Shown piece by piece: positions 1 to 64,000 of a stretch of DNA of 64,000 nt. The notes beneath the pieces were generated by a model. That model saw only the letters and a list, made by a program, of their open reading frames with translations, made no database searches and was not told the DNA's origin. A program made the translations under genes and the position numbers. This DNA is from a virus, in the IMG/VR virus record IMGVR_UViG_3300036823_000160, positions 13,537 to 77,536 of that record, one strand, 5' to 3'. Each line of letters starts with the position of its first letter. Within the stretch, counting starts at the first letter, position 1.

Positions 1-133
1 CCGGTGGACGACGGCGGTCTTCCAGGCTGGTGATGGTGTCGCCGCGTGGCGACACCGTATAACGAACAGCACGCGATCATGACCAGTGATCAACTGGTTC
101 GCGCGGCACGCATCGCGCAGTAGCGCCTGGGAC

Positions 134-907
134 ATGCAGATTCAGACCGACGTCCTCCAAGTGCTGTCCACCGTCTCGATCAACGGGAACCTCGCTCGCA
201 TCACCGCAGGTGACCTCGATCTCAGGCTCTACCAGCGCGTCGACAAGGTGCTCCAGGCCCTCGGCGGGAAGTGGGACCGGCGCCAGCGCGCGCATGTGTT
301 CCCGGACTCGCCGAGCCAACGGTTCGAGCTCGCGCTCGCGACGGCCGAGGTCACGACGGACCAGGAACTCGGCTGGTTCCCGACGCCCGACAAGGTCGCG
401 GACCAGGTCGTGAAGCTCGCGCAGATCGAGGACCGGCACGAGGTACTCGAGCCGAGTGCCGGTCGCGGCGCGCTCCTGGAAGCGATCGCACGCTCGGGCA
501 AGAAGCCTAACGTCGCCCTGATCGAGTTCGATGATTGTCGATGTGGGTATCTGCTGGGGCTCGTCGGCCCTTCGCGCCGGATTACCGTCAAGAACAGAGA
601 CTTCCTCGCGGTCAAGTTCATGCACGACTTCGATCGCGTCGTGATGAACCCGCCGTTCTGCAAGGTCGGACGCGGCGACCACCTCGACCATGTGCGGCGC
701 GCGTTCGAGCTCCTGGTCTTCGGTCGCGACGCGCGCCTGGTCGCCGTGCTGCCGCGCTCGATCACGTTCCGCCAGGACCGGCGGCACATCGAGTTCCGCA
801 CCTGGTACGAGCAGCTCGGCGGCGAGGTCAGCACGCTGCCGGAGGGCGCATTCAAGGAGTCGGGTACTGGCGTGCATGCCGTCATCCTCGTCCTGGTCAA
901 GCGCTAG
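134..907 (+). CDS. N6-adenine DNA methyltransferase
   Basis: Motif I VLEPSAGRG and motif IV VMNPPF; ATG at 134 chosen over GTG at 86. Confidence 0.85.
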   Translation: MQIQTDVLQVLSTVSINGNLARITAGDLDLRLYQRVDKVLQALGGKWDRRQRAHVFPDSPSQRFELALATAEVTTDQELGWFPTPDKVADQVVKLAQIEDRHEVLEPSAGRGALLEAIARSGKKPNVALIEFDDCRCGYLLGLVGPSRRITVKNRDFLAVKFMHDFDRVVMNPPFCKVGRGDHLDHVRRAFELLVFGRDARLVAVLPRSITFRQDRRHIEFRTWYEQLGGEVSTLPEGAFKESGTGVHAVILVLVKR

Positions 908-918
908 TGCGGCGCCCG

Positions 919-945
919 AGAAGCGAGGGACTGGGTCAGGGGTTC
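919..945 (+). promoter_or_regulatory. ECF-type promoter motif
   Basis: AGAAGC-N15-GGGTTC, GTG 8 nt downstream (954). Confidence 0.65.
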
Positions 946-953
946 GCTCTAGG

Positions 954-3230
954 GTGTCGAACAAGAAATCGCGGCCTGAACGGCGCGCCGGCGGTCCCAA
1001 GGTCGACGACCGCGAGCCAGTCCTGCGCGTGTACTTCGGAGAGGACGAGATCCACGTCGACCTGTTCGCTGGCGGTGGTGGCGCGTCGGTCGGCGCCGCG
1101 CTCGCGACCGGCCGCTCCCCCGACGTCGCGGTGAACCACTCGCCAGTCGCGATCGCGATGCATCGCGCAAACCATCCCACGACCCGGCACTACATCGAGG
1201 ACGTGTACGAGGTCGACCCGCGTGTTGCGACTCGCGGTCGGCAGGTCGCGTTACTTTGGCTATCCCCGACCTGCACGCACCATTCGAAGGCCAAGGGTGC
1301 CGCACTCGTCGACCGCAAGATCCGCGGCTTGTGCTGGTCTGCGTTGCCGTGGATCAAACACTGCCGCCCGCGCGTGATCATCCTCGAGAACGTCGAGGAA
1401 TTCGCCAAGTGGGGACCGCTCCATCGCCAGCACACGGACGGGTGCGAAGGCGTGAAGTGTGCCAAGGGGTGTCGATTCGGCACGATGCCCAAGAACCGTC
1501 GTGGCAAGGGTCGCATCAAGCACCACGACAAGGGCTGTCCCGGCGTCGAGTGCTCATCCAGGTGCCGCATCGATCGCCCAATCAAAGCGCGCGAGGCCGA
1601 GACCTTCAACGCGTTCGTCGCGAAGATCCGCTCGAAGGGTTACTCGGTCGAGTGGAAGTTCCTGCGCGCGTGTGACTACGGGGCGCCCACCACGCGCCGG
1701 CGCTTGTACATGGTAATGCGCGCGGACGGCCAGCCCGCGAGTTGGCCCGAGGTCACACACGGCCCGGGACTCGTGCCCTATCGCACCGCGGCCGAGTGCA
1801 TCGACTGGTCGATCCCGTGCCCGTCGATCTTCGACCGTGAGCGGGCGCTCGCGGACAAGACGATGGCGCGGATCGCGCGCGGCGTCCGCAAGTTCGTGAT
1901 GGAGAGCGAGCGCCCATTCATCGTGCCGGTGAACCACGGCGGTGTCGGACGTCGCGACCTACGCGTTCACGATTCGGCCGCGCCGATGCCCACGATCACC
2001 GGTGGTCAGCGCGGCGGACACGCGGTCGTGGTGCCGATCGTGACGAAGGCCAAGACCCACGGCGGCGGCAACGGCGTGCACTCGGGCGCAGAGCCGCTAG
2101 GAACCGTGACCGCGTCGAAGCGAGGGGAGTTCGCGCTTGCGTCCGCGACGCTTGTTCGCGCCGGCGCCACGGGTAATTTCCTCGTGTCCCCGGTCGTGGT
2201 CCCGGCCACGCACGGCGACTCGCGCGGCCAGCCTGACTCGCGCACGCACGGTGTCGACGAGCCGCTCCGCACGATCACGACGCTCGGCGCGCAGTTCTCG
2301 ATCGCGTCTGCCGTTCTGGTTCGCACTGCTCATGGCGATGTCGACGCGTCCGGTAAGCGACGTGGTCCCGGCGAGCACACGGTCGAAGCTCCGCTCGGTA
2401 CCGTGTGCGCCGGCGGCACCGATCACGCGATCGCCGCCGCGTATATGGTCCACCGTTCGAACGGCGAGCGACCGGGTCAGGCGCCGCGCGTCTACGACGT
2501 CGAGGACCCACACCCGACCGTTGTCGCCGAGGGGCTCAAGACCGCTGTGTGCGCAGCGTTCCTCGCCAAGCACAACGGCGGATCGCACGAGAGCAAGAAG
2601 GGCGGCCAGGCGGTCACCGCGCCCGCAGATACGATCTCGGCACAGGATCAGAAAGCGGTCACGGTCGCGCACCTCGTTCGCTACAACAGCGAGAACTCGG
2701 CCGCGTCCGCGCGCGGTCAGAGCGCCGACACGCCGGTCTCGACTCTCGATACCGCGAACCGGGTCGCGGTCGCGACCTCGCACCTGATGAAGCTCCGCGG
2801 CACGAGCCCTGCGCACGTCGCATCAAGTTCGCAAGCGGTGGACGCGCCCGCGCCGACGATCTCGGCCGAGGGCACGCATGTCGCCGAGGTGCGTGCGTTC
2901 CTGGTCCGGTACAACGGGCAGTCCGGCCCGCAGAACGTGGACGCGCCCCTCGGCACGCTCGACGCGACGGATCGGTATGGGCTCGCGACCGTGGTCATCG
3001 GCGGGGAGCTGTACGAAATCGTCGACATCGGGATGCGAATGCTCACGCCGCGCGAGCTGTTCGCTGCACAGGGGTTCCCTCCCACATACCAGATCGACCC
3101 CGTCGGCCCGAAGGGTAAGCGCCTGACCAAGACCGAGCAGATCCGCGCGTGCGGGAACTCGGTGTGTCCGCCGGTAGCTCGCGCGCTCGTCGAAGCCCAG
3201 TTCGCGCCGCAGCGCACCGTGGCTGCGTGA
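954..3230 (+). CDS. C5-cytosine DNA methyltransferase with repetitive variable region
   Basis: DLFAGGGG, SPTCTHHSKAKG, ILENVEEF, RMLTPRE, GNSVCPP; repeated P-x-x-T-[IV] modules. Confidence 0.92.
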   Translation: MSNKKSRPERRAGGPKVDDREPVLRVYFGEDEIHVDLFAGGGGASVGAALATGRSPDVAVNHSPVAIAMHRANHPTTRHYIEDVYEVDPRVATRGRQVALLWLSPTCTHHSKAKGAALVDRKIRGLCWSALPWIKHCRPRVIILENVEEFAKWGPLHRQHTDGCEGVKCAKGCRFGTMPKNRRGKGRIKHHDKGCPGVECSSRCRIDRPIKAREAETFNAFVAKIRSKGYSVEWKFLRACDYGAPTTRRRLYMVMRADGQPASWPEVTHGPGLVPYRTAAECIDWSIPCPSIFDRERALADKTMARIARGVRKFVMESERPFIVPVNHGGVGRRDLRVHDSAAPMPTITGGQRGGHAVVVPIVTKAKTHGGGNGVHSGAEPLGTVTASKRGEFALASATLVRAGATGNFLVSPVVVPATHGDSRGQPDSRTHGVDEPLRTITTLGAQFSIASAVLVRTAHGDVDASGKRRGPGEHTVEAPLGTVCAGGTDHAIAAAYMVHRSNGERPGQAPRVYDVEDPHPTVVAEGLKTAVCAAFLAKHNGGSHESKKGGQAVTAPADTISAQDQKAVTVAHLVRYNSENSAASARGQSADTPVSTLDTANRVAVATSHLMKLRGTSPAHVASSSQAVDAPAPTISAEGTHVAEVRAFLVRYNGQSGPQNVDAPLGTLDATDRYGLATVVIGGELYEIVDIGMRMLTPRELFAAQGFPPTYQIDPVGPKGKRLTKTEQIRACGNSVCPPVARALVEAQFAPQRTVAA

Positions 3231-3256
3231 AAGCTCGCGCGCGCCGATCGGGGTTC
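3229..3256 (+). promoter_or_regulatory. ECF-type promoter motif
   Basis: GAAAGC-N16-GGGTTC, GTG 8 nt downstream. Confidence 0.8.
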
Positions 3257-3264
3257 TGAGCCAG

Positions 3265-3567
3265 GTGAGGATCGACTTCGTCGTGTACGCACAGTTCATG
3301 GCGCGCTGGACGCGCGCTGAGCAGGCTCGGCTTGCCGAGCTCGAGCGCGGTCACACGCTTACGCAGTGTCCTTTCGTGGACGCGATCCTGTCCGGCGTGA
3401 TCACGGATCCGCTTCAGGCGAGCGCCATCAAGATGCGCGAGGATCGGATCGCCGCTGATGCGAGCCACGGGAGCGCCATCGAGCGCTATACGTACCGTGG
3501 TGGTCGGCTCCAGGTCTCGCCCGACAGCGTGCTGTGGGGCGAACTTGTAGTGGCCGGGACGATCTAG
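3265..3567 (+). CDS. hypothetical protein
   Basis: 100 aa ORF directly after promoter motif. Confidence 0.65.
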   Translation: MRIDFVVYAQFMARWTRAEQARLAELERGHTLTQCPFVDAILSGVITDPLQASAIKMREDRIAADASHGSAIERYTYRGGRLQVSPDSVLWGELVVAGTI

Positions 3568-3613
3568 AGCCACTAGGACATCTAGGTGCGCGCCCGCATT
3601 CGAGGTTTGCGCA

Positions 3614-3640
3614 GGAAGTGGCAGTAGCCCGGCGCGGTTC
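3614..3640 (+). promoter_or_regulatory. ECF-type promoter motif (variant)
   Basis: GGAAGT-N15-CGGTTC in intergenic gap. Confidence 0.5.
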
Positions 3641-3728
3641 AGGGTCTGGCCCGTGCTCGGAAACCGCCGCTCCTTCGTCCGCTCCCCGGACGCGCGCTAC
3701 GGTGACCGGCTGTGACCAGGGACGACGC

Positions 3729-4379
3729 ATGACCATGCCCCCGGCGCGTATCCCAGCCATCCCGACGACGTACAACGGGGTCAACTTCCGATCACGGCTC
3801 GAGAGCCGCTGGGCCGCGTTCTTCGACCTGGTGGGATGGCGCTGGTCATACGAGCCGCTCGACCTCCCTGGTCGCATCCCAGACTTCGTCATGCACTTCG
3901 TCGACCCGACGATCATCGAGTGCAAGCCGGCGTTCTCGGTGTCCGAGCTCGCCGAGCAACGGCGGGCGATGGTTCGGTCGGCGGCGGGCTGGTTGACCGT
4001 CGAGGCCGAGCGCGAGCTCCGTCAGCTTGACCGAGCCCCCTATCGCGAGGGCGATCTCACCAGGATCGACGCGCTCGTGGAGCACCTGAGCGCCGTCCGC
4101 GACCGTGGCGAGAACCCCCGCACGGGGCGGCGGGCGCTGGTTGTCGGTTCCCGCTTGTTTTCGACCGGTCCGGGTGACGAGTTCATCTCGCCCGACGGCG
4201 AGTGCGTGTTCGCGCGTTGTCACGGTTCGGACGGTCACGTAGCTCTCATGCTTCACACCAGGACCTGCATCGCCTGTGGGCGCGATGTCGATTTCGCCCG
4301 CCGACATCACGATGTCCCGCGTGACGTGAACGCGTGGTGGACCGAGGCAGGTAACAAGGTGCAGTGGAAGCCCTCGTGA
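3729..4379 (+). CDS. PD-(D/E)XK nuclease family protein
   Basis: FRSRLESRWAAFFD...YEP...PDF...IECKP. Confidence 0.8.
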   Translation: MTMPPARIPAIPTTYNGVNFRSRLESRWAAFFDLVGWRWSYEPLDLPGRIPDFVMHFVDPTIIECKPAFSVSELAEQRRAMVRSAAGWLTVEAERELRQLDRAPYREGDLTRIDALVEHLSAVRDRGENPRTGRRALVVGSRLFSTGPGDEFISPDGECVFARCHGSDGHVALMLHTRTCIACGRDVDFARRHHDVPRDVNAWWTEAGNKVQWKPS

Positions 4380-7318
4380 ACGAGATCGCCCACAGCCCAG
4401 ACATCGGGGCGGCGATGGGGTTCTTGCGCTCCTGGATCCCAGGAGGGCCGTGGAGCCTTGGCGCGATCGATCCCGATGATCGCCAGGGCCTTGCTTGGAT
4501 CACTACCGAGAGCGAGGTCGAGGCCGAACGGTTCCTCGTCGAGCAGTCGGCGCTCCGGCGCGGGATCTACTACCAGCCGAACGTGTGCCGAGACGACCTC
4601 GGTCCACGCCGTGCGAAGAAGGAGCACGTCGCGGTCGCGCTCTGTCTCCACGCCGATGTGGACCCGCCGGCTGTCGCGTCCGCGGCCGAGCTTGCCGCGT
4701 GGCAGGTGACGACGATGGAGCGGCTCGCCGACGGTGAGCACTGGCGCGCGAGCGAGCTTCCGGCGCCGACCGCGATCGTGTTCTCTGGCTCCGGCTTCCA
4801 GCTGCTATGGCGGCTGGCAGAGCCGGTGCTGCTCTGGTCCGACACGAACGGAAGCACGGAGCAAGACCCCGCGCTCGTCGACTCGGTCGAGGGCCGCTGC
4901 TACTCCATCATCCGGCGCGTGGACCCGTCGCACGTTGGGACGCACAACGTCGATCGGCTTCTCCGTCTGCCAGGGACGCTCAACTGGCCGAACGAGAAGA
5001 AGCGCGCGAACGGGCGCACGATCCCGGAGCTCGCGGCGGTCGAGTGGATCGGCAACGACCACACGCTCGAAGCGTTCCCGTACGAGCAGCCGCCCGAGTC
5101 AGCCGAGGCAGCTCCACGCTCCGAGGGCGCGGCTGCGCTCGCCCGTGAAGGCCGGGTAGCACCGGCCGCGCTCGCGGCCGCGCTTCCGCCGTGGCTGCAC
5201 GAGGCTGTGGTCGAGGGTCCCGAGAAGGGCGCAGACCGGAGCAAGGCCGCGTTCGCGGCCATCTGCGGGCTGATCCGTTGCGTCGACGACGACACGATCG
5301 AGGCGATTCTCGGCGACCCTGCATTCGCCGTGAGCGGGCACTTCCTAGATCAAGCTGACGTCGAGCGAGCGATCGGTCGCGCGATCGATGCCGCGCACCT
5401 GGAAGTGGACGTAAAGATTGCACAAGGGCGACGGCTACTGGAGGCCATGCAGCGCGAGCTCGCCCGGCGCGCGCCGGTCCTCGCGGTCCCGGTCACGCCC
5501 CCTCCGGCGCCCTCGCCTCCGCCACTGGTTCTGGAACTCGAGGTCGCGCCTCCGAACCCGCTCGCGTTCGTGTTGCCCTCGCCGAGCGAGCCCGCGTCCA
5601 CAGGCGCTCCTTCGATCCCGACGACGATCGAGTTCGAGGCCGCGCTGCGATCCGTTCAACGTCGCCTGAGTCGCCGTGTGGATCCCGATGCGATCCAGGA
5701 CGCCGAGTTGCTGAAGCGCGTTCTGGAAGGCGAGTTCCTGACGGCGGCAACGGACGCCGAGGACGATCGACAGGGCACGCTAGCGCGCGCCGTGCTCGCA
5801 GTCGCGCGCGCGGCTCCTCCGGGGGCGACCTCGGACCAGATCCATCGCCAGCTTCTCGCCAGCTCAGGAGCACTTGCGTGTGATCTGCCGGAGGTGATCC
5901 AAGAGGCTCTCGTGGTCGCCATCGAGCTCGGCCCGATTGGTCTGCCGGTTCGAAAGGAATCCGCGACCCTCGCGGCGCGCGCGAGCGATCCCGATGATTT
6001 CGACATCGAGCTGAGCGGTCCGCGTGCGGGGCGCCCCGCGAGCGCGAACCAGCGCAACGTGCGCCTCGCACTGCGCAAGCTCGGCGTCGAGCTCCGCTAC
6101 AACGACTTCGCGCGCCAGGAGGAGATCGTTCGCGGCGGTCGCGTCGATGTCGTCGAAGATCCGCACGTGAAGGCGTTGCGCGCTGAGATGGAGTCCGCGC
6201 ACGACTTCCGTCCCGGCAAGGACGACCTGTTCGACATGTGCGAGGTGATCGCGCGCGAGAATGCGTATCACCCTATCCGCGACTACCTGGCGTCGCTCCC
6301 CGAGGACGCGCCCGCTGGATCGCCCGCGAAGTTGACCGAGCGCTGGCTGATCGACTGTGCCGGCGCCGAGGACACCCCATATGTGCGCGCGGTCTCGCGC
6401 CTCGTGCTGGTCGCCGCGGTGCGGCGCGTGCGCCATCCGGGATGCAAGTTCGATGAGATGCTGGTCCTGGAGACGCCAATCCAGGGCAAGGACAAGTCCA
6501 AGGCTCTCGCCGCGCTCGCGGTTCGCGACGAGTGGTTCACCGACGATTTCAACTTCAAGAACGTCGACGACACCAAGAAGATGATGGAGACCACGACCGG
6601 TCGCTGGATCGTCGAGGCCGGCGAGCTAAAGGGCATGAACGAGGGTCGCTACAACGACCTCAAGGCGTACCTGTCCCGTCGCAAGGACGCCGCACGCGCC
6701 GCGTACGGACGAAAAACCACGACGGTGTTTCGCGAGTTCATCATCATCGGAACGACCAACGAGCAAAAGTACCTGCTCGATCCCACGGGCAACCGTCGAA
6801 TCTGGCCGGTTCGTGTGGTGCGCTTCGACGTCCTCGCACTGCTCGCGATGCGCGATCAACTGTGGGCGGAGGCTTCGCGCCTGGAGCTCGAGCACCCCGA
6901 GCCGGAGTATATCCGGCTCGATCCCGAGCTCTATGCGGCGGCGGCCGAACAGCAGGCCGCGCGCGAGGTCGATGATCCGATCCGCGAACGCCTGGATCGG
7001 GTCCTCGCCGACATCACCGGGCGGATCCGTGTCGAGGACGCGTGGAAAATCGTTGGCTACGAAGACGAGATCCCAAACCGCAGGGACAGCATGGCGATCT
7101 CCTCTGCGATGCAGTCGCTCGGGTTCGCACAGAGGCGAATCACGCAGGCTGGGGATCGTGGGACCTGGTACCGCCGCGGCGCGACCGAAGAGGAGCGTGA
7201 CCAGATCCTCGGCTTGACCGGCGGTGCCGCTGCGGGCTGGCGCGTCGGTCCAAAAGCAGGTGTCTATGGCGCGCGCCGATCCGGCCCATTGTCCGGTCCT
7301 GACCGGCGCGCGAACTAG
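4364..7318 (+). CDS. primase (RepB/AEP-like) fused to VapE/VirE helicase
   Basis: N-term DVD, SGSGFQ, RLLRLPGT; C-term PGCKFD, QGKDKS, RAAYGR, GTTN, DPTGNRR. Confidence 0.88.
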   Translation: MEALVNEIAHSPDIGAAMGFLRSWIPGGPWSLGAIDPDDRQGLAWITTESEVEAERFLVEQSALRRGIYYQPNVCRDDLGPRRAKKEHVAVALCLHADVDPPAVASAAELAAWQVTTMERLADGEHWRASELPAPTAIVFSGSGFQLLWRLAEPVLLWSDTNGSTEQDPALVDSVEGRCYSIIRRVDPSHVGTHNVDRLLRLPGTLNWPNEKKRANGRTIPELAAVEWIGNDHTLEAFPYEQPPESAEAAPRSEGAAALAREGRVAPAALAAALPPWLHEAVVEGPEKGADRSKAAFAAICGLIRCVDDDTIEAILGDPAFAVSGHFLDQADVERAIGRAIDAAHLEVDVKIAQGRRLLEAMQRELARRAPVLAVPVTPPPAPSPPPLVLELEVAPPNPLAFVLPSPSEPASTGAPSIPTTIEFEAALRSVQRRLSRRVDPDAIQDAELLKRVLEGEFLTAATDAEDDRQGTLARAVLAVARAAPPGATSDQIHRQLLASSGALACDLPEVIQEALVVAIELGPIGLPVRKESATLAARASDPDDFDIELSGPRAGRPASANQRNVRLALRKLGVELRYNDFARQEEIVRGGRVDVVEDPHVKALRAEMESAHDFRPGKDDLFDMCEVIARENAYHPIRDYLASLPEDAPAGSPAKLTERWLIDCAGAEDTPYVRAVSRLVLVAAVRRVRHPGCKFDEMLVLETPIQGKDKSKALAALAVRDEWFTDDFNFKNVDDTKKMMETTTGRWIVEAGELKGMNEGRYNDLKAYLSRRKDAARAAYGRKTTTVFREFIIIGTTNEQKYLLDPTGNRRIWPVRVVRFDVLALLAMRDQLWAEASRLELEHPEPEYIRLDPELYAAAAEQQAAREVDDPIRERLDRVLADITGRIRVEDAWKIVGYEDEIPNRRDSMAISSAMQSLGFAQRRITQAGDRGTWYRRGATEEERDQILGLTGGAAAGWRVGPKAGVYGARRSGPLSGPDRRAN

Positions 7319-7344
7319 GAAGCGCCGGTTCGAGCGGCAGGTTC
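7318..7344 (+). promoter_or_regulatory. ECF-type promoter motif
   Basis: GGAAGC-N15-AGGTTC, ATG 7 nt downstream. Confidence 0.65.
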
Positions 7345-7351
7345 GGGTTCC

Positions 7352-7678
7352 ATGCCCGACCTCCCCGACGACGTAGTCGCGCTAAAGGAGCACATCCGGC
7401 GGCTCGAGAGCCGGCTCGAAGAAGCGCTGCGCGAGCGCGCCGAGTCCGATGAGATCCGAACCGCAGTCGCGGATTCGGCCGCGTCTGCAGCGGGAACGAC
7501 GGTCCGCGCACTCGACGAACTCGTGGTCCTTCAGATCGTCGTGGACGCGGCCGTCGAATGGCGCAAGGCCGCCGCGCGCCGCAGCAGCGACGTGAACCAG
7601 GTCGAGTTCCGATCCAGGATCGTGAATCTGCGGGCCGTTGTCGACGGCTACCTCGCACGCACCGCGGTGCGTTCGTGA
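7352..7678 (+). CDS. hypothetical coiled-coil protein
   Basis: ORF with typical codon use. Confidence 0.7.
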   Translation: MPDLPDDVVALKEHIRRLESRLEEALRERAESDEIRTAVADSAASAAGTTVRALDELVVLQIVVDAAVEWRKAAARRSSDVNQVEFRSRIVNLRAVVDGYLARTAVRS

Positions 7679-8001
7679 GCCAGCTTGACACGAGCCAGCT
7701 CGAGCAGTTCCCGGTCGTGTGGTTGACCAGGGACCTCGTCTTCGGCGTGCTCGACACCGAGGTCGATGTCTGGTGCGAGCGGCCGGCGCCACGTCATCTC
7801 GACGACGGGGACGTGCTCTGGGGGATGCCGCCCGAGGGCGAGCGAGTGGTGTTCGCGGCCGACGGTGTCGCGGATGACGAACCCGCATGCCTGGGGTCCT
7901 TGTCGCTCGAGGACGCCCTGCGGTTCGCAGGGCCGGGCGTGCCCGCGACCTCTCGTGAATGCCTCCGGGTCGGCCCGGCGCCGGCCAGGACCGCTGCTTG
8001 A
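7675..8001 (+). CDS. hypothetical protein
   Basis: GTGA overlap with upstream gene. Confidence 0.65.
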   Translation: MSQLDTSQLEQFPVVWLTRDLVFGVLDTEVDVWCERPAPRHLDDGDVLWGMPPEGERVVFAADGVADDEPACLGSLSLEDALRFAGPGVPATSRECLRVGPAPARTAA

Positions 8002-9992
8002 GCGGAGCGACCGAGAACCTCGACGGCTCAAAGAGGGACTGGATCCACGGACCCGCGATCGCGGAGGGCGAGTGGCGCTACGGGTCCGTCTCGCAGGCGG
8101 AGAAGGCCGACGCGAACGGCAACCCGTCGAGCGGGTGCCTGCGTAAGTGGCACTTTGACAAGCGTAACGGGATCAAGGAAGGCCCGACGCCCGCGACCGA
8201 GCGCGGCGAGCGGTGCCACGGCGAGACCGCCCATTTCTTGCGCACCGGTGATCGCTCGCGGTTGACCCAGCTCTCGATGGCCGCGATCGGGAACCTCCCC
8301 GATCCCGGGCCGGATCTGCTCGTCGAGCACGACATCGTGCCGCGCATGCCGGATGGATCATCTGGGCTCGCGTTCGCGAAGCTACGCGCTGCCGGGGTCC
8401 CGTTCACAGGAGCGATCGATCTCATCCACGCGCGCCCCGAGAACCGCGGTGTGGCCGAGGTTCTCGAGACGATCGACGAGCCGAACGTGCTCAAGGTCAT
8501 CGATCACAAGTTCCCGAGCAGTCTAGACAATGCGAAGTGGGGGTTCGATCTCCTCACCCGCACGATCCAGATGCCGGGCTACGCCACGTGGGCGTTCCTG
8601 GAGTTCCCGGACATCGAGCGCGTTCGGCTGTTCCACAACTACTCGCCGGTTCGCGGCCGAGCTCGCCTGTCGACCTGCATCGTCGACCGATCCCAGGTCG
8701 ATCGCGAATGGAAGCGGGTCGAAGTGCTCGCGGTTTCGATGCGTGACGCCGCTCGCGAACATGACTCGAACAAGGTCGATGCCAACACGGATGCCTGCCA
8801 TGCGTTCCACAAGAACTGCCCGGCACTCGAGCACTGCACCGCGCGTGCACGTCACTCCCTCTCGGCCGCTATCGGGCGCACGGCCGCCGACAGGTTCATC
8901 AACCGCCAACGCCTACCCGTGATCCAGACCTCTCTAGGAGCTCCGCAGAACATGTCCTCCCTCATCGACCAGCTCAAGGCCAAGTCCGCCGCGCTATCTG
9001 CCGCCCCCATTCCTGCACCCGTGCAGGCCGCGCCGGCAGTCGCTTCTCCGTCGACCTCCGTCGAGGCCGAGGTCGCACGCCTGACCGCAGAGGCGTCAGC
9101 GGCGCGCGGCGAAGTCGCGCCAGCGCCGGCTCTCACGCTGAGCGGACCGCAGCCCAGCGCGGACGCGATCGCATCCATGGCCGCGGCCCAGTTGCTCGGC
9201 CAGATCGAGTCCCTGGGCATCGGGTCCCCAACGCTCGGTGGCGAGCTCGCACGGCTGATCGGGATCGCACGCGGTTATCCGGTAGCCATCGGCTACGCGG
9301 GCTCCGGCGAACTGGCGGGCCACACGCTCATGGATCCGGCCGTGCTTCCAGCAGCGCTGATCCAGGTCGAGAACTATGTCGCGGCCAAGAACAAGGCGGC
9401 CGCCGAGACTGCCGCTGCCGACGCTGCCAAGGTCACGGCTGCGATCGTCACGCTTCGCGTCGTGCCTGCAACCGCCCCCGCGGGACCGTCCCCATCCGCG
9501 CTGCTGCCCCCCGATGCACCAGCGTCGACGCCGTCGCTGGCTTCGGTCAAGCCCGACGAGGACAAGACCAAGAACAAGCGCAAGAAGAAGGATGCGCCGG
9601 CGCCGGGCGTTCCGGCGAACACGGCGGCGCCGATGGCCACGCCCCAGACGGACGGCGGCAGCGCGATCGACTTCTACGTCGACTGCGTTCGCGACGGGGT
9701 CACGACAACGCCGTTCTGGCCCGTGGTCCATGACGTCATGACGTTCATGACCTCGGACTCGAACGCGCCCGACTACCGGTGTGCCGATCCCGATGGCAAG
9801 TACGGGTACGCGCGCTGGAAGGGGATCCTGGCTTCGTGCCTGCACGAGGCGCGCTCGAACGGAACGATCGTACCGGGCTCGTATTCGTTCGAGACCAACA
9901 CGATGTCGATGGACATCGCGCAACTCGTCGTCGAAACCATGCGCGTGATCGTCGCCGAGTCTGGTGGCGCGTTCATCCGGGGGACGCGGTGA
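7998..9992 (+). CDS. Cas4-like PD-(D/E)XK exonuclease with long Ala/Pro-rich C-terminal part
   Basis: CLRKW, GERCH, GAID, IDHK, QMPGY, terminal C-x6-C-x5-C. Confidence 0.8.
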   Translation: MSGATENLDGSKRDWIHGPAIAEGEWRYGSVSQAEKADANGNPSSGCLRKWHFDKRNGIKEGPTPATERGERCHGETAHFLRTGDRSRLTQLSMAAIGNLPDPGPDLLVEHDIVPRMPDGSSGLAFAKLRAAGVPFTGAIDLIHARPENRGVAEVLETIDEPNVLKVIDHKFPSSLDNAKWGFDLLTRTIQMPGYATWAFLEFPDIERVRLFHNYSPVRGRARLSTCIVDRSQVDREWKRVEVLAVSMRDAAREHDSNKVDANTDACHAFHKNCPALEHCTARARHSLSAAIGRTAADRFINRQRLPVIQTSLGAPQNMSSLIDQLKAKSAALSAAPIPAPVQAAPAVASPSTSVEAEVARLTAEASAARGEVAPAPALTLSGPQPSADAIASMAAAQLLGQIESLGIGSPTLGGELARLIGIARGYPVAIGYAGSGELAGHTLMDPAVLPAALIQVENYVAAKNKAAAETAAADAAKVTAAIVTLRVVPATAPAGPSPSALLPPDAPASTPSLASVKPDEDKTKNKRKKKDAPAPGVPANTAAPMATPQTDGGSAIDFYVDCVRDGVTTTPFWPVVHDVMTFMTSDSNAPDYRCADPDGKYGYARWKGILASCLHEARSNGTIVPGSYSFETNTMSMDIAQLVVETMRVIVAESGGAFIRGTR

Positions 9993-10360
9993 GCCGCCTC
10001 GATCACATCGTCGCGCGTCGGCGCGAGGACCCGCGCGCGCCTCGAGTGCAGTACACGCAGTCGAGCGCGCGCGGCTACCGGTTCTCGGTGAAGAACTGGA
10101 CCTCGAAGTGGCACAAGCAGGGCTCGTCCTGGGGGCGCACGCGCGTCGCCGACCTCGCCGAGCGCCGCGCTGGTCGCGCACCCCAGCGCGTGCAGACCCC
10201 GAGCCCGAGCGCCGCGAAGATCGGCGCCGCTACCGAGCGCGCGATCGCTCGGATTCGCGCGATGCCGGCGCCCGAAGGCATGTCCCGCCAGGTCCGGCGC
10301 GCGCTCACTCGGCGTGCCGAGACCACCGCGCGCGCCGCCCTGTCTCGGGCGGGGGCGTAG
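9989..10360 (+). CDS. hypothetical basic protein
   Basis: GTGA-coupled ORF. Confidence 0.55.
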   Translation: MSRLDHIVARRREDPRAPRVQYTQSSARGYRFSVKNWTSKWHKQGSSWGRTRVADLAERRAGRAPQRVQTPSPSAAKIGAATERAIARIRAMPAPEGMSRQVRRALTRRAETTARAALSRAGA

Positions 10361-10364
10361 CAAG

Positions 10365-10766
10365 ATGCGGCTCGGCGGCGACAACCAGTTCGACACCTCG
10401 GAGCTCGAGCTCGCGGATGTCGACGACCTCGACGGCGCGCTCAACGTTGCGGTCGAGGTACTGGGGGAATACGGCGTCGAGCCCGATGGGCACACGAGGA
10501 TCGAGCGACTCGCACGGTTCGTGGCCTTCAACCTGGGAGACGACGTTCGGGTCGTCACTGCGGGGCTCGTCTCTCTCGCCAAGTTCGAGTGGGAGGCCGA
10601 AGATGATTGGGGCGGACAGCCCATGCCGTGCCTGGGCGTGGTCGAGCGCGTCGGCTCGAAGATCGGCGTGCGCCGGATCGCCCTCCCACTCACGTCGAAC
10701 GGGGCACGCAAGCTCGCAGCCGCGCTGATTCGCATCGCGCACATCGTCGACAACGACGGGGACTAG
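10365..10766 (+). CDS. hypothetical protein
   Basis: ORF in operon. Confidence 0.65.
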   Translation: MRLGGDNQFDTSELELADVDDLDGALNVAVEVLGEYGVEPDGHTRIERLARFVAFNLGDDVRVVTAGLVSLAKFEWEAEDDWGGQPMPCLGVVERVGSKIGVRRIALPLTSNGARKLAAALIRIAHIVDNDGD

Positions 10767-10769
10767 CCC

Positions 10770-12719
10770 GTGGCCGACGACTGGCGCCCCATCAACCCGA
10801 AGTTCACGAACGGGAACGGGATCCTAGGTCCACGCAGATTGCCCGTCGCATCGTCGCCCGATCTCACACGCGTTCTCGCACTTCCCAGGCGCGCCCCTGT
10901 GCGAGGGGGCACCGCGACCGCTCAGGCGCTCGTGGAGATCGGGATGCAACGCTACTCGCTTGGAGAGCGGACGTGCGCATGCCGAGCCATCGATCCCGAG
11001 CGGGCGCGCGCAGCTGACGAGGAGGGTCGGTCGCCGTGCGTGTCGCGCCTGCTCTGGCTGCAGGGCTGGCTGCTTCACGAGATCACGGTCGCGAACGGCG
11101 TTATCGCGAACGCTGCGGTAGGCGGCGGCAAGGGCCTCGTGAACATCCTGGCGCCGCTCGCACTCCGTGACTGCCCCGTCTGCCTACTACTGGTCCCGCC
11201 TTCCCTCCTCGACCAGATCACGACCGAGTACCAGCTCTACGCCGAGCACTTCCGCGTTCCGGGTCTCGTTGTTCATCTGCCTGGAAGGCAGACCTGGTCG
11301 CGACCGCCTCGCGGCGACGAACCGATGCTGCACGTGGTCGGCTACTCGAAGTTGAGCGGGATCGACAACTCGGAGCTCATCGAGCGCCTGCGGCCGGACG
11401 CGATCATCGCTGACGAGTGCGACGCGCTCGGGTCGCTCGAGAGCGCCCGCGTCCTTCGCTTCGCGCGGTTCATGATGGAGAACGAGCGCGTGCGGTTCTG
11501 CGGGTGGACGGGCTCGCTCACCGATAGGAAGCTGCTCGAGTTCGCCCATCTCTCGGCGTTCGCGCTGCGCGAGAACTCGCCGCTCCCTCTGGATCGCGAG
11601 GTGACCGAGGACTGGGGCCGGTGCATCGATGACTCGGTGAATCCTGCGCCCGCTGGCGCGTTGGCCAGGATGCTCGAGCCGAACGAGCATCAGTCGCAGA
11701 TCCGCCAAGCGTTCCGCCGGCGGCTGTCTCAGACAGCAGGCTTCGTCCTCGTTGAGGGCGAGCAGGTGATCACGAACTCGAGCGGACGGGTCGAACTGGT
11801 CGTACGCGAAAAGGAATCCCCCCTGATCCCGGAGATCGTCGATGACGCGCTCAAGAAGGTCCGGGACTTCATTCGCCCCGATACCCTCGGCGGCAGCGAC
11901 CAGGACGAGATCCTCGTGGACCCCCTCGAGCAAGCACGATGCGCGCGCGAGGTCGCGACCGGCGTGTTCTATCGCTGGATCTTCCCGCGTGGCGAGAAGC
12001 GCGAGGTGATCTACGAGTGGTACGAGGCACGGAAATCGTGGAACTCCGAGCTCCGGCACAAGATGCTACGTGGCGAGGTCAACCTCGACTCGCCAAAGCT
12101 ATGCGAGAACGCCGCGCGCCGCGCGTGGGGTGATGCTCCCAAGGACGCGAACCTGCCCGAGTGGGAGGCAGAGTGCTGGCCGCGCTGGCGCGACATCTCC
12201 CCCCAGGTCGAGCCCAAGACCGAGGCGGTCCGACTGCACCCGTTCCTGGCCGAGGACGCGGCGCGGTGGGGGCTCGAGCACAGCGGCCAAGGCAACGCGG
12301 GGATCATCTGGTACACGATGGTCGAGCTGGCGCAGTGGATCGCCGAGCTCTCCGGTCATGCCCTGCCCGTGCACGGCGGAGGCCCCAACGCCGGCAAGGC
12401 GATCGCGCGCGAGGACGGATCACGGACGATCATCGCCTCGATCAAGTCGCACGGTCGCGGTCGCGACAGGCTCCAGTACTCGTTCGCGCGCCAGCTCCTG
12501 GTGAACATGCCGTCATCCGACCGCGTGATCACCCAGTTGCTGGGCCGACTACACCGTCGCGGCCAGCCCAAGCCGCTGGTGGACACGGAGGCGTATCTGC
12601 ACACGGACGAGCTCCGGTCCTCCATGCGGCAGGCGCTGCGTCGCGGCGAGTACGTAGAGGAGATCACCGGCGAGAAACGGAAGCTTCTGTCTGCCTGGAC
12701 CGGTGATCTCGACGATTGA
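10770..12719 (+). CDS. SF2 (SNF2-like) helicase
   Basis: VGGGKG, IIADEC, WTGS, QLLGRLHRRGQ. Confidence 0.85.
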   Translation: MADDWRPINPKFTNGNGILGPRRLPVASSPDLTRVLALPRRAPVRGGTATAQALVEIGMQRYSLGERTCACRAIDPERARAADEEGRSPCVSRLLWLQGWLLHEITVANGVIANAAVGGGKGLVNILAPLALRDCPVCLLLVPPSLLDQITTEYQLYAEHFRVPGLVVHLPGRQTWSRPPRGDEPMLHVVGYSKLSGIDNSELIERLRPDAIIADECDALGSLESARVLRFARFMMENERVRFCGWTGSLTDRKLLEFAHLSAFALRENSPLPLDREVTEDWGRCIDDSVNPAPAGALARMLEPNEHQSQIRQAFRRRLSQTAGFVLVEGEQVITNSSGRVELVVREKESPLIPEIVDDALKKVRDFIRPDTLGGSDQDEILVDPLEQARCAREVATGVFYRWIFPRGEKREVIYEWYEARKSWNSELRHKMLRGEVNLDSPKLCENAARRAWGDAPKDANLPEWEAECWPRWRDISPQVEPKTEAVRLHPFLAEDAARWGLEHSGQGNAGIIWYTMVELAQWIAELSGHALPVHGGGPNAGKAIAREDGSRTIIASIKSHGRGRDRLQYSFARQLLVNMPSSDRVITQLLGRLHRRGQPKPLVDTEAYLHTDELRSSMRQALRRGEYVEEITGEKRKLLSAWTGDLDD

Positions 12720-12744
12720 AAGCGACCACGCGAGCTCCGGGTTC
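12718..12744 (+). promoter_or_regulatory. ECF-type promoter motif
   Basis: GAAAGC-N15-GGGTTC, followed by a leader with AGGAG. Confidence 0.8.
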
Positions 12745-12779
12745 TGGTCTCGCTCTCAACGAGCAGGAGAACGAAGAAC

Positions 12780-13499
12780 ATGGGTAAGTACGGACACATT
12801 CTCAAGGGCATCAAGGACTCCAAGCCGATGGGGGGGTTCATCGACAAGTTCCCCGAAGGTACCTACCTCCTAGCGCTCAAGCGCTACGAGCCGGTTCAAT
12901 CGGCCAAGAGCAAGAACGACTGGCGCATCGAGTCCGAGTGGCTCGTGATCGAGTCGTCGCTTCCCGAGTTCCTCGGCAAGACGCGCGGCTGGCCATGGTT
13001 CATCAACTCGCGGACGAGCGAGCACTCGGCCGAGTACGAGCAGGACCGCGCGAACCAGTTCCTCAGCGAGGCCATGAAGACGTTCACGTCCGATGGCGAC
13101 GTCGCGGCACTTGTTGCGTTCGCGCAGCAGGTCTCCGGGCCTGGAGCACCGTTCGATCAGGACTCGTTCGCCGAGCTCCTGTCCGACGCGTCCCAGCCGC
13201 TTCGCGGGATGAAAATCCGCCTCGACGTCACCGAGCGCGCGGCGAAGGATAACCCGGCGAAGAAGTACCAGAACGCGAAGTGGACCGCGGTCTCGCAAAC
13301 CCTTACCGAGGTCGCCGCGTACGGCAGTCAGATGGCCATGTTCGAGGCCAAGAACGCGCACCCGAACGCGCCGAACGCCGCGGCGTCGGCCCCGCGCGCC
13401 TCCGGGGTCGCTGCACCTGTTCCGCTCACGCTAGGAACCGCGTCGGCGCCGTTGGCGCTCAGTGGTGCGCCGACGCTCACGATCCCCGGAGCTCGCTAG
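12780..13499 (+). CDS. putative ssDNA-binding protein
   Basis: Position in replication module, PEGTY N-terminal strand, strong RBS; function inferred. Confidence 0.5.
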   Translation: MGKYGHILKGIKDSKPMGGFIDKFPEGTYLLALKRYEPVQSAKSKNDWRIESEWLVIESSLPEFLGKTRGWPWFINSRTSEHSAEYEQDRANQFLSEAMKTFTSDGDVAALVAFAQQVSGPGAPFDQDSFAELLSDASQPLRGMKIRLDVTERAAKDNPAKKYQNAKWTAVSQTLTEVAAYGSQMAMFEAKNAHPNAPNAAASAPRASGVAAPVPLTLGTASAPLALSGAPTLTIPGAR

Positions 13500-13501
13500 T
13501 T

Positions 13502-13894
13502 GTGCTGACCACGATCAGCACCGCGTTGGACATCGCCGCGTTCGTGTTTGTGGCCATGCTGCTCACGTTCACGTTGCGGACGCCGTCTGTGCGCTCCGGC
13601 CCGATCATCACGATGTTGATGACCGTGATCACCGCCATCGTGATCGGCGCGTTCGCATTGCTTGCGGGGTGCAGTAACGCGAGCACGAACTCGCCGCTCA
13701 TCTGGCGGACGCCACTTCCTGATGGCGACCAGGTATGCCGCTGGGACGATTCACGGACACGCGCCGGCTGCATCGCGGAGGGTCGCGTGTTCCTGTGCGC
13801 GCGCACGTCAGGCGCCTTCGTCGACTGCATGGAGGTGGCACGCCCTCTCGAGGATACGCCGGCAGATGGAAGCGCGAAGGGTGGTCACCCGTGA
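13502..13894 (+). CDS. membrane/lipoprotein with Cys-rich domain
   Basis: Hydrophobic N-term, LAGC lipobox. Confidence 0.6.
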   Translation: MLTTISTALDIAAFVFVAMLLTFTLRTPSVRSGPIITMLMTVITAIVIGAFALLAGCSNASTNSPLIWRTPLPDGDQVCRWDDSRTRAGCIAEGRVFLCARTSGAFVDCMEVARPLEDTPADGSAKGGHP

Positions 13895-14115
13895 GTGTGC
13901 GCGCCGAGTTCCAGACCCACCTCCTGAACGAGCGCGGGCTCGCCGCCGCGAGCGCGATTGGCCAGGTGTTCTCGGACGCGCTCGACAAGATCGAGGCGCT
14001 CGTCCCCTCGGGCCGCGAGCGCGCGCTCGTCACTACCAAGTTGCAGGAGGCGGCTTTCTTTGCCAAGCGCGCGATCGCGGTCGACCCCGCGAACCAGATC
14101 AAGGACGAGTCGTGA
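13891..14115 (+). CDS. Acb2/Tad1-like helical hairpin protein (putative nucleotide-signal sponge)
   Basis: 74 aa; GRERALVTTKLQEAAFFAKRAIA resembles the Acb2/Vs.4 C-terminal helix. Confidence 0.65.
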   Translation: MSVRAEFQTHLLNERGLAAASAIGQVFSDALDKIEALVPSGRERALVTTKLQEAAFFAKRAIAVDPANQIKDES

Positions 14116-14357
14116 TCAAGCTCGTCATCGCCGCAGCCCTCGTGCTGTCCGGGTGCAGGCACGCCGTGCCGCGCGAGTGGCGCGGCATTCCAGCGGGCCA
14201 GCGCTCGTGCTCGTGGCAAGACCACCGGGGTACCTGCGTCACGGACAGTCGCGCGTACCTGTGCATCGACGACTGGCAGGAGAACCTGGTCGCGTGCGCG
14301 CCGATCGTCTCGCCGCCGTTGCCGCCCCCATCCTCACCACCGGCGGAACAGCCGTGA
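14112..14357 (+). CDS. small Cys-rich lipoprotein
   Basis: MIKLVIAAALVLSGC lipobox. Confidence 0.7.
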   Translation: MIKLVIAAALVLSGCRHAVPREWRGIPAGQRSCSWQDHRGTCVTDSRAYLCIDDWQENLVACAPIVSPPLPPPSSPPAEQP

Positions 14358-15196
14358 CCGCGCGTCTACCGGTCATCGGCTCGACCGCGAAGTCGACCGC
14401 GTTCGTGAGCGAGCGCCTCGACGGGCTCAATGGAACGTACCTGTTCCTCGACGGGAACGACAAGATCACCGCGGGCAACGGGACACCCGGCGAGCCGAAG
14501 GCGAACGCGTTATCGCTCGTCCAGATCCAGGACTGTCCGGGCTCGACAGAGACGTGCCGCAAGAGCTGCTACGTTCATCCGCTCCAGAGCGCGCAGCCGG
14601 ATCTACACGCACTCTATACGCACAACAGCACCGAGATCCGGCGCATCCTCGCGGACAAGCACCTCGCCGACGACTGGTCGAGGCGCCTCGCGAGCTGGAT
14701 CTCGGCGAACGCTAGCGCGGGCTTTCGCTGGCATGTGAGCGGCGACGTGTTCTCGCTCGAGTACGCCGAGTGGATCGCGGACGTGTGCCGCGAGAGCGCG
14801 AGCGTGCGCTCGTGGATCTACACGCGCTCGTTCCAATTCCTCGAGCCGCTTGTCGAAGTGTCCACCACTCGCGGCGGCAACCTCGCGCTTAACCTGTCGG
14901 CGGACCAGGACAATTACCTCAACGCGTTCCAGGCGGTGGCGGCGCATCGCGTCCTCGGCCAATCCGTGCTGCGGATCTGCTACCTCACGACGGATGGCGA
15001 GATCCCGTTGTCGCTGCCGTTCGACTCGGTCGTGTTCCCGGACTACGCGCTGCGTCCGCGCCAGCACGCGACCCTCGCCGATAGCGAGTGGTGGCAGGGG
15101 CTCGAGCCGCGCCAACGCGCGATGGTCTGTCCGGTCGATGCGCACGGCAAGGCAGAGAAGCGGCGCTGTGGGCCCTGTCGTAAGTGCATGGACTAG
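14354..15196 (+). CDS. Gp88-family (radical-SAM-like) protein
   Basis: CPGSTETCRKSCY, FRWHVSGD, WIYTRS, NLSAD, CGPCRKC. Confidence 0.75.
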   Translation: MTARLPVIGSTAKSTAFVSERLDGLNGTYLFLDGNDKITAGNGTPGEPKANALSLVQIQDCPGSTETCRKSCYVHPLQSAQPDLHALYTHNSTEIRRILADKHLADDWSRRLASWISANASAGFRWHVSGDVFSLEYAEWIADVCRESASVRSWIYTRSFQFLEPLVEVSTTRGGNLALNLSADQDNYLNAFQAVAAHRVLGQSVLRICYLTTDGEIPLSLPFDSVVFPDYALRPRQHATLADSEWWQGLEPRQRAMVCPVDAHGKAEKRRCGPCRKCMD

Positions 15197-15199
15197 CCC

Positions 15200-15445
15200 A
15201 TGGCGCAACCGATCACACCAGCCCAGGCGCACAATGCGTGCCTCGAAACCGCGTACGTGAGCCACGTCGAGCGCGTGAACACGTTCCTGCGCAACACCCC
15301 GCCGAACACCGTAGGAGCGCGCTGGTTCTCCGTCGATGGGATCGCCTACAGCCATCTCTGGCGTCTGCAGCGCGAGTTCCAGGCCGCCGGTTGGACGGTC
15401 CGGCACATAGCGGACAGCGCGTCGTTCGTGTTCGAGGGGACCTAG
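15200..15445 (+). CDS. hypothetical protein
   Basis: ORF in operon. Confidence 0.6.
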   Translation: MAQPITPAQAHNACLETAYVSHVERVNTFLRNTPPNTVGARWFSVDGIAYSHLWRLQREFQAAGWTVRHIADSASFVFEGT

Positions 15446-15446
15446 C

Positions 15447-15764
15447 GTGGCGCGCGACGCAGCCCGTATCCCCGATGTCATTGACGCACTTCGCGAGTAT
15501 TGGCTCGCGAACCCGGATCTGCGCCTGTGCCAGGTCATCGGCAACCTCGTCAACGACGTGTGCGCGACCAAGCTCGGGCTCCAACGCGAGGTCCCGGACA
15601 TGTCCTTGCGCGCGTACAACATCGAGGAGGGCGCGGTTCTCTCGTGGCTCGTGGCCCAACTCGGAGACGAATGCGATCGTTGCGGCGGCGCGCTCGCGTC
15701 GAACAGGCGCCAGACCGGTCAGCCGCTCTGGTGTTACCCGTGCCGCCCGATGATCGACCGATGA
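15447..15764 (+). CDS. hypothetical protein with C-terminal Zn ribbon
   Basis: RI..VI..L..YW...PDLRL.Q motif; CxxC...CxxC. Confidence 0.65.
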   Translation: MARDAARIPDVIDALREYWLANPDLRLCQVIGNLVNDVCATKLGLQREVPDMSLRAYNIEEGAVLSWLVAQLGDECDRCGGALASNRRQTGQPLWCYPCRPMIDR

Positions 15765-15997
15765 AGGTCTCGTTCGAGTTCGAGCTCGCGGGCACGGAGC
15801 TGACCCCGTACTACGGAGTCGTCGCCGAGTCCGATGGCAAGGTGCGCGCCAGCGGACGCTCGCGCAAGAACATCGCAAGCGCGTTCGATCTCGTGATCGC
15901 CGAACTCGTGGGCCGGAACGAGCCCGAGGACCGGTTGCTCGTCGTGTACGTGACCGCGCTGCGCAAGCAACTACCATCGGCGGCGGTGCCCTCGTGA
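15761..15997 (+). CDS. hypothetical protein
   Basis: ATGA-coupled ORF. Confidence 0.6.
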   Translation: MKVSFEFELAGTELTPYYGVVAESDGKVRASGRSRKNIASAFDLVIAELVGRNEPEDRLLVVYVTALRKQLPSAAVPS

Positions 15998-16233
15998 CCT
16001 TCCTCGTGACCTTCGGCGAGATCTGCGCCGCGCGCGACGATGCTCTTGCACGTTGGTCCACCTGGTGTGCGATCCAGCTCGTGCTGGCGGGCACTGCGCT
16101 GCCACACATTCGGCTCTGGCCATGCGGGTTCCTGCCTGGTATGGGTCAGGTTCACGACGCTTTGCTCGGGGAGGTTTCGCACTTTGGCCGACTCGAGATC
16201 GCCGAGATCCGTCGACGACAGGGATGGACATGA
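15994..16233 (+). CDS. hypothetical protein
   Basis: GTGA-coupled ORF. Confidence 0.5.
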   Translation: MTFLVTFGEICAARDDALARWSTWCAIQLVLAGTALPHIRLWPCGFLPGMGQVHDALLGEVSHFGRLEIAEIRRRQGWT

Positions 16234-16433
16234 GCCTCATCGGTCGCGCCGCCAGGTTCCTGGCGAAGGAACTCGCCGCCGGCGTCGTGCAGGAGTTCGG
16301 CAAGGAGCTCGGTCGACACATCGGCGACGCGCTCGGGACCGTCGCGGGTCGCCAGATCGATCCCGAACACGAGCGCGACGACAAGAAGCGCGAGGGTGCG
16401 AACGATGGCGAAACTGACGGGATCAAACCATGA
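16230..16433 (+). CDS. hypothetical protein
   Basis: ATGA-coupled ORF. Confidence 0.6.
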   Translation: MSLIGRAARFLAKELAAGVVQEFGKELGRHIGDALGTVAGRQIDPEHERDDKKREGANDGETDGIKP

Positions 16434-16789
16434 CACACCTGCGCTGGCTCGTGGATCGTTTGGTGTCTCGGGTGTGGTTCTGGCGCCATCACATCGAGGC
16501 CGTGATGCCGACCGACCAGGTTGGTCAGTACATGGCCGAGTGCTCGTGCGGTGGCGGGGTGCAGTTCGTGGCGCACTGGTCGCACGCGTCCGTGATCACG
16601 GTCTCGACGTGCGCGCTCGGCTCATGGTTGATGTGCCGCGGTCACGGTGTCGCGTTGTCACCCGCACGCATCGATCGATCGAGCGCTGAAAGCGCTCGCC
16701 CGATCTCGCGGTTCCTCGTCGAGTGCAGCTCGACCGCGTCGCCTCGTTTAGTACGACCGCGCTTGCGTTCGACCTCGAGACCCACGTAG
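16430..16789 (+). CDS. hypothetical protein (3' end uncertain)
   Basis: ATGA-coupled; runs over the promoter motif and polymerase start. Confidence 0.45.
   Translation: MTHLRWLVDRLVSRVWFWRHHIEAVMPTDQVGQYMAECSCGGGVQFVAHWSHASVITVSTCALGSWLMCRGHGVALSPARIDRSSAESARPISRFLVECSSTASPRLVRPRLRSTSRPT
16688..16714 (+). promoter_or_regulatory. ECF-type promoter motif
   Basis: GAAAGC-N15-CGGTTC, GTG 8 nt downstream. Confidence 0.8.
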
Positions 16790-18192
16790 TACAGCCAGGG
16801 CTTCTAGTCCCGCCTGTCGTGTGCGGGTCGGCGGCGTGGCTCGAACCCGGACCGACGATCGCGGGTGCCCTCCTGGCCAAACAAGACGCGCTCGAGGCGT
16901 TCGCGAACGCGATCGAGGACCCGAACGTCGTCATCGTGGGCGCGAATATCGCCTACGACCTCGCGTGCTGTGTCGTCGAGCTCGCTCGGCTGGGCGTCGA
17001 CGCGATACCTCAGGTGTTCGGCGCGCTCGAGGACGGCCGCGTGTTCGACGTGCAGATTGCCGAGGCGCTCAACGCGATCGCGTGCGGTCACCTTGGCAAG
17101 GATCCAAGGACGATGCAGCCGATCGTCACGCCGGGCACGAAGAAGCGTGGCCGGTACTCACTCTCGACCTGCGTCCTTCACGTGCTAGGACGCAGCGACG
17201 CGAAGGCGAACGACGAGTGGCGACTGCGCTACGCCGAGCTCGAGCACGTGCCGATCGCGGACTGGCCTACGGCCGCGCGCGACTACCCCATCGACGACGC
17301 GAAGAACACGCTTGAGGTCGGGCTAGCTCAGACAGGGCAGTTGCCGAAGGTCTATTCTAAGCACTCGTTCGTCGACGTCGAAGGGCCCGAGAACCAGATC
17401 ACGAGCGCGTGCCAGAACTGCGGCTCGACTCGGCACGCGATCGAATGCGTCGGTCGCGGGCCACACGCCAATCTCGTCGACCACGCGCGCCAGGTCCATA
17501 CCGCGTTCTGTCTCCACCTCGGCGCGATGTGGGGGTTCCATGTCGATCAGGACGCGGTCGACATCATCGAGCGTCACGCGATCCGTGATCGCGACAACGG
17601 TGTGACCCCGTTCCGCGAGGCCGGGATCGTGCGCGAGGACGGATCCGAGGACCAGTCGCTCCTCAAGAAACTTGTCCTGCTCGCATACGCACCGGACAGC
17701 GCCCCGTGCCCGTGCTGTGCCGGGACCGGCAGGATCCCCAGCCCGACGCAGAAACCCCTCCGGTGCCCGGCCTGTCGAGGCCGCTGCCAGCCCTGGAAGG
17801 GCGGCGGCAAGATCAAGGAGCCGACGGTCGAGTACTGCGCTACGTGCGCGACCGAGCAGTGCCCCACGGGATCGGGAAAGGTCCCCCACCCGAGGCCCGA
17901 GTTGATCGGCTGTGTCCTGCCCGAGAAGGTCAAGACCTGCGACGGAACCGGGTACGCGCTGACCGAGAGCGTTCCCAAGACGAACACCGGCGGCGTGGGC
18001 AAGGGCCGCAGCGTGCTGCACGAGTCCGGGGACGAGTTCCTGATGCGGCTCGGCGACTACAAGAAAAACGCGAAGGTCCTGCGCGTATACGTGCCGTACT
18101 TGCGCGGCGTCTTGATCGAGGACGACGAACACGGGGACGGCGCCGCCGTGGCTCCCGTAGAGGAACCGGAGGAGGCCAGCGATGCTGAGTGA
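16723..18192 (+). CDS. family A DNA polymerase, N-terminal part (3'-5' exonuclease + thumb, Zn-finger inserts)
   Basis: ExoI FDLET, ExoII GANIAYD, ExoIII YPIDDA; ends after KVLRVYVPYL with an acidic tail. Confidence 0.85.
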   Translation: MQLDRVASFSTTALAFDLETHVVQPGLLVPPVVCGSAAWLEPGPTIAGALLAKQDALEAFANAIEDPNVVIVGANIAYDLACCVVELARLGVDAIPQVFGALEDGRVFDVQIAEALNAIACGHLGKDPRTMQPIVTPGTKKRGRYSLSTCVLHVLGRSDAKANDEWRLRYAELEHVPIADWPTAARDYPIDDAKNTLEVGLAQTGQLPKVYSKHSFVDVEGPENQITSACQNCGSTRHAIECVGRGPHANLVDHARQVHTAFCLHLGAMWGFHVDQDAVDIIERHAIRDRDNGVTPFREAGIVREDGSEDQSLLKKLVLLAYAPDSAPCPCCAGTGRIPSPTQKPLRCPACRGRCQPWKGGGKIKEPTVEYCATCATEQCPTGSGKVPHPRPELIGCVLPEKVKTCDGTGYALTESVPKTNTGGVGKGRSVLHESGDEFLMRLGDYKKNAKVLRVYVPYLRGVLIEDDEHGDGAAVAPVEEPEEASDAE

Positions 18193-18433
18193 CTTAGATA
18201 GCGAGTGCCCGAACGACTGCTGGTGCCGCTTTGTGCGCGTGGACGGTGTTCCCATCGAGATCGAGGAAGACAAACCGTTCACGGACCCTCGCTCGATCGC
18301 GTGCCCCGAAGCGGCCTGTGTGGGTACGCTTCGCTCCGGCGGACGCAACGTTCCCAACACACTCACGTTCCTGATCTGCGACGTGTGCGCGTGCGCGTAT
18401 GTCGCCGAGGACCGGCCGGGGATCTCGACGTGA
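18182..18433 (+). CDS. Cys-rich small protein inserted between polymerase halves
   Basis: 83 aa with 8 Cys; overlaps both neighbours. Confidence 0.65.
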   Translation: MLSDLDSECPNDCWCRFVRVDGVPIEIEEDKPFTDPRSIACPEAACVGTLRSGGRNVPNTLTFLICDVCACAYVAEDRPGIST

Positions 18434-19707
18434 CGCGCACGGTCCCGCTCACGCTGCGGCCGAACGTGATCGTCGATACCGGACGCGTCTCGTATGACGG
18501 CGTGGTCCAGCTGTTCCCACGCAAGGGTGGCTATCGGGATCGCCAGAGCAAGGAGTGGGTCCCGTCGCTGCGCGAGTGTATCGTCGCTCGTCCCGGCTAC
18601 GTGTTCTCGAGCGAGGACTACACGGCCGGCGAACTGTTCACGCATGCACAGTCGTGCCTGTGGTTGCTCGGGTACTCCGATCTCGCCAAGACCCTACTCG
18701 CGGGCATCAATCCGCACGCCGAGCTCGCGTCGCGCGTGCTCGGGATCGCCTACGAGCAGTTCGACAAGAAGATCAAGCAGCACGCCGACACGCGCCAGGC
18801 CGCCAAGCCCGTCGTGTTCGGCAAGCCGGGAGGCATGGGTGACGCGAAGATGGTCATCCAGCAGCGCTCGCAAGGCCCGGACACGCCGTGCCCCGACGGG
18901 CCGTCCGAGGTCGACGACGGTAACGGCGACAAGGTCCCCGGCTATACGGGGTTGCGGTTCTGCGTTCTGATGAACGGTGCGCGCCGGTGTGGCGAGCACC
19001 CGGACGGCCGGCCGAACCGGACCACGCGCTGGGGCGGCAAGTACTCGAAGCCGATCGCGCCGACGTGCGTAGCGTGTCTTGAGTGCGCGGCCCAGATCAG
19101 CCGGATCTGGAAGGACTCGGGTCGAGAGAACCAGCCCTACTTCAACCTCGTCGAGGAATTCGGCGAGTACGGCATGACCATCACGCCGGACATGATCGCG
19201 CGCTGGCCGTGGATCGGCGAGTGGTACGAGCCCGGCCAGCAGTTGGCGCCTGGCCAGGTGATGCAGCACTGGTCGGGGAGGCTTCGCGGCGGCCTCGATT
19301 TCTGCGACATGGCGAACGGGTTCTTTCAGGCGCTGCTCGCGGACGCGACGAAGTCCGCGCTGCGCCGCATCGTGCGCGAGTGCTACGTCCACACGATTGT
19401 TCCCGAGTTCGCGCACGAGAACTCGCGGCGCTCGCAGTTCGCAGGCTGTCCGTCACCGTTACTGGGTTCGCGCGCGATCGGGTTCTTCCATGATGAACTC
19501 TTTATGGAGCATCCCGAGTCGATCGCACACGAGGCCGCGACGCGCGTGTCCGAGATCATGGTCGAGGAGCTCGTGTGGATCTGCCCCGACGTCGGGCCGA
19601 AGGTATCCGCGGAACCGACGCTGATGCGCCGCTGGAGCAAGAGCGCGGAGAAGGTCACGGACGCCAACGGGCGCCTGATCCCGTGGGAGCCGCGGATCGC
19701 GGCGTAG
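18430..19707 (+). CDS. family A DNA polymerase, C-terminal part (palm/fingers)
   Basis: TGRVS, motif A DYTAGEL, motif B RQAAKPVVFG, motif C FHDEL. Confidence 0.9.
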   Translation: MTRTVPLTLRPNVIVDTGRVSYDGVVQLFPRKGGYRDRQSKEWVPSLRECIVARPGYVFSSEDYTAGELFTHAQSCLWLLGYSDLAKTLLAGINPHAELASRVLGIAYEQFDKKIKQHADTRQAAKPVVFGKPGGMGDAKMVIQQRSQGPDTPCPDGPSEVDDGNGDKVPGYTGLRFCVLMNGARRCGEHPDGRPNRTTRWGGKYSKPIAPTCVACLECAAQISRIWKDSGRENQPYFNLVEEFGEYGMTITPDMIARWPWIGEWYEPGQQLAPGQVMQHWSGRLRGGLDFCDMANGFFQALLADATKSALRRIVRECYVHTIVPEFAHENSRRSQFAGCPSPLLGSRAIGFFHDELFMEHPESIAHEAATRVSEIMVEELVWICPDVGPKVSAEPTLMRRWSKSAEKVTDANGRLIPWEPRIAA

Positions 19708-19708
19708 C

Positions 19709-19735
19709 GAAAGCGCAAGAACGAGTTCGCGGTTG
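19709..19735 (+). promoter_or_regulatory. ECF-type promoter motif
   Basis: GAAAGC-N15-CGGTTG, ATG 8 nt downstream. Confidence 0.75.
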
Positions 19736-19743
19736 CGGGCCGC

Positions 19744-20283
19744 ATGAGCCAGAAGACGACCACGACCTGCGACCACTGCAAGGCACACACGGGCACGTAC
19801 GTGACCGCGTTCGGAAACTCGACCAGTTTGATATCCGAGACGCGGCACTACTGCGAGATGTGCTGGAATGGGTTCGCGGCCGCGATTGCGCTCGGTCCCG
19901 ACGACGCACTGACTCGCGCACTGCACAAGCTAGAGTCCGCCGAGCGCGACTGCCGTACGGCCGAGACTTCGGCCACAACCGAGAAGGCTCGGGTCGAGTA
20001 TCTGTCGAAAGAGGGTGCGGCAGCGGCCCAGCGTGCGTCCGTGGCCGAGCGGCGCGTTGCCGAGCTCGAGGCACGTTTCAAGGACGCGTGCGCAGCGCAG
20101 GGGCAGCTTCAGGGTCAGCTGCAGACCTTCGAGCTTGCGGCGCGCACCGTGTCGAGTGCCGCCGATCAGCTCCTGGTCGAGATGCGCGGGAAGGACCGGC
20201 GCCGTTACCAGGACCTCATTGACGGACTCGCGGAAGCGATCGACAAGTGGTCCGAAGTCGTGGGCGCGGAGGGCGTCCAGTGA
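19744..20283 (+). CDS. Zn-finger/coiled-coil hypothetical protein
   Basis: CDHC...CEMC then heptads. Confidence 0.7.
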   Translation: MSQKTTTTCDHCKAHTGTYVTAFGNSTSLISETRHYCEMCWNGFAAAIALGPDDALTRALHKLESAERDCRTAETSATTEKARVEYLSKEGAAAAQRASVAERRVAELEARFKDACAAQGQLQGQLQTFELAARTVSSAADQLLVEMRGKDRRRYQDLIDGLAEAIDKWSEVVGAEGVQ

Positions 20284-20780
20284 TCCTCGTCAGGCTCGCC
20301 GCCGCCGCCGCGTTCGCGATCCTGATCGCACTCGCCGCCCCTTTCCCGTCGCCGACAGCGGACCGCGTTCGTGCGCTGCCCGACACGGCGCTCACGAGCG
20401 AGGCGGCGGACGAGAACGTCGCCGCGGCGCGGATCGCGGGCATGCTCACGGGTGAGCGGCCCGAGATCCTGCTCGCGCTCGCATGGCACGAGTCGCGCTT
20501 CATCTCGAACGCGGTCTCACGGGAGGCGAACGGCCTGGTTAGCTGCGGAATCGCGACCCCAGAACCACAGGCCAAGTGCGAGGACGAGCCGCTCGTGATC
20601 CAGTACCAGCGCGGCGCCGAGCACCTCGCGGGCTGGCGGCGCGCACTCGGCGATCGAGCGCTGTTTGGATACGCGGGTGGGTACCGACTCAACAAGGCGT
20701 GCCTCGCCGGCTCGACGGTGCGCGGGTGCACTTTCCCGGCGTGGATGGAGTCGCTCGCGAACCGGATCGCGGGTCTCTGA
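20280..20780 (+). CDS. lytic transglycosylase (SLT-like) with N-terminal hydrophobic segment
   Basis: LLALAWHESRF catalytic Glu motif; AL.GYAGG. Confidence 0.65.
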   Translation: MILVRLAAAAAFAILIALAAPFPSPTADRVRALPDTALTSEAADENVAAARIAGMLTGERPEILLALAWHESRFISNAVSREANGLVSCGIATPEPQAKCEDEPLVIQYQRGAEHLAGWRRALGDRALFGYAGGYRLNKACLAGSTVRGCTFPAWMESLANRIAGL

Positions 20781-20807
20781 AAAGCGGACCTGTCAGCGCG
20801 CGGGTTC
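20780..20807 (+). promoter_or_regulatory. ECF-type promoter motif
   Basis: AAAAGC-N16-GGGTTC, ATG 9 nt downstream. Confidence 0.75.
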
Positions 20808-20816
20808 GGGTGCTCG

Positions 20817-21050
20817 ATGTTCCACAAGGTATCGGATATCGAGGCGAAGCCGCTGCCGGCCAAACAGTTCAACGTCAGCACGTCGGGCGGCTGGTTCGCG
20901 CCAAGCAGCTCGGGCAAGCAGACGTCCACCTCCACGGTTGGGCACACGACCTGGCGCTGCAACAACTGCCGCGCGCTCGCGGTAGGACCGATCGGGTGTG
21001 CGCCACCGACCGAGTGCGGGAAATGCCACAGCAAGGGAGGTGCCGGGTGA
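20817..21050 (+). CDS. Zn-ribbon protein
   Basis: WRCNNC...ECGKC. Confidence 0.65.
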   Translation: MFHKVSDIEAKPLPAKQFNVSTSGGWFAPSSSGKQTSTSTVGHTTWRCNNCRALAVGPIGCAPPTECGKCHSKGGAG

Positions 21051-21322
21051 AGTCCAAGCTATCGAAGTCACAGGTTCGCAAACAGGCCGTGTTCATCTGC
21101 CAGACCGCGGCGATTAACCCCGTAGCATACCACGGCGAGTTCTACGACCGTGTCGTCGATACGTTTGGGCTCTCCAAGCCAGCTCGGCACCTCGCGGTCG
21201 CGGCTTGGGTTGCCGTCGTACACGGGAGTTCTTGGACGATCGAGACCGACGGCGAGGCGGCGGCCTTGCTCGCTACCGGATGGTCGCCCGGGGTAGCGAT
21301 TAAGCGGAGGCGTAGCGAGTGA
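21047..21322 (+). CDS. hypothetical protein
   Basis: GTGA-coupled ORF. Confidence 0.6.
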   Translation: MKSKLSKSQVRKQAVFICQTAAINPVAYHGEFYDRVVDTFGLSKPARHLAVAAWVAVVHGSSWTIETDGEAAALLATGWSPGVAIKRRRSE

Positions 21323-21347
21323 ACGCGGTCGTCCCACTCCGGGGTTC
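21321..21347 (+). promoter_or_regulatory. ECF-type promoter motif
   Basis: GAACGC-N15-GGGTTC, ATG 9 nt downstream. Confidence 0.7.
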
Positions 21348-21356
21348 GACCGTTCG

Positions 21357-22781
21357 ATGATCAGAATTCAAGCACTCCTCGTGTTCGCACTCGTGACCAC
21401 CCTCGCGTGCGAACGCGGCCCACTCCAGTCCGCGGACTCGGCCGAACTGGTCACCGGCGCTCTCGGGAATTGTGCTGTCCCGGCGGCAATTCCCGACGAC
21501 GGTTTCGATGACCTGGGTGCGATCCAGGCCGCGCTCGACGGCCAAGGCTGCGCCGAGCTCGGAACCGGCCGATACGACATCTTCACGCCATCCGAGCCCA
21601 AGACGGGGCGCCGACCGATCGCGATGCTGGTCGTGTCGTCAGGAGAGCGCCTCTCCGGCGCAGGTCCCGGGACCACGCTTGCGTTCTCGGGTTCCGCGCA
21701 GCTCGCGGACTGGTACGGCGTCGAGGTGACCGGCTCGGGCGCCGAGATCGAGGACCTCACCATCGACTCGACCGAGGTCACTGGCGCGTCCGAGCAGACG
21801 CACGCGGTGCAGGTGACCGGGCCCGCGACCGCCGTCTCCGTGCGCAGCGTGTGGTTCGATCATGCGCCGGCGCCGAACGGCGGCGACTGCATCAAGGTGG
21901 TGGGCTACCCGGCCACGGAGGTCGTCGGTCTAGATCTCGAGCACGACGAGTTCATGCACTGTCCGCGCTCCGGCGTGGACGTCCACTCCGGCCTTCACGG
22001 CCTGCGCCTCACCGATAGCGGGTTCTACGGCGTGGCCAAGGTCGACATCACGAGCGAGGACGGCTCCGACAAGTCGGGGTGGGTGATCGCGAACAATGTG
22101 ATGACCGAAGTCGGGATCGGTGACGCGATCGACCTCGAGTACGTCGACGGTGTCACGATCGCGAACAACACGATGCTGGGACGCGGCTTTTTCGCGTTCG
22201 ACACGTCGCATCTGTCGTTCACCGGGAACTACGTAGCCGAGACCGCGGGCACCGCCTCCGGGGGCGTCGTGTACCTCGAACGTAACGTCACCGACGCGGT
22301 GCTGACCGGTAACGTGATCCTCCGCGGACCAGGCGCGCCGGCCGGTCCTGCGGTCGAGCTCGCGGCCGACAACGGGGGCTGGCCCCAGCGCGTGAGCCTC
22401 TACGCGAACCAGGTCTATCAAGGCGGTGCGTCATCGGCGATCGTGATCGCGACCGGGATCGACATCACGGTCGCCGGCAACGACGTGTACCTCGCGGACA
22501 GCGACAGCACCGCAATGGGTATCTCGATCACCGGTGTGTCCGCTCGCTCGGACTCGATCGCGATCGCAAACAACCGCATCCGCGGCGTCTCGATCGCGGC
22601 CGCCCTTCGCATCTCGGGCTCGTACGACGGCCTCGGCGCAATCACCGCGACCGGTAACACCGCGCGCGGCGCGGCCACGGGCCTGCGCTGCGAAACCCCC
22701 AGCGGGATCGCCGGCCCCGTCGTCAGCACGGGCAACAACTGGCCGGCGAGCGGCTGCACGATCGCAACCGCGGGGCTGTAA
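21357..22781 (+). CDS. right-handed parallel beta-helix (pectin-lyase-like) lipoprotein
   Basis: TLAC lipobox, PDDGFDDLGAIQAALD, repeated V.I..N rungs. Confidence 0.8.
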   Translation: MIRIQALLVFALVTTLACERGPLQSADSAELVTGALGNCAVPAAIPDDGFDDLGAIQAALDGQGCAELGTGRYDIFTPSEPKTGRRPIAMLVVSSGERLSGAGPGTTLAFSGSAQLADWYGVEVTGSGAEIEDLTIDSTEVTGASEQTHAVQVTGPATAVSVRSVWFDHAPAPNGGDCIKVVGYPATEVVGLDLEHDEFMHCPRSGVDVHSGLHGLRLTDSGFYGVAKVDITSEDGSDKSGWVIANNVMTEVGIGDAIDLEYVDGVTIANNTMLGRGFFAFDTSHLSFTGNYVAETAGTASGGVVYLERNVTDAVLTGNVILRGPGAPAGPAVELAADNGGWPQRVSLYANQVYQGGASSAIVIATGIDITVAGNDVYLADSDSTAMGISITGVSARSDSIAIANNRIRGVSIAAALRISGSYDGLGAITATGNTARGAATGLRCETPSGIAGPVVSTGNNWPASGCTIATAGL

Positions 22782-23296
22782 TGGACGCGTTCGCCCCTAC
22801 CCTGCCCGAGCCCGTGCTCCTGACCTCGATCTGTCGCTGCGCGTCGCCGCACGAGCATGCGAGCCGAGCCGTGGACAACGCCACGAGCTCACACGCCTCC
22901 GAGATCGCGCACCAGCGCAGGGAAGCTGACGTCGTGCTCGCGACCGCGAACAAGCGCATCGCCGAGCTCCGCGCGAACACCCCAAACCCGGACGACTACG
23001 AGGTCGTGCGGTTCAACCGCGTCGGCGGTCATGTCGTGATGCAGGTCCGCTACCCGAGCTGCGCCAAGTGCGCGTTCGAGGGCCTGAAGACGATGGTGTT
23101 CCTGAACGTCGACGAGGCGAAGATCATGCGCTGGCGTCGGATCGATCCGCACTTCCGCAACGAGATCAAGACCACGCTCCTGGACGTGACCGGGAAGAAC
23201 GCACCATCGCCGGCGGCGCGCTTCCCAGGTAACGACACCGGGTGGGCGGACGCGATCGAGTACGCGGAGCGCAAGCGCGCCGGGACTATCCGATGA
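22781..23296 (+). CDS. hypothetical protein
   Basis: ORF in operon. Confidence 0.7.
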   Translation: MDAFAPTLPEPVLLTSICRCASPHEHASRAVDNATSSHASEIAHQRREADVVLATANKRIAELRANTPNPDDYEVVRFNRVGGHVVMQVRYPSCAKCAFEGLKTMVFLNVDEAKIMRWRRIDPHFRNEIKTTLLDVTGKNAPSPAARFPGNDTGWADAIEYAERKRAGTIR

Positions 23297-23715
23297 ACGG
23301 CGCTGCGATCTTCAGCCCGTGCGGGACCTGGCGCTTCCGCCTGACCCGCGAGTGGGATACGAGCGCGCCGCCTGCGGTGATCATCGGCGCGAACCCGTCC
23401 ACGGCGACGGGCGAAGAGGATGACGCGACGATCCGACTCGAGACCAGTATCCTGAAGCGCTGGGGCTTCGGCTCGTATGTGAAGCTCAATGCGTACGCGT
23501 TCAAGGCCACGCTACGCGACGTGCCGTACGCAATCGCGATCGCGGCTTGGGGCGCGATCCCGAAGCTACCGTGCGTGAACATGATCTTGGCGGTCGCCCG
23601 ACTGGCTGGTGTGGACCTACACGCATTCGGGATCAACCCGTCCGGCACGCCATGGCACCCGCTCTACAAGCCGATCGCGGCGCGGCCGGTGCTGTGGAAG
23701 GGGGCCGCGTCATGA
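23293..23715 (+). CDS. DUF1643-family protein
   Basis: AIFSPCGTWRFRLTREW, GANPSTA, AAWG, P.HPLY. Confidence 0.85.
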   Translation: MNGAAIFSPCGTWRFRLTREWDTSAPPAVIIGANPSTATGEEDDATIRLETSILKRWGFGSYVKLNAYAFKATLRDVPYAIAIAAWGAIPKLPCVNMILAVARLAGVDLHAFGINPSGTPWHPLYKPIAARPVLWKGAAS

Positions 23716-23897
23716 TGCCGTTTCGACACACGCTCTATATCCAGGCGCTGCTCGTGTGTGCGTACGCGGCCGGGATCCGCCAGAACGGCCGCGACTACAC
23801 CGGGATCCCGTGGTGGGGTGATCTGCTGTTCGGGGTCGTACTGTTCGCGATCGCGATCGGGCTCGAGTGGCGTGCGCTCGGCAAGGCGAGACGATGA
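23712..23897 (+). CDS. small membrane protein
   Basis: Two hydrophobic segments. Confidence 0.6.
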   Translation: MMPFRHTLYIQALLVCAYAAGIRQNGRDYTGIPWWGDLLFGVVLFAIAIGLEWRALGKARR

Positions 23898-24139
23898 AGC
23901 GCGTACTCGAGCTTCCCGAGGGCTGGGTCACCCAGGAACTCTGGCTTGGCAAATCCGATTGCGTGGTCCTACACGCGCCCAACCTCGGGTACGTGACCAT
24001 CGACTTCACCAGGCGCAATTTCGCTATCGGCTCGTCCGCGTATGTACCTTGGGTCAGCGAGACCAAGCGACTCAAGGGGCGCGGCTGGTTGCAGAAGTTA
24101 GTCGCGGACGCGGTCGCGACGCTGCGTAAGGCGTCGTGA
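23894..24139 (+). CDS. hypothetical protein
   Basis: ATGA-coupled ORF. Confidence 0.6.
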   Translation: MKRVLELPEGWVTQELWLGKSDCVVLHAPNLGYVTIDFTRRNFAIGSSAYVPWVSETKRLKGRGWLQKLVADAVATLRKAS

Positions 24140-24489
24140 GCCAGCGCGGCGCCGTGTTCACGATCTCGGTCCGGCTCGACGACGAGTCGCCGGACACCGC
24201 GACGCGGTTCGCGACCTGCGACAAGTGCGGTCAGGAGCTGACCGCGGCGATGCACGATCCCGTGTCGGTGATCAGTATCCCGAACCTGGAGAGAATGGTG
24301 GCTCGGGAACCAGCACGCGTCGTCGCGATCAGGAAGCTGGTCGACACCGCGTTCGAGCGGGCGCGCTCGACCCGGATGCCGATCGTTATCGACAGTGCGT
24401 ACGAGGTCCGGCAACTCAACTCCGCCGGGCTCATGCAGGAAATCCTGCGCGAGCACGCGGTGAAGTGCTCGGTCCCCGTCGCGGGTTGA
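24136..24489 (+). CDS. hypothetical protein
   Basis: GTGA-coupled ORF. Confidence 0.65.
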   Translation: MSQRGAVFTISVRLDDESPDTATRFATCDKCGQELTAAMHDPVSVISIPNLERMVAREPARVVAIRKLVDTAFERARSTRMPIVIDSAYEVRQLNSAGLMQEILREHAVKCSVPVAG

Positions 24490-24612
24490 GGCCGCGATGC
24501 CCAAGCAAGACTGGACCGTGCTGCCCTACTCGTTCGCCCTCCCGTTCAGAGGTGAACGCATCGAGATCGTGTTCAACCAGGCCCGTGAGCTGCTCGCCGT
24601 GCACGAGGTCGC

Positions 24613-24840
24613 GTGACCGTACGCGACAAGTCCCTATCCGTCGCCGAGCTTCTCGAACTGGTCAGAGCACTCCCCGAGCCCACGCCGCGCGAACGTGAGC
24701 AGCAGGCGCTCTCGTTCGCGTACGGTAACCTGGCTGCCAGCACGAATCACAAGCCGTCGCGCGCCGCCTTTGCCAAGCTCGCGAGCGAGCGCTACGGCTG
24801 GTCGGAGTGGGCGGCGGACCTGACCTGGCCGGATCTCTGA
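24613..24840 (+). CDS. hypothetical protein
   Basis: TP.ERE.Q..SFAYGN motif. Confidence 0.65.
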   Translation: MTVRDKSLSVAELLELVRALPEPTPREREQQALSFAYGNLAASTNHKPSRAAFAKLASERYGWSEWAADLTWPDL

Positions 24841-25205
24841 TGGGTCGCTCCATCCTCAAATTCGACACGCCAGCGGGTCCTCGCTACCTAGAGTGGTCAT
24901 CTATCGTGGACGCGCCGATCACGTCCGGCATGACGCTCGCGATGTTCCGCCGCTACTACAAGGCCGAGTACGGGAACGAGGGCATGCGGACGCTCGATGA
25001 ACGCCTCGCGCGCGCGAACAAGAACGGCACCAGCGCGTTCGGTTACGACGACGAGCCATCGCTTGAGTCCACGGTCCTGTGCAATCGCGCAGGCGCAGGC
25101 GAGTCACGTATGACCGTGCAGCAGATCGCGGACTGGTACTGCGTCAATCGCGACGATTACACCAGGGACCTTCCCGTCGGCGAGTGGCCGTACGAGGACG
25201 AGTAA
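24840..25205 (+). CDS. hypothetical protein
   Basis: TGATG coupling; YLEWSSIVDAP. Confidence 0.7.
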   Translation: MGRSILKFDTPAGPRYLEWSSIVDAPITSGMTLAMFRRYYKAEYGNEGMRTLDERLARANKNGTSAFGYDDEPSLESTVLCNRAGAGESRMTVQQIADWYCVNRDDYTRDLPVGEWPYEDE

Positions 25206-25226
25206 CCTCGATCGTCGTGGTCTGGC

Positions 25227-25254
25227 GAAAGCGCTGGCCCGCGCCCTGGGGTTC
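25227..25254 (+). promoter_or_regulatory. ECF-type promoter motif
   Basis: GAAAGC-N16-GGGTTC, GTG 8 nt downstream. Confidence 0.8.
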
Positions 25255-25262
25255 ACGTGCTC

Positions 25263-25496
25263 GTGGCCGACACCAAGAGCGATGACACGACCGAGCGCGG
25301 ATGGCTGATCGAACGCGGCGACTCGGAGGAATCGCGCCCGAGATACTGGGCCGGTCCCGGTAACTGGTGGACCTACGACTCGCTCCAGGCCGTGCGCTTC
25401 GCGCGCGCGGCCGACGCGCACCGGGTCGTGAAGCTGCTCACGACCGACGGGCCGGCGTATCGCGTGGCCGAGCACGTGTGGGGGCTCGCGCGATGA
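25263..25496 (+). CDS. hypothetical protein
   Basis: GWLIE...WT.D...A.RFAR..DA. Confidence 0.65.
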   Translation: MADTKSDDTTERGWLIERGDSEESRPRYWAGPGNWWTYDSLQAVRFARAADAHRVVKLLTTDGPAYRVAEHVWGLAR

Positions 25497-25987
25497 GGGC
25501 GCTCACCCTAATCCAGCCGATGTCTTGGGCGATCGTCTCGGGCACCAAGCGCATCGAGAACCGCCCAACGAACTTGCCGCGTGCGATGCGCAGCGGCGAG
25601 ACCGTAGTCGTCGTTCACGCCGGCAAGAAGTGGAGCGACACGTACGCGAACGCGGTCGGCAGAATCATGGGCGTGACCGAGGTCGGGTTTGTCGAGGGCG
25701 GCGGACTCGTTGGGCTCATGTTGCTCACGGGCCGCGTGTTCGACCGACACGAGGACCCGTGGTTCTCCGGCCCGTACGGATACGAGATCAAGCGGGCGAT
25801 CGCGTTCGACGAACCGATCCCGTGCCGCGGCCTGCAGGGGTTTTGGCCGGTCCCCGATAGCATCGTCTGGGACAAGCGTGTCCAGCGCGCAGTTCATGAG
25901 CTCTGCGAGACCGTGTGGCCGTGCCCGGTATGCCACTCGCCCGAGTTATGTGAGTCGAAGTGTCCGGTCGCGCCGTGGAACACGTGA
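25493..25987 (+). CDS. ASCH domain protein
   Basis: MRALTLIQP.SWAIVSGTKRIENR, VHAGK, PCRGLQGFW. Confidence 0.9.
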   Translation: MRALTLIQPMSWAIVSGTKRIENRPTNLPRAMRSGETVVVVHAGKKWSDTYANAVGRIMGVTEVGFVEGGGLVGLMLLTGRVFDRHEDPWFSGPYGYEIKRAIAFDEPIPCRGLQGFWPVPDSIVWDKRVQRAVHELCETVWPCPVCHSPELCESKCPVAPWNT

Positions 25988-26109
25988 TGCGCTTCCTCGC
26001 GATCATCCCGCTCGCGCTGTTCGTCGTCGTGACCTCGGCGCTGGTCTGGGTCCTAGGGCTCGTCAGCACGCCCTATGGTGACCTCGACGGCTGGGACTGG
26101 TGGAAGTGA
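25987..26109 (+). CDS. small membrane peptide
   Basis: 40 aa MRFLAIIPLALFVVV..., coupled on both sides. Confidence 0.5.
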   Translation: MRFLAIIPLALFVVVTSALVWVLGLVSTPYGDLDGWDWWK

Positions 26110-26980
26110 CCTCGCGGCTGGCACCGATGCTCGTCGCGGGTCTCCGCGCGTGCGCCGCGTGGCCGAAGCGCCAGTCCGTGTACGACCCGAGCAACGTCAC
26201 GTTCACGTTTAACGGCGTCGAGATCCAGGGATACCCTAGCGAGGGCTTCATCGGGGTCCAGCGCGGGTTCCAGCGCGTTGGTGACCTCGATCAGGCCGAG
26301 CGTGAGGGCCGGCAACGATTCACGTCCACGGTTGGGCGCCCCCAAAAGACCGGGCCGAGCTGTTAGCGTGGCTGTTCGACTCGTCGTCCGTCTACGCGTA
26401 TCAGGCTCTGGTCGGCACCGCGGCGCACGGTTTCCACAGCGGGCTGGTTGACCGATGGGCCTGCACGTGCGTCGGCGCGACCTGGTGGGGTGACGAGCGC
26501 CGGTGCCTGTATTGCGGCGAGTCGCGTGCGACGAGTTGGCTGCGCTCGTTCAAGATCGATGGCCGGCACGCTATCACCGTCCAAGAGTATGACGAGAGCG
26601 CGTTCCTAAACGAGATCACGGCCGCGAAGGTGTACCTGGACGTTGGCGCGATCTCGGCCGACGAGGTCAGCGATTGGCAGTTCAAGGCCAGGTCCAAACC
26701 GAGCGCGGCCGGGAGTCGGTTCGACGCCTTGCAGGTCCGCGAGCTGCTCGACGTCGCTCTCGAGCTCGGCCGGCGCTGGCGCGCGCTCGCGGCGCGCCCG
26801 GTGTCGCGGCGCACATCCGCCTCGCGTTCGGCGCGACGCGCGCTTGAGGGTTGGTGCCGCGCGGCGCACACCGCACTTGTGCGCCGGTCCGTGGGCCTGA
26901 CCGAACTCGTCGATGGGCAAAACGTGCCTGTGGACCTAACCATCGAGCTCGATCGGATGCTGACCGAGGGCGCGGCGTGA
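26106..26980 (+). pseudogene. frameshifted gene with tail-tube-like N-terminus
   Basis: ORF 26106-26366 overlaps a start-less -1 frame open from 26306 to 26980. Confidence 0.55.
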
Positions 26981-27237
26981 TCGGGGCACCCGGGAGGGCG
27001 CCCTGCGGACACCGCGGCGAGCACCTGACCACGAACTACGTCCGGTGCATCGAGGGCTGCGAGGACCTGTCGAGCGGCGTCCCGCTAACCGCCAAGGACT
27101 CGACCACGCGCCCGATCTGTTCGCACTGTGGCTCCGGCGACGTCCTGGTCTACCGCGGGTTCACCGTCGAGGGTATGGACCTGTGGCACTGCAAGGGGTG
27201 CCTCAAGTCGTTCAAGGTCAAGACGCGCGCGAGTTGA
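26977..27237 (+). CDS. Zn-ribbon protein
   Basis: CSHCGS...WHCKGC. Confidence 0.6.
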   Translation: MIGAPGRAPCGHRGEHLTTNYVRCIEGCEDLSSGVPLTAKDSTTRPICSHCGSGDVLVYRGFTVEGMDLWHCKGCLKSFKVKTRAS

Positions 27238-27412
27238 GCAACCGCCGCGCGTCGCGGCCGATACAGGCGCGTGATCGTGCTCCCGCTAGAGTCCGTGCTC
27301 TGGATCGCCGCGCTCGCCGCGTGTGTACACGACACCCGAGCGCACTTCGACGGTGAGCTCGCACTCCTGGCCGAGCGGCTGCTCGGGCGGTGGAGACCGC
27401 GAGCACGGGCGT

Positions 27413-27440
27413 GAAAGCCGCCGGCGGCGGGGACGGGTTC
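27413..27440 (+). promoter_or_regulatory. ECF-type promoter motif
   Basis: GAAAGC-N16-GGGTTC, ATG 8 nt downstream. Confidence 0.8.
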
Positions 27441-27448
27441 GAGCGAGC

Positions 27449-27703
27449 ATGGGTGAATTGAACTTCGTCGTGTTCGTCGGTGCGCACGGCACCGGCAAGA
27501 TCTGGCTCGCGAATTACGTCCAGTCCGAGTTCGTGGACATCATCGATGACTGGGACCCGGTGCTCGAGCTTCGCAATCCACGGACACGGACGCCCGGACA
27601 CAGGGTGGTCGCGTGCACGAATGTGCCGATCTCGATGTGGCCGACCGATATCTACGAACGCGTCCGCGCGCAAGGCAAGATCTACGTCGTGGCCGAGGTC
27701 TGA
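27449..27703 (+). CDS. miniature P-loop protein
   Basis: VVFVGAHGTGK, IIDD; 84 aa. Confidence 0.6.
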   Translation: MGELNFVVFVGAHGTGKIWLANYVQSEFVDIIDDWDPVLELRNPRTRTPGHRVVACTNVPISMWPTDIYERVRAQGKIYVVAEV

Positions 27704-27728
27704 AAGCACACCTGCCACACGCGGGTTC
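27702..27728 (+). promoter_or_regulatory. ECF-type promoter motif
   Basis: GAAAGC-N15-GGGTTC, leader with AGGAG. Confidence 0.8.
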
Positions 27729-27757
27729 TCGCTCCTGAATCAACCAGGAGCAGGATC

Positions 27758-28099
27758 ATGAGTTGGAGCGTGTACGCGACCGGGCCCAAGGCCACGGTCA
27801 TCGAATCGATCACCAATAACTTCGACACTCAGGCCGCGAACTACACCGGCGAGCGCGAGCGGGAGGGCAAGGACATCCTCGCCTGCAAGGAGCGCGTGCT
27901 CGCGTTGATCGAGGACCTCGACCTCGAGCCGAACGAGTACTCGCCCCAGGGCTACGAGGTCGCCATCTCGTGCCACGGCTCGCACTCGACGTCGTACACG
28001 CACAAGGGGCCGAACGACCCCGCGGACTCGAGCAAGCTGATGAGCGCGAGCTTCAACTGCGCGGTCGCGCGCAAGGCGATCCCACTCGTCGCCGACTGA
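27758..28099 (+). CDS. hypothetical protein
   Basis: Strong RBS, own promoter. Confidence 0.75.
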   Translation: MSWSVYATGPKATVIESITNNFDTQAANYTGEREREGKDILACKERVLALIEDLDLEPNEYSPQGYEVAISCHGSHSTSYTHKGPNDPADSSKLMSASFNCAVARKAIPLVAD

Positions 28100-28125
28100 A
28101 AGCGCGCGGGTACGCGAGCGGGTTC
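28098..28125 (+). promoter_or_regulatory. ECF-type promoter motif
   Basis: GAAAGC-N16-GGGTTC, ATG 7 nt downstream. Confidence 0.8.
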
Positions 28126-28132
28126 GGTCGCG

Positions 28133-28357
28133 ATGAGCACCCAGCATCTGAACAACGCACTCGTCCTCGTCAATAACGACGCCAAGTGCGACCTGTCCCT
28201 GACCCCGAACGTCTTGGTCCCCGAGACGACGAATATCACGGTCTCGGACTTCACCCACGGCACGACCGAGTTTTTCATCGCCGGGCCGTCGGATCTGATC
28301 AAGATCCGGGACTGGCTCGATGCTCGGATCACCGAACTCGATCTCGGGCCGGAGTAG
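28133..28357 (+). CDS. hypothetical protein
   Basis: ORF after promoter motif. Confidence 0.65.
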   Translation: MSTQHLNNALVLVNNDAKCDLSLTPNVLVPETTNITVSDFTHGTTEFFIAGPSDLIKIRDWLDARITELDLGPE

Positions 28358-28360
28358 CTC

Positions 28361-29671
28361 GTGGGCGAGCTCCGCGTACTTCTCGAACATGCGCGCTGCG
28401 CGTTGTTCACGGGCGACTCGGCCGACCTCGGCCAGGTGCTGCCCGATAACTCCGTCGACGCGTTGCTGACCGACCCACCCTCGGCCATGAGCTTCATGGC
28501 CCGGAAGTGGGATTCGGATCGCGGCGGCCGCGATGAGTGGGTGAGGTGGCTCGCGCGCACGCTCGAGCCCTCCTACCGCGCGCTCAAACCGGGCGCGCAC
28601 GGCGCGTGCTGGGCGATCCCGCGGACCTCGCACTGGGCCGCGCTCGCACTCGAGTTCGTCGGATTCGAGATCCGTGACGTGCACCACGACTTGCTCACGG
28701 TCGACGGCCTTGTCGACGCCTTCGTCGCGACGCTGGACGACACGCAGCGCGCCGCGTTCGATCGGCTGCTCTCGTCGCAGGTCGAGCCGATCGTCTATCA
28801 CCTGTTTGGTCAAGGCTTCCCGAAGTCGCTCACGTCCGCGAGCGCGAACATCCCGAGCACGGAAGGGACCGCGCTCAAGCCTGCCGCCGAGCACTGGATC
28901 ATCGTTCGGAAGCCGCTCGGCAAGCTGACGGTGGCCGAGTGCCGCGCGAAGTACGGGACCGGGACGCTCGGCATTGACGCGTGCCGTGGTGCGTCGGAGC
29001 ACAGCGCTGATCGCGGCGACGACGAGCGCACATACGCGAACGATGATCGCGCGCTCCACGTGACACCGGGACCGCGCGGTGGCGCGGCCGCGGGACGATG
29101 GCCGGCACACCTGTCCCTGGATGAGGGCGTGGCCGAGATCCTCGACGCACAGGCTGGCGAGCTGCGCAGCGGCGCGTTAGCGGCTGGAACACCCCGCGGC
29201 GAGAACCAGATCTTCGGGAAGGCACCGGGGACCGCCGCGACCCTGACCGACATCAAGTCGTCGCGCGGCGGCGCGAGCCGGTACTTCTACGTACGCAAAC
29301 CGACGCGCAAGGAGAAGGAGTTCGGCCTCGAGCACCTGGTGCCCCGCGGCGGCGGCGAAGCCACCGGCCGCCCCGAGGGCTCGGCCGGCACCAAGAACGC
29401 GCGCGCGGGCGCGGGCCGCACCGGCGGCGCACGCAATATTCATCCGACCGTCAAGAGCGTCGAACTGATGCGGTGGCTGATCGAACTCATCGCACCTAAC
29501 AAGGACGCCACGGTGATCGATCCGTTCGCTGGATCGGGATCGACCGCGGTCGCCGCGCTCGAGTCCGGGCGCTCGTTCGTCGGCTGCGAACTCGGTGGCG
29601 ACAACGGTGAGTACCTACCCGTGCTCGAGGGTCGCGTTCGCCACGCGCTCGGGCTGCCGGCGACGCTGTGA
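28361..29671 (+). CDS. N6/N4 DNA methyltransferase (beta order)
   Basis: TDPPS, GQGFPKS, ALKPAAE, HPTVK, DPFAGSGST. Confidence 0.9.
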   Translation: MGELRVLLEHARCALFTGDSADLGQVLPDNSVDALLTDPPSAMSFMARKWDSDRGGRDEWVRWLARTLEPSYRALKPGAHGACWAIPRTSHWAALALEFVGFEIRDVHHDLLTVDGLVDAFVATLDDTQRAAFDRLLSSQVEPIVYHLFGQGFPKSLTSASANIPSTEGTALKPAAEHWIIVRKPLGKLTVAECRAKYGTGTLGIDACRGASEHSADRGDDERTYANDDRALHVTPGPRGGAAAGRWPAHLSLDEGVAEILDAQAGELRSGALAAGTPRGENQIFGKAPGTAATLTDIKSSRGGASRYFYVRKPTRKEKEFGLEHLVPRGGGEATGRPEGSAGTKNARAGAGRTGGARNIHPTVKSVELMRWLIELIAPNKDATVIDPFAGSGSTAVAALESGRSFVGCELGGDNGEYLPVLEGRVRHALGLPATL

Positions 29672-30024
29672 CCTCGACCGAGCGAAGCCGGCGCCGGCGC
29701 GCGCTCATGACGCCGGCCCAGCGCACAGGGTACCAGTCCAAGTACGCGAAGAAGCGGCGCCTCGATCTCGTGAAGCTACTCTCGTTGGACGGCAGGTGTG
29801 CGCGGTGCGGAGAAGTGTTCGAGCACGAGCACCTGACCGTGAACCACGTCGACGGGATCGACTGGGATCACAACGAGGTCAACCAGCAGCGCCGCTACGC
29901 GCGGTACTGGCGCGAGCACGCGAGCGGCGTCCGGCTCAACGCGCTGTGTGGCGCGTGCAACAGCTCCGACGGGAACAGGTTCCGCGACCAGAACGAGATC
30001 GCCACCGACGAGATCCCATTCTAG
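29668..30024 (+). CDS. HNH-like Zn-binding endonuclease
   Basis: CARCG...LTVNH...LCGACN. Confidence 0.65.
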   Translation: MTSTERSRRRRALMTPAQRTGYQSKYAKKRRLDLVKLLSLDGRCARCGEVFEHEHLTVNHVDGIDWDHNEVNQQRRYARYWREHASGVRLNALCGACNSSDGNRFRDQNEIATDEIPF

Positions 30025-30040
30025 GAATCGACCGCGACGT

Positions 30041-30067
30041 GAAAGCTCGCGAACCATCTCGGGGTTT
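30041..30067 (+). promoter_or_regulatory. ECF-type promoter motif
   Basis: GAAAGC-N15-GGGTTT, ATG 11 nt downstream. Confidence 0.75.
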
Positions 30068-30078
30068 TGCACCTCCGC

Positions 30079-30345
30079 ATGGACAAGTCCCTCCCCAAGC
30101 CCGCGACCCGCGAGGCGATCCTCATCTCCGCCGGCCTCACGATCCCCACGCCGACGAAGCACAGGTTCGTCGATTCGCGGCTCTGTGAACTTCCCGGTCC
30201 CGGTGGTGGTCGAGCCATCGAGTTCATCTACGAGTGCCAGGAGACGTTGATGCAGCGTCGGTGGGGCACGACCTTCGTCCCCGGTGACGATCCGGGAGCG
30301 GAGGACAAGGACGCGAACTCGCCCACGAACGGGGCGCTGCCGTGA
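30079..30345 (+). CDS. hypothetical protein
   Basis: ORF after promoter motif, coupled to the glycosyltransferase. Confidence 0.65.
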   Translation: MDKSLPKPATREAILISAGLTIPTPTKHRFVDSRLCELPGPGGGRAIEFIYECQETLMQRRWGTTFVPGDDPGAEDKDANSPTNGALP

Positions 30346-31436
30346 CCGCGCGCGTCCAGCCCCACGCCCTTAACCCGTCGCCAGCCTCGGCGCACGTACT
30401 CATCTGCTACAAAAACTTCGCCGCGAACAAGGGCCTTAGCCACATCGGGCTCGGCGTCGCCGCGCTCAACACGTCGCGCACGCTGCGCTCGCTCGGGTAT
30501 CGCGCCGACGTCGCTGCGGTCAAGTCCGCGGTCGATATCGAGGACCTGATCAAGGCCACCGACGCCGCAGCGCTCGCGCGCGGCGAACACCCGGTCTCGC
30601 ACGTGGTGATCTCGGCGCCGTGGATCCCGACCCACGAGCTCCAGGGCCTGCTCATGCGGCACCCCGACGTCCACTTCGTCGTGGTCTCACACTCGAACGT
30701 CGGTTTTCTCATGGCCGATCCGAACGGGATCAAGCTCCTGCGCGACGGCATGGGGCTTTCGCTCGCACACCACAACTTCATCGTCGCGGGGAACTCGGAA
30801 AAGTTCGTGCGCGCGTGGACGGCGATGTACGGGCGCGGGATGCAATGGCTTCCGAATCTGTACGACTGCTCGACCATCAAGACGGTCGGCCAGCGTCCGC
30901 CCTATCACCCCGGCGCGCCGCTGCGCGTCGGCGTGTTCGGGGCCACGCGCCCGCTCAAGAACATGGTCACGAGCGTTGCCGCGTGTGTCGAGCTCGCGAG
31001 CGAGCTGCGGGCCGACGTCGAGGTGTGGATGAACACCGGTCGCGACGAGGGTGGAGGCACCGTGCGCAACGCGGTGAACCAGCTCGTGATCGGGCTCCCG
31101 ACGGTGCGCATCGTCGAGAGCGGATGGCAGACCTGGCCGAGCTTCCGCTCGGTCGTCGCCAAGATGAACGCGCTCATCTCGCCGAGCTACACCGAATCCT
31201 TCAACATGGTCACCGCCGACGGAGCCGCGGAGGGCGTCGCCTCGGTCGTGTCCGAGGCGATCGACTGGGCGCCCAAGGACTGGGTCGCGAACTCCGACGA
31301 CGTCGGCGACGTGGCGCGTGTGGTCCGGCGCCTGATCGTGGATCCCCACGCGGTTACCGAAGGTCAGACCGCGCTGCGCACGTACGTGTCCGCGGGCTCG
31401 AAGGAGTGGCGGGCGTACCTCGGCGGTGAGTCGTGA
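30342..31436 (+). CDS. GT-B fold (GT4-like) glycosyltransferase
   Basis: FGATRPLKN, PSYTESFNMVTADGAAEGVASVVS. Confidence 0.8.
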   Translation: MTARVQPHALNPSPASAHVLICYKNFAANKGLSHIGLGVAALNTSRTLRSLGYRADVAAVKSAVDIEDLIKATDAAALARGEHPVSHVVISAPWIPTHELQGLLMRHPDVHFVVVSHSNVGFLMADPNGIKLLRDGMGLSLAHHNFIVAGNSEKFVRAWTAMYGRGMQWLPNLYDCSTIKTVGQRPPYHPGAPLRVGVFGATRPLKNMVTSVAACVELASELRADVEVWMNTGRDEGGGTVRNAVNQLVIGLPTVRIVESGWQTWPSFRSVVAKMNALISPSYTESFNMVTADGAAEGVASVVSEAIDWAPKDWVANSDDVGDVARVVRRLIVDPHAVTEGQTALRTYVSAGSKEWRAYLGGES

Positions 31437-32236
31437 GCCTGCGCTCGCTCCTAGGCTGGGACGGGAACTCCCCGACCGCGCTCGGGATCTTGAACAAGAT
31501 CCTGCGCCCGCTCGCCGGCCGCGCGACCGGGCACGAGACCGCGCGTGACGACACCTGGCACCCGTGGTGGCACGGTACGCATGCCGGTCGCTGGCACATC
31601 TTCGTCTCGCCCGACCAGCCGCTCCTCGCCCGCGCGCTCGGCGCGTTCGCGAACTGGGCGTTGTCCCAGAACGCGCCGGGGTCGTACGCTGGCGAGGATG
31701 ATAAGCGCTGGGCGTACACGATCGAGACCGACGGCAACCCATACCTGACGCGGATCCTGTTCCCTCGCGTGTTCGGGTTCCGTCCGATGCTCCATCGCTT
31801 CCACCGCGCGGATCTCGACCGGCACATCCACAACCACCCGTGGGCCCTCGCCTTCTCGTTCATCCTGTGCGGCTCGTACGTCGAGACCAGGCTCGACGTC
31901 GAGGCCGACGCCCTGCTCCATCGGCTCGGTCGGCGCGCGGACCGCGACCCGACCATCACGCGTCGAGTGCGCTGGTTTAACGTCCTGACGGACGCGGACT
32001 ACCACAAGGTCGACCGGCTCAACGGCGAGGTCTGGACCCTGTTCGTGACCGGGAAACGCATGCAGGATTGGGGCTTTCTCGTCGACGGCGAGCACGTGCC
32101 GTGGCGCGAATACTTCGCGAAGCGCGAAGGGATCGAGGACGCCAAGGACAAGGTCGAACAAGAGCGCTACGACCACAACAACGGGTGGTGCGAGGCCGAC
32201 TGCAAGCTGTGCAGTCCGCAGCGCAAGGGCACCTGA
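31433..32236 (+). CDS. cupin-like (double-stranded beta-helix) protein
   Basis: LHRF...DRHIHNHPW...ILCGSYVE...YHKV...WTLFVTG. Confidence 0.75.
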   Translation: MSLRSLLGWDGNSPTALGILNKILRPLAGRATGHETARDDTWHPWWHGTHAGRWHIFVSPDQPLLARALGAFANWALSQNAPGSYAGEDDKRWAYTIETDGNPYLTRILFPRVFGFRPMLHRFHRADLDRHIHNHPWALAFSFILCGSYVETRLDVEADALLHRLGRRADRDPTITRRVRWFNVLTDADYHKVDRLNGEVWTLFVTGKRMQDWGFLVDGEHVPWREYFAKREGIEDAKDKVEQERYDHNNGWCEADCKLCSPQRKGT

Positions 32237-32454
32237 TGTTCGGCGCAGCCTTGTTCCCAGGATCCCATTCTAGGCCCACGGTCTCGCTCGAGGACCTCGA
32301 CACGCCCGCGACCGACGGTGAGATCCGCGTCGAGACCGACGAAGGGCTTAGCAAGCGCGTGCTCTACGTCGCCGATCCCACGAACGAGATCCACACCGCG
32401 TACGGGCGCCAGCTCGACGAGGTCGCCGAGCGCCAGTTACACGACGCGGCCTGA
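32236..32454 (+). CDS. hypothetical protein
   Basis: TGATG-coupled ORF. Confidence 0.55.
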   Translation: MFGAALFPGSHSRPTVSLEDLDTPATDGEIRVETDEGLSKRVLYVADPTNEIHTAYGRQLDEVAERQLHDAA

Positions 32455-32480
32455 AAGCGACCGTCGCCTCGTGCGGGTTC
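32453..32480 (+). promoter_or_regulatory. ECF-type promoter motif
   Basis: GAAAGC-N16-GGGTTC, ATG 9 nt downstream (32490). Confidence 0.8.
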
Positions 32481-32489
32481 ATGGCCGCT

Positions 32490-33326
32490 ATGAAGCACGC
32501 CACCCTGCTCTGGATCGACCTCGAGACCACGGGCTTGAGTCCGTTCAACCACCAACTCCTCGAGGTCGCCGCGATCGCCACCGGCGATGACCTGGTCGAG
32601 CTCGGGCGCTTCCACGGGATCGTGGACACGGCGGTCAAGAAGCCTGCGAACAGCTGCGACAAGGCCGCGCTCGAGATGCACATCAGGTCGGGCCTCTGGA
32701 ACGAGAGCATCACCTCGGGCTCGGACATCGCGGCGGTCGACAAGGGCCTGAGCGACTTCATCCACCATTACCGCTACAGGGACCTGACCGACGCCGAGGA
32801 ATCGCGGCTGACGCCGGACGAGCGTAAGGCGCGGCTCGTCAACATGGCCGGGAACTCGGTCTGGTTCGACGCCTCGTTCGTCGAGCGGCAGCTGCCGCTG
32901 TCCAAGCAGCACTTCCACCACCGGGTGCTCGACGTCACGTCCCTGCACGAGTGCGCGCGCCGGTGGTGGCCCGAGGCGTACTGCCGACCGGCGGCGGTCC
33001 CGCATCGCGCGATGGCGGACATCGAGAGCTCGCTCGCGTGCGCGCGCCGGTATCGCGCCGAGATGAAGCCCTTCGCCACCTTCACCAATGGCGCGGTCGG
33101 GGCCGCCCTCACGAAGGGTCTCACGCTCGAGCCCGCGATGCCGCCCATCCCGAGCGACGCCATGTCCGGGCTGGTGTCGCTCGTGGTCATCCCCGCATCG
33201 TCACTCTCGAAGCCGCTACGGACCCCTGCGGTCGCGGCCGCGCTCGAGTGGATCAGGACGACGCTCGTCCCCGAGCAGGCCCCGGCGCTGGCCGTGGTCA
33301 CGAACGAGAGCGAGGCGAGGCCGTGA
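32490..33326 (+). CDS. orn: oligoribonuclease (DEDDh) with C-terminal extension
   Basis: WIDLETTGL, MH..SGL, AGNSV.FD..F, FHHRVLDVTSL, HRA..DI..S. Confidence 0.88.
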   Translation: MKHATLLWIDLETTGLSPFNHQLLEVAAIATGDDLVELGRFHGIVDTAVKKPANSCDKAALEMHIRSGLWNESITSGSDIAAVDKGLSDFIHHYRYRDLTDAEESRLTPDERKARLVNMAGNSVWFDASFVERQLPLSKQHFHHRVLDVTSLHECARRWWPEAYCRPAAVPHRAMADIESSLACARRYRAEMKPFATFTNGAVGAALTKGLTLEPAMPPIPSDAMSGLVSLVVIPASSLSKPLRTPAVAAALEWIRTTLVPEQAPALAVVTNESEARP

Positions 33327-33523
33327 CCGCATCCGCCTTCTCGTTGATGTTCGCGGGCTTCGGTATCGCGCTCGGGATCGTGTTCACGATCTGCCTGATC
33401 GTGCTCGTGCTCGCCGCGGTGGTCGACGAGCTCAAGGACATGCCGAGGCTTCCGTTGATGGCCGCGATCTCGCTGCTGTTCGCGGTTGCCTTCTGGAGCC
33501 TCGCGTGGCCGGTGAACCCGTGA
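33323..33523 (+). CDS. small 2-TM membrane protein
   Basis: Hydrophobic, GTGA-coupled. Confidence 0.6.
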   Translation: MTASAFSLMFAGFGIALGIVFTICLIVLVLAAVVDELKDMPRLPLMAAISLLFAVAFWSLAWPVNP

Positions 33524-33741
33524 CGGCGCAGGACGTGCTCTCGACCGGTCTCGCGGCGCTCGCGATCCTGTTCGCGATCTCGCTCATCGGGATCGGCGTC
33601 ACGATCGCGTTCGCCATCACGGCTGACGACCAGGCGTACGCGCGGCTGCGTGAGTCCGCCGGCGTCTTCGTCGTGTTCATGGTCGCGAGCGCGCTCGGCC
33701 TCGCCGCGGCGCTGTGCGCGGACTGGTGGCTGCTCTCGTGA
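33520..33741 (+). CDS. small 2-TM membrane protein
   Basis: Hydrophobic, GTGA-coupled. Confidence 0.6.
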   Translation: MTAQDVLSTGLAALAILFAISLIGIGVTIAFAITADDQAYARLRESAGVFVVFMVASALGLAAALCADWWLLS

Positions 33742-34049
33742 GGTCCGCGAGCCAGGTCGCGGAAGATCTCGACACGCAGCTCCGGGAGGGCGAGTACTAC
33801 GCGCTCGAAGCCATAGAGCGCGCGGTCGAGGACGTCCGCGACGCCGAGTTCAAGCTCACCGAGCAGAGCCAGATCATCGCGCAGCTCGAGCGAGACCTTG
33901 CCGAGCGCGACGCCGAGATCCTGCGCGTGACCGAGGACAACAAGGCGCTGCGCGCCGAGGTCGCGGTCCTGCACGCGATACAGGACGATCGGATCAGGAC
34001 CTCGTTCGCGGACCACCTCCTCGATGACGCCGCCGAGGAGCACTGGTGA
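33738..34049 (+). CDS. coiled-coil protein
   Basis: Heptad pattern. Confidence 0.65.
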   Translation: MRSASQVAEDLDTQLREGEYYALEAIERAVEDVRDAEFKLTEQSQIIAQLERDLAERDAEILRVTEDNKALRAEVAVLHAIQDDRIRTSFADHLLDDAAEEHW

Positions 34050-34318
34050 GCGCGGTCCAGCGCCTACGCGAGCTCGTTGACGCGAACGAGCTAGGCTGGA
34101 TCGACGACCGCGAGTGCGTGACCTGCGGCCAGATCTTAAACCTGCTCCCGGAGCTAGAACCGCGCGGCCTCTGTAACGCGTGCCTGGAGGAGCTGGCCGA
34201 ACAGGTACCACTCGCGCTTGCCGAGCTCGAGGCCGAGGTCGCGCTCCTGACGCGCAAGAACGAGATCCTGCGTGACGAGCTCGATCAGGCTCGCGGCGGC
34301 GAGGTCCCGTCGACATGA
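34046..34318 (+). CDS. Zn-finger/coiled-coil protein
   Basis: CVTC...CNAC. Confidence 0.65.
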   Translation: MSAVQRLRELVDANELGWIDDRECVTCGQILNLLPELEPRGLCNACLEELAEQVPLALAELEAEVALLTRKNEILRDELDQARGGEVPST

Positions 34319-34764
34319 GTATCCTCGACCTCCACCTAGGCTACACGGGTACACGTCGCGGTATGGATCCCGCACAGGGCGCGGCCGTCGAGCGACTCGT
34401 CGACGGCTTGATCGCACGCGGCTGGAACTTGACCGCACACCACGGAGACTGCGTCGGCGGCGACGCTGAGTTCCACGCGATCGCGATGGCGCGCGGGATC
34501 CCCGTCATCGTCCACCCACCGATCGACGACACCCTTCGCGCCGGCTGTATCGGCTGGACAGCGATTCGGTCTCCGCTCGGTCACCTCATGCGTAACCGTG
34601 CCATCGTCACCGAGTGCGCGAGCCTGATCGCTGCGCCCTACGAGCTCACGCATCAGTCTCGCGGCGGGACCTGGTACACGTTCGACTACGCCATCAAGAA
34701 CAAGCGCGACGTTGTCCTGGTGCTTCGTGGCGGTGTGATTGAGCACCCGAATGGCGGCCTGTGA
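34315..34764 (+). CDS. SLOG-superfamily protein
   Basis: GYTGTR, HGDCVGGD, RNRAIV, GGTWYT. Confidence 0.8.
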   Translation: MSILDLHLGYTGTRRGMDPAQGAAVERLVDGLIARGWNLTAHHGDCVGGDAEFHAIAMARGIPVIVHPPIDDTLRAGCIGWTAIRSPLGHLMRNRAIVTECASLIAAPYELTHQSRGGTWYTFDYAIKNKRDVVLVLRGGVIEHPNGGL

Positions 34765-35327
34765 CCCCCATCGGGCGACCCGCGCGCGCCGAGCTCCTCG
34801 CCGGTCGAGTCCTCGCGCTCGATCCTGGCGTCGAACACCCCGCGTGCGCGTGCTTCGTCAACGGCGTGCTGCAGGTGGCCGAGCGCGTGAAGGTGCCCAA
34901 GCACCGCGAGCTCGCGCGTCTCGATGAGGGCGAACGCTGCCGCCGGATCGCCGAGCTCGTGGAGGCGTGGGCCCTCGCGCGAGGGTGCCAGACCCTCGTC
35001 GCGTTCGTGTTCGAGCGCCCGCAGTGGTACCGGAACGATCGATCCAAGGGCGACCCGAACAAGCTCGCGTGCCTGGCCATGGTCGGGTCCGGCGTCGCGA
35101 TGGCACTGCGCGCGCGCGTGGTCTCGCCTCAGCCGAGGGAGTGGAACTACGGCATCCCCAAGTCCGACATCGGGAACCCGTGGGACTCGCCGCGCGGGCT
35201 ACTGATCAAGAGCCGTCTCAAGGACGAGGTCGTGCGCTGCGAGAGCACCCATGACGCCGTGGACGCCGCCGGAATCGGCTTGTGGCTGCTGGGCCGGCTC
35301 GATCGCGTGTTCCCAGGATCTACCTAA
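34761..35327 (+). CDS. RuvC-like Holliday junction resolvase
   Basis: VLALDPG, FERP, P.EW, HDAVDAAGIG. Confidence 0.8.
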   Translation: MTPIGRPARAELLAGRVLALDPGVEHPACACFVNGVLQVAERVKVPKHRELARLDEGERCRRIAELVEAWALARGCQTLVAFVFERPQWYRNDRSKGDPNKLACLAMVGSGVAMALRARVVSPQPREWNYGIPKSDIGNPWDSPRGLLIKSRLKDEVVRCESTHDAVDAAGIGLWLLGRLDRVFPGST

Positions 35328-35333
35328 GCCGCG

Positions 35334-36788
35334 TTACGCCGCTTTTTCGTCCGCAACGTCGCCCGAGGTTGCGTCCGCGCCGCGATACCCGTACTCGGTA
35401 CGAGCGAACTTCGCCAGCACGGGCGCGAGTGCCATCCGCGCGCGCGCCAGCCGCGTGTGGACCGTGTTCTTGGGGATGCCGAGGTCGCGCGCGATCTCCT
35501 CGCAGCCCTGGCCCCAGGCGTAGAAGCGCTTCACCACCTCGCGCTTGTCGTGGTCGAGCTCAGCGATCGCGGCGAGCACCTCGTCCCCGAACGGCTCCTT
35601 GTCGTCGACGCGCACCGGCTGCGTGACCGCGACGATGTCCGGCGATCGCGATTCACCAGCGTCCTGGTACTGGATCGCGAGCGCGGTATCGGTGCCGTGG
35701 GCAGCCGCGACCAGGTCCTCCCGCCGTTCGCGCGCGGCTCGGCGTCGCACGTTCCGGTGGTGGTACGTCTTCACGAATGTGTTGCAGACGATGCGGTACA
35801 TCCATCCGCGCGCGGCGGCGATGGGGTCACCTTCGGGCACCCAGCGCGGCCACGCGCGGAAAGCCTTCGCGAACGCGTCCTGGACGACGTCCGCGGCTCG
35901 ATCGGCGTCGCCATCACAGAGTCGTCGCGCGTAGGCGACGAGGTCCGGGCGCAGTGGTAGCACCAGCGTCTCGAAAGAGGGCGCGGCCGGCTCGACAAGC
36001 GCGCGGTCACCGAACTCGGCTGCGACCGCGGCCAGCATCGCCGCCGGCATCGCCGTAAGTCCGACGGCGCGCACGACCTCACCTGGCTCGAACACGCCGC
36101 CGCGGGTCGCAAGCCCCCACACGCGCGCCAGGTCGTTGCCGGACAGTTCGGCTAGGATCGCGGGGTCGTCGTCGCGAAACCGCGCCTCGACCTCGCGTCG
36201 CGTCGCGATCCCGGTCGCGACCTGCAGCTCGACGAGAGACGCCAGAAACGTGCGGGTTTCGCAGGACGCCGCCGCGCCCGCGCGCTCGATCCCGTCGCGA
36301 ACCGTCGGCCACGCGTCGCCGGCGACCAGCCGCTCGACGCCGATGACCGCGATCGCGTCCGAGATCCAGAGTCGCCCGCTCGCTAGGCCGCGCGCCATCA
36401 GGCAGGCGGCGAGTTCGCGGTTCGCGACGAGGAACGTCGGGTCCGTGATCAGAGCGCGAGCGTGTCGCGTCAGATCCAGAATGCCGGCTTCGGCCTCCGC
36501 GGCGAGCGCGCGCGTGAGCCAGTCATCAGCCCCCGACGTTCGTGACCAGGCGTTTGCTGGTCGCTCGTCCGGCGCGTCCTCGACGGCCGGCTCGGCGGTG
36601 AGCTCGTTCAGCGGAGCGAGCTCGGGGAGTGAGGGCTGCGAGAGGATGACCGGCCGTGACGGGACCGGTGGTAGAATTTCGTTCAGGGACGACGCAAGCG
36701 ACGGGACAATGTGCAGCATGGACCTCCAGACGCTCGCCCACCGGCGTGCGTCAGGACCAGTCATCCCATACGGGAGTTCACTGGTCAA
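35334..36788 (-). CDS. ECF RNA polymerase sigma factor with long N-terminal extension (start may be 36764 or 36719)
   Basis: Region 2 LVAYARRLC...AADVVQDAF...WMYRIVCN; region 4 CEEIARDLGIPKNTVHTRLARAR. Confidence 0.9.
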   Translation of the reverse strand: MTSELPYGMTGPDARRWASVWRSMLHIVPSLASSLNEILPPVPSRPVILSQPSLPELAPLNELTAEPAVEDAPDERPANAWSRTSGADDWLTRALAAEAEAGILDLTRHARALITDPTFLVANRELAACLMARGLASGRLWISDAIAVIGVERLVAGDAWPTVRDGIERAGAAASCETRTFLASLVELQVATGIATRREVEARFRDDDPAILAELSGNDLARVWGLATRGGVFEPGEVVRAVGLTAMPAAMLAAVAAEFGDRALVEPAAPSFETLVLPLRPDLVAYARRLCDGDADRAADVVQDAFAKAFRAWPRWVPEGDPIAAARGWMYRIVCNTFVKTYHHRNVRRRAARERREDLVAAAHGTDTALAIQYQDAGESRSPDIVAVTQPVRVDDKEPFGDEVLAAIAELDHDKREVVKRFYAWGQGCEEIARDLGIPKNTVHTRLARARMALAPVLAKFARTEYGYRGADATSGDVADEKAA

Positions 36789-36809
36789 CCCGAATTGTGA
36801 CCAGTGAAC
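36776..36809. promoter_or_regulatory. 12-bp perfect inverted repeat (putative operator)
   Basis: GTTCACTGGTCA-N10-TGACCAGTGAAC at the sigma gene 5' end. Confidence 0.7.
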
Positions 36810-36848
36810 GACCGAATCGTCACGATGGGGGGATCTCCTAGAACGAGA

Positions 36849-37808
36849 TCACACCGCGCAGAGGGCCGCGAACGTGACGACGTCGAGCACGCCATCCTGC
36901 GTCAAACCGCGCGACGCCTTGAACGCATCCAGCGCAGCTCGCGTGAGGGTGCCGTAGCCGCCGTCGATGTTGCCGATCGCCTTGCACGCGTCGAGGGACA
37001 GCGCCGCGAGCTTGCCCTGCATCCACGCGACGAGCGGGCCGGTGTCGCCCGGCAGTGTGCACGTGAACTCGTTGATGTCCGCGGTCTTGTTGTGGCCTTC
37101 GAGCCCGAGCGCGTCGCCCTGGATCTGGCGGATGCGCACGCCCTGCGCCTTCCACGGATCGGGTGCGCGGTGGTAGTCGCGCGGGTCCCAGGACGCCGGC
37201 CCGAAGTGGATCGTCGGCGGCTCGACGTGGTCGACCGGCTGATCGGCCGCGAGCCGATACGCGGTCTTGATCCACGGGATCGTCGTCGAGATCCAGGCCG
37301 CGTTCGGCAGCCCGAGGTCGTACCACTGCATGTACGACGAGTAGAGAACGGGCGCGACACCGAACTGGTCCTGGAGCTCGAACACGAGCTGGCGGATCTG
37401 CTCGAGCAGGAACGCCTTCGAGGTTTTGGTCCAGATTGCGCTCGAGCCGGACTCGACATCGAGGGCCGGCGGCAGGTCCACGCCCTTGATGAAGTCGCCG
37501 GCGTTCTTGTTCACGGCGACCTGGGCCTTGGCCGCGGCGGCCGTCGTCCCCCATCCGGGGAACAAGTACCGGCCACCGACGATGCCGGCCTTGCGAAGGC
37601 GGTCGATGTCACGCGCGTAGTACGTGTCCGGGTACACGTGCTGGGACGCCTTCAGGTAGCCGAACTCGTAGTCGGCGGCACGCGTCTTGTCGTAGTCGGG
37701 GGGCGCGTTCCCGTCGACAGCCGCGGTGTCGAAGCCGCGCCGGATCCGCTTCGGCGTGACCAGGTTCGGCGGAACCGGAGTCGTGTTCGGCGGCGCGTTG
37801 GCGGTCAC
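36849..37808 (-). CDS. endolysin: GH25 muramidase + peptidoglycan-binding domain
   Basis: GFDTA, FGYLKAS, GGRYLF, LPPALDVE; IDGGYGTLTRAALDAFK...DGVL. Confidence 0.88.
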   Translation of the reverse strand: MTANAPPNTTPVPPNLVTPKRIRRGFDTAAVDGNAPPDYDKTRAADYEFGYLKASQHVYPDTYYARDIDRLRKAGIVGGRYLFPGWGTTAAAAKAQVAVNKNAGDFIKGVDLPPALDVESGSSAIWTKTSKAFLLEQIRQLVFELQDQFGVAPVLYSSYMQWYDLGLPNAAWISTTIPWIKTAYRLAADQPVDHVEPPTIHFGPASWDPRDYHRAPDPWKAQGVRIRQIQGDALGLEGHNKTADINEFTCTLPGDTGPLVAWMQGKLAALSLDACKAIGNIDGGYGTLTRAALDAFKASRGLTQDGVLDVVTFAALCAV

Positions 37809-38533
37809 GAGCGGCCTCCCTTCCGCTTCGCCGGCTCGGACACGCGTTGCGCTAGTTCGGCCTTGATCTGGCTTGTCGAAAGACCCGACTCTGCGAACGC
37901 GGCCGAGTTTTCGAAAAAGAACATGTACGCCTCCTCCCACGAGCTGAAACGACGCCCGACGAGGAATGGGGTAGATACCGACTTCGAGTACGGGACCGGA
38001 GCCGATGTGCGGCGGTCCGCGATGCGCCGGCGCTCGGCGGCGGGATCATCCTTCTGCGCGAGTTCCTCGCTGGTGGTAGCGGTCACGGCTTCGAGCTCCG
38101 CGGCCCACGGCTGCCCCGGGTCCGCGGGCAAGAGCCCGTCATCGACGGCACAGGTGACACCGATCAGGAGCGACGCGATCGCGTGAGAAAGGTCGGGCAG
38201 CCCCGAGGCCGGGAAGTCCTTCTTGGCAACATCGTCAACCACGGACGCGGCCTCGGCAAGGTCGCCGCCCGTACCAAGCGCTCGGTTGATCTGGTCAGCG
38301 ACCTTCGACAGGTGCCGCGCGGTCGCGTCGATGTACCCGAGCAGCCTCTTGGCCCCGGCGACGTCGGCAGTACCGAGTTCCTCTGGCGGCGGGTTATGGT
38401 AGTTCCCGCGGGCGTAGCAGTCCGCCCCGAACTCGATCGCGCGTGTGCCGTGGATCAGACCGTGACGAGGTAGAATCGAGAGCTTGGGCCTGGCTCCTCC
38501 AACCAGGCCGGACTTCATGTCGCCGAGCTTCAT
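37805..38533 (-). CDS. dATP/dGTP diphosphohydrolase-like (DUF5664) protein
   Basis: PKLSILP, FGA..Y...NY, YIDATARHL, SGLP.LSHA.ASL. Confidence 0.75.
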   Translation of the reverse strand: MKLGDMKSGLVGGARPKLSILPRHGLIHGTRAIEFGADCYARGNYHNPPPEELGTADVAGAKRLLGYIDATARHLSKVADQINRALGTGGDLAEAASVVDDVAKKDFPASGLPDLSHAIASLLIGVTCAVDDGLLPADPGQPWAAELEAVTATTSEELAQKDDPAAERRRIADRRTSAPVPYSKSVSTPFLVGRRFSSWEEAYMFFFENSAAFAESGLSTSQIKAELAQRVSEPAKRKGGRS

Positions 38534-38541
38534 CGCATCCC

Positions 38542-38568
38542 GAACCCGATGAGGGTGGTCGCGCTTTC
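38542..38568 (-). promoter_or_regulatory. ECF-type promoter motif
   Basis: GAAAGC-N15-GGGTTC on - strand, ATG 8 nt downstream. Confidence 0.8.
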
Positions 38569-38578
38569 GCTGGCGCGA

Positions 38579-39970
38579 TCAGGCCGCGACCTGGCGCACG
38601 CCGACGGTGTTGCGCTGGATCCGACCGTGAACGCGATGGATCACGTCGCACTTCATGTCCTGGCCTGAACGGTACCCCTTGCTCGCGTGCCAGCCGTCCT
38701 TCGGTGCGAGCGTGCGGAGGGTCTCGACTATGACGCCCGGGAACTCCTTGAGCGAGTCGTGGTGTACGTGGCCGGTGTAGAAGTAGCGGAACTCGGTCTC
38801 GCCCCAGTCCTGTTTGCGATCGCAAGCCATGACCGCCGGTAGCTCCGTAGGCTTGCACGTGTCGCCGTGTGTGACGCCGATCAGGTTCGCGCCAAAGCGA
38901 AGCCAGTGGAACTTCGCGGGCGACGGGTCGATCGTCACGCGCGGCTCGCGCTCGTAGTACTGCTCGAGGCAGAGCGCGAGCATCACGCTCGCGTGCGTGT
39001 CGTGGTTCCCGATCTCGCAGATCACGCGCACGCTCTCGTGCTTCTCGAGCGCACGATCGATGCACCGACGCATCGCGCGGATCCCGACGCGTAGCAGTTT
39101 CGCCCAGCGTGTGTCCGTGTCCACCCGCGTCCCCGCGGTCGTGGTCCCGAACATGTTATCTACGTGGAAGAAGTCGCCCAGGTTGATGATCAGTGCCTGC
39201 TTGGCTGCAGGTGCCGACGCGACGAGTGCATCAACGGCCGCGCACAGGTTGTGCTCGGCGATCGTGAGGTCGAAGTCCTCGCCGGTCTCCTTCCCCCACG
39301 CCATCATGCCGAGGTGCGGATCGCCCATCGGGTAGACGCACAGCAGGTCCTCATCGAGCGGCGGGCTCGGGGGCGAGGCAGGCTCGGCCACGCTCTGCCA
39401 GGCGTCCGCGATCCCTGCCATGGCCGCGAGCAGCGCCGCGATTGCGGCCTGCTCCTCGGACTTGGTCTTGACCCACTGCCCGATCGCGCGCGACTCGCCG
39501 GTGTCGGGGTCGATCTTGTAGTACGTCGAGGTGCCCTTGACCAAGAAGCCTTCGGGCGTCGACTTCGTCATGTCGTGCGCGGGCGAGTATCCGCGTGTCG
39601 CCGCGCGTCGCCGCAGCTCGGAGAGATGCGCGCGAACCTGCGTCGGCGTCAGGCCGAGCTCGAGGGCCGCGTCCACCACCGAGCAAAGGCGGCTGGTGGT
39701 CTCGGCGCACGCGCGCTCCATCTCGCCGCCGAACGAGAACAGGGCCTCGCCTCCGGCGGCGATCGCGGAGACCAGCACTTCATCGTGCTCGACGCGCGAC
39801 GTGTTCGGGAAGCGCTCGGCGCGATAACCGCGTAGGTATTTGCGCTCGCACTCGCGGCAGCTGTTTCGCCAACCGCCATCGGCGCGCTTCCGATAGTGTT
39901 CGATATCGAGCAGCAGGTCCTGCTCGCACTTCGAACACCGCTTGTGGTCCGGGATCGGAATTTCCGCCAT
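38579..39970 (-). CDS. calcineurin-like metallophosphoesterase with N-terminal Zn finger
   Basis: GDPH, LGDFFH, GNHD, THGD, GHVHH; CSKC...CREC. Confidence 0.85.
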   Translation of the reverse strand: MAEIPIPDHKRCSKCEQDLLLDIEHYRKRADGGWRNSCRECERKYLRGYRAERFPNTSRVEHDEVLVSAIAAGGEALFSFGGEMERACAETTSRLCSVVDAALELGLTPTQVRAHLSELRRRAATRGYSPAHDMTKSTPEGFLVKGTSTYYKIDPDTGESRAIGQWVKTKSEEQAAIAALLAAMAGIADAWQSVAEPASPPSPPLDEDLLCVYPMGDPHLGMMAWGKETGEDFDLTIAEHNLCAAVDALVASAPAAKQALIINLGDFFHVDNMFGTTTAGTRVDTDTRWAKLLRVGIRAMRRCIDRALEKHESVRVICEIGNHDTHASVMLALCLEQYYEREPRVTIDPSPAKFHWLRFGANLIGVTHGDTCKPTELPAVMACDRKQDWGETEFRYFYTGHVHHDSLKEFPGVIVETLRTLAPKDGWHASKGYRSGQDMKCDVIHRVHGRIQRNTVGVRQVAA

Positions 39971-39980
39971 CAGGTCGTCC

Positions 39981-40007
39981 GAACCCGTAACACCTCCGGG
40001 ACCTTCC
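39981..40007 (-). promoter_or_regulatory. ECF-type promoter motif (variant)
   Basis: GGAAGG-N15-GGGTTC, ATG 10 nt downstream. Confidence 0.6.
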
Positions 40008-40009
40008 GC

Positions 40010-40735
40010 TCAGCGCGCGAGACGAAGCGCGCGCAGCATCCGGCGCAGGATCCCCGGCTTCTTGCGATCCGCGCGTCGAGCGGGGCGCCCAAGGCCGGCG
40101 GTGGCGAGCGCGGCACGGTACAGACGCATACTGCCGACCATCGTCCAGCCCTTGGCAGGGTCGAAGCGCTGCGCATAGCCACCCGACCGCACTTCGTTGG
40201 GCTTCGTGGACAGGTCGAGGTGATCGAACTGTTCGCCCTTGGCGCCCGAGGGCTCGAACGCCTCCGGCGTGTTGAAGTTCGAGAGCGCGACACCGTCTAG
40301 CGTGTACACGTCCCCTTCGACGCGATCACAGACCTCGCGGTCCCAGACCGTCCCGTCATCGAGTTCGACGCACGCGTGCAGGCGGGGATCCCCGCGTAGC
40401 TCGAGCGCCTCGTGACTCGCCGGCACCGTCCACGGGTCGCCGGCCTGGCGCGCGAGCGCGACGTAGACGTGTGCGACCGGTGTACCGTCGGGAAGCCGAT
40501 CGTGGATCGCGAGCGCGCCCTGCACGGTCGCGGGCGGCTGCGCGTGAAGCTGGATCTGGATCTCGCCCGCGAGCGCTGGCGTCGCTGGCGTCGCTGCGCG
40601 AACTTCATCGAGCAGCCCGAGACCGTCCCACGTAGGTGCGAAGTCCTCCCGGAGCTGTCGCTGCTGTGCGGCTGCGTACGCGGTGCGCTCCACGAGAGGC
40701 ACACCTGCATCGATATCGACGACGACGAACTTCAC
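40010..40735 (-). CDS. zincin-like hypothetical protein
   Basis: GALAIH, ASHEALE...DP, EVCDRVE, LSNF. Confidence 0.6.
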   Translation of the reverse strand: MKFVVVDIDAGVPLVERTAYAAAQQRQLREDFAPTWDGLGLLDEVRAATPATPALAGEIQIQLHAQPPATVQGALAIHDRLPDGTPVAHVYVALARQAGDPWTVPASHEALELRGDPRLHACVELDDGTVWDREVCDRVEGDVYTLDGVALSNFNTPEAFEPSGAKGEQFDHLDLSTKPNEVRSGGYAQRFDPAKGWTMVGSMRLYRAALATAGLGRPARRADRKKPGILRRMLRALRLAR

Positions 40736-41229
40736 TTGCCCCAGCCGCGGCGTGCCGCGAGCTCGACCAGCAGCAGGTGCTCGGGCGACGGATCCGCATG
40801 GATCGCGGGCGCCGACCCGGTGCCGGCACTACCGGCAGAGCCCGAACCGCTGCCCTGTCCGATCCCGAGCTTGTCCTTGACCACGCACGAGACGACGGGT
40901 TCGCCGTACTTCTCGATCAACGGCAGGATCGCGGCCTCGAGCGCCGCAACAACGCCGCCCGAAGCCGCGATCGCGGCGACCTCGGCCGCGATCTCCTCGG
41001 CGACCTGGAGCACGTCGATGCCCTTGGCCGCGGCCTGCTCCTCGGTTGCGGCGCAGGTGGAGATCTGCGTGCCGGTGGTCTTGGCCTCGCTCGTGAACCA
41101 CGCGCATGCGGCGGTCCCGCTGAGCCCCACGAACATGAACAGCGCCAGGGTGATCGACAAGGCGCCGACTTCCCGAGCGAGATGCCGAACAGCGTTGCGA
41201 ACGAAGGATGATAGGGTGCGAGCGGTCAC
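40732..41229 (-). CDS. membrane/lipoprotein in the lysis region
   Basis: Hydrophobic stretch ending TAAC. Confidence 0.55.
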   Translation of the reverse strand: MTARTLSSFVRNAVRHLAREVGALSITLALFMFVGLSGTAACAWFTSEAKTTGTQISTCAATEEQAAAKGIDVLQVAEEIAAEVAAIAASGGVVAALEAAILPLIEKYGEPVVSCVVKDKLGIGQGSGSGSAGSAGTGSAPAIHADPSPEHLLLVELAARRGWGK

Positions 41230-41246
41230 GTGCGGTCTCCTGGTTT

Positions 41247-41747
41247 TCAGTTCGCGGTCGGCGGCGCCGGCGCGACGGGGGTTGACGGAGTCGCGGTCGG
41301 AGCCGGAACCGCGCACGGCGCACCATCGGTGCGGTGACAGAACACCCAGAGCACGCACCGCAGCAGCATCTTCGTCCTCGGGCCGGCCTGGGCTTCCCAT
41401 CGACAGAGGACCGGAGTCACGAGCAGGTTCTTGAGCATTCCGTAGCCGCCGGCCGCGATGACAGCGACACCCGCCGCGGTCTCCGCGATCGTAGGTGTCA
41501 GGGGCGTGCCACCAGACAGTGCCGTGACCAGTGCACCACCGAACGAACCGAGGAGGACCAGGACGGCCGAGCCGGCGTCCGTGTGCAGGAACGGCCAACG
41601 CGGGCCGAGATAGCGCCGCGCGAGCGCGACGGCGAGTACGAGCACGAGGGCGCCTGCGTAAGCGTGGTGGCCGACGTGCCAGGCCGATTCGATGTCCTGG
41701 ATCCCGGGGAGACCGGTATCCGTGGTGCTGAGCGAACTGGAACCCAT
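41247..41747 (-). CDS. multi-TM membrane protein (holin candidate)
   Basis: Three hydrophobic segments between tail genes and endolysin. Confidence 0.5.
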   Translation of the reverse strand: MGSSSLSTTDTGLPGIQDIESAWHVGHHAYAGALVLVLAVALARRYLGPRWPFLHTDAGSAVLVLLGSFGGALVTALSGGTPLTPTIAETAAGVAVIAAGGYGMLKNLLVTPVLCRWEAQAGPRTKMLLRCVLWVFCHRTDGAPCAVPAPTATPSTPVAPAPPTAN

Positions 41748-41803
41748 CCTGGCGGAACCCTACCGCACGGCGCGGCCGATGCCCAGTCAATCACTGGTCT
41801 CGC

Positions 41804-42412
41804 TCAGAGCGATTGCGCGACCTGGTACCCGACAGCCCCCACGCCGTAGACCTGGGACGTGGTTGCCGGGTTGAGGTCGATGTCGAACCAGTATGCGACG
41901 CCGTCCAACACGGTCTCCGGGGTACCAAGGGTAAGTGTCGTCTTGAGGTGGCCAGGCGAGATCGAGCCGGTGAACTGGATCGTCGCGAGTGCGGTCGCGG
42001 CCGAGCCGTCGAGGGAGCCGCGCATGAGCTTGCACGTACACTCGGGCGTGTCAATGCCGGTGCCGTAGGTGAAATCGATCCCGATGTTCGTGATGACCTC
42101 GCCGGGCTTCGGGGAAATCGGGATTCCGCTGATCGTGCCTTCGTTGCCCGACGTGTTCGAGTAGAAGCCGGTGGAGCTCGACCGCACCACGTGCGAGTTG
42201 AGGTCGCCGCGCGGCGGCAGCCACGTCCAGTTCGCGGCACCGAGTACGGACAGCCACAGGATCCACGCGGCGACAAGCGCCATCCAGCCGTTCATCTCCG
42301 TCGAGATCGGAATCTCGTCGACGGCGTAGCCGTCGGTCTTGTGCCCAGACGTCGTCGGGGTGGAGTTCGTGCCGTTCGTGTCCCAGGTAGGGACGGTGCT
42401 TGGTGCGCTCAT
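41804..42412 (-). CDS. putative tail/baseplate protein
   Basis: N-term P.W...K..G....P....MN.W typical of fibre anchors; follows the wedge gene. Confidence 0.55.
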   Translation of the reverse strand: MSAPSTVPTWDTNGTNSTPTTSGHKTDGYAVDEIPISTEMNGWMALVAAWILWLSVLGAANWTWLPPRGDLNSHVVRSSSTGFYSNTSGNEGTISGIPISPKPGEVITNIGIDFTYGTGIDTPECTCKLMRGSLDGSAATALATIQFTGSISPGHLKTTLTLGTPETVLDGVAYWFDIDLNPATTSQVYGVGAVGYQVAQSL

Positions 42413-42424
42413 GATGTTCTCCGA

Positions 42425-43069
42425 TCAGCCAATGGCCCCGGCCAGGTGGCCGGTGTCCCAGCCGGGTCCCGAGTCGAAGCGAAACGTGTTCGCGGGCGGG
42501 CTCTCCGAGTACTCGAGGAGCAGTCGCACGCCCGCCGCGTGCGCCTGGTAGGCGAGGTCGTGCCCGATGATCGCGACCGCAGTCGTGATCGCGACCTCGG
42601 TCACGCGAATCACGAGTGTCGCGACGCCCTCGCGCTCGACCCGATAGACGGCGCCGGGTTCGTTGATGGCGAGTGTCGTGACGAGAATCAGATCCTCGGT
42701 CGTGCCGCGCGACCGGTTCACCGCGATGCGCGCGCGGCAGTAGCGCCGATAGTCGTCGTCGGACATCCCGTTGCGAACCTGGCCGACGATCTTGCCGACG
42801 AGATCGAGCTGGACGCCGATCGCGTCGTCGAGCGTGATTCCGGCGAGGAGCGCGCGGTACGCGGTCTCGATGTCGAGGAACGGCGTCACGACGGCCTGCG
42901 TGATCGCGGTCGTGATCGGGTTCTCTTTGCAGTACTCGCACAGCCGATTCAACGCCGCATCAATTAGCGACCTGTCGACCATGACTGGAACAGGTGCCGG
43001 AGGAGTCGGTCCAGCGCCGTCGTCCCCGAAGATGGGGCCAAAGACACCGTCGAAAATGATGCCAAACAT
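42425..43069 (-). CDS. baseplate wedge protein (DUF2612-like)
   Basis: AIGVQLDLVGKIVGQVR..MSDDDYR. Confidence 0.85.
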   Translation of the reverse strand: MFGIIFDGVFGPIFGDDGAGPTPPAPVPVMVDRSLIDAALNRLCEYCKENPITTAITQAVVTPFLDIETAYRALLAGITLDDAIGVQLDLVGKIVGQVRNGMSDDDYRRYCRARIAVNRSRGTTEDLILVTTLAINEPGAVYRVEREGVATLVIRVTEVAITTAVAIIGHDLAYQAHAAGVRLLLEYSESPPANTFRFDSGPGWDTGHLAGAIG

Positions 43070-43076
43070 TGATGTC

Positions 43077-44189
43077 TTAGCTCAGGTCGTTGTAAGTGAC
43101 TGCGGTAACACCGTCCGCCGTGACGGTCATCGTGACCGCGTTCTTGGTATCCGCGGCGTCGCGCACCACAACCGTGCCCGTCGAGTAACCGGACTTCTTA
43201 GCGAGTGCGAGCCGGAACACTCCACGAAGCACGTCCCCAAGCGTCTTCGATCCTTCGATGGCCGTTGCGACAACAGCGGCTGCAATTGTGGAAGCACTTG
43301 GCGCCGCGACCGCCGCTGCGATTGTGCCTGCTGAAGGGATATCGGTTGGCTGTGCGCGCGTGCTGACAGCCACGTCCAGATTTGCGATCACCTTGCCTGC
43401 ACTGCCCGCTCCAAACGACCCAGGGACCGCCGTGCCAAGAACGGTGCTCGCCACAGTCGCGGCGCTTGGAACGTCCGACGGCTGTGCGCGCGATGACACG
43501 GAAGCATTGAGGTTCGTATTCAGTAGTGCTCCAAGCGTGCTTGCGGTCGTGTGTGCGCTGGCGATCTCGTCCCAGACAGCGCCTAGGGCGTTCGCCGCGA
43601 AGGCTGCCGCGGTAAGGGCAGCGGCTCCAACCGATCCCATATTGGCATCCACACGACCACTGACCAGCCCGTTGGGCGTGCCGCCGAGCCAGAGGTTCAG
43701 GTTCGCGCGCGCGTTACCGGCACCGTCCACACTGATCTGGCCGGTGCTCGTTCCGAGAGTAGGTAGGCCGCCGGCCGCCGACGCGTTGGCGTTCGGTAGT
43801 GCCGTTAGCCCGTTACGAACCGCGTCATAGTCGTCGGCCACAGCGACCTGCAGCGCGATTTCACGCTGTTCCATCACCTTCGTTCCTCCGCTGCTCACGA
43901 TGCTGATGTTCAGGACGCCGAGCGTGTCGACATCGCCGGCAGCGAGTTCGAGGTAGAACAGGCCCTTCTTCCTCGTCGAGTCGACTTCGGTGATCGTCCC
44001 CGTCGTCGAGAGCGCGGTCCCCGACCCCGTGGAGCCACCGGTCTTATAGAGCCAGACGGTGAACGAGCCTGCGCCGCCGATCCCCATGTCCGAAGCAGAG
44101 ATCCGGCTCTGGAGAGAGGTTGTATCGACAGCAGTGAAGTACACACGACGGCGGTTGGCCGTGGACTGGTTCAGGAGAACGCGTTGCAT
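43077..44189 (-). CDS. putative virion fibre/accessory protein
   Basis: Ala/Thr/Gly-rich with duplicated VS[ST]RAQP.D.PSA. Confidence 0.65.
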   Translation of the reverse strand: MQRVLLNQSTANRRRVYFTAVDTTSLQSRISASDMGIGGAGSFTVWLYKTGGSTGSGTALSTTGTITEVDSTRKKGLFYLELAAGDVDTLGVLNISIVSSGGTKVMEQREIALQVAVADDYDAVRNGLTALPNANASAAGGLPTLGTSTGQISVDGAGNARANLNLWLGGTPNGLVSGRVDANMGSVGAAALTAAAFAANALGAVWDEIASAHTTASTLGALLNTNLNASVSSRAQPSDVPSAATVASTVLGTAVPGSFGAGSAGKVIANLDVAVSTRAQPTDIPSAGTIAAAVAAPSASTIAAAVVATAIEGSKTLGDVLRGVFRLALAKKSGYSTGTVVVRDAADTKNAVTMTVTADGVTAVTYNDLS

Positions 44190-44201
44190 GTTATTAGGTC
44201 C

Positions 44202-45980
44202 TCACCAAGTGACGTTGTCGCCGAGGGTCTTGAGTCGGTTCCTGACAACCACGTCGGTCATCTCGGCACCTGATCCAATCCATAGCTGGACCTGCGCGTA
44301 CTTGCAGTTTGCTGACGAGTCGCCGCCCTTACCCCAACTAAAAAACGTCGCCGTGGACGTCGCCCACGGCACCGTTAGGCGCTGCCCCGGCGTGTAGACC
44401 ATGTGACGACTGTTCGTAACGTCGTGAAGCATCAGAATACGTACGCGCGTGCCAACGATCGACTGCGTGCCGGTAATCGTGTTCGACCCGTTGACACACT
44501 TGAGCAGGCCGCCGGTCGTAACCCGGACGTCGAGGCCGCCGTAGCTCGCGATGCTGCGCTCGGCGCTCGGTGCCGTCGGAATCAGCACGTCGACCATGAA
44601 CGCGATCGAGTTCGTGGACGCGCTCGGGCTGGAGTTGTATAGGAATCGTGCAGTCGAACTGCCATCCGCGACCGTGAGCGCCTTGCGGTTTGCGCTACCG
44701 AAGGTGTCGCTGTAGGTCCACGACACGGCGCCGTTCACAACTGCTGCGTTTGAGCCGATACCGTCGGCCGCATTGCCGGTCGTGTCCTGACAGCCCCACT
44801 GATCCGTCGGCGTGGCGCCCCCATCGACCGCGTTGGCCGCAGCCCACTCGGTCGAGCTCGCCGGATAACCGATCCCGTTCCCGGAGTCGACGGTCCATGC
44901 GGGCAGTACAGTCTTCGTAGCAGGAACGAGGTTCGCCTTACCGCTGTCATCCTCGACTGTAAGCGACACTGTGTACGGGCCACTGCTTGCGTAGGTATGA
45001 GAAGGGTTCTGTGATGTCGAGTGGTTGCCGTCTCCGAAGTCCCAGTTCCAGGCCGTGATCGTCCCGTCATCGTCGGTTGATGTATCGGTGAACGCCACGG
45101 TAAGGCCCGACGGCGCGATCGTGAACGACGCGACGGGGCGTACATCGATGCTGAGCGCCGATAGGATTTGCTTGCCAAATCGCCGCCCCAGCGTGACGAG
45201 ACTGTCGGCCGTGAAGTGTACGCCCGTCCCGCCAACCATCGACAGATCATCGACGTTGAACATATACACGTTGGTGTTCCCCGAGATGAACGACGCCTCT
45301 TGGGTCCTGACCGTTGACGTGAACGTCTGACCGGTAGAACTGCCGAGTTCGTAGATCACGAACGGTGCGCTTGGCCAGATCGCACGAAGTCCTGCCAGGA
45401 TCGCGGACTGGTTCGCGTTGTAGTTCGCGGATAGTGTCGCGTCCTGTGAGTCGGTCTCGCCGGAGCAGGAGACGAACGCGACGATGTTCCCGTTGAGTGC
45501 GATCTCCTGCGCCTTCCAGAAGTTCACCGCCTGCGTGAATGCGTTCGGGCTGCCTCCTGGGCTTGTCGGATACGTGCTCGTCGGTAGCCATTGAGCGAGT
45601 GAACTCGATGCGATGGCGAACTTGCACATCGCCCACTCCGGCGTCGACTGTGCATCATTGAGATAGCGTGAGAGCGAGAAGTCGGGGCCGAACTGGTCCG
45701 ACCCGTTTGCACCGACGTACGACGCGATTGGTCCCGTCGTGAAGGGGCCTAGAAACGGAATAGGGTCCGTGTTCGACGATGCCGCGATCATCGCGAGCGT
45801 TACCGGCGTGAATGGGGTGTTGTAGGTCGAAGGAAGCAGTGTCGTCAGGAGACTAGTCTCCTGTGACGGGCCAAGTCCGTTGTTGGACTGCCCCATGAAC
45901 GCGATCAGCTTCCGCCGGGGGACGAGCGACTCCTGATCGCGCAGGTAGCTGAAGCCGATGTCTGCCCCGAGGTAGTTCAA
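44202..45980 (-). CDS. SASA/SGNH carbohydrate esterase + PKD + lectin-like domain protein
   Basis: FMGQSN, GETDS, VHF; PKD WNWDFGDG...NPSHTY; TTG start overlaps upstream TGA. Confidence 0.8.
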   Translation of the reverse strand: MNYLGADIGFSYLRDQESLVPRRKLIAFMGQSNNGLGPSQETSLLTTLLPSTYNTPFTPVTLAMIAASSNTDPIPFLGPFTTGPIASYVGANGSDQFGPDFSLSRYLNDAQSTPEWAMCKFAIASSSLAQWLPTSTYPTSPGGSPNAFTQAVNFWKAQEIALNGNIVAFVSCSGETDSQDATLSANYNANQSAILAGLRAIWPSAPFVIYELGSSTGQTFTSTVRTQEASFISGNTNVYMFNVDDLSMVGGTGVHFTADSLVTLGRRFGKQILSALSIDVRPVASFTIAPSGLTVAFTDTSTDDDGTITAWNWDFGDGNHSTSQNPSHTYASSGPYTVSLTVEDDSGKANLVPATKTVLPAWTVDSGNGIGYPASSTEWAAANAVDGGATPTDQWGCQDTTGNAADGIGSNAAVVNGAVSWTYSDTFGSANRKALTVADGSSTARFLYNSSPSASTNSIAFMVDVLIPTAPSAERSIASYGGLDVRVTTGGLLKCVNGSNTITGTQSIVGTRVRILMLHDVTNSRHMVYTPGQRLTVPWATSTATFFSWGKGGDSSANCKYAQVQLWIGSGAEMTDVVVRNRLKTLGDNVTW

Positions 45981-47524
45981 GGGGTCTCCGGGGCCGAGTG
46001 CACGGTCACACGGCTGGTGCCGAAGGACGCGATCTGGCGCGTCGAGATCGCGACGGGGTTTCCGAGGAAGCACCAGTGCGCGGTGCCGTCGACGATGTCG
46101 GTTCCGGTCCCGACCGGTCCGCCGCTCCCAGCGCTGGTTCCTGCGATGGTGCAGATGTACTTGCGCCCGTCGTTCGAGACGACGCTCCGCGCGCCGGCCG
46201 TCGCGCTGTAGGCCGTGGTCGACGCCCAGGCTACGGCCGTGCCGATCACGTCGTTGAAAATCAAAACCTCGGTCACGTCGAGAACACCGTTGACCCCGAA
46301 CGCGAGCGCCCCCGTCTTCGAGGCCACACCGTCGACACCAATCGTCCGAGTCGGCGACGCGATCGCCGCCTGGACCTCGACATCGCCGTCGCTCGGGTAC
46401 GCGGTTGAGTCGTAGCCGAGCGTGATCACGACCCACACGTCGATGAGGGCCGGGTGCGTGAATTCGATCGTGTGCGGTACGCCCTGCGAGTCGGTCGACG
46501 TCGTGACCGTCGTCCCGTGCGTCGCGATCCCAGCGGCAACCTGCGCGAGCAGTAGATCCGCGACCGCCTGGTTGTGCGTAGCGTCATCGGTGCACTGGAC
46601 GAGCGCCTCGATCGCGTGCGGTGGAACACCATCGCTGTTCGTCGTGTCGGTCTCGTTTACGAACACGGTCACCGCAGAGGGCTGGCTCCCGTCGAAGAAC
46701 TTGAGCTCGAGAAGGACGGCGCGAATCGCGTCCGCCGTGCCGGCACCGTCTCCGGCGAGCTCCTGCGCGCGCAGTAGCCGCAGTTCCTGATCCGTCGCGA
46801 TGTCGCGGCCCGGCGTCGCGTCGCTCAGGTTGCGTACCCCAGAGAGCCCCGCGAGCGGCGTGTCGATATTGATGATGTCTCCCGCGATCGCCGTGACCGC
46901 GCCGGTCACCGTGCACTCGGCCTCGACGTCGACCGCTCCGGTACCGTCTCCGACGTACTCCCAGACGAGCGCACCGAGGCCGTCCGAGATACTCGACAGG
47001 GTCGACGTCGGTCCCGATCCCGATACGGCCGACGTTCCTGCAGCGGTCGCCTGGTAAACGCGCCCCGAATTCGTGACGCGGTCGCCGACGGAGTACGCGT
47101 GTGATGTCACCCAGGCGGTCAGCGAACCGATCGTCGCGTCTGCCTCGGTCTCGAACTGCTTGTTCGAGCTCGACGCGTGCGCGAGCCGCCCGGCTGGAAC
47201 CAGGGTAGTCGGCGTGCCCGTGAGCGTGAGTGGGGTCGTGCTCGGAGCCGCAGCCAGCCGTAGTGTGCCCGTGAGGGCGCAAACGGCGTCGAGTGATGCG
47301 CCCGTCGCCGAGTCGGGATCGAAGGCCGCGTAGAGCAGCTGTGCGAGGTCCCAGACGACGGACTCGCGCTCTGCGAACACGCCCACGACCTGTCCCAACC
47401 ACGAAACATCTCCGAGGACGAGCGGGCCGATCAACGTCCTGAGCACGGACTCGACCTCCGTGCGCACGACGGTCAGCGGCTTCGGGGTGAAGCCGAGCGA
47501 GGTAAGGCCGTAGGTCGTAGCCAT
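45977..47524 (-). CDS. baseplate J/gp47-like protein with carbohydrate-binding-like inserts
   Basis: YGLT..GF, FDPDSATGASLD, GRDIATDQELR, GVPPHAIE. Confidence 0.88.
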   Translation of the reverse strand: MATTYGLTSLGFTPKPLTVVRTEVESVLRTLIGPLVLGDVSWLGQVVGVFAERESVVWDLAQLLYAAFDPDSATGASLDAVCALTGTLRLAAAPSTTPLTLTGTPTTLVPAGRLAHASSSNKQFETEADATIGSLTAWVTSHAYSVGDRVTNSGRVYQATAAGTSAVSGSGPTSTLSSISDGLGALVWEYVGDGTGAVDVEAECTVTGAVTAIAGDIINIDTPLAGLSGVRNLSDATPGRDIATDQELRLLRAQELAGDGAGTADAIRAVLLELKFFDGSQPSAVTVFVNETDTTNSDGVPPHAIEALVQCTDDATHNQAVADLLLAQVAAGIATHGTTVTTSTDSQGVPHTIEFTHPALIDVWVVITLGYDSTAYPSDGDVEVQAAIASPTRTIGVDGVASKTGALAFGVNGVLDVTEVLIFNDVIGTAVAWASTTAYSATAGARSVVSNDGRKYICTIAGTSAGSGGPVGTGTDIVDGTAHWCFLGNPVAISTRQIASFGTSRVTVHSAPETP

Positions 47525-47547
47525 GCCCGGTGACTCCCTGGTCACCT

Positions 47548-47563
47548 TGGCACGAATGGTGCA
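47548..47563 (+). promoter_or_regulatory. sigma54-like -24/-12 box
   Basis: TGGCACG-N4-GTGCA, intergenic. Confidence 0.45.
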
Positions 47564-47578
47564 CCAGGGCGACTCGGC

Positions 47579-47995
47579 TCAGGAGCCTGGCATCTTCGAG
47601 AGCGAGTCGGCGATCGAGTCCCCGAAGGCTGTGATCACGACCCAGCTGACGTAGAGGGTACGAGTACGGGGTTCGAACGACACGTCGAGCGTGTCCAGGC
47701 TCGCGACGCCCGGTACACCCAAGATCGCCGTCCTGAACGCCGCGCGTGTCTTTACGGGGTCGAACCGCGGACCGAGCAACGCCTCGGACTCGTCGACGCT
47801 GGCATTCGCGAGATAGGGGATGCCCGCGAGCAGGTTCAAAAACCACTCGCCGGCGATCATCTGAACGACAACCCGGATCAACTGGGCCACGGCGGGTACC
47901 CCGCGGGCGAACACGATGTCCCCGTTCACGATGACAGGGTCGTTGTTCGCATCCAGAAGGACGTCGAGAGGGTCGGTAACCAGTGGCGCGGCCAT
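47579..47995 (-). CDS. baseplate wedge subunit (gp25-like)
   Basis: AVAQ.I......GEWFL....GIPY. Confidence 0.8.
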   Translation of the reverse strand: MAAPLVTDPLDVLLDANNDPVIVNGDIVFARGVPAVAQLIRVVVQMIAGEWFLNLLAGIPYLANASVDESEALLGPRFDPVKTRAAFRTAILGVPGVASLDTLDVSFEPRTRTLYVSWVVITAFGDSIADSLSKMPGS

Positions 47996-48071
47996 GGAGG
48001 AGGGTAGCTCGTGGATCGGGGTAAGCCGACAGTTGTCAATAGGGGGCGATTTCTGGCATCGTGGTTCGTAC

Positions 48072-49046
48072 ATGCTGCGGATCTTCGTATTGTTGGGGCT
48101 CCTCACCGGATGCGGATCTCCTCGTTCAGCTGGGCCGGATGCACAACAAAAGGACGCCGCAGTTGTGGCGACCGACGCCGCTCAAGGCATCGACTCCCTA
48201 GTCCCCCGGGACGGTGCCATCGACGTGTTCTGGATGACGATGCCGCCCGTCGTGTTTGATGACCCTACCGGGCTCCATGCGCCGGTCACGCTCCACGCGC
48301 CTAGTGACTACGTGACGTCGCCGTGGGTCGCGCGGCCCCTCGTCATCTTCCTGCACGGCTACGCCGGCAACCTCTATGCGGGCTGGGATCAGATCGAGGC
48401 GCAGGAGATCCTCTATCTCGTTCCGCGCGGGCTCACCGACGCGCAAGGCGGTCACTTCTGGAACGCGTCGGTCGCCTGCTGCGACCGCGACGGCAGGGGC
48501 AACGATGATGTCGCATTCCTCGGCGGTCTGATCGATGAGGTAGTCGCGGCGGGCTGGAACGTCGACCGCTCGCGCGTCGCGGTCATCGGAGCTTCGAATG
48601 GAGGCTTCATGGCCGAGCGCATGGCCTGCGCTCGCGCCGACGTCGTGACGCAGATCGTCGACCTCGCCGGCGCCGGACAGGGCTCGGGGGACCCGGCATG
48701 CATGCCGGTGCTGCCCGTGGCAGCGATCGTCGATCACAGCGAGGGCGACAAGACCGTGCTCTTCGACGGCGGCCAGGTGTCGATCGTGAAGATGGCGCCG
48801 GCGCCGGCAGTACTCGGCGCCGGCGGCACGACGGACCGTGGCGACTGCCGGTCGTTAACTGCCGTCCCCGGCCTGCTCGATCACGATGCTACGGTCACCG
48901 GTGCCGAGACGACGGTAGAACAGACCAACTGCAACCGAGGATCGTTGATGTTCTGGTCGGAGCCGACGTCGGCTCACGTGTTCGAGCCGACCGCGGCCTG
49001 GGGCGACGATGTGTGGGCGTGGATGCAAGCACACCCACGAAGCTGA
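48072..49046 (+). CDS. alpha/beta hydrolase lipoprotein (PHB depolymerase/LpqC-like)
   Basis: LTGC lipobox, PLVIFLHGY, FWNA..ACC, DDVAFL, GASNGG. Confidence 0.88.
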   Translation: MLRIFVLLGLLTGCGSPRSAGPDAQQKDAAVVATDAAQGIDSLVPRDGAIDVFWMTMPPVVFDDPTGLHAPVTLHAPSDYVTSPWVARPLVIFLHGYAGNLYAGWDQIEAQEILYLVPRGLTDAQGGHFWNASVACCDRDGRGNDDVAFLGGLIDEVVAAGWNVDRSRVAVIGASNGGFMAERMACARADVVTQIVDLAGAGQGSGDPACMPVLPVAAIVDHSEGDKTVLFDGGQVSIVKMAPAPAVLGAGGTTDRGDCRSLTAVPGLLDHDATVTGAETTVEQTNCNRGSLMFWSEPTSAHVFEPTAAWGDDVWAWMQAHPRS

Positions 49047-49061
49047 GAGCTTCGACTCGAG

Positions 49062-49736
49062 CTACTCGATCTTGCCCTTGGCCGTGCCTGCGTCCCAGCC
49101 CTTGCCCGTGGTCGCGTTGATACCGAGTGCGGTCGCAAGCGCGGCGAGCGCCGCGGCCGACGGGTCTGCGCCGAGGCTGCTGATCGCGCTCACAAGCGCC
49201 GCCCCGAACGTGTCGAGCGCGCTCTGGCCCACGATCGCCTGGCTGGCGTTCGGCGATCCGATCCTGACCTCGATCTGTGTCGAGATCACGAGCGCGTCCG
49301 TGGGTGGCGCCGGCACGATCGGCGCGCCGTACGCGCGAAAGCCAGGCTGGAACACCGCGTCGTTGATGTCGTGGTGGTGCGAGAGCACCGGATCAATCGA
49401 GCGCGAAGCCGTCGTCGACAGCAGTCGATCGATCGAGGCATGGCAGAACACCAGCAGCCCGGTGTCTCCGACCGCGATCGGGAACGTGATCGAGCTCGGT
49501 CCGCTGCCGAGGAACTGCACGGGCACGTTCGAGACGATCGGGAAATCCTCGACCTGGCGGTTACCGAACTCGTCGGGGTACTCGCGCTTGACGAGGATCT
49601 GTGCGTCGACTTGCTGCGTGACGGGATCGTACCGATTCACGCGCGCAGGAATCGCCACGAACACCTTCGCGATCTGTGCGTCGATGGCGGCCGCGATAGC
49701 GTCTGCGAAACCTGGATCTGCGAGGGGCTCGATCAC
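49062..49736 (-). CDS. baseplate central spike (Gp138-like)
   Basis: PARV..YD, VPVQF, FPI.VGD.GLLVF, H.INDAVF.PG. Confidence 0.85.
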   Translation of the reverse strand: MIEPLADPGFADAIAAAIDAQIAKVFVAIPARVNRYDPVTQQVDAQILVKREYPDEFGNRQVEDFPIVSNVPVQFLGSGPSSITFPIAVGDTGLLVFCHASIDRLLSTTASRSIDPVLSHHHDINDAVFQPGFRAYGAPIVPAPPTDALVISTQIEVRIGSPNASQAIVGQSALDTFGAALVSAISSLGADPSAAALAALATALGINATTGKGWDAGTAKGKIE

Positions 49737-50638
49737 AGTTGCTTCGCCTGGATCTCGGAGAACCAGTCCGCCGTTCGCCCGTGAGTATCTCCGACGTTCT
49801 TAACGTCCTCGATGCGAAAGTTCCCGTTGATCGTCTCGCTGACGAGCTGCATCAGCCGGCCCGGAACGGCACGCGTGTCGATCTGGCTCTTGACCTTTAG
49901 GATCGGTGGTTTCCCTAGCGTCTTGGGGACGCTGTAGTCCGGTGCGCCGACCATGCCCGTCGCCTGTGAAACCACAATCGCAGGCAGTGTCCCCGACGTG
50001 GTCACGACGCCGTTGCCGTCGATGACATCGCGTTCGCCGAGGATCTGAAGCTGCTGGTCCTGGATACTCCATCCGAGCCCGCTGGGATCGAGGACCTTGG
50101 TGAGCACGTCCTGCGCAGGCCCGTGAAACGTGAACCCGTTGTTGGCGATCGCGGCCACGAGCGCGGTCGCGCCCTTCGCGTTCTTCGGAACCACGAGCCC
50201 CATGGACGCCGCTGCGATCTGGAGCGCCTGCGTGCCCGTGACCGGACCACCCAGGCCCGCCGACACGCGCGCGTTGTCGATCGCACGCTGCCCGTCCGCG
50301 AGCTGGATCTTCGTCGTCCAGTTCGGGGGCTCGTGCTTGCTCTCGTCCTCGCGAACATCGCCCTGGAACAGGATCGCATAGCTGCCGGTGTCGTATGCGA
50401 CCTCGAGTTGAACGTTGAGCGGCCGCTTCTTGAGAGCCGCGCGCGTCGCCTCGTTCAGGTTCGAGATCCAGATCGTGGCTTCGTTGGGCTTCTTGCCGAG
50501 ATGCTTCTCGGTCTGTAGCTTCACGCGCATCCCCTCGATGACGATCGTGTCCTGGAGGTATGTGAACCATGCGCCGGGGATCGGGCTTCCGACTGCGATC
50601 GTGACGCGACAACGCGGCTTGAAGAGACGATCGGTCAC
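49733..50638 (-). CDS. baseplate hub protein
   Basis: PNEATI.ISNL, LFQGD, WSIQD, TGMVGAP, GDTHG..W. Confidence 0.85.
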   Translation of the reverse strand: MTDRLFKPRCRVTIAVGSPIPGAWFTYLQDTIVIEGMRVKLQTEKHLGKKPNEATIWISNLNEATRAALKKRPLNVQLEVAYDTGSYAILFQGDVREDESKHEPPNWTTKIQLADGQRAIDNARVSAGLGGPVTGTQALQIAAASMGLVVPKNAKGATALVAAIANNGFTFHGPAQDVLTKVLDPSGLGWSIQDQQLQILGERDVIDGNGVVTTSGTLPAIVVSQATGMVGAPDYSVPKTLGKPPILKVKSQIDTRAVPGRLMQLVSETINGNFRIEDVKNVGDTHGRTADWFSEIQAKQL

Positions 50639-50982
50639 GAGCCACCCAACCCCAACGCGATGAGCTCGGCGATGGTGTAGTACTGCACTTGCACACGTCC
50701 ACCGAGATCGTCGAGACCCGCGTCGAGCCCGGCGTTGCTGGTGTCGACCGCGATCAGCATGCCCGGCCAGATCCGCGAGTCCGTGATGCGGCGTCCAAGC
50801 ACGACACCGAGCACGACCTTCAGACCGATCGCGATCTGATCGCCGACCGCGTCCGAGACGTCGATAAACCACCCCGGATCCTCGGGGTTCCACCGGACGT
50901 CGAAGATGTAGTTCGCGCCGTCGAGCGTCGTGACGACCTGATACGATGCGTTCGAGGGCTCGAGAGGGAGATTGACGGGCAT
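50635..50982 (-). CDS. baseplate plug-like protein
   Basis: TLDG..Y...VRWN....WFIDV. Confidence 0.75.
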   Translation of the reverse strand: MPVNLPLEPSNASYQVVTTLDGANYIFDVRWNPEDPGWFIDVSDAVGDQIAIGLKVVLGVVLGRRITDSRIWPGMLIAVDTSNAGLDAGLDDLGGRVQVQYYTIAELIALGLGGS

Positions 50983-50983
50983 C

Positions 50984-51595
50984 TCAGTCCCCTCCGAAGG
51001 TGCTGGCCTTGGTGATCTTGTCCTTGACCCCGAACGCGTCGGCAGCCTGTCCCAGCAACGAAGCGTCGGCTCCGTCGGGGTTGTTCACGTTGTAGTAGCC
51101 GGCAGGGGGGTCGGCTTGGGTCGACGCTTTGAGCCCGATGTTGTCCTGCGACTTGTGCGACGGAACCGCCACCGGCACGAACGCGCGCGTGTTCTGAACG
51201 AACACGACCTTCTTGAAGCGCGCGGTGAACATGATCGCGCGCCCGGTCGTGCTGTCGACGGGGATCGAGAGATCCTCCAGCATCATGTCGTCGTACGTCC
51301 GAAGCGCAGTCGTGATCGTGCAGGATTCCCCCGACTCGTGGAGCTCGTCCATGGCCGCCAGGAAGTCGTCGGTCGGAAGCGTCGCATCGCGTTGCGCGAG
51401 CACGCCGGCGAGAGGCGTGTTCGACACGACACCCGAGACCGTCACGCGATCTGGATTCTTGATCACGTTCTGGGTGACGTTCGAACCCTTCTCGATCGGG
51501 TAGTCGGTGACCGTCGAGGACTTCTGGTGCTCCTCGCGGATCGATGCGTCGATGAGGAATCCGTTGATCGTGATGGGGATGACGGGCTGCGCCAC
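50984..51595 (-). CDS. distal tail (Dit-like) protein
   Basis: IDA...E.H....VTDYPIEKG. Confidence 0.8.
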   Translation of the reverse strand: MAQPVIPITINGFLIDASIREEHQKSSTVTDYPIEKGSNVTQNVIKNPDRVTVSGVVSNTPLAGVLAQRDATLPTDDFLAAMDELHESGESCTITTALRTYDDMMLEDLSIPVDSTTGRAIMFTARFKKVVFVQNTRAFVPVAVPSHKSQDNIGLKASTQADPPAGYYNVNNPDGADASLLGQAADAFGVKDKITKASTFGGD

Positions 51596-51598
51596 GGT

Positions 51599-53185
51599 TC
51601 ACCTTCGAACCTTTCCGCTCGGAATTAGGTTGCTGAGGCTGCCCGCTAGATCGTTGAGAGCGTCCTTGACCGCCTTCTCCGTGTCCTTTGGATCACCGCT
51701 CGCAGAGTGAACGTGGAGCTCGCCGACTGTTACCGACGGCCCCGCTGCAGGCGCGTTCTGGCCGGCGTTCGCCCACGGCGACGTGTCTGTCTTCGACGCG
51801 ACGTGGTTGTAGACCTGGTAGTAGTTCTTGTCCTTGTCGTCGGGGTCGCCGTAGTCGTCTTGCAGCTTGTTCCGGTGCAGCTTCTCCGCATCGAGCTGCG
51901 TCTTGATCTGCTGGAGCTGCGTCGCCTTCACCTGGAGCGCCTGCTCGATCGCGGGAACCATCGCTGTACCGCCTGCCCCACGACCGGCCTTCGCGTCCTC
52001 GAGGTCCGACCGAAGCTTCGCGTAGGTCTCGCCAGCGGTGGTCTCCTGCGACTCGAGGTTCGAGATGCGATCGTCGCTGTGGTGCTTATCCGTAAGAGCG
52101 GCCAGCGCGCGTGCCTCGCGGCCGACGAGCCCGAGCTTGTGCGCGATCTCGATGAGCTTCTCGCCGACCTGTTCGGCGACCTCGATAATCGAGTAGATCG
52201 CCGGATGCGCGACCTTCACCCAGTCGACGAACGCTTGGCCGAGATCGAGGAGCACGCTGCGGCCGCCGTGGAATCCGACCCAGAGGTCGTTCACGATCAG
52301 GATCAGCGCGCCGATCAGGACGGCCATGAGGACGAACGGAGCGGCCGCCAGCAGGCCGGTCAGGAGTGCTTCGGCACGCAGCGCGATGAACGCGGTCACG
52401 AGTCCACCGACGAGTGCGATGAGCTCGCCCCAGTGGTCCTGGAGGATCTCGCTCGCGCGCACCATCGCGTCGCCGACCACGTGTGCGAGATCGGTAAACG
52501 CGGTGATCAGACGCTCGAGCAGCGGAGCGAGCGCGGCGACTGCCTTGGTCTTGAACGCCTCCCACGAGACGTGGAGGTCGACGATCTTCGTCTTCAGGTT
52601 CTGGAGCGCTCCGACCTGCTCGTCGGAGATCTCGGCGCCTAGATCCTTGAAGTGCTGGATCTGCTCCTTGAGCGCTCGGCTGCCCTGTGCGAGCGCGGCC
52701 CCAACAGCCCCGGACTGGCGTCCGAACAACTCGAGCATGATCGCCGCGCGCTCGCCTGTGTTGGGCATCGCGGCGAGCTTGTCGCTGACTTCGAACAGGA
52801 GCTGGTTCATGCCTCCGGGCGTGCGCATGGCCGTCGCCACGTCGGTCGCCGAGACGCCGAGCTCGTTCAGTGCATTCGCGGCCCGCTTGCCGGTGCCCTG
52901 CTCCACGAGGTGGAGCTGGCGCTCGAACATGCCGACCGCGGTCGTGAGCTTGGTCGCGCTGACACCCGTGCGCTCGGCGACGTACCCGAGCTCCTGTACC
53001 GAGGAGACCGCGAGTCCAGTCTGCTGGCTCGTGCGGGTCAGATTCGCGCCGATGTCCGCGGCCCCGGACACGACACTCGCGACGCCCTCGAGCGCGACCT
53101 TGAGCGCCCCCACGGCTCCGAGCGCCGCTCGCCACGAGGGCGACAGCTGGACTCCGAGCAGGAGGTAGAGCTCACCTACAGTCAC
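51599..53185 (-). CDS. tail tape measure protein
   Basis: Helical Ala-rich ORF after chaperones; MELFGR-type motif. Confidence 0.8.
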   Translation of the reverse strand: MTVGELYLLLGVQLSPSWRAALGAVGALKVALEGVASVVSGAADIGANLTRTSQQTGLAVSSVQELGYVAERTGVSATKLTTAVGMFERQLHLVEQGTGKRAANALNELGVSATDVATAMRTPGGMNQLLFEVSDKLAAMPNTGERAAIMLELFGRQSGAVGAALAQGSRALKEQIQHFKDLGAEISDEQVGALQNLKTKIVDLHVSWEAFKTKAVAALAPLLERLITAFTDLAHVVGDAMVRASEILQDHWGELIALVGGLVTAFIALRAEALLTGLLAAAPFVLMAVLIGALILIVNDLWVGFHGGRSVLLDLGQAFVDWVKVAHPAIYSIIEVAEQVGEKLIEIAHKLGLVGREARALAALTDKHHSDDRISNLESQETTAGETYAKLRSDLEDAKAGRGAGGTAMVPAIEQALQVKATQLQQIKTQLDAEKLHRNKLQDDYGDPDDKDKNYYQVYNHVASKTDTSPWANAGQNAPAAGPSVTVGELHVHSASGDPKDTEKAVKDALNDLAGSLSNLIPSGKVRR

Positions 53186-53188
53186 AGA

Positions 53189-53365
53189 TCAGTCCTCCTC
53201 GTCGTTCGGGACGGCGCTGTCGAACGCGTCTGCCGCACGTCCAAGCATGTCGACGTCGTCGATCGACATGTGCGTTGAGACCTCGGTCCAGGTAGCGTGT
53301 CCGAGGACGACCAGGCGGAAACAGGACCAGGTTCCCTCCGCCCGGATGTCCTCCGGCACGTTCAC
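53189..53365 (-). CDS. second tail assembly chaperone ORF
   Basis: Between chaperone and tape measure, -1 frame to the upstream gene. Confidence 0.6.
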   Translation of the reverse strand: MNVPEDIRAEGTWSCFRLVVLGHATWTEVSTHMSIDDVDMLGRAADAFDSAVPNDEED

Positions 53366-53814
53366 GCTGGCGAGTTTGCGACCGGGCCCGGGACGGACGC
53401 CGGGACGGCCGGCGCGTCCCCGTCGAAGAAATCCGAGAAGTTGACCTGTACCGCGAAGACGACGACGTTGAGCATCGCCTTCACTCGACCCGAGAACACG
53501 ATGTCGAGCGCGGCCTGGTTGTTGAGCTGGATGTTCCCCTGGCCGGGGATGAACGCGACGGTGTTCTCGAGGATCGCGCATGCGAGCGCGGTCGCCTCTT
53601 CGGGGTCCAACGAAGAGAACGCGGCCATGAAGGACGGGCTCATGGCCTTCATGACTTCCTTGAGGTCGGTCTTCGGATCGAAGTCACCGAAGGCGCCGAG
53701 CGCTGGCCCGATGAGTCGTACGAGACGGAAGAACAGCTTGAACGCGCGCATCGCCGGCAGCTGCGTCGTCGTCACCTGAATCCCGTCGACGGTCTTGGAT
53801 TCGGTCTTGATCAT
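53362..53814 (-). CDS. tail assembly chaperone
   Basis: Position after tube gene; VNFSDFF. Confidence 0.75.
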   Translation of the reverse strand: MIKTESKTVDGIQVTTTQLPAMRAFKLFFRLVRLIGPALGAFGDFDPKTDLKEVMKAMSPSFMAAFSSLDPEEATALACAILENTVAFIPGQGNIQLNNQAALDIVFSGRVKAMLNVVVFAVQVNFSDFFDGDAPAVPASVPGPVANSPA

Positions 53815-53821
53815 GGCGTCC

Positions 53822-53848
53822 TAACCGCTCGGTTCGAGCGTGGCTTCC
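53822..53848 (-). promoter_or_regulatory. ECF-type promoter motif (variant)
   Basis: GGAAGC-N15-CGGTTA, ATG 7 nt downstream. Confidence 0.55.
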
Positions 53849-53850
53849 GA

Positions 53851-54291
53851 TCAGAAGATCGCGCCGGTCGGCGCGAGATCCAGATCGGCGCACTCGAACA
53901 CCCACACGCAATTGCTCGCGTCGTCGGAGCGATCGATCTTGGGCACCTTCATGATCCACGCTTCCTTCGCATGGATGAGCGGGTCGCCGCCGAGCGTGCC
54001 GGTGGTGTTCAGGTCCTTCGCCTGCAGCGAGCCTACGGCCGCGCCTGACGCCTCGTCGAGCTGCGCGATCGCGAGCAGGAAGTCGTTGGAGGGCGACTGT
54101 GCCTGGAGCGTGATCGTGATCTTGCCCGAGCGATCCATGCTCTGGACTCGAACGACGTCGCCCTGCGCGCCGACCTTCTTCTTGAATCCGTCCTCGGCGC
54201 GCTCCGCTTCGATGAAGGTGCCCTTCGCGAAGCCGACGATGTTGATGCCCTGGAACGAGAACGTGACGAACTGGGGGGAGTAATTCTTCAC
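53851..54291 (-). CDS. tail tube protein (DUF3277-like)
   Basis: Y.P..V....G..I.GFA.G.FI, VGA.G, G.ITITL...SPSN. Confidence 0.85.
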   Translation of the reverse strand: MKNYSPQFVTFSFQGINIVGFAKGTFIEAERAEDGFKKKVGAQGDVVRVQSMDRSGKITITLQAQSPSNDFLLAIAQLDEASGAAVGSLQAKDLNTTGTLGGDPLIHAKEAWIMKVPKIDRSDDASNCVWVFECADLDLAPTGAIF

Positions 54292-54302
54292 TGGTCAGCT
54301 CC

Positions 54303-55937
54303 TCACACCGAGACCACGCCGGTGGTCTGCACGCGATTGACGGCGCCGGCCCTGGTCGCGGACCAGGTGATGTTCGGCAGCAGGCGCTGTGCGCGATTCG
54401 TCGTGGAGATGGACGACACCTTCGGCACGTTCACCACGGGCTTCGGCGACGCCGCGTAGATGCCCATGTCGACCGCGCGGCCCAGCGAGCCGCGGATCTC
54501 CGCCTCGACGAGCGCCGCGCCTGCGTCCTCCATCGGGACCTTGTTCACCGCCACGAGCACGCCGAACACGGCCTTGTTCATGTCGTCGTTCACCCAGTCG
54601 TCGCCGCGGGTGTTGTCGATGAAGTCGCCGCTCGCGACCGTCCCATCGCACGTGATCCCGACGCCGGCCACGAACTGGTAGAAGTTCGCCGAGCGGGCAC
54701 GCAGGTTGATGCGGTCCGTGTCGGTGACCTTCGTGGTCGCGACGCCGGAGAGCGTCTTGAACTTCCAGTTGTCGTCACCCGGGTCGATCGGCAGCATCCG
54801 ACCGAGCCAGGCCGCCGACAGCATGTTCGCAGGGGACGGGTGGTACGAACCCGCCGTGCGCTCGCGAGCGAGCGTGTGGAGGTTGTCGAGCGTGTCGGCG
54901 GTCCCGCCGGTGCCGCCGGAGCTCTTGCAGGCGAGAGTCTCGGGGACATCCGCGAGGTAGATGAGGCTCTGCGTCTCGACCCACGCGGCGGCGGCGAGCA
55001 CGAGCGCCTGGCTGTTGTAGAGGGTCGTGAACGCGTACCAGTCCGAGTTCTCGAGCAGCATCGCGTTGAGGTCCGCGGCGATGCCCGGGTCCGCGTGCGA
55101 TTCCTTGTTCGACAGCGCGGTCGGGTCGACGACCTCGAGCGAGAACCAGTTCCCCGCCGCGGTGCCGGTGACCAGGAACGGGAGGATCGGCGAGAGCGTG
55201 CCGGCGACGTGCGTCACGTCGTTGGTGCCCGTGCCGTTCGAGCTCAGAACGATCGCGGTGCCTGCGAGCGCGTTCGCGAGCGAGGTCGCCAGGGCGATCG
55301 TGTTGGCGTCGATCCTGATGACGTAGTAGTTCGTCGAGACCGCGAGCCCAGTCGGCAGCGTGCCGCTCGTGGTGAGCTGAATCGGTCCGTCGCCGGTGTT
55401 GAGTCCGTGCCCGGTCGCAGTGAGCGTCCCCGCGGGCTGGCTCAGCACCGTGAACGGGATTGCGGTGAAGGTCGGCAGCGGCGCGAGCGCGGCTACGTAG
55501 TTGGCGCCCGTGACCGCATTGAGCGCGGTCACGAGACCGTTGTGGATCTCCTGCGCCGTCGCGGTCGAGTCGCTGTTGTAGATGGCCGTCGTCGGGGTGA
55601 CCCCCTGGCCGATGACGTTGATCTGGTACGACGTCGTGTCCGAGTTGCGAACCGCCGACTCGCCGATCGTGTACTGCTGCGTCGGCTTGTTCGCCGCGCG
55701 TCCGATGCAGAGCTGCTCCGGGTGTGGGGACTGCGACAGAATCGCGTCCGCTGCGAGGTACTCGGGCGACGTCGTCGCGAAGTCGTTACCGACGTCCGAG
55801 ATGCCGCTGTAGAACCGCACGCGCTCGGGGAACGAGGCGTTGTGCGACACGATCAGCGGGATCCCGAAGCCGGCGCGGGTGATCCCCACGGTCGCGGTCG
55901 AGATGACCAGGGAGCTGATCTCGGAGAGGGCGCTCAC
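54303..55937 (-). CDS. tail sheath protein (DUF3383-like)
   Basis: GFGIPL, SPEYLAA, PG..NWKFKTLSGV, FID..RG.DW. Confidence 0.88.
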   Translation of the reverse strand: MSALSEISSLVISTATVGITRAGFGIPLIVSHNASFPERVRFYSGISDVGNDFATTSPEYLAADAILSQSPHPEQLCIGRAANKPTQQYTIGESAVRNSDTTSYQINVIGQGVTPTTAIYNSDSTATAQEIHNGLVTALNAVTGANYVAALAPLPTFTAIPFTVLSQPAGTLTATGHGLNTGDGPIQLTTSGTLPTGLAVSTNYYVIRIDANTIALATSLANALAGTAIVLSSNGTGTNDVTHVAGTLSPILPFLVTGTAAGNWFSLEVVDPTALSNKESHADPGIAADLNAMLLENSDWYAFTTLYNSQALVLAAAAWVETQSLIYLADVPETLACKSSGGTGGTADTLDNLHTLARERTAGSYHPSPANMLSAAWLGRMLPIDPGDDNWKFKTLSGVATTKVTDTDRINLRARSANFYQFVAGVGITCDGTVASGDFIDNTRGDDWVNDDMNKAVFGVLVAVNKVPMEDAGAALVEAEIRGSLGRAVDMGIYAASPKPVVNVPKVSSISTTNRAQRLLPNITWSATRAGAVNRVQTTGVVSV

Positions 55938-55954
55938 CCCACTGGTCTAGCATC

Positions 55955-55970
55955 TGGCCTAATTATTGCA
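55955..55970 (+). promoter_or_regulatory. sigma54-like -24/-12 box
   Basis: TGGC-N7-TTGCA (GG-N10-GC), intergenic. Confidence 0.45.
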
Positions 55971-56015
55971 CGGATGACCAGGCGGCCCGCGCACGACGCC
56001 TCCCCTTGACCGGTA

Positions 56016-56912
56016 TCAGGTGCTTGGGATGTCCCAGGTCTCGCTGTCGACGTTGCCTAGCGCGTCTACGATCGCGGGCCGGACCTGAACGGCCTCGATG
56101 ATCGTGACGGGCTCACCCGTCTCCTCTGATGGAAGCGAGAGGCGGATCTCCAGTAGTGCGCGCGGCTCGAACAGCAACGCGTCGCGCACGCCCTGGACAA
56201 AGCGAACACGATCAGCGCGAAGCATCCCGACGTTCGCTACGTCCAGCGCGGTCATCTGGCTGTACCAGGCGCGGCGCGCACGGACGCGCTGGAGTAGCGC
56301 CACAGCCATGTCGGCGCCGATCGTTGGCGTCGCATGGCACTGGAGCTCGAGCACCGCGTGAACCATCGAGCGCGAGACCTCGAGGAGCTCGGCGCCAGCG
56401 CGCACCGTGGCCGTCGTCGCGGAGAGCGTGATCGTGCCCGACCCTGCCGACGTGAGGTCAATCGCTGTCGTGGGATTCCCGGCGCCCTGTCCTCCGCCGG
56501 TGTTCGCGTACGACGTCGCGAGCTGGACGTGCCCAGCATCCGTGACGATGATCCAGTAGTCGGTGGCGGTTGCGAGCGGCGCGGGTAGCGTAACGGTAGC
56601 GTCGAACTGCACAGGGCCGTCGCCGGTGAGCAGTCCGTGATTCGCGATCGCGAGCGTATCCGCGCTCATGTCGACGCCGGTCACGGTCAGTGTCGAGAAC
56701 ACGAACGGGTTCGGCTTCGTGTCTGCCCACGCCGGTCCGAATTCGCCGAGCGCGTTGAGACGCATCACGATCGCCGGCGCCGCCGGGCGCGGCGCGTCCT
56801 GCGCGTACCACACGACGCTCGCAGACGGCAGACCGGACCCGACGACAACCCACCCCTGAATCGCGTCGAGAACTCCCTCGTCCCAGCCCACGCCGCCGGC
56901 CGGGTCGCTCAT
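56016..56912 (-). CDS. neck/tail terminator protein with inserted domain
   Basis: Position before sheath; V.W..Q.APRP. Confidence 0.7.
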   Translation of the reverse strand: MSDPAGGVGWDEGVLDAIQGWVVVGSGLPSASVVWYAQDAPRPAAPAIVMRLNALGEFGPAWADTKPNPFVFSTLTVTGVDMSADTLAIANHGLLTGDGPVQFDATVTLPAPLATATDYWIIVTDAGHVQLATSYANTGGGQGAGNPTTAIDLTSAGSGTITLSATTATVRAGAELLEVSRSMVHAVLELQCHATPTIGADMAVALLQRVRARRAWYSQMTALDVANVGMLRADRVRFVQGVRDALLFEPRALLEIRLSLPSEETGEPVTIIEAVQVRPAIVDALGNVDSETWDIPST

Positions 56913-57295
56913 GACGCGCCCCCGGTCTGCTTGGTGATCACACACCTGTAGTGGATGTCGCCGGCGAGGTTGTACTCCTCGACGCGATCCACGGTCCAGT
57001 CCGCGCCCTCGAAGCCCGTGAGCACGTCGGGGTCGGTGCCCGGCGAGCGCGCGAACAGCTTCGTGGCCGTGTGCAGCTGGCGCACGTCTGGCGTCTCCTG
57101 CAGGTCCACACGGGCGTGCATGTCTGCGCCGCCGACGACTCGCGAGATGTTGTACGCGTTCTGGACGACGCCGATGATCGTGACCGTCGTCGGAGATGGA
57201 TCCGGCACGTAGCGCCCGTTCACGTACGCGCCCGTGACCGTGCGGCGAATCGTGAGCGGCCCTCCGAAGGACGCGATGACGTCGGAGAGACTCAC
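56909..57295 (-). CDS. head closure/head-tail adaptor
   Basis: G.YVNGRY; position. Confidence 0.7.
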   Translation of the reverse strand: MSLSDVIASFGGPLTIRRTVTGAYVNGRYVPDPSPTTVTIIGVVQNAYNISRVVGGADMHARVDLQETPDVRQLHTATKLFARSPGTDPDVLTGFEGADWTVDRVEEYNLAGDIHYRCVITKQTGGAS

Positions 57296-57951
57296 TCGTC
57301 GCCTCCCCGTACCCGATAGCCCTCGTAGTCCTCGCTCGAGGCGCCGGCGTCGAGGGTAGTTCCGCCTTGTCGCACAACCTGGTGGGTGATCGCGGCCGCC
57401 AACTGGCCTACGTCGACGAGCGGATGATCGAATCCCTTTTGCTTCACGGTCGAGGCCGCGTTCGCTGGTGGCACCCCATCGGCCACCGCGCGCCGCGAAA
57501 GCGCCGCGAGCTTCTCACCGGCCACATCCGCGGCCGCGGCGGGGTCCGCGTCGCCCATCACGACCGCTCGAATCGCGTCGGTCATGATTTTGAACACCTC
57601 GGGGTTCGCGTGCGTGATCACGTCGCGAAGAAAGGAGCGCCGCGGCACGTGGCCGTCGTCGGACCCGAACTCGTTGATGGTCGCGACCTCGGCGTTCGTG
57701 AGCCGCCCGTCGCCGTGTGCGAGCCCGGCCTTCTGCCCGACGACGCCGACGCGGATGGTGGTCTTTCCGATCCGCTGGATCGCGTACGCGAGCCGCGCCA
57801 GTCCGCGATCGACGAACACGACCCGGCTGCGGCCGCCATCGAGCTGCTGGAGGCGCTCGACACGCTCTACACGATCGGCGGTCTCGACGCGGTCCGCGGT
57901 CGCGACGCGCGCGGCGCGCTCTACCGCTTCGACCTGGTCCGAGGTCGGCAT
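57292..57951 (-). CDS. neck/morphogenesis protein
   Basis: VATINEFG...VPRRSFLR, PPANAAST...KG...PLVD.GQL. Confidence 0.8.
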   Translation of the reverse strand: MPTSDQVEAVERAARVATADRVETADRVERVERLQQLDGGRSRVVFVDRGLARLAYAIQRIGKTTIRVGVVGQKAGLAHGDGRLTNAEVATINEFGSDDGHVPRRSFLRDVITHANPEVFKIMTDAIRAVVMGDADPAAAADVAGEKLAALSRRAVADGVPPANAASTVKQKGFDHPLVDVGQLAAAITHQVVRQGGTTLDAGASSEDYEGYRVRGGDE

Positions 57952-58319
57952 CAGAGCACCATCGGTCCGGCGGCCTGGGACATCGAAAGGATGTCCAGGT
58001 ACATCTGCCCGAACGCCGTCGAGCCAAGCGCGCCGCTGCCGGCCCACGCTGCGTACATGCCGAAGCTCTGGCGCAGCGTACCTGCGGACTGTGAGGTCAC
58101 CGGTCCGGCGGCCCCCGAGGTGCCGCGAAGCGTGAGCGTGCCGATGTGCGCGGCGAGGAAGATCTTCGCCATACGATCGACCTGCACGGTCTCACCGAGG
58201 ACGGTGAGGTCCTGCTCGTTGACGTACGCCAGAATGTCCGCAAGCGCGCCGCTCGTGACGAGCGAGGTCAGCGCCGGCGCGAATCCGGTGACATCAGATT
58301 GGACGATCGGCGCCGCCAC
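57951..58319 (-). CDS. head-tail connector (DUF4054-like)
   Basis: LAAH, G.VTS.SAG, LGSTAFGQ.Y. Confidence 0.8.
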   Translation of the reverse strand: MAAPIVQSDVTGFAPALTSLVTSGALADILAYVNEQDLTVLGETVQVDRMAKIFLAAHIGTLTLRGTSGAAGPVTSQSAGTLRQSFGMYAAWAGSGALGSTAFGQMYLDILSMSQAAGPMVL

Positions 58320-58332
58320 CTGGTCGGGCTCC

Positions 58333-58635
58333 TCAGAAGTTGATGTTCCGCGTGATCGACGCCTTACCCGTCGTCGAATCCGCGATGATCGAGAGGTCCG
58401 CGCCGTCGTCACCCCGGAATACGAGCGGGAAGTTGGCGGGCCAAAGCATGCAACCCGCGCCGCTGACCGAGGCCGGCGTGGCCGTAAGCGCAGCGTCGGA
58501 GCCCTGCTTGATCCAGAGCGCGACGTTGGACACCAAGGTCCAGAACTGGCCCGCGGCCATCGCCGCGCCCATGTTCGCGGCCGATGCGCCGACCGCGTGG
58601 TTGACCGAACTGTTGGTGACGGGGGTAAGGATCAT
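58333..58635 (-). CDS. hypothetical structural protein
   Basis: ORF in head operon. Confidence 0.6.
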   Translation of the reverse strand: MILTPVTNSSVNHAVGASAANMGAAMAAGQFWTLVSNVALWIKQGSDAALTATPASVSGAGCMLWPANFPLVFRGDDGADLSIIADSTTGKASITRNINF

Positions 58636-58722
58636 GACTTGCTCCCAGAACGAGAACGAGCCCCGCATCGGGGAGACGCGGGGCTCGAGAGGCGGGCGAG
58701 CACTGCCCCCGTGGGCGCGGGA

Positions 58723-59847
58723 TCAGAAAGTGGTCGCGTACCCGATCGACTGCGGCACGTACGTGGCAATGCCGCCCGTGCGCATCTCGCAGAACGTCTT
58801 CACCTTGAAGCCGTTGATCTGCGGCATCTTCTGCAGGAACTCCATCGGGACCAGGAGCTCGAACCGGCTCTTGTCGTTCTTGTACGCGAGCATGCGGCGC
58901 GACGCGCCCCACGGTGCGTTCGTGGACACGCCGCCGATGTTGCGGGTCGCCTCGAGCTTCTGCGTGCGGACGACAACCTTCACCATGTCGTTGTTCTTGG
59001 TGAAGGTCTTCAGGATCGTGCGGGTCGAACCGTCGCCGACGCGGCGCGAGTTGATGTACTCGTACGCGGAGTTCGGTAGCACCCACGTGTCCGGCTCCGA
59101 CGTCTCGTTCGTGTTGACCGAGATGAGGTTGCCGAGGCCGTTCAGGTCCTTGAGGACGTCGTCGACCGGCTTGTTCTCCCAGACGGCTGTGCCGCTGGGG
59201 TCGGTCGCGATCGGGGTGTACACCGTGACGGACGTGCCGCCCGAGGTCGGCAGGGTCGCGAGACCAAGGATCTTGGTCTTCGACTCGCCGAGCCACGCGA
59301 TGTCGTCGAGCTTGCGCGCCATGATCTCGCGGCACGCCTTCGCCTTCATCGACGGCAGCGGCATGCGGGCGTAGATCGCCTTGCGTGCCTCGTCGTCCGA
59401 GTACGCGTAGCCGAACGCGAACCCGAACAGGTCGCCGGTCGCGCTCGTCACCTTCAGCTCGACCATCGGGATGTCGTCCGACTGGTCCTTGTTGACCTGG
59501 ACGTCACCGCTCAGATCGACCGCGCGAGCCGTGAACTGCTCGACACCCGGATCGATCTCCGTGTTCCACGGCATCGCGAACCGCGACTTGAGCGTCGGGT
59601 AGAGGACGTAGAACAGCTCCTCGCGGATGAACTCGAGCTGCCGCGCGATGAACGACGACTCGGCCGCGTCCATGTGCCCGGTGAAGTCCCAGCGAAGGCC
59701 GGACATGTCCGGGTCGCGAAGGTCGAAGTCGAGCGCGTGCCGACGAGCCATGTCCTCGAGCTCGTCATGACGAGCGCGAATGCCGTCCTCATCGAGGTGA
59801 TCGAGCTCGTCGAGGTGCGCCTGGGTGGTGTGATCGATGATCAGCAT
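58723..59847 (-). CDS. major capsid protein (DUF2184-like)
   Basis: FIARQLE.I, DDIP.V, IAWLGE.....GL, PDT.VLP, RTGG. Confidence 0.88.
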   Translation of the reverse strand: MLIIDHTTQAHLDELDHLDEDGIRARHDELEDMARRHALDFDLRDPDMSGLRWDFTGHMDAAESSFIARQLEFIREELFYVLYPTLKSRFAMPWNTEIDPGVEQFTARAVDLSGDVQVNKDQSDDIPMVELKVTSATGDLFGFAFGYAYSDDEARKAIYARMPLPSMKAKACREIMARKLDDIAWLGESKTKILGLATLPTSGGTSVTVYTPIATDPSGTAVWENKPVDDVLKDLNGLGNLISVNTNETSEPDTWVLPNSAYEYINSRRVGDGSTRTILKTFTKNNDMVKVVVRTQKLEATRNIGGVSTNAPWGASRRMLAYKNDKSRFELLVPMEFLQKMPQINGFKVKTFCEMRTGGIATYVPQSIGYATTF

Positions 59848-59871
59848 GTCTGTTTTCTCTTTGCTCGCGGT

Positions 59872-60291
59872 TCAGAGCAGGCGGCCCTCGACGCGGACGG
59901 CGCCGGGAGGCAGGGTCTGGGTTCCGTGGAGGGTGCACACCAGGTCGAGAACGCCGCCTGGCGGGATGACGAGGTCGGGAGCCGAAGCGCTCAGCACGAG
60001 TGCCTCGATCGTGTTGGCTGGCAGCGAGCCCTGCGCGCCGGTCAGCGTCGACCAGGACGCGGCGTTGTTGCCGGTCGCCGGGTTGAATGCGCCGATGACG
60101 AAGTAGTTCGTCGGATCCTGAGCGAGGCCGGTCGGATTCACGTACAGGACGCGATCGACCTTGAACGCGCGGCCCGGCGGCGCCTTGTAGATCTGGATCG
60201 TCACCGTCGCCGACTCGGCGACGTGCGAATACGGGACGACCTCGCGATCCTGGAGGAAGTCGTTCGTGCGGCGGTTGCTTGAGGTCGTCAT
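59872..60291 (-). CDS. hypothetical virion protein
   Basis: Beta-rich ORF in head operon. Confidence 0.65.
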   Translation of the reverse strand: MTTSSNRRTNDFLQDREVVPYSHVAESATVTIQIYKAPPGRAFKVDRVLYVNPTGLAQDPTNYFVIGAFNPATGNNAASWSTLTGAQGSLPANTIEALVLSASAPDLVIPPGGVLDLVCTLHGTQTLPPGAVRVEGRLL

Positions 60292-60323
60292 GATGGTCCT
60301 GGACTAGGCGGTCAGGCCGCGGA

Positions 60324-60863
60324 TCAGACGTTCACGAGGTCGAACTCGAGCCACGCGCCGCCGCCCGCCGCCGCCGTGCTCATCCACTGAGCGGAGTCGT
60401 GGAAATCGAGCGTCGTGCTGGCCTGCGTGGCGTTGCCGCACTGGCCCTTGGCCGTGTACGGGCCGCCGACTGCGTACGAGACGAACAGGCGATCGCCCGG
60501 AACGCAGCCGGTGATGCAAGTCACGTAGATCCGACCCTTGCGGGCGATGTTCATGACCGAGCCGACGGTGACGCCGACCGCATCGAGCTGGCCGTGCGAG
60601 CCGTTCTCGTCCGTCCATGCGCGCGAGTACGCGTCGGAGCGGAACAGGAAGCCGACGATCTTGTCGGTGCTGACAGCCGGGATGTAGCTGTCGAGGTCCG
60701 TGGTGGGCGACGGCTTGAACGCGACCGGGGTGCCGAACGGAATCGACGCCGTGTCGGTGTTGATCATCGGGTCGCTGTCCTGCGGCTTGCTGCTGAGGCT
60801 GCCGATGAACGCGACCGTCTGGAGGTCGTTGAACGTGGTCTGGAGAGCGGCGATCGAGCCCAT
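60324..60863 (-). CDS. capsid decoration/cement protein
   Basis: IPFG..V, ARKGRIYV; between protease and MCP. Confidence 0.75.
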   Translation of the reverse strand: MGSIAALQTTFNDLQTVAFIGSLSSKPQDSDPMINTDTASIPFGTPVAFKPSPTTDLDSYIPAVSTDKIVGFLFRSDAYSRAWTDENGSHGQLDAVGVTVGSVMNIARKGRIYVTCITGCVPGDRLFVSYAVGGPYTAKGQCGNATQASTTLDFHDSAQWMSTAAAGGGAWLEFDLVNV

Positions 60864-60875
60864 GGCGGGTTCCTT

Positions 60876-62390
60876 TCAGTCGTCGACGCTGTGCGCGTCG
60901 TTGGTCACGCCGGTGCTCGTGCGCCGGCTGCGGTTCTGCATCGCGATGCGCGCGGCCTTTTCACGCGCCGCCGAGGGCACGCGCGAGTTGACGGGCTTGC
61001 GCGCGTCCTGGCGGCCCTTCTCGACCGTGGTGCGCACGGTCGAGTGCGAGCCCGCCGCACGGGCGTGGTTGCGAACCGCGACCTTGAACATGCCGGCGAC
61101 GAAGTCGTCGGTCTCGTCCTCCGACACTTCCTCGCCGTCGACGTGCGTGATGACGGCGGCCTGGATCGCGCGGTCGGTCATCTTCGCGAGATCGACCGCG
61201 TTGCCCTTCGCGTCCTTGCCGATGATCGGCGTCGCCGCCGAGACGAGCTCGACGCGCGCGTTCACGCGACCCTCGAACTCGCCCTCTGCGTCCAGCCGCG
61301 CCTTCTCGACGTCGGCCTTGGCCTTCTCCTCGGCCGCATCGGCGCGCTTCTTCTCGGCACCGACCTCGGTCTTGGAGGCGTGGGCCTCGACGCGTGCCTT
61401 GTCGCGGTCCTTCTCGGCCTGGTCCGCACGAGCGTAGTGCGCGTCGCGGTCCTTCTCGGCCTGGTCCGCACGAGCCTTGTGGGCGGCGGATTCCTCGATC
61501 AGCTTCTTGGTCTGTTCGTCCATGGCGCTTCCCTGGTCATCATGACCGATGGCACGAGAATTGCAACTACACGCCGAATCGAGGCGACTTCCCCACTCCT
61601 GTTCGAAGTGCTTGGCGTCGATCCCGAGCGCGTTCGCGCGCGAAAGGATGTGGTGGTACGCGGCCTTCTTAGCGGCGGCGGATGGCCAGTGCTTCTCGGC
61701 ACCGAACCGGGCCATCGCATCGCGAACGTGATCAGCGTTCTCGAGCGGAAGTTCGTGGGCGGACGGGACGGCGAAGTCCGCCGGCGGAAGCTCGTGGCGC
61801 GTGGCCGCGGTCAGCTTCCCGTCCTGGTTCATCTCGTCATCGCAGTTCTCGCTCTCCATGTCATCCTCATCGGTGCGGACCTCGCACGTGGCGCCACAAC
61901 GCGCGCGCGGCACGAGCGCCAAGTGGTCGACGTCCGTGTTGCGCTGGAATCCGTCCTCGTCGAGATCCGCGTCGTAGCCGAGGCTCAGCTCGCGGACACC
62001 GCGCACCATCGCGCGCGGCCCTTCGGGGTGTGTGAACACGAGCTTGGCGATCGCGTGGTCACCGTCGACGCGGGTCTCGCCGACGTGGCCTACTACGAGC
62101 GCCTGGCCGCCAGCGCGCAGGTGCTTCCCGTTCCTCGGGTGCAGGACGATGATCGGCTTTCCGACCGCCCGTGCCGCGAGCTTCTTGAGCTCGGAGGCAT
62201 CCCGGAGCTCGGCGCGCGCTGGCCGGCCGGCCTTGCTCGGGTAGCGAAGGGGGTTCGACGGCCCGTGCAGGCGCGCGATGCGGCCCTCGTATACGGCCCC
62301 TTCCGGGGACGCGAGCTCGGCGGAGTCGCCAAGCCGGTCGCGGCGCACACGGCTGATCACCAGGTATGAATACCGCGGTTCACTGGTCAC
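60876..62390 (-). CDS. prohead protease (DUF2213-like) fused to scaffold; start uncertain
   Basis: PI...HP, ELSLGY, HLALVPRARCG; C-terminal coiled coil. Confidence 0.85.
   Translation of the reverse strand: MTSEPRYSYLVISRVRRDRLGDSAELASPEGAVYEGRIARLHGPSNPLRYPSKAGRPARAELRDASELKKLAARAVGKPIIVLHPRNGKHLRAGGQALVVGHVGETRVDGDHAIAKLVFTHPEGPRAMVRGVRELSLGYDADLDEDGFQRNTDVDHLALVPRARCGATCEVRTDEDDMESENCDDEMNQDGKLTAATRHELPPADFAVPSAHELPLENADHVRDAMARFGAEKHWPSAAAKKAAYHHILSRANALGIDAKHFEQEWGSRLDSACSCNSRAIGHDDQGSAMDEQTKKLIEESAAHKARADQAEKDRDAHYARADQAEKDRDKARVEAHASKTEVGAEKKRADAAEEKAKADVEKARLDAEGEFEGRVNARVELVSAATPIIGKDAKGNAVDLAKMTDRAIQAAVITHVDGEEVSEDETDDFVAGMFKVAVRNHARAAGSHSTVRTTVEKGRQDARKPVNSRVPSAAREKAARIAMQNRSRRTSTGVTNDAHSVDD
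61401..61475. repeat. 33-bp exact repeat at 42-bp period
   Basis: Encodes ARADQAEKDRD twice. Confidence 0.9.
61550..61565 (+). promoter_or_regulatory. sigma54 consensus box, antisense within protease gene
   Basis: TGGCACG-AGAA-TTGCA. Confidence 0.55.
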
Positions 62391-62405
62391 GCAAGAGTCG
62401 TGCCA
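62390..62405 (-). promoter_or_regulatory. sigma54 promoter candidate for the head operon
   Basis: TGGCACG-ACTC-TTGCG on - strand. Confidence 0.6.
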
Positions 62406-62425
62406 ATCGGTGGACGATGACGACG

Positions 62426-62497
62426 AGGCCGAGGCGGGAATCGAACCCGAGGGCGCGCTTGAAAGGCGAGCGACCGCACCAGCAGTGAACCGCGGCC
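62426..62497 (-). tRNA. tRNA-Glu(TTC), degenerate
   Basis: Loop CT-TTC-AA, GGTTCGATTCC; stem mismatches. Confidence 0.6.
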
Positions 62498-62502
62498 AAG
62501 AG

Positions 62503-62589
62503 CGGAGAACGGGGGACTCGAACCCCGACCAGTGCGAACCGGCCCGTCGCGTTAGCAGTGCGCGCCGTCACCTCGACGATCAGCTCTCC
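62503..62589 (-). tRNA. tRNA-Ser(GCT), non-canonical
   Basis: Long variable arm, G73, 4-bp T stem. Confidence 0.7.
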
Positions 62590-62590
62590 G

Positions 62591-62687
62591 TGGCGGAAGA
62601 AGGACGAGTTGAACGCCTGTCAGGCGGGACTCACCCTACCGATCCGCTTTCGAGGCGGCCCCCGGACCAACTCCAGGATCATCTTCC
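62591..62687 (-). tRNA. tRNA-Ser(CGA), 8/4 Sec-like fold
   Basis: GGAAGATG...CTTCTTCC-GCCA, 6-bp D stem, long variable arm. Confidence 0.75.
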
Positions 62688-62693
62688 ATGTCG

Positions 62694-62764
62694 TCGTCTC
62701 GCCGGGAGTCGCACCCTGGTCATCGGCCTTCGGAGAGCCGCGTCGCATCTTCGCGCTCGAGACG
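62694..62764 (-). tRNA. tRNA-Arg(CCG)
   Basis: CGGCT-CTCCGAA-GGCCG; perfect acceptor stem. Confidence 0.75.
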
Positions 62765-62768
62765 TTCG

Positions 62769-62841
62769 TGCGATCGGCAGGGCTCGAACCTGCGTGGGCC
62801 TCGCTTAGGAAACGAGGTGCCGTCCTGTCGGCGTCGGTCGC
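62769..62841 (-). tRNA. tRNA-Arg(CCT)
   Basis: CTCGT-TTCCTAA-GCGAG. Confidence 0.8.
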
Positions 62842-62842
62842 G

Positions 62843-62916
62843 TGGAGCACGAGCCCGGAGTCGAACCGGAGCACGAGACGTTGCAAGCCTCGTCCCCGCC
62901 GTGGAGCTGCTCGTGC
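62843..62916 (-). tRNA. tRNA-Cys(GCA)
   Basis: GAGGC-TTGCAAC-GTCTC, U73, encoded CCA. Confidence 0.75.
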
Positions 62917-62921
62917 ACTCG

Positions 62922-62991
62922 TTCGGGACCAGGGAGTCGAACCCTGATCGGCGATTTCAAAGACCGCCTTCGGCTGCCGGCCGCGCCCCGA
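62922..62991 (-). tRNA. tRNA-Gln(TTG)
   Basis: GCGGT-CTTTGAA-ATCGC, U1-A72. Confidence 0.75.
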
Positions 62992-62997
62992 TCATCG

Positions 62998-63068
62998 AGC
63001 CACCACCAGGAGTCGAACCTGGACCGCCGACGTACCAGGTCGGTGCACGGCCATCGTGCTGTAGCGGC
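62998..63068 (-). tRNA. tRNA-Thr(GGT)
   Basis: CCGAC-CTGGTAC-GTCGG. Confidence 0.8.
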
Positions 63069-63073
63069 GAACG

Positions 63074-63146
63074 TGGATAGGACGGGAATCGAACCCGCCG
63101 CAGCCGCATTGCAAGTGCAGCTCGCCCCCTTGGGACATGCCTACCC
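63074..63146 (-). tRNA. tRNA-Ala(TGC)
   Basis: CTGCA-CTTGCAA-TGCGG, G3:U70. Confidence 0.85.
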
Positions 63147-63150
63147 GTAG

Positions 63151-63247
63151 CTCGAAGTCACGGGACTCGCGCCCGGCTCGCATACCGATTTCCCGTTATG
63201 ATCAGGACGGTACTCCGAACATGCTAGCGGCTAATGCCGCACTTCGA
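63151..63247 (-). ncRNA. tRNA-like RNA with CAT loop and elongated anticodon arm
   Basis: Acceptor TCGAAGT/ACTTCGA, TCCTG-ATCATAA-CGGGA, T-like arm CGGG-CGCGAGT-CCCG. Confidence 0.6.
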
Positions 63248-63249
63248 CG

Positions 63250-63321
63250 CGCCACCGACGGGACTCGCACCCGTCTCACCCCGTAGACAGCGGGGCCGCG
63301 ACACTCGTCGCGTCCAGTGGC
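63250..63321 (-). tRNA. tRNA-Asp(GTC)
   Basis: CCCCG-CTGTCTA-CGGGG, G73. Confidence 0.8.
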
Positions 63322-63354
63322 ATTGGCCCCGCGCGCCGCGCGCGCGTCAGGGCT

Positions 63355-63888
63355 TCAATCGTGCTCGAGCTCGCCGGTCCAGTACAGATACTCGCGCCAC
63401 GCCGCCGGAGCGCTGTGGCGCGAGATCCTGACCATGACCGCCGGCGCGGTCGTGGGCTGCGTCGGCCTCTTGAGTAGCCGCATCCCGGCCTCCTCGGGCG
63501 TTCGGCACGCCTTGCGCCCGTTGCAGGTCGTGCACGCCGTCGCGATGTTCGTCCACTCGGTGCGGCCGCCCCGCGCGCGCGGCGTCACATGGTCGTACGT
63601 GAGCTCGCTCAGCTTCTTGCGCTCGCCGCAGTATTGGCAGCGGTAGTGGTCGCGTGCGTAGATGTTCACGCGCGAGAACTTCACGGGCTTCTTGTCGCGC
63701 CGGAACATCGAGACCAGCCGTACGACCGCGGGCACCTTCATGACCACGTACGTCGAGCGAACCTCGCGGTCGTACTCTTCGACGATCTCCACCTTGCCCT
63801 CACACCATAGCGTGATCGCGCGTGTCCACGGCACGACATCGCACGGCCTGTAGGCGGGATCGAGAACGAGTGTTTGGTGGTCCTCCAT
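63355..63888 (-). CDS. HNH endonuclease (McrA-like) inside tRNA array
   Basis: TLVLD..YRP, FSR.NIYARD...CQYCG, TYDHV.PR..GG...W.N....C..CN..K. Confidence 0.92.
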   Translation of the reverse strand: MEDHQTLVLDPAYRPCDVVPWTRAITLWCEGKVEIVEEYDREVRSTYVVMKVPAVVRLVSMFRRDKKPVKFSRVNIYARDHYRCQYCGERKKLSELTYDHVTPRARGGRTEWTNIATACTTCNGRKACRTPEEAGMRLLKRPTQPTTAPAVMVRISRHSAPAAWREYLYWTGELEHD

Positions 63889-63926
63889 GGCGCGGTCTCC
63901 TGCTGTTCGGGGGTTAGCACGCGTCG

Positions 63927-63998
63927 GGTGACAGACGAGAATCGAACTCGCCTCTACGTGGTCCACAACCACGCGCCTTCACCAGAAGGACCGTCACC
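63927..63998 (-). tRNA. tRNA-His(GTG)
   Basis: CGTGG-TTGTGGA-CCACG, G-1:C73 pair. Confidence 0.85.
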
Positions 63999-64000
63999 AT

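Follow-up and report, generated by a model that had tools for sequence, protein, structure and literature searches.

The genome of an uncultured soil phage carries 19 copies of a bipartite motif that lie at gene junctions, mostly a few nucleotides ahead of a start codon. These sites are probably promoters of the ECF (group 4) type, read by the host core RNA polymerase together with the sigma factor that the phage itself encodes. We infer from the sequence the promoter role of the sites, their transcription starts, the phage sigma as their reader and any autoregulation. The genome (77.5 kb, 77,536 bases, high GC) comes from a soil metagenome and is rated 100% complete by CheckV; about 12% of it is non-coding by our own gene calls, a crude set of 95 genes. 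The host is probably actinobacterial. Leaderless mRNAs are common in actinobacteria. Coordinates are those of the window, a stretch of 64,000 nucleotides of this genome.

Sequence and statistics of the motif

The first-pass annotation of the window had described 18 copies of a motif GAAAGC-N15/16-GGGTTC with a fixed spacer. In this exact form the motif has 8 matches against 0.03 expected, a number reached in none of 100 shuffles, and all 18 coordinates carry either the motif itself or a variant with one or two mismatches (Table 1). The set is better described as G(A/G)AAGC-N16/17-GGTTC. A 19th site lies beyond the window (L161:3810-3837) and is followed by an ATG 7 nt later. Enrichment over shuffled sequence is equally clear with a position weight matrix—16 matches of at least 18 bits against 0.09 in shuffles, and 22 of at least 14 bits against 1.1. 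An unbiased count of 6-mers in the 60 nt that precede each of the 95 called genes ranks GGGTTC first, with occurrences in the upstream regions of 16 genes against 2.2 expected (p 5e-10), and GAAAGC second (9 regions, 0.8 expected).

GGTT is invariant among the 19 sites. The middle A of the -35 box is likewise invariant, the next A is present in 18 of 19, and the G that follows in fifth position never varies. The second position is mostly A rather than G: the box reads GAAAGC in 11 sites, the second G is absent from three more, and the form GGAAG-N17/18-GTT is left to five. The boxes stand 16 nt apart in 12 sites and 17 nt apart in seven, which places 17 nt (12 sites) or 18 nt (seven sites) between the hexamer and GTT. 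Neither box is palindromic, and the spacer, always 16 or 17 nt long, is not conserved in sequence; two non-palindromic boxes separated in this manner are the signature of sigma-70-family promoters.

By leave-one-out scores two sites are weak in sequence, 3614 (10.7 bits) and 53822 (11.1 bits), since about six chance matches per genome are expected at that level. The location of site 53822, 7 nt ahead of an ATG, redeems it; site 3614 stays doubtful. At site 27413 a relative's contig (run X3) carries two spacer substitutions, at 27422 and 27424, and the boxes are unchanged among the differences listed.

Table 1. Motif sites in the window and the phage sigma gene, with the stop codon at the -35 box, the start codon and its distance from the -10 box
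Position	Strand	Motif	Stop at -35	Start codon	Downstream gene and remarks
919-945	+	AGAAGC-N16-GGTTC		GTG 954, 8 nt	C5 cytosine methylase 954-3230 (Pfam DNA_methylase); leave-one-out 14.4 bits
3229-3256	+	GAAAGC-N17-GGTTC	TGA of methylase, overlapping	GTG 3265, 8 nt	100-aa ORF
3614-3640	+	GGAAGT-N16-GGTTC (weak, doubtful)			next long ORF 3729-4379, 88 nt downstream; then VapE primase 4364-7318
7318-7344	+	GGAAGC-N16-GGTTC	TAG of primase, abutting	ATG 7352, 7 nt	
12718-12744	+	GAAAGC-N16-GGTTC (top score, 27.1 bits)	TGA, overlapping	ATG 12780, 35-nt leader with AGGAG	
16688-16714	+	GAAAGC-N16-GGTTC		GTG 16723, 8 nt	N-terminal/exonuclease piece of family A DNA polymerase
19709-19735	+	GAAAGC-N16-GGTTG		ATG 19744, 8 nt	179 aa, function unassigned
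20780-20807	+	AAAAGC-N17-GGTTC	TGA, overlapping	ATG 20817, 9 nt	77 aa
21321-21347	+	GAACGC-N16-GGTTC		ATG 21357, 9 nt	beta-helix protein, 474 aa (Pfam Beta_helix)
25227-25254	+	GAAAGC-N17-GGTTC		GTG 25263, 8 nt	small ORF
27413-27440	+	GAAAGC-N17-GGTTC		ATG 27449, 8 nt	84 aa
27702-27728	+	GAAAGC-N16-GGTTC	TGA, overlapping	ATG 27758, leader of about 29-30 nt with AGGAG	
28098-28125	+	GAAAGC-N17-GGTTC	TGA, overlapping	ATG 28133, 7 nt	unit runs on into N6/N4 DNA methylase, 28361-29671 (Pfam N6_N4_Mtase)
30041-30067	+	GAAAGC-N16-GGTTT		ATG 30079, 11 nt	
32453-32480	+	GAAAGC-N17-GGTTC	TGA, overlapping	ATG 32490, 9 nt	RNase T-like exonuclease
38542-38568	-	GAAAGC-N16-GGTTC		ATG 38533, 8 nt	heads lysis operon
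39981-40007	-	GGAAGG-N16-GGTTC		ATG 39970, 10 nt	DNA repair exonuclease, 463 aa (phrog_704, E 9e-102)
53822-53848	-	GGAAGC-N16-GGTTA (weaker)		ATG 53814, 7 nt	tail assembly chaperone (phrog_1613 from residue 1)
35334-36719	-			ATG preceded by GGAGG; in-frame TTG at 36788	ECF-type sigma

The phage sigma factor as candidate reader

The sigma gene closes the minus arm, at the distal end of the structural and lysis genes, and the gene of a GH25 endolysin lies upstream. Its product contains the Pfam domains Sigma70_r2 (aa 276-340) and Sigma70_r4_2 (aa 403-454), preceded by an N-terminal extension of about 245 aa; no sigma3 or sigma1.1 domain is found by Pfam. The protein scores 65 bits against the sigma70-ECF model TIGR02937 (cut-off 42.9), and domain content and superfamily model together identify it as an ECF (group 4) factor. 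The earlier proposal of an ECF-type sigma beside a motif of ECF-promoter geometry is upheld; GTT stands at the distance seen for SigH. Membership of the narrower families SigH_actino (TIGR02947, 56 bits against a cut-off of 251.55) and SigE (TIGR02983, 61 bits against 141.55) was rejected, and all other named ECF subfamily or equivalog models, SigM and RpoE among them, score far under their cut-offs. Among its relatives the closest, with 45-56% identity, are unnamed metagenomic proteins (220-270 aa), the nearest solved chains are SigL, SigH and SigE of Mycobacterium tuberculosis, and the protein matches the phage sigma family phrog_1740 (E 5e-22). Beside the gene no anti-sigma domain or ZAS-type anti-sigma gene was seen, and its convergent neighbour (34761-35327) has no Pfam match. 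No early promoter was identified for the sigma gene. The operon headed by site 38542 comprises 37805-38533, with a weakly dGTP diphosphohydrolase-like N-terminus, and the GH25 endolysin (36849-37808). No terminator-like site lies between site 38542 and the sigma gene, which would perhaps belong to the same operon, if it is read through.

The pairing of this factor with the motif is argued by exclusion: a single r2 match in the complete genome marks the sigma gene as the sole one, and no second over-represented bipartite motif of sigma-70-family spacing is found genome-wide after removal of these sites. Sigma-70-like promoters are not above chance in this genome. The motif itself resembles promoters of known cellular ECF factors. 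The M. tuberculosis SigH promoter is GGAACA-N17-GTT, with T(-9) as its last T and an optimum spacer of 17 (PMC6411747), and SigH and SigE promoters of Corynebacterium glutamicum follow GGAA(T/C)-N18-19-GTT (PMC10012870). With the SigH/SigR/SigE (ECF12/ECF14-type) promoters of Actinobacteria, some of which are leaderless like the predicted phage units, the phage sites share the AA core of the -35 box, the GTT of the -10 box and the distance between them; they differ in their consensus GAAAGC, where the fifth position is always G and the second usually A, and in a -10 box that extends to GGGTTC.

The same likeness could point to a different reader. The sites might be genuine ECF-type promoters served by a host sigma of the SigH/SigR/SigE kind, perhaps released in the stress of infection; in that case the phage sigma would modulate the host enzyme or serve other targets, not seen here. 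The geometry equals GGAA-N18/19-GTT, and the five GGAAG sites are of a form that C. glutamicum SigH tolerates (GGAAGA-N17-GTT at rshA; 'GGAAN' is recognised; PMC10012870). Since that factor accepts any base at -31, a SigH-like host sigma might read some of the sites. The specificity loop of the phage sigma is moreover unlike that of M. tuberculosis SigH, being 3 aa longer and devoid of its T76 and N77, so recognition of GTT cannot be inferred by homology. However, in most sites the second G of GGAA, a conserved base, is replaced by A, and SigH activity is abolished by substitutions at nearly all positions of the -35 and -10 boxes (PMC6411747). The phage, furthermore, has an ECF sigma of its own for which the complete genome offers no other candidate target motif, and no such motif was found upstream of the genes for the cellular ECF relatives. 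A host sigma is an unlikely reader on this evidence, and the phage sigma the probable one.

Placement at start codons and predicted leaderless mRNAs

Every match of at least 16 bits falls at a gene junction and has the orientation of the gene that follows. The same is true of all 18 sites of the window, whose strand changes where that of the gene arms does, as had been noted at first reading. A short gap to the start codon, described there for most sites, is found in 16 of the 19 when the site outside the window is included. The distance from GGTTC to the start is 7 nt in four sites, 8 nt in seven, 9 nt in three, and 10 and 11 nt in one each, with 8 nt as the mode; 12 of these starts are ATG and four are GTG. 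In 14 of the 19 sites the first base of the start codon stands 9-11 nt past the last T of GTT. The chance of a placement at 7-11 nt is about 0.003 per match (95 called genes x 5 positions / 2 x 77,536 bases). The whole intergenic gap measures only 33-46 nt at 11 sites, and the upstream TGA overlaps the -35 box, an arrangement already recognised in the first-pass annotation, in at least six. No Shine-Dalgarno sequence of at least 4 nt is plausibly placed at any of the 16 short-spaced starts, while GGAGG or AGGAG is used by other genes of the genome and in the two long leaders, those of 12718 and 27702, where AGGAG had been correctly reported.

The geometry of the motif matches that of SigH/SigE-type ECF promoters, and for this reason transcription is predicted to start 0-2 nt ahead of the ATG or GTG, on the model of the M. 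tuberculosis SigH open complex; judged by the distance to the start codons, leaders would measure 0-3 nt. Comparable cases are cg3344 and clgR P1 of C. glutamicum, whose transcription starts lie 0-1 nt from the start codon (PMC10012870). The proposed element is a cassette of a -35 box G(A/G)AAGC, often overlapped by the upstream stop, a 16-17-bp spacer, a -10 box GGTTC and a start codon about 8 nt further on. About 16 units would be made in this manner as leaderless mRNAs for which a Shine-Dalgarno sequence is not needed. They would include DNA methylases, polymerase pieces, exonucleases, many small genes and the lysis operon, the last maybe continuing into sigma. Genes inside the units would be translated from ordinary GGAGG or AGGAG sites or through overlapping stop-start coupling.

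This gene set agrees in part with the one first proposed, a middle regulon of polymerase, primase, SSB, methylases, an exonuclease and a GT operon. The C5 and N6/N4 methylases, two PolA pieces and the RNase T-like exonuclease (also matching phrog_192) do follow motif sites, the second PolA piece being the ORF matched by PF00476 after the one that starts at GTG 16723; the VapE primase is included by way of the weak site 3614. SSB and the GT operon drop out, as no such Pfam or PHROG matches are found and the gene after 21321 encodes a beta-helix protein. The term middle regulon fits the set only in part, for motif sites also precede the repair exonuclease, the lysis operon and, less securely, the tail assembly chaperone.

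Real promoters could also precede mis-assigned start codons, with true starts further downstream and part of the set leadered. The gene calls are crude, homologues that would fix the N-terminus are lacking for 12 of the 19 downstream ORFs, and some units offer in-frame starts further on that follow a weak SD-like tetramer, such as GTG 3283 with GAGG 12 nt upstream. The recurrent 7-11-nt spacing would nevertheless be unexpected at the above chance rate unless it were functional, the proposed codon is the first start codon of its ORF in at least seven units, and in four units the alignment to family profiles begins within residues 1-9 (phrog_17 from residue 9 of the polymerase piece, Pfam RNase_T from residue 7 of the exonuclease). 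The chance that mis-assignment explains the pattern seems slim. A motif always found between stop and start codon at fixed distances might be bound by a DNA-binding protein of the phage or might act at the RNA level as a signal for processing or translational re-initiation, yet this is very improbable given the asymmetric boxes, the spacer fixed in length and free in sequence, a geometry that agrees exactly with that of ECF promoters, the predicted +1 included, and a complement between the boxes of only 3 bp (GAA/TTC), which therefore allows no stem.

That near-leaderless mRNAs escape blocks on SD-led translation, as the first-pass annotation suggested, is speculation; should the host be an actinobacterium, such mRNAs would be nothing unusual in it. 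It is improbable that leaderless design is itself the aim, with predicted mRNAs that bypass SD-dependent initiation and an extended sigma without anti-sigma driving self-contained stop-to-start cassettes. If this were true, replication and lysis proteins would still be made while phage or host stress stops canonical translation, and the N-terminal extension would be the built-in regulator of the sigma or an RNAP-capture domain.

Relation to known systems

The sigma factor gp47 of Salmonella phage 7-11 was experimentally shown to read a bipartite phage promoter, GTAAtg-N16-aCTA; the late promoters of this phage have a rigid 16-bp spacer, and transcription starts 6-9 bp past the element (PMC8948821). 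The present system resembles gp47 of 7-11 and gp36 of phiEco32 (PMC8948821; PMC12276001) as that of a lytic phage without an RNA polymerase of its own and with a divergent sigma. In those phages the sigma redirects the host core enzyme to repeated phage-specific promoters; here the sequence shows a phage sigma gene and a non-host-type motif recurring before phage genes. A tblastn search of 50,697 phage records gave no phiEco32-like or 7-11-like match for the whole sigma or its C-terminal domain, and the phage sigma would work like gp36 and gp47 from outside their lineage. It differs from them in being a clear ECF factor with an N-terminal extension of about 245 aa, and its sites number 19 against 6-8. 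The genes headed by these sites serve replication, modification and lysis, whereas late structural genes are headed in 7-11 and phiEco32; the sites here abut start codons, and leaders are predicted to be absent. The system appears to be a clear further instance of a strategy known from phages, an own sigma with its own class of promoters.

Leaderless mRNAs are also made from single phage genes, for example lambda cI. The predicted 5' ends of the phage units, no more than about 3 nt from an ATG or GTG and lacking a Shine-Dalgarno sequence, are like those of actinobacterial and lambda cI leaderless mRNAs. Elsewhere, however, leaderless transcripts come from a scattered subset of genes, as in Actinobacteria, or from a lone repressor gene, as in lambda, whereas in this phage almost the entire promoter class (16 of 19) would take the form of fixed stop-to-start cassettes of 33-46 nt. 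About 24% of transcripts are leaderless in Mycobacterium smegmatis, and mycobacterial leaderless translation needs only an ATG or GTG (PMC6448022).

A literature search found no published description of a sigma-driven leaderless phage regulon. If confirmed, the sigma and its promoter of about 30 bp would form a compact orthogonal pair, usable as a synthetic-biology part for Actinobacteria, and would help to annotate the start codons and operons of uncultured phages with high GC. The genome would then also present a natural case in which an entire class of phage genes is organised as leaderless units, and would offer insight into how a phage takes over the host RNA polymerase without anti-sigma control.

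Distribution of the two-box motif

The first-pass annotation had described a motif, GAAAGC-N15/16-GGGTTC, recurring at gene junctions. The exact pattern occurs in 8 copies against 0.03 expected, and each of the 18 positions listed for it holds the motif or a close variant. Alignment on the invariant GGTT refines it to G(A/G)AAGC-N16/17-GGTTC, with a spacer of 16 nt in 12 sites and 17 nt in 7, the 19th site lying outside the window. Matches to the position weight matrix (PWM) of at least 18 bits number 16, against 0.09 in shuffles. All matches of at least 16 bits lie at gene junctions, in the sense of the following gene, and switch strand with the genes, which agrees with the earlier description. 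The enrichment is independent of the motif as originally drawn: when hexamers were simply counted in the 60-nt regions upstream of all 95 called genes, GGGTTC ranked first (16 regions against 2.2 expected) and GAAAGC second.

Sites 3614 and 53822, named like the others by their start in the window, are weak by sequence, with leave-one-out scores of 10.7 and 11.1 bits, a level at which about six matches are expected by chance. Site 53822 is retained, since the tail assembly chaperone begins at an ATG 7 nt downstream and its family profile matches from residue 1 onward. The next long ORF is 88 nt away from site 3614, which is a doubtful member of the class. A lone GGGTTC before another gene lacks a discernible -35 box at 16-17 nt, and could be a degenerate member or a chance occurrence. 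Scanning IMG/VR with TGAAAGCG-N14/15-GGGTTC gave single, chance-like matches, and no retrieved locus carried several PWM matches. Fragmentary contigs of relatives from four soil runs, aligned to 12700-32699, show at least two substitutions in the spacer at site 27413, which is an anecdote. None of the sequencing runs listed as containing this phage is an RNA run.

Features of the phage genome (bare coordinates refer to the window, L161 coordinates to DNA of the same record outside it)
Feature	Coordinates	Strand	Remark
Mom-family DNA modification protein	L161:303-1109	+	plus arm
Sigma54-like GG-N10-GC elements	L161:1915-1929, 7774-7788, 10278-10292	+	gene junctions
19th motif site	L161:3810-3837		7 nt before an ATG absent from gene calls
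Large terminase (Terminase_6C)	L161:11773-13569	+	plus arm
GP88-family protein (PF17338)	14294-15196	+
Family A DNA polymerase, first piece	16723-18192	+	preceded by motif
Family A DNA polymerase, second piece	18205/18430-19707	+
ECF-type sigma	35334-36719	-
Perfect inverted repeat TTCACTGGTCA-N10-TGACCAGTGAA	36777-36808		inside 129-nt gap upstream of sigma gene
First gene of promoter-headed lysis unit	37805-38533	-
Lone GGGTTC	41755-41760	-	7 nt before ATG 41747
Half-site TTCACTGGTCA	54287-54297, 62379-62389		structural gene starts
Sigma54-like GG-N10-GC element	62391-62405	-	gene junction
Nine tRNA genes (Glu, Ser x2, Arg, Cys, Gln, Thr, Ala, His)	62425-63997	-	upstream of structural arm

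The phage sigma factor and the putative promoter class

Judged by its geometry, the motif fits the ECF class closely. Mycobacterium tuberculosis (Mtb) SigH recognises GGAACA-N17-GTT, the last T of which, at -9, is flipped into sigma2 (PMC6411747), and SigH and SigE of Corynebacterium glutamicum recognise GGAA(T/C)-N18-19-GTT (PMC10012870); the distance from hexamer to GTT in the phage sites is 17 or 18 nt. The phage sigma gene encodes Sigma70_r2 and r4 as its only domains, preceded by an extension of about 245 amino acids that is partly common to only one metagenomic homologue. The protein passes the ECF superfamily model and no subfamily model, matches the phage sigma family phrog_1740, and has Mtb SigL, SigH and SigE as its nearest solved structures.

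It is the single match to sigma region 2 in the complete genome. A search of the genome for a T7-type RNA polymerase gave no match, its control being uninformative, and with the 19 sites removed the genome shows no further conspicuous bipartite motif with a 14-20-nt gap. Sigma-70-like consensus promoters are not above chance in any scanned part of the genome. With one sigma and one sigma-type motif, their pairing is the economical reading. Of the interpretation offered by the first-pass annotation, the ECF-promoter geometry, the ECF type of the sigma and the prediction of leaderless starts are supported, and the pairing of sigma and promoter rests on exclusion. The full mechanism, whereby the phage ECF-type sigma would read these sites as ECF promoters of predicted leaderless units, appears likely.

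The main rival, in which a SigH/SigR-like sigma of the host reads the sites, we regard as unlikely. Most sites have A in place of the conserved second G, and substitution at almost every box position abolishes SigH activity (PMC6411747). Five sites do read GGAAG-N17/18-GTT, and C. glutamicum SigH tolerates every base at the fifth -35 position and drives rshA from GGAAGA-N17-GTT (PMC10012870); the phage's own sigma would, however, then be left without visible targets. Comparison of its specificity loop with that of Mtb SigH gave no basis for predicting its -10 preference.

Close relatives of the phage sigma (45-56% identity) occur only in large protein collections, and IMG/VR searches with the sigma, its family alignment A1 and the relative P0007 recovered no related locus. 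Scans of genomes and metagenome contigs returned, among the matches listed, only cellular ECFs of about 30-35% identity to it; these listed relatives lack the motif upstream (motif at 1 of 82 loci; background 1.5%).

Transcription from the putative promoter at 38542 would cover a dGTPase-like gene and the GH25 endolysin and may run on into the sigma gene, there being no terminator-like site between promoter and sigma gene in a scan that found nothing above chance. Positive autoregulation is usual for ECF sigmas, and such run-on would provide it here. The first gene of this lysis unit weakly resembles, below the cut-off, a dATP/dGTP diphosphohydrolase N-terminal domain, and also weakly a T7-lysozyme-like PHROG whose annotation reads 'inhibits RNA polymerase'.

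Start codons and predicted leaders

A start codon (12 ATG, 4 GTG) follows GGTTC by 7-11 nt in 16 of the 19 sites, the gap being 7 nt in 4 sites, 8 in 7, 9 in 3, 10 in 1 and 11 in 1. No usable Shine-Dalgarno sequence precedes any of the 16. Elsewhere in this genome, GGAGG or AGGAG stands at the normal distance before many genes, and AGGAG is present in both long leaders, of 35 nt at site 12718 and 29 nt at site 27702. At least six sites share -35 bases with the upstream TGA, a TAG abuts the box at 7318, and eleven entire intergenic gaps measure only 33-46 nt; the gap itself reads as a cassette of stop, -35, spacer, -10 and start.

Placing the last T at -9 puts the predicted +1 on the first base of the start codon for a gap of 7 nt, and 1 or 2 nt before it for gaps of 8 or 9. 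In mycobacterial transcriptomics, leaders of up to 5 nt count as leaderless, and ATG or GTG is enough for initiation (PMC6448022). Without a coupling between 5' end and start codon, such narrow spacing would have no easy explanation. Mis-assignment of the start codons is improbable: in at least seven units the ORF has no start codon earlier than the proposed one, and the chaperone, the RNase T-like exonuclease, the polymerase piece and the repair exonuclease have family profiles that align from residues 1-9. That the motif is some non-promoter element is very improbable; two asymmetric boxes flanking a 16- or 17-bp spacer of unconserved sequence are the hallmark of sigma-70-family promoters.

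Host, other elements and comparison with known systems

The source, an IMG/VR virus record, is a single contig of 77,536 bp, with the window at bases 13537-77536; it has linear ends and was assembled from a soil metagenome, with 66.8% G+C and a CheckV rating of 100% complete. Genes run rightward up to window position 35327 and leftward from the contig end to 35334. The phage is contractile-tailed, its sheath being about 30-36% identical to those of Pakpunavirus and Felix-O1-like phages. Among 50,697 phage records, megablast and tblastn found no relative above about 35% amino-acid identity for sheath, capsid and primase, and none at all for sigma and endolysin; searches of IMG/VR likewise gave none closer than about 35%. 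The best host clue is the GP88-family protein, whose tblastn matches fall in 136 phage records, all 136 from Streptomyces or Mycobacterium phages. The nearest structural relatives of the sigma, and its nearest cellular ones among the matches listed, are actinobacterial, and predicted GTG-initiated leaderless starts are consistent with Actinobacteria. An actinobacterial host is therefore probable. Leaderless mRNAs are routine in such a host, so the suggestion that the design serves to bypass Shine-Dalgarno-dependent translation is unnecessary, though it keeps a low probability.

The Mom-family protein and large terminase lie on the plus arm, distant from the minus-arm structural genes. The DNA polymerase is apparently split, with a stretch of about 240 nt between its pieces and the motif before the first only.

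As a candidate operator, the TTCACTGGTCA repeat may regulate both the sigma and the late genes. (G/T)TGACCAG is a possible start of three long minus-strand ORFs, at 62390, 47545 and 36788 (504 aa, 522 aa and a 484-aa form of the sigma), and several early-region genes start with CTGGTCATG or ATGACCA; the CTGGTCA/TGACCAG box thus overlaps start codons. The sigma54-like elements include one perfect TGGCAC-N5-TTGC. Counts of the loose pattern TGGCRC-N7-GC show no enrichment, with 22 in the window where 13.4 are expected and 4 in the first 14 kb where 3.4 are, and no sigma54 activator gene exceeds the Pfam cut-off. A sigma54 reading is unlikely if the host is actinobacterial.

Our literature search found no paper in which leaderless units make up the regulon of a phage sigma. 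Salmonella phage 7-11 gp47, with its bipartite GTAAtg-N16-aCTA at eight late promoters (PMC8948821), and phiEco32 gp36 work alike, as phage sigmas with promoters of their own. The present sigma is homologous to neither (tblastn, 50,697 phage records) and, unlike them, clearly belongs to the ECF type and carries an N-terminal extension. Compared with those systems, its putative sites are more numerous, serve replication, modification and lysis genes, and are fused to start codons.

Follow-up and report, generated by a model that had tools for sequence, protein, structure and literature searches.

How does a phage keep a replicative family A DNA polymerase (PolA) when its gene is cut into two and a third gene occupies the cut? 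The question is raised by three ORFs at 16723-19707 of the window, by which we mean the whole 64,000-nucleotide stretch of viral DNA analysed here. The reading we favor, with a probability of about 0.78, is a two-subunit PolA that would have arisen by endonuclease-driven gene fission, with a small cysteine-rich ORF now sitting in the endonuclease slot.

Gene organization at the polymerase locus

The original prediction described a polymerase gene in two halves with a small Cys-rich ORF overlapping both, and we found this three-ORF anatomy at the coordinates first claimed. The features are as follows.

16723..18192, + strand: PolA N-half gene (ORF1), 489 aa, frame 1, 3'-5' exonuclease and thumb; TGA at 18190-18192
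18115..18189, + strand: acidic C-terminal tail of the N-half, residues 465-489, LIEDDEHGDGAAVAPVEEPEEASDAE; fused relatives have no counterpart
18168..18175, + strand: Shine-Dalgarno-like GGAGGAGG, read from the sequence, 6 nt 5' of the small-ORF ATG and inside Glu codons of the acidic tail
18182..18433, + strand: small Cys-rich ORF, 83 aa, frame 2, ATG at 18182, TGA at 18433
18430..19707, + strand: PolA C-half gene (ORF3), 425 aa, GTG start, palm and fingers

ORF1 ends in ...KVLRVYVPYLRG, followed by an acidic tail of 27 aa and the TGA; a further in-frame stop, TAG, lies at 18199-18201. The small ORF overlaps ORF1 by 11 nt (ATGCTGAGTGA) and ORF3 by 4 nt (GTGA). The longest call for ORF3 runs from 18205, yet homology starts at the GTG at 18430 (VTRTVPLTLRPNVIVDTGRVS), and an identical 425-aa C-half protein was also called independently. 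ORF1 and ORF3 share one reading frame, which contains two stops and which the small ORF does not use.

The two halves span a full polymerase between them

Pfam matches to both halves fall below gathering score: DNA_pol_A_exo1 in ORF1 (E 0.0034; 17.6 bits vs a cut-off of 23.6) and DNA_pol_A in ORF3 (E 1.3e-7; 31.4 vs 34.3). PHROG 17, 'DNA polymerase', is matched at E 6e-16, and the C-half has 3562 homologs. Judged by its sequence, the window's polymerase is a divergent family.

Are the halves complementary, with little missing between them, as was originally proposed? MW202816.1 encodes a fused polymerase of 729 aa; ORF1 matches its residues 4-368 and ORF3 its residues 375-721. The two large ORFs cover fused relatives of 729-950 aa end to end, with ~6 residues unaccounted for, so the proposal holds. 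The Exo I/II/III carboxylates, TGR and motifs A, B and C are all present, spread over the two ORFs. By the family A criteria (motif A DYxxxEL, motif B RxxxKxxxFG, motif C HDE), the C-half carries TGR, motif A as SSEDYxAGEL, motif B as RQAAKPVVFG and motif C as HDE. All columns that are invariant in 50 aligned relatives are kept by the split polymerase, catalytic motifs included. In the exonuclease these are D79, Y188 and D192, together with N75, which is invariant or nearly so, and the nearly invariant pair D17/E19. The polymerase columns kept are R588 (TGR), D632/E637 (motif A), R691/K695 (motif B) and H923/D924 (motif C), as well as F699/G700 (motif B) and E925 (motif C), which are invariant or nearly so. 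Each half also has a Cys-rich insertion of its own, a DnaJ-like CxxCxGxG element in the N-half and one in the fingers of the C-half.

Intact family-invariant residues in the catalytic motifs argue against a decaying pseudogene. Could errors of assembly or sequencing have produced the split instead? The record is a contig assembled from a metagenome, and its only full-length confirmation, a Logan contig of 74,832 nt that is identical over 17700-18900 without indels, may derive from the same sample or reads. Nevertheless, two assemblers returned the identical sequence, the same architecture recurs in many independent relatives, and an error yielding two clean coupled junctions around an ORF with correct GC3 is implausible. 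We consider an artefact or a pseudogene scarcely credible.

An AF2 model of a read-through pseudo-fusion of the halves, which is not a true heterodimer prediction, folded as one Klenow-like enzyme (pLDDT 86.7, pTM 0.86). pLDDT exceeds 85 over most of residues 1-466 of the N-half and is ~90 or higher in the C-half; disorder is confined to the junction, residues 467-568, where the acidic-tail region (467-491) has pLDDT <50. The best Foldseek matches to the pseudo-fusion were Klenow, Bst, Aquifex and apicoplast PolA (probability 1.00), with TM scores, normalised by target length, of 0.64-0.71 against Klenow, Bst and apicoplast PolA. The cut falls in a variable surface linker that leads from the last thumb-side helix (...VYVPYLRG) to the first palm strand before TGR, and a PDB sequence profile left the first 20 C-half residues unaligned.

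How the halves are likely to be reunited

Is a single polypeptide regained by RNA splicing, protein splicing or bypass of the ~240-320 nt insert? That ORF1 and ORF3 lie in the same frame would suit such a route. Moreover, phage PolA genes are known to host group I introns (cited in PMC10580990), and relatives, P0009 among them, have inteins elsewhere in the polymerase. Against this, the ORF that fills the insert carries a coding signature. The intron search called for in the original prediction was run on 17500-19000; it gave no group I or II intron and no ribozyme core, with Rfam returning no intron at E values of 10 or less and a single chance match to a CRISPR repeat at E 3.1. The RNA fold of 18150-18470 is not unusually stable (z-score 0.09).

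The remaining routes fare no better. Split inteins call for an N-intein of ~100 aa and a C-intein of ~35 aa, with Cys/Ser at position 1 and a C-terminal His-Asn followed by Cys/Ser/Thr. Here the tails are too short, 27 aa for the N-half and at most 6 aa for the C-half, and the junction residues are absent, in agreement with the earlier remark that no intein termini are visible. Bypass of the T4 gene 60 type uses matched codons flanking a gap of ~50 nt, with a stop after the take-off site. At this locus the gap is ~240 nt, and the candidate take-off codon GAG has no matching landing codon, as there is no in-frame GAG before 18430 (GAT CTC GAC GTG). Finally, splicing is not open to those relatives that are split at the same site without an insert, their stop and start codons overlapping. 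The low weight first given to a spliced or bypassed insert thus stands, and we regard such an insert as very improbable.

We favor instead a replicative PolA made as an N-half of 489 aa (exonuclease and thumb) and a C-half of 425 aa (palm and fingers), which probably rejoin non-covalently into one Klenow-like enzyme that would be active in split form. Such a two-subunit PolA had been suggested at the outset, and it gains support from the complementarity of the halves, the retained invariant columns, their joint Klenow-like fold in the pseudo-fusion and the relatives with the same split. The three ORFs would be translationally coupled: by translating the small ORF, ribosomes would pass from the N-half on to the C-half through termination and reinitiation.

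Repeated splitting at one linker among relatives

Fused polymerases are found in 107 of the 150 best cluster representatives. The linker site is split in several lineages though most relatives are fused: an IQ-TREE phylogeny of 21 type-A-split and 33 fused C-halves gave eight changes of state, at least seven of them forced by well-supported branches. A second split hotspot lies 40-55 residues downstream. The closest split relatives of the window are P0154 and P0155.

What occupies the break differs among the relatives. In L010 and L025 the same site is split with stop and start codons directly overlapping and no insert, while L024 has an Endonuclease_7/HNH gene (E 8e-19) in the same slot, with GTGA coupling at both ends. 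Endonuclease_7 genes also lie at the second hotspot in L005 and L044; matches in the relatives' slots, at the same site in L024 and nearby in L005 and L044, range from E 1e-17 to 1e-23. L010, L024 and L025 belong to the same family as the window's polymerase and are split at the same linker position, and they share with it an N-half that ends in an acidic tail and coupling by GTGA or ATG...TGA, but their C-halves are 43-46% identical, they fall in separate clades and they have no Cys-rich ORF. Conserved tail and head peptides adjoin endonuclease genes in the family, which also shows inteins at motif B. ORF3 alone found no close relatives in viral contigs. A GTDB genome scan likewise found no relatives, and therefore gave no prophage and no clue to the host.

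Does the Cys-rich gene explain the split, as first proposed? That part of the original prediction was not supported. The same site is split in relatives without a Cys-rich gene (L010 and L025) or with Endonuclease_7 in its place (L024), so the Cys-rich ORF is, on present sequences, more likely an occupant of the endonuclease slot than the cause of the split. The linker is a recurrent fission site, associated in relatives with free-standing Endonuclease_7/HNH genes, and the mini-protein gene would be a replacement or passenger in the slot. A search for a homing endonuclease gene between the window's halves found none: the 83-aa ORF has no Pfam, PHROG or L005-endonuclease similarity. Because of this, an endonuclease origin for the present split is suggested by analogy with the relatives. 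Elsewhere in the window's genome, Endonuclease_7 gave one weak, sub-threshold match at 29668-30024.

The 83-aa cysteine-rich ORF

What, then, is the occupant? The ORF looks coding from its composition, its strong Shine-Dalgarno and its one homolog. GC3 in 90-nt windows over 18180-18430 is 0.73-0.87 in frame 2 vs 0.41-0.62 in frame 1, and the homolog, P0152 (62 aa, 59% identity, eight Cys), shares an identical 18-residue block, TLTFLICDVCACAYVAED. A different soil run showed a single variant, T>C at 18325, a synonymous change in the small-ORF frame. The cysteines lie at residues 9, 13, 15, 41, 46, 66, 69 and 71; they include a zinc-ribbon-like pattern, C41-P-x3-C46 ... C66-x2-C69, plus four others, and the pattern is conserved in P0152. 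In a zinc ribbon, two Cys knuckles of this kind sit on a beta-hairpin pair. The product is probably a two-zinc mini-protein.

Neither Pfam nor PHROG holds a family that matches the small ORF; it has no nuclease motif, resembles the L005 endonuclease nowhere, and is contained in no longer protein at E up to 0.1. When P0152 was searched against viral and metagenome contigs, and alignment A1 against viral contigs, neither gave a match. A protein atlas gave generic zinc-ribbon leads only (score 0.91, 119-126 shared features), and AF2 from a two-sequence alignment gave no confident fold (pLDDT 39). By eye, the ORF's N-terminal sequence (SECPNDCWC...RVDGVPIEI) looks like the linker that fused relatives carry. 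The ORF was also considered as a displaced zinc-knuckle linker, which was unsupported: in a search of every six-frame piece of the window, an HMM made from seven such linkers placed it no higher than noise.

Could the Cys-rich protein be an obligatory third subunit, a zinc module that bridges or clamps the halves in trans? It would perhaps replace the cis Cys/His 'zinc-knuckle' linker of the nearest fused relatives; P0001, P0003, P0158, L008 and L009, all fused, carry H...CP...CxC linkers at the split position. The ORF looks expressed and selected, given its coding GC3, strong Shine-Dalgarno and the block shared with P0152, and coupled translation would tend toward matched product amounts. On the other side, L010 and L025 are split in the same way and lack the Cys-rich gene, the zinc-knuckle profile does not pick up the small ORF above noise, P0152 is the single known homolog, and the small ORF gave no confident fold. 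We therefore consider an obligatory third subunit unlikely.

We give similarly little weight to the broader suggestion that the 8-Cys mini-protein would be a novel kind of zinc module, element-borne or polymerase-dedicated. In one version it may be the obligatory third subunit joining the PolA halves, the cis zinc-knuckle linker made trans; in another it may be a minimal selfish gene that lacks a nuclease, sits in a homing-endonuclease target site and protects it. As part of this tentative suggestion, the PolA family would offer naturally validated split points, with insertion-derived acidic/basic tails as assembly tags.

Implications

The probable two-subunit PolA adds a case with comparative support to the few in which an essential replication gene of a phage, broken at a mobile-endonuclease site, survives through subunit assembly. 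The family pattern, with at least seven changes of state at one linker and a second hotspot, supplies natural, evolution-tested Klenow-like split sites for split-enzyme engineering. Annotation pipelines will under-call split polymerases of this kind, taking them for fragments. The orphan Cys-rich ORF is a candidate polymerase accessory factor or a new passenger of the endonuclease slot.

Comparison with known systems

How does this locus compare with other phage genes in pieces? The fractured genes that come with split inteins and a free-standing endonuclease (Dassa 2009, PMC2677866) are comparable in that a replication gene is divided in two around a slot of endonuclease type. They differ in having flanking split-intein halves, which the window's break does not; with tails too short and junction residues absent, protein trans-splicing is not expected here.

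A published split phage PolA has, as in the window, an unassigned small ORF between its halves, but belongs to a distant lineage that tblastn with ORF3 missed. The family B polymerase gp43 of the T4-related Aeromonas phages 25 and 44RR (43A/43B; reviewed in PMC2988022) is also a replicative polymerase in two genes; between them lies a seg-type endonuclease in one phage, and nothing but an untranslated spacer in another. The split halves of gp43 from Aeromonas phage 25 co-purify with polymerase activity (PMC2988022). Unlike the window, gp43 belongs to family B, is split at another site and has no small Cys-rich ORF.

The NrdA gene of Aeromonas phage Aeh1 (Friedrich 2007; Crona 2011, PMC3045599), essential and related to replication, is uninterrupted in relatives but in Aeh1 is broken into two ORFs where a mobile endonuclease gene, mobE, inserted. 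Both systems have new C- and N-terminal tails at the cut; subunit assembly, not splicing, restores function in Aeh1 and would do so in the window. NrdA split by mobE is active and requires the insertion-derived tails (PMC3045599). It is a ribonucleotide reductase (RNR) rather than a PolA, and its insert is a recognisable HNH endonuclease, whereas that of the window is an 83-aa ORF without nuclease motifs. Set beside these systems, the split PolA of this soil phage is a further case of the known "genes in pieces" pattern and calls for no new mechanism.

Anatomy of the split polymerase locus

The IMG/VR virus record, of which the window covers bases 13537-77536, spans 77.5 kb with a CheckV completeness of 100%, the G+C content of the window is about 67%, and the sequencing runs that contain the sequence are labelled as soil metagenome. 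The polymerase lies on the + strand in a replication and early-gene region, where the VapE-like protein is probably of the primase/helicase type:

4364-7318, + strand, VapE-like domain protein of 984 aa (domain match, E = 2e-58), upstream of the polymerase
14375-15196, + strand, GP88-family protein (E = 8e-24), upstream of the polymerase
16723-18192, + strand, ORF1, the N-half of a family A DNA polymerase (PolA; exonuclease and thumb), 489 aa, ending ...KVLRVYVPYLRG, then a 27-aa acidic tail and TGA
18182-18433, + strand, small ORF of 83 aa with 8 Cys, +1 frame, from ATG at 18182 to TGA at 18431-18433, overlapping the ORF1 end as ATGCTGAGTGA
18430-19707, + strand, ORF3, the C-half (palm and fingers), 425 aa, starting VTRTVPLTLRPNVIVDTGRVS..., its GTG at 18430 overlapping the small-ORF TGA

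A second in-frame stop, TAG, lies 2 codons past the TGA of ORF1, and the small-ORF ATG is preceded by GGAGGAGG at a spacing of 6 nt. Over 18180-18430, the small-ORF frame has a third-position G+C of 0.73-0.87 and the polymerase frame one of 0.41-0.62, a pattern that makes the former look coding and the latter non-coding in this stretch. The ORF reading bears out the three overlapping ORFs and coordinates of the original prediction. A 74,832-nt Logan contig, possibly from the same sample, matches the window base for base over 17700-18900 with zero indels. Pieces of the split region also occur on short contigs of two further soil studies, one of which has T>C at 18325, a change that is synonymous in the small-ORF frame.

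Two complementary halves of one polymerase

Pfam matches to DNA_pol_A_exo1 and DNA_pol_A are weak, and the C-half matches PHROG 17 'DNA polymerase' at E = 6e-16. An exhaustive search detected 3562 relatives of the C-half, and fused enzymes of about 700-950 aa make up 107 of the 150 best cluster representatives. MW202816.1 has a fused 729-aa polymerase, of which residues 4-368 align with ORF1 and residues 375-721 with ORF3. ORF1 was also read through both stops into ORF3, and the resulting sequence was aligned with 49 fused relatives and folded with AlphaFold2. The model has a mean pLDDT of 86.7 and a pTM of 0.86, with long disorder restricted to residues 467-491 and 500-568, which comprise the acidic tail and out-of-frame filler. 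Structures of Klenow, Bst, Aquifex and apicoplast PolA match it at a probability of 1.00, and the TM scores, normalised by target length, are 0.64-0.71. The tiling and the coherent joint model agree with the earlier view that the halves are complementary with little missing. "Thumb/palm boundary" is likewise a fair label for the split site, as the break falls between helix 438-461 and strand 571-573, the latter running on into the TGR motif. All columns invariant in the 50 aligned sequences, including those at the exonuclease motifs, TGR and motifs A, B and C, are kept by the window, which is evidence against a pseudogene.

The polymerase also carries Cys clusters of its own. A DnaJ-like CxxCxGxG Cys-rich insertion occupies the thumb region (ORF1 residues ~325-415, window 17690-17990); since C406 is invariant and C329, C332 and C397 nearly so across 50 relatives, it is a family feature rather than peculiar to this phage. 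In ORF3, an insertion between motifs B and C (residues ~178-216, window 18960-19075) contains C178, C187, C213 and C216, and the invariance of all four columns in 16 aligned C-halves points to structural zinc binding in the fingers region.

Recurrent fission at the linker

The linker that joins YxP(Y/F)LR to (I/V)PLTLRPN in fused relatives is a tolerant surface loop of 0 to about 45 residues, often with a small Cys/His cluster in the nearest clades. Many stand-alone C-halves, on long contigs of up to 144 kb, start exactly here (MRVIPLTLRPNP, MRDVPLTLRPNI, MITRSIPITLRPNV and others). Synteny in relatives shows the gap either empty or occupied. At locus L010 the N-half end, ...FLRNGYVPEGVEADDESDEDEG and stop, overlaps the C-half ATG, and L025 is alike with the tail ...EVSDEETEDDTDDE and stop. 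At L024 an Endonuclease_7 (HNH-type) gene of 162 aa separates the tail ...EVPDDEDEFDEDDE and stop from the C-half, MRIPIPITLRPNV, with the GTGA overlap of the window at both junctions. The window's C-half clusters with two split forms (P0154 and P0155, 63-67% identity); fused L003 and P0001 come next at 51-59%, and L010, L024 and L025 are more distant at 43-46%. On a maximum-likelihood tree built from 21 type-A-split and 33 fused C-halves, the state must change 8 times, and well-supported branches force at least 7 of these changes; a larger FastTree needs at least 24.

Could the window still yield a single product, by intron splicing, by an intein or split intein, or by ribosomal bypass of the insert? 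None of these routes is available to relatives whose junction is empty and overlapping. In the window, the intron search gave no match and RNA stability is ordinary (z = 0.09); an intein or split intein would need an in-frame insert, longer tails and junction residues that the window lacks (compare PMC2677866), in keeping with the absence of intein termini reported before; and for bypass there are no matched codons across a gap of ~240 nt. Splicing and bypass thus deserve the lesser likelihood originally given them.

A second fission zone precedes motif A, ~40-55 residues downstream of the window's split. Its occupants, and a candidate in the window, are:

L005:5162-5602, Endonuclease_7 gene (E = 4e-23)
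L044:307-723, Endonuclease_7 gene (E = 8e-17)
L019:217-402, 61-aa Cys-containing ORF with the same tail and head around it, endonuclease absent
Window 29668-30024, ORF of 118 aa that matches Endonuclease_7 weakly and below threshold (E = 0.005, 17.3 bits), perhaps a divergent HNH endonuclease in another part of this phage genome

The L005 and L044 genes are flanked by a conserved N-half tail, EEIEVPDDYVLQxGEE and stop, and a basic C-half head, M[LK]I[KR]R...; with L019 included, the patterns read EVPDDY[VI]LQxxEE and stop for the tail and M[LKI]I[RK]R... for the head. P0160 has an MLIRRP-type head at the first site, and P0182 and L044 have one at intermediate positions. Because three different cut positions share this head, head and tail appear to travel with the insert and not with the polymerase position. 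The PolA family of the window is a hotspot for selfish elements of several kinds.

Individual relatives show further irregularities. P0009 (743 aa) has an apparent intein right after the motif B lysine (RQATK|CFHPDTEVL...), and the oversized P0049, P0072, P0104, P0110, P0131 and P0134 (1050-1140 aa) may contain inteins. P0045 (486 aa) has an Endonuclease_7 domain joined in frame to a C-half via an MRRIRRP head, as if the endonuclease had been read through into, or fused with, the downstream half. C-halves at L023 and L026, on short metagenome contigs, have internal frame changes that may be sequencing errors or further interruptions.

The small Cys-rich ORF and a proposed mechanism

The small ORF has no family match in Pfam or PHROG and no similarity to the L005 endonuclease, no longer protein containing it was found, and no confident predicted fold was obtained. 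Its sole homolog found, P0152 (62 aa, on a 22.8-kb JGI contig), also has eight Cys and shares CP..C, GTLR and an identical TLTFLICDVCACAYVAED block. This sequence conservation argues for a folded, probably two-zinc protein and not decaying filler. The idea that the small ORF begins with a displaced copy of the zinc-knuckle linker seen in relatives failed a profile test.

How might the locus work? Translation would be coupled from the ORF1 stop to the small-ORF ATG and from the small-ORF stop to the ORF3 GTG, producing two polymerase polypeptides. We infer that the N-half and C-half assemble into one active PolA. The acidic tail may help the N-half to join the basic start of the C-half, or it may do no more than encode the purine-rich ribosome-binding site of the next gene. 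In relatives the slot between the halves is used by Endonuclease_7-type homing endonucleases, and by analogy we infer that one of these produced this particular split. Here the slot contains an orphan, putative zinc mini-protein that may be a passenger, a coupler or a third subunit.

Comparison with known split genes

Split phage polymerases and genes in pieces are already known, among them gp43 of Aeromonas phages 25 and 44RR, NrdA of Aeh1 and T4 topoisomerase (PMC2988022), and the window's locus adds one of that sort. Two features are worth follow-up, the orphan Cys-rich gene in the slot and the pattern of hotspots across the family. The mobE-split NrdA of phage Aeh1 requires for its activity the tails that arose with the insertion (PMC3045599), and these insert-linked tails parallel the head and tail seen in split PolA relatives.
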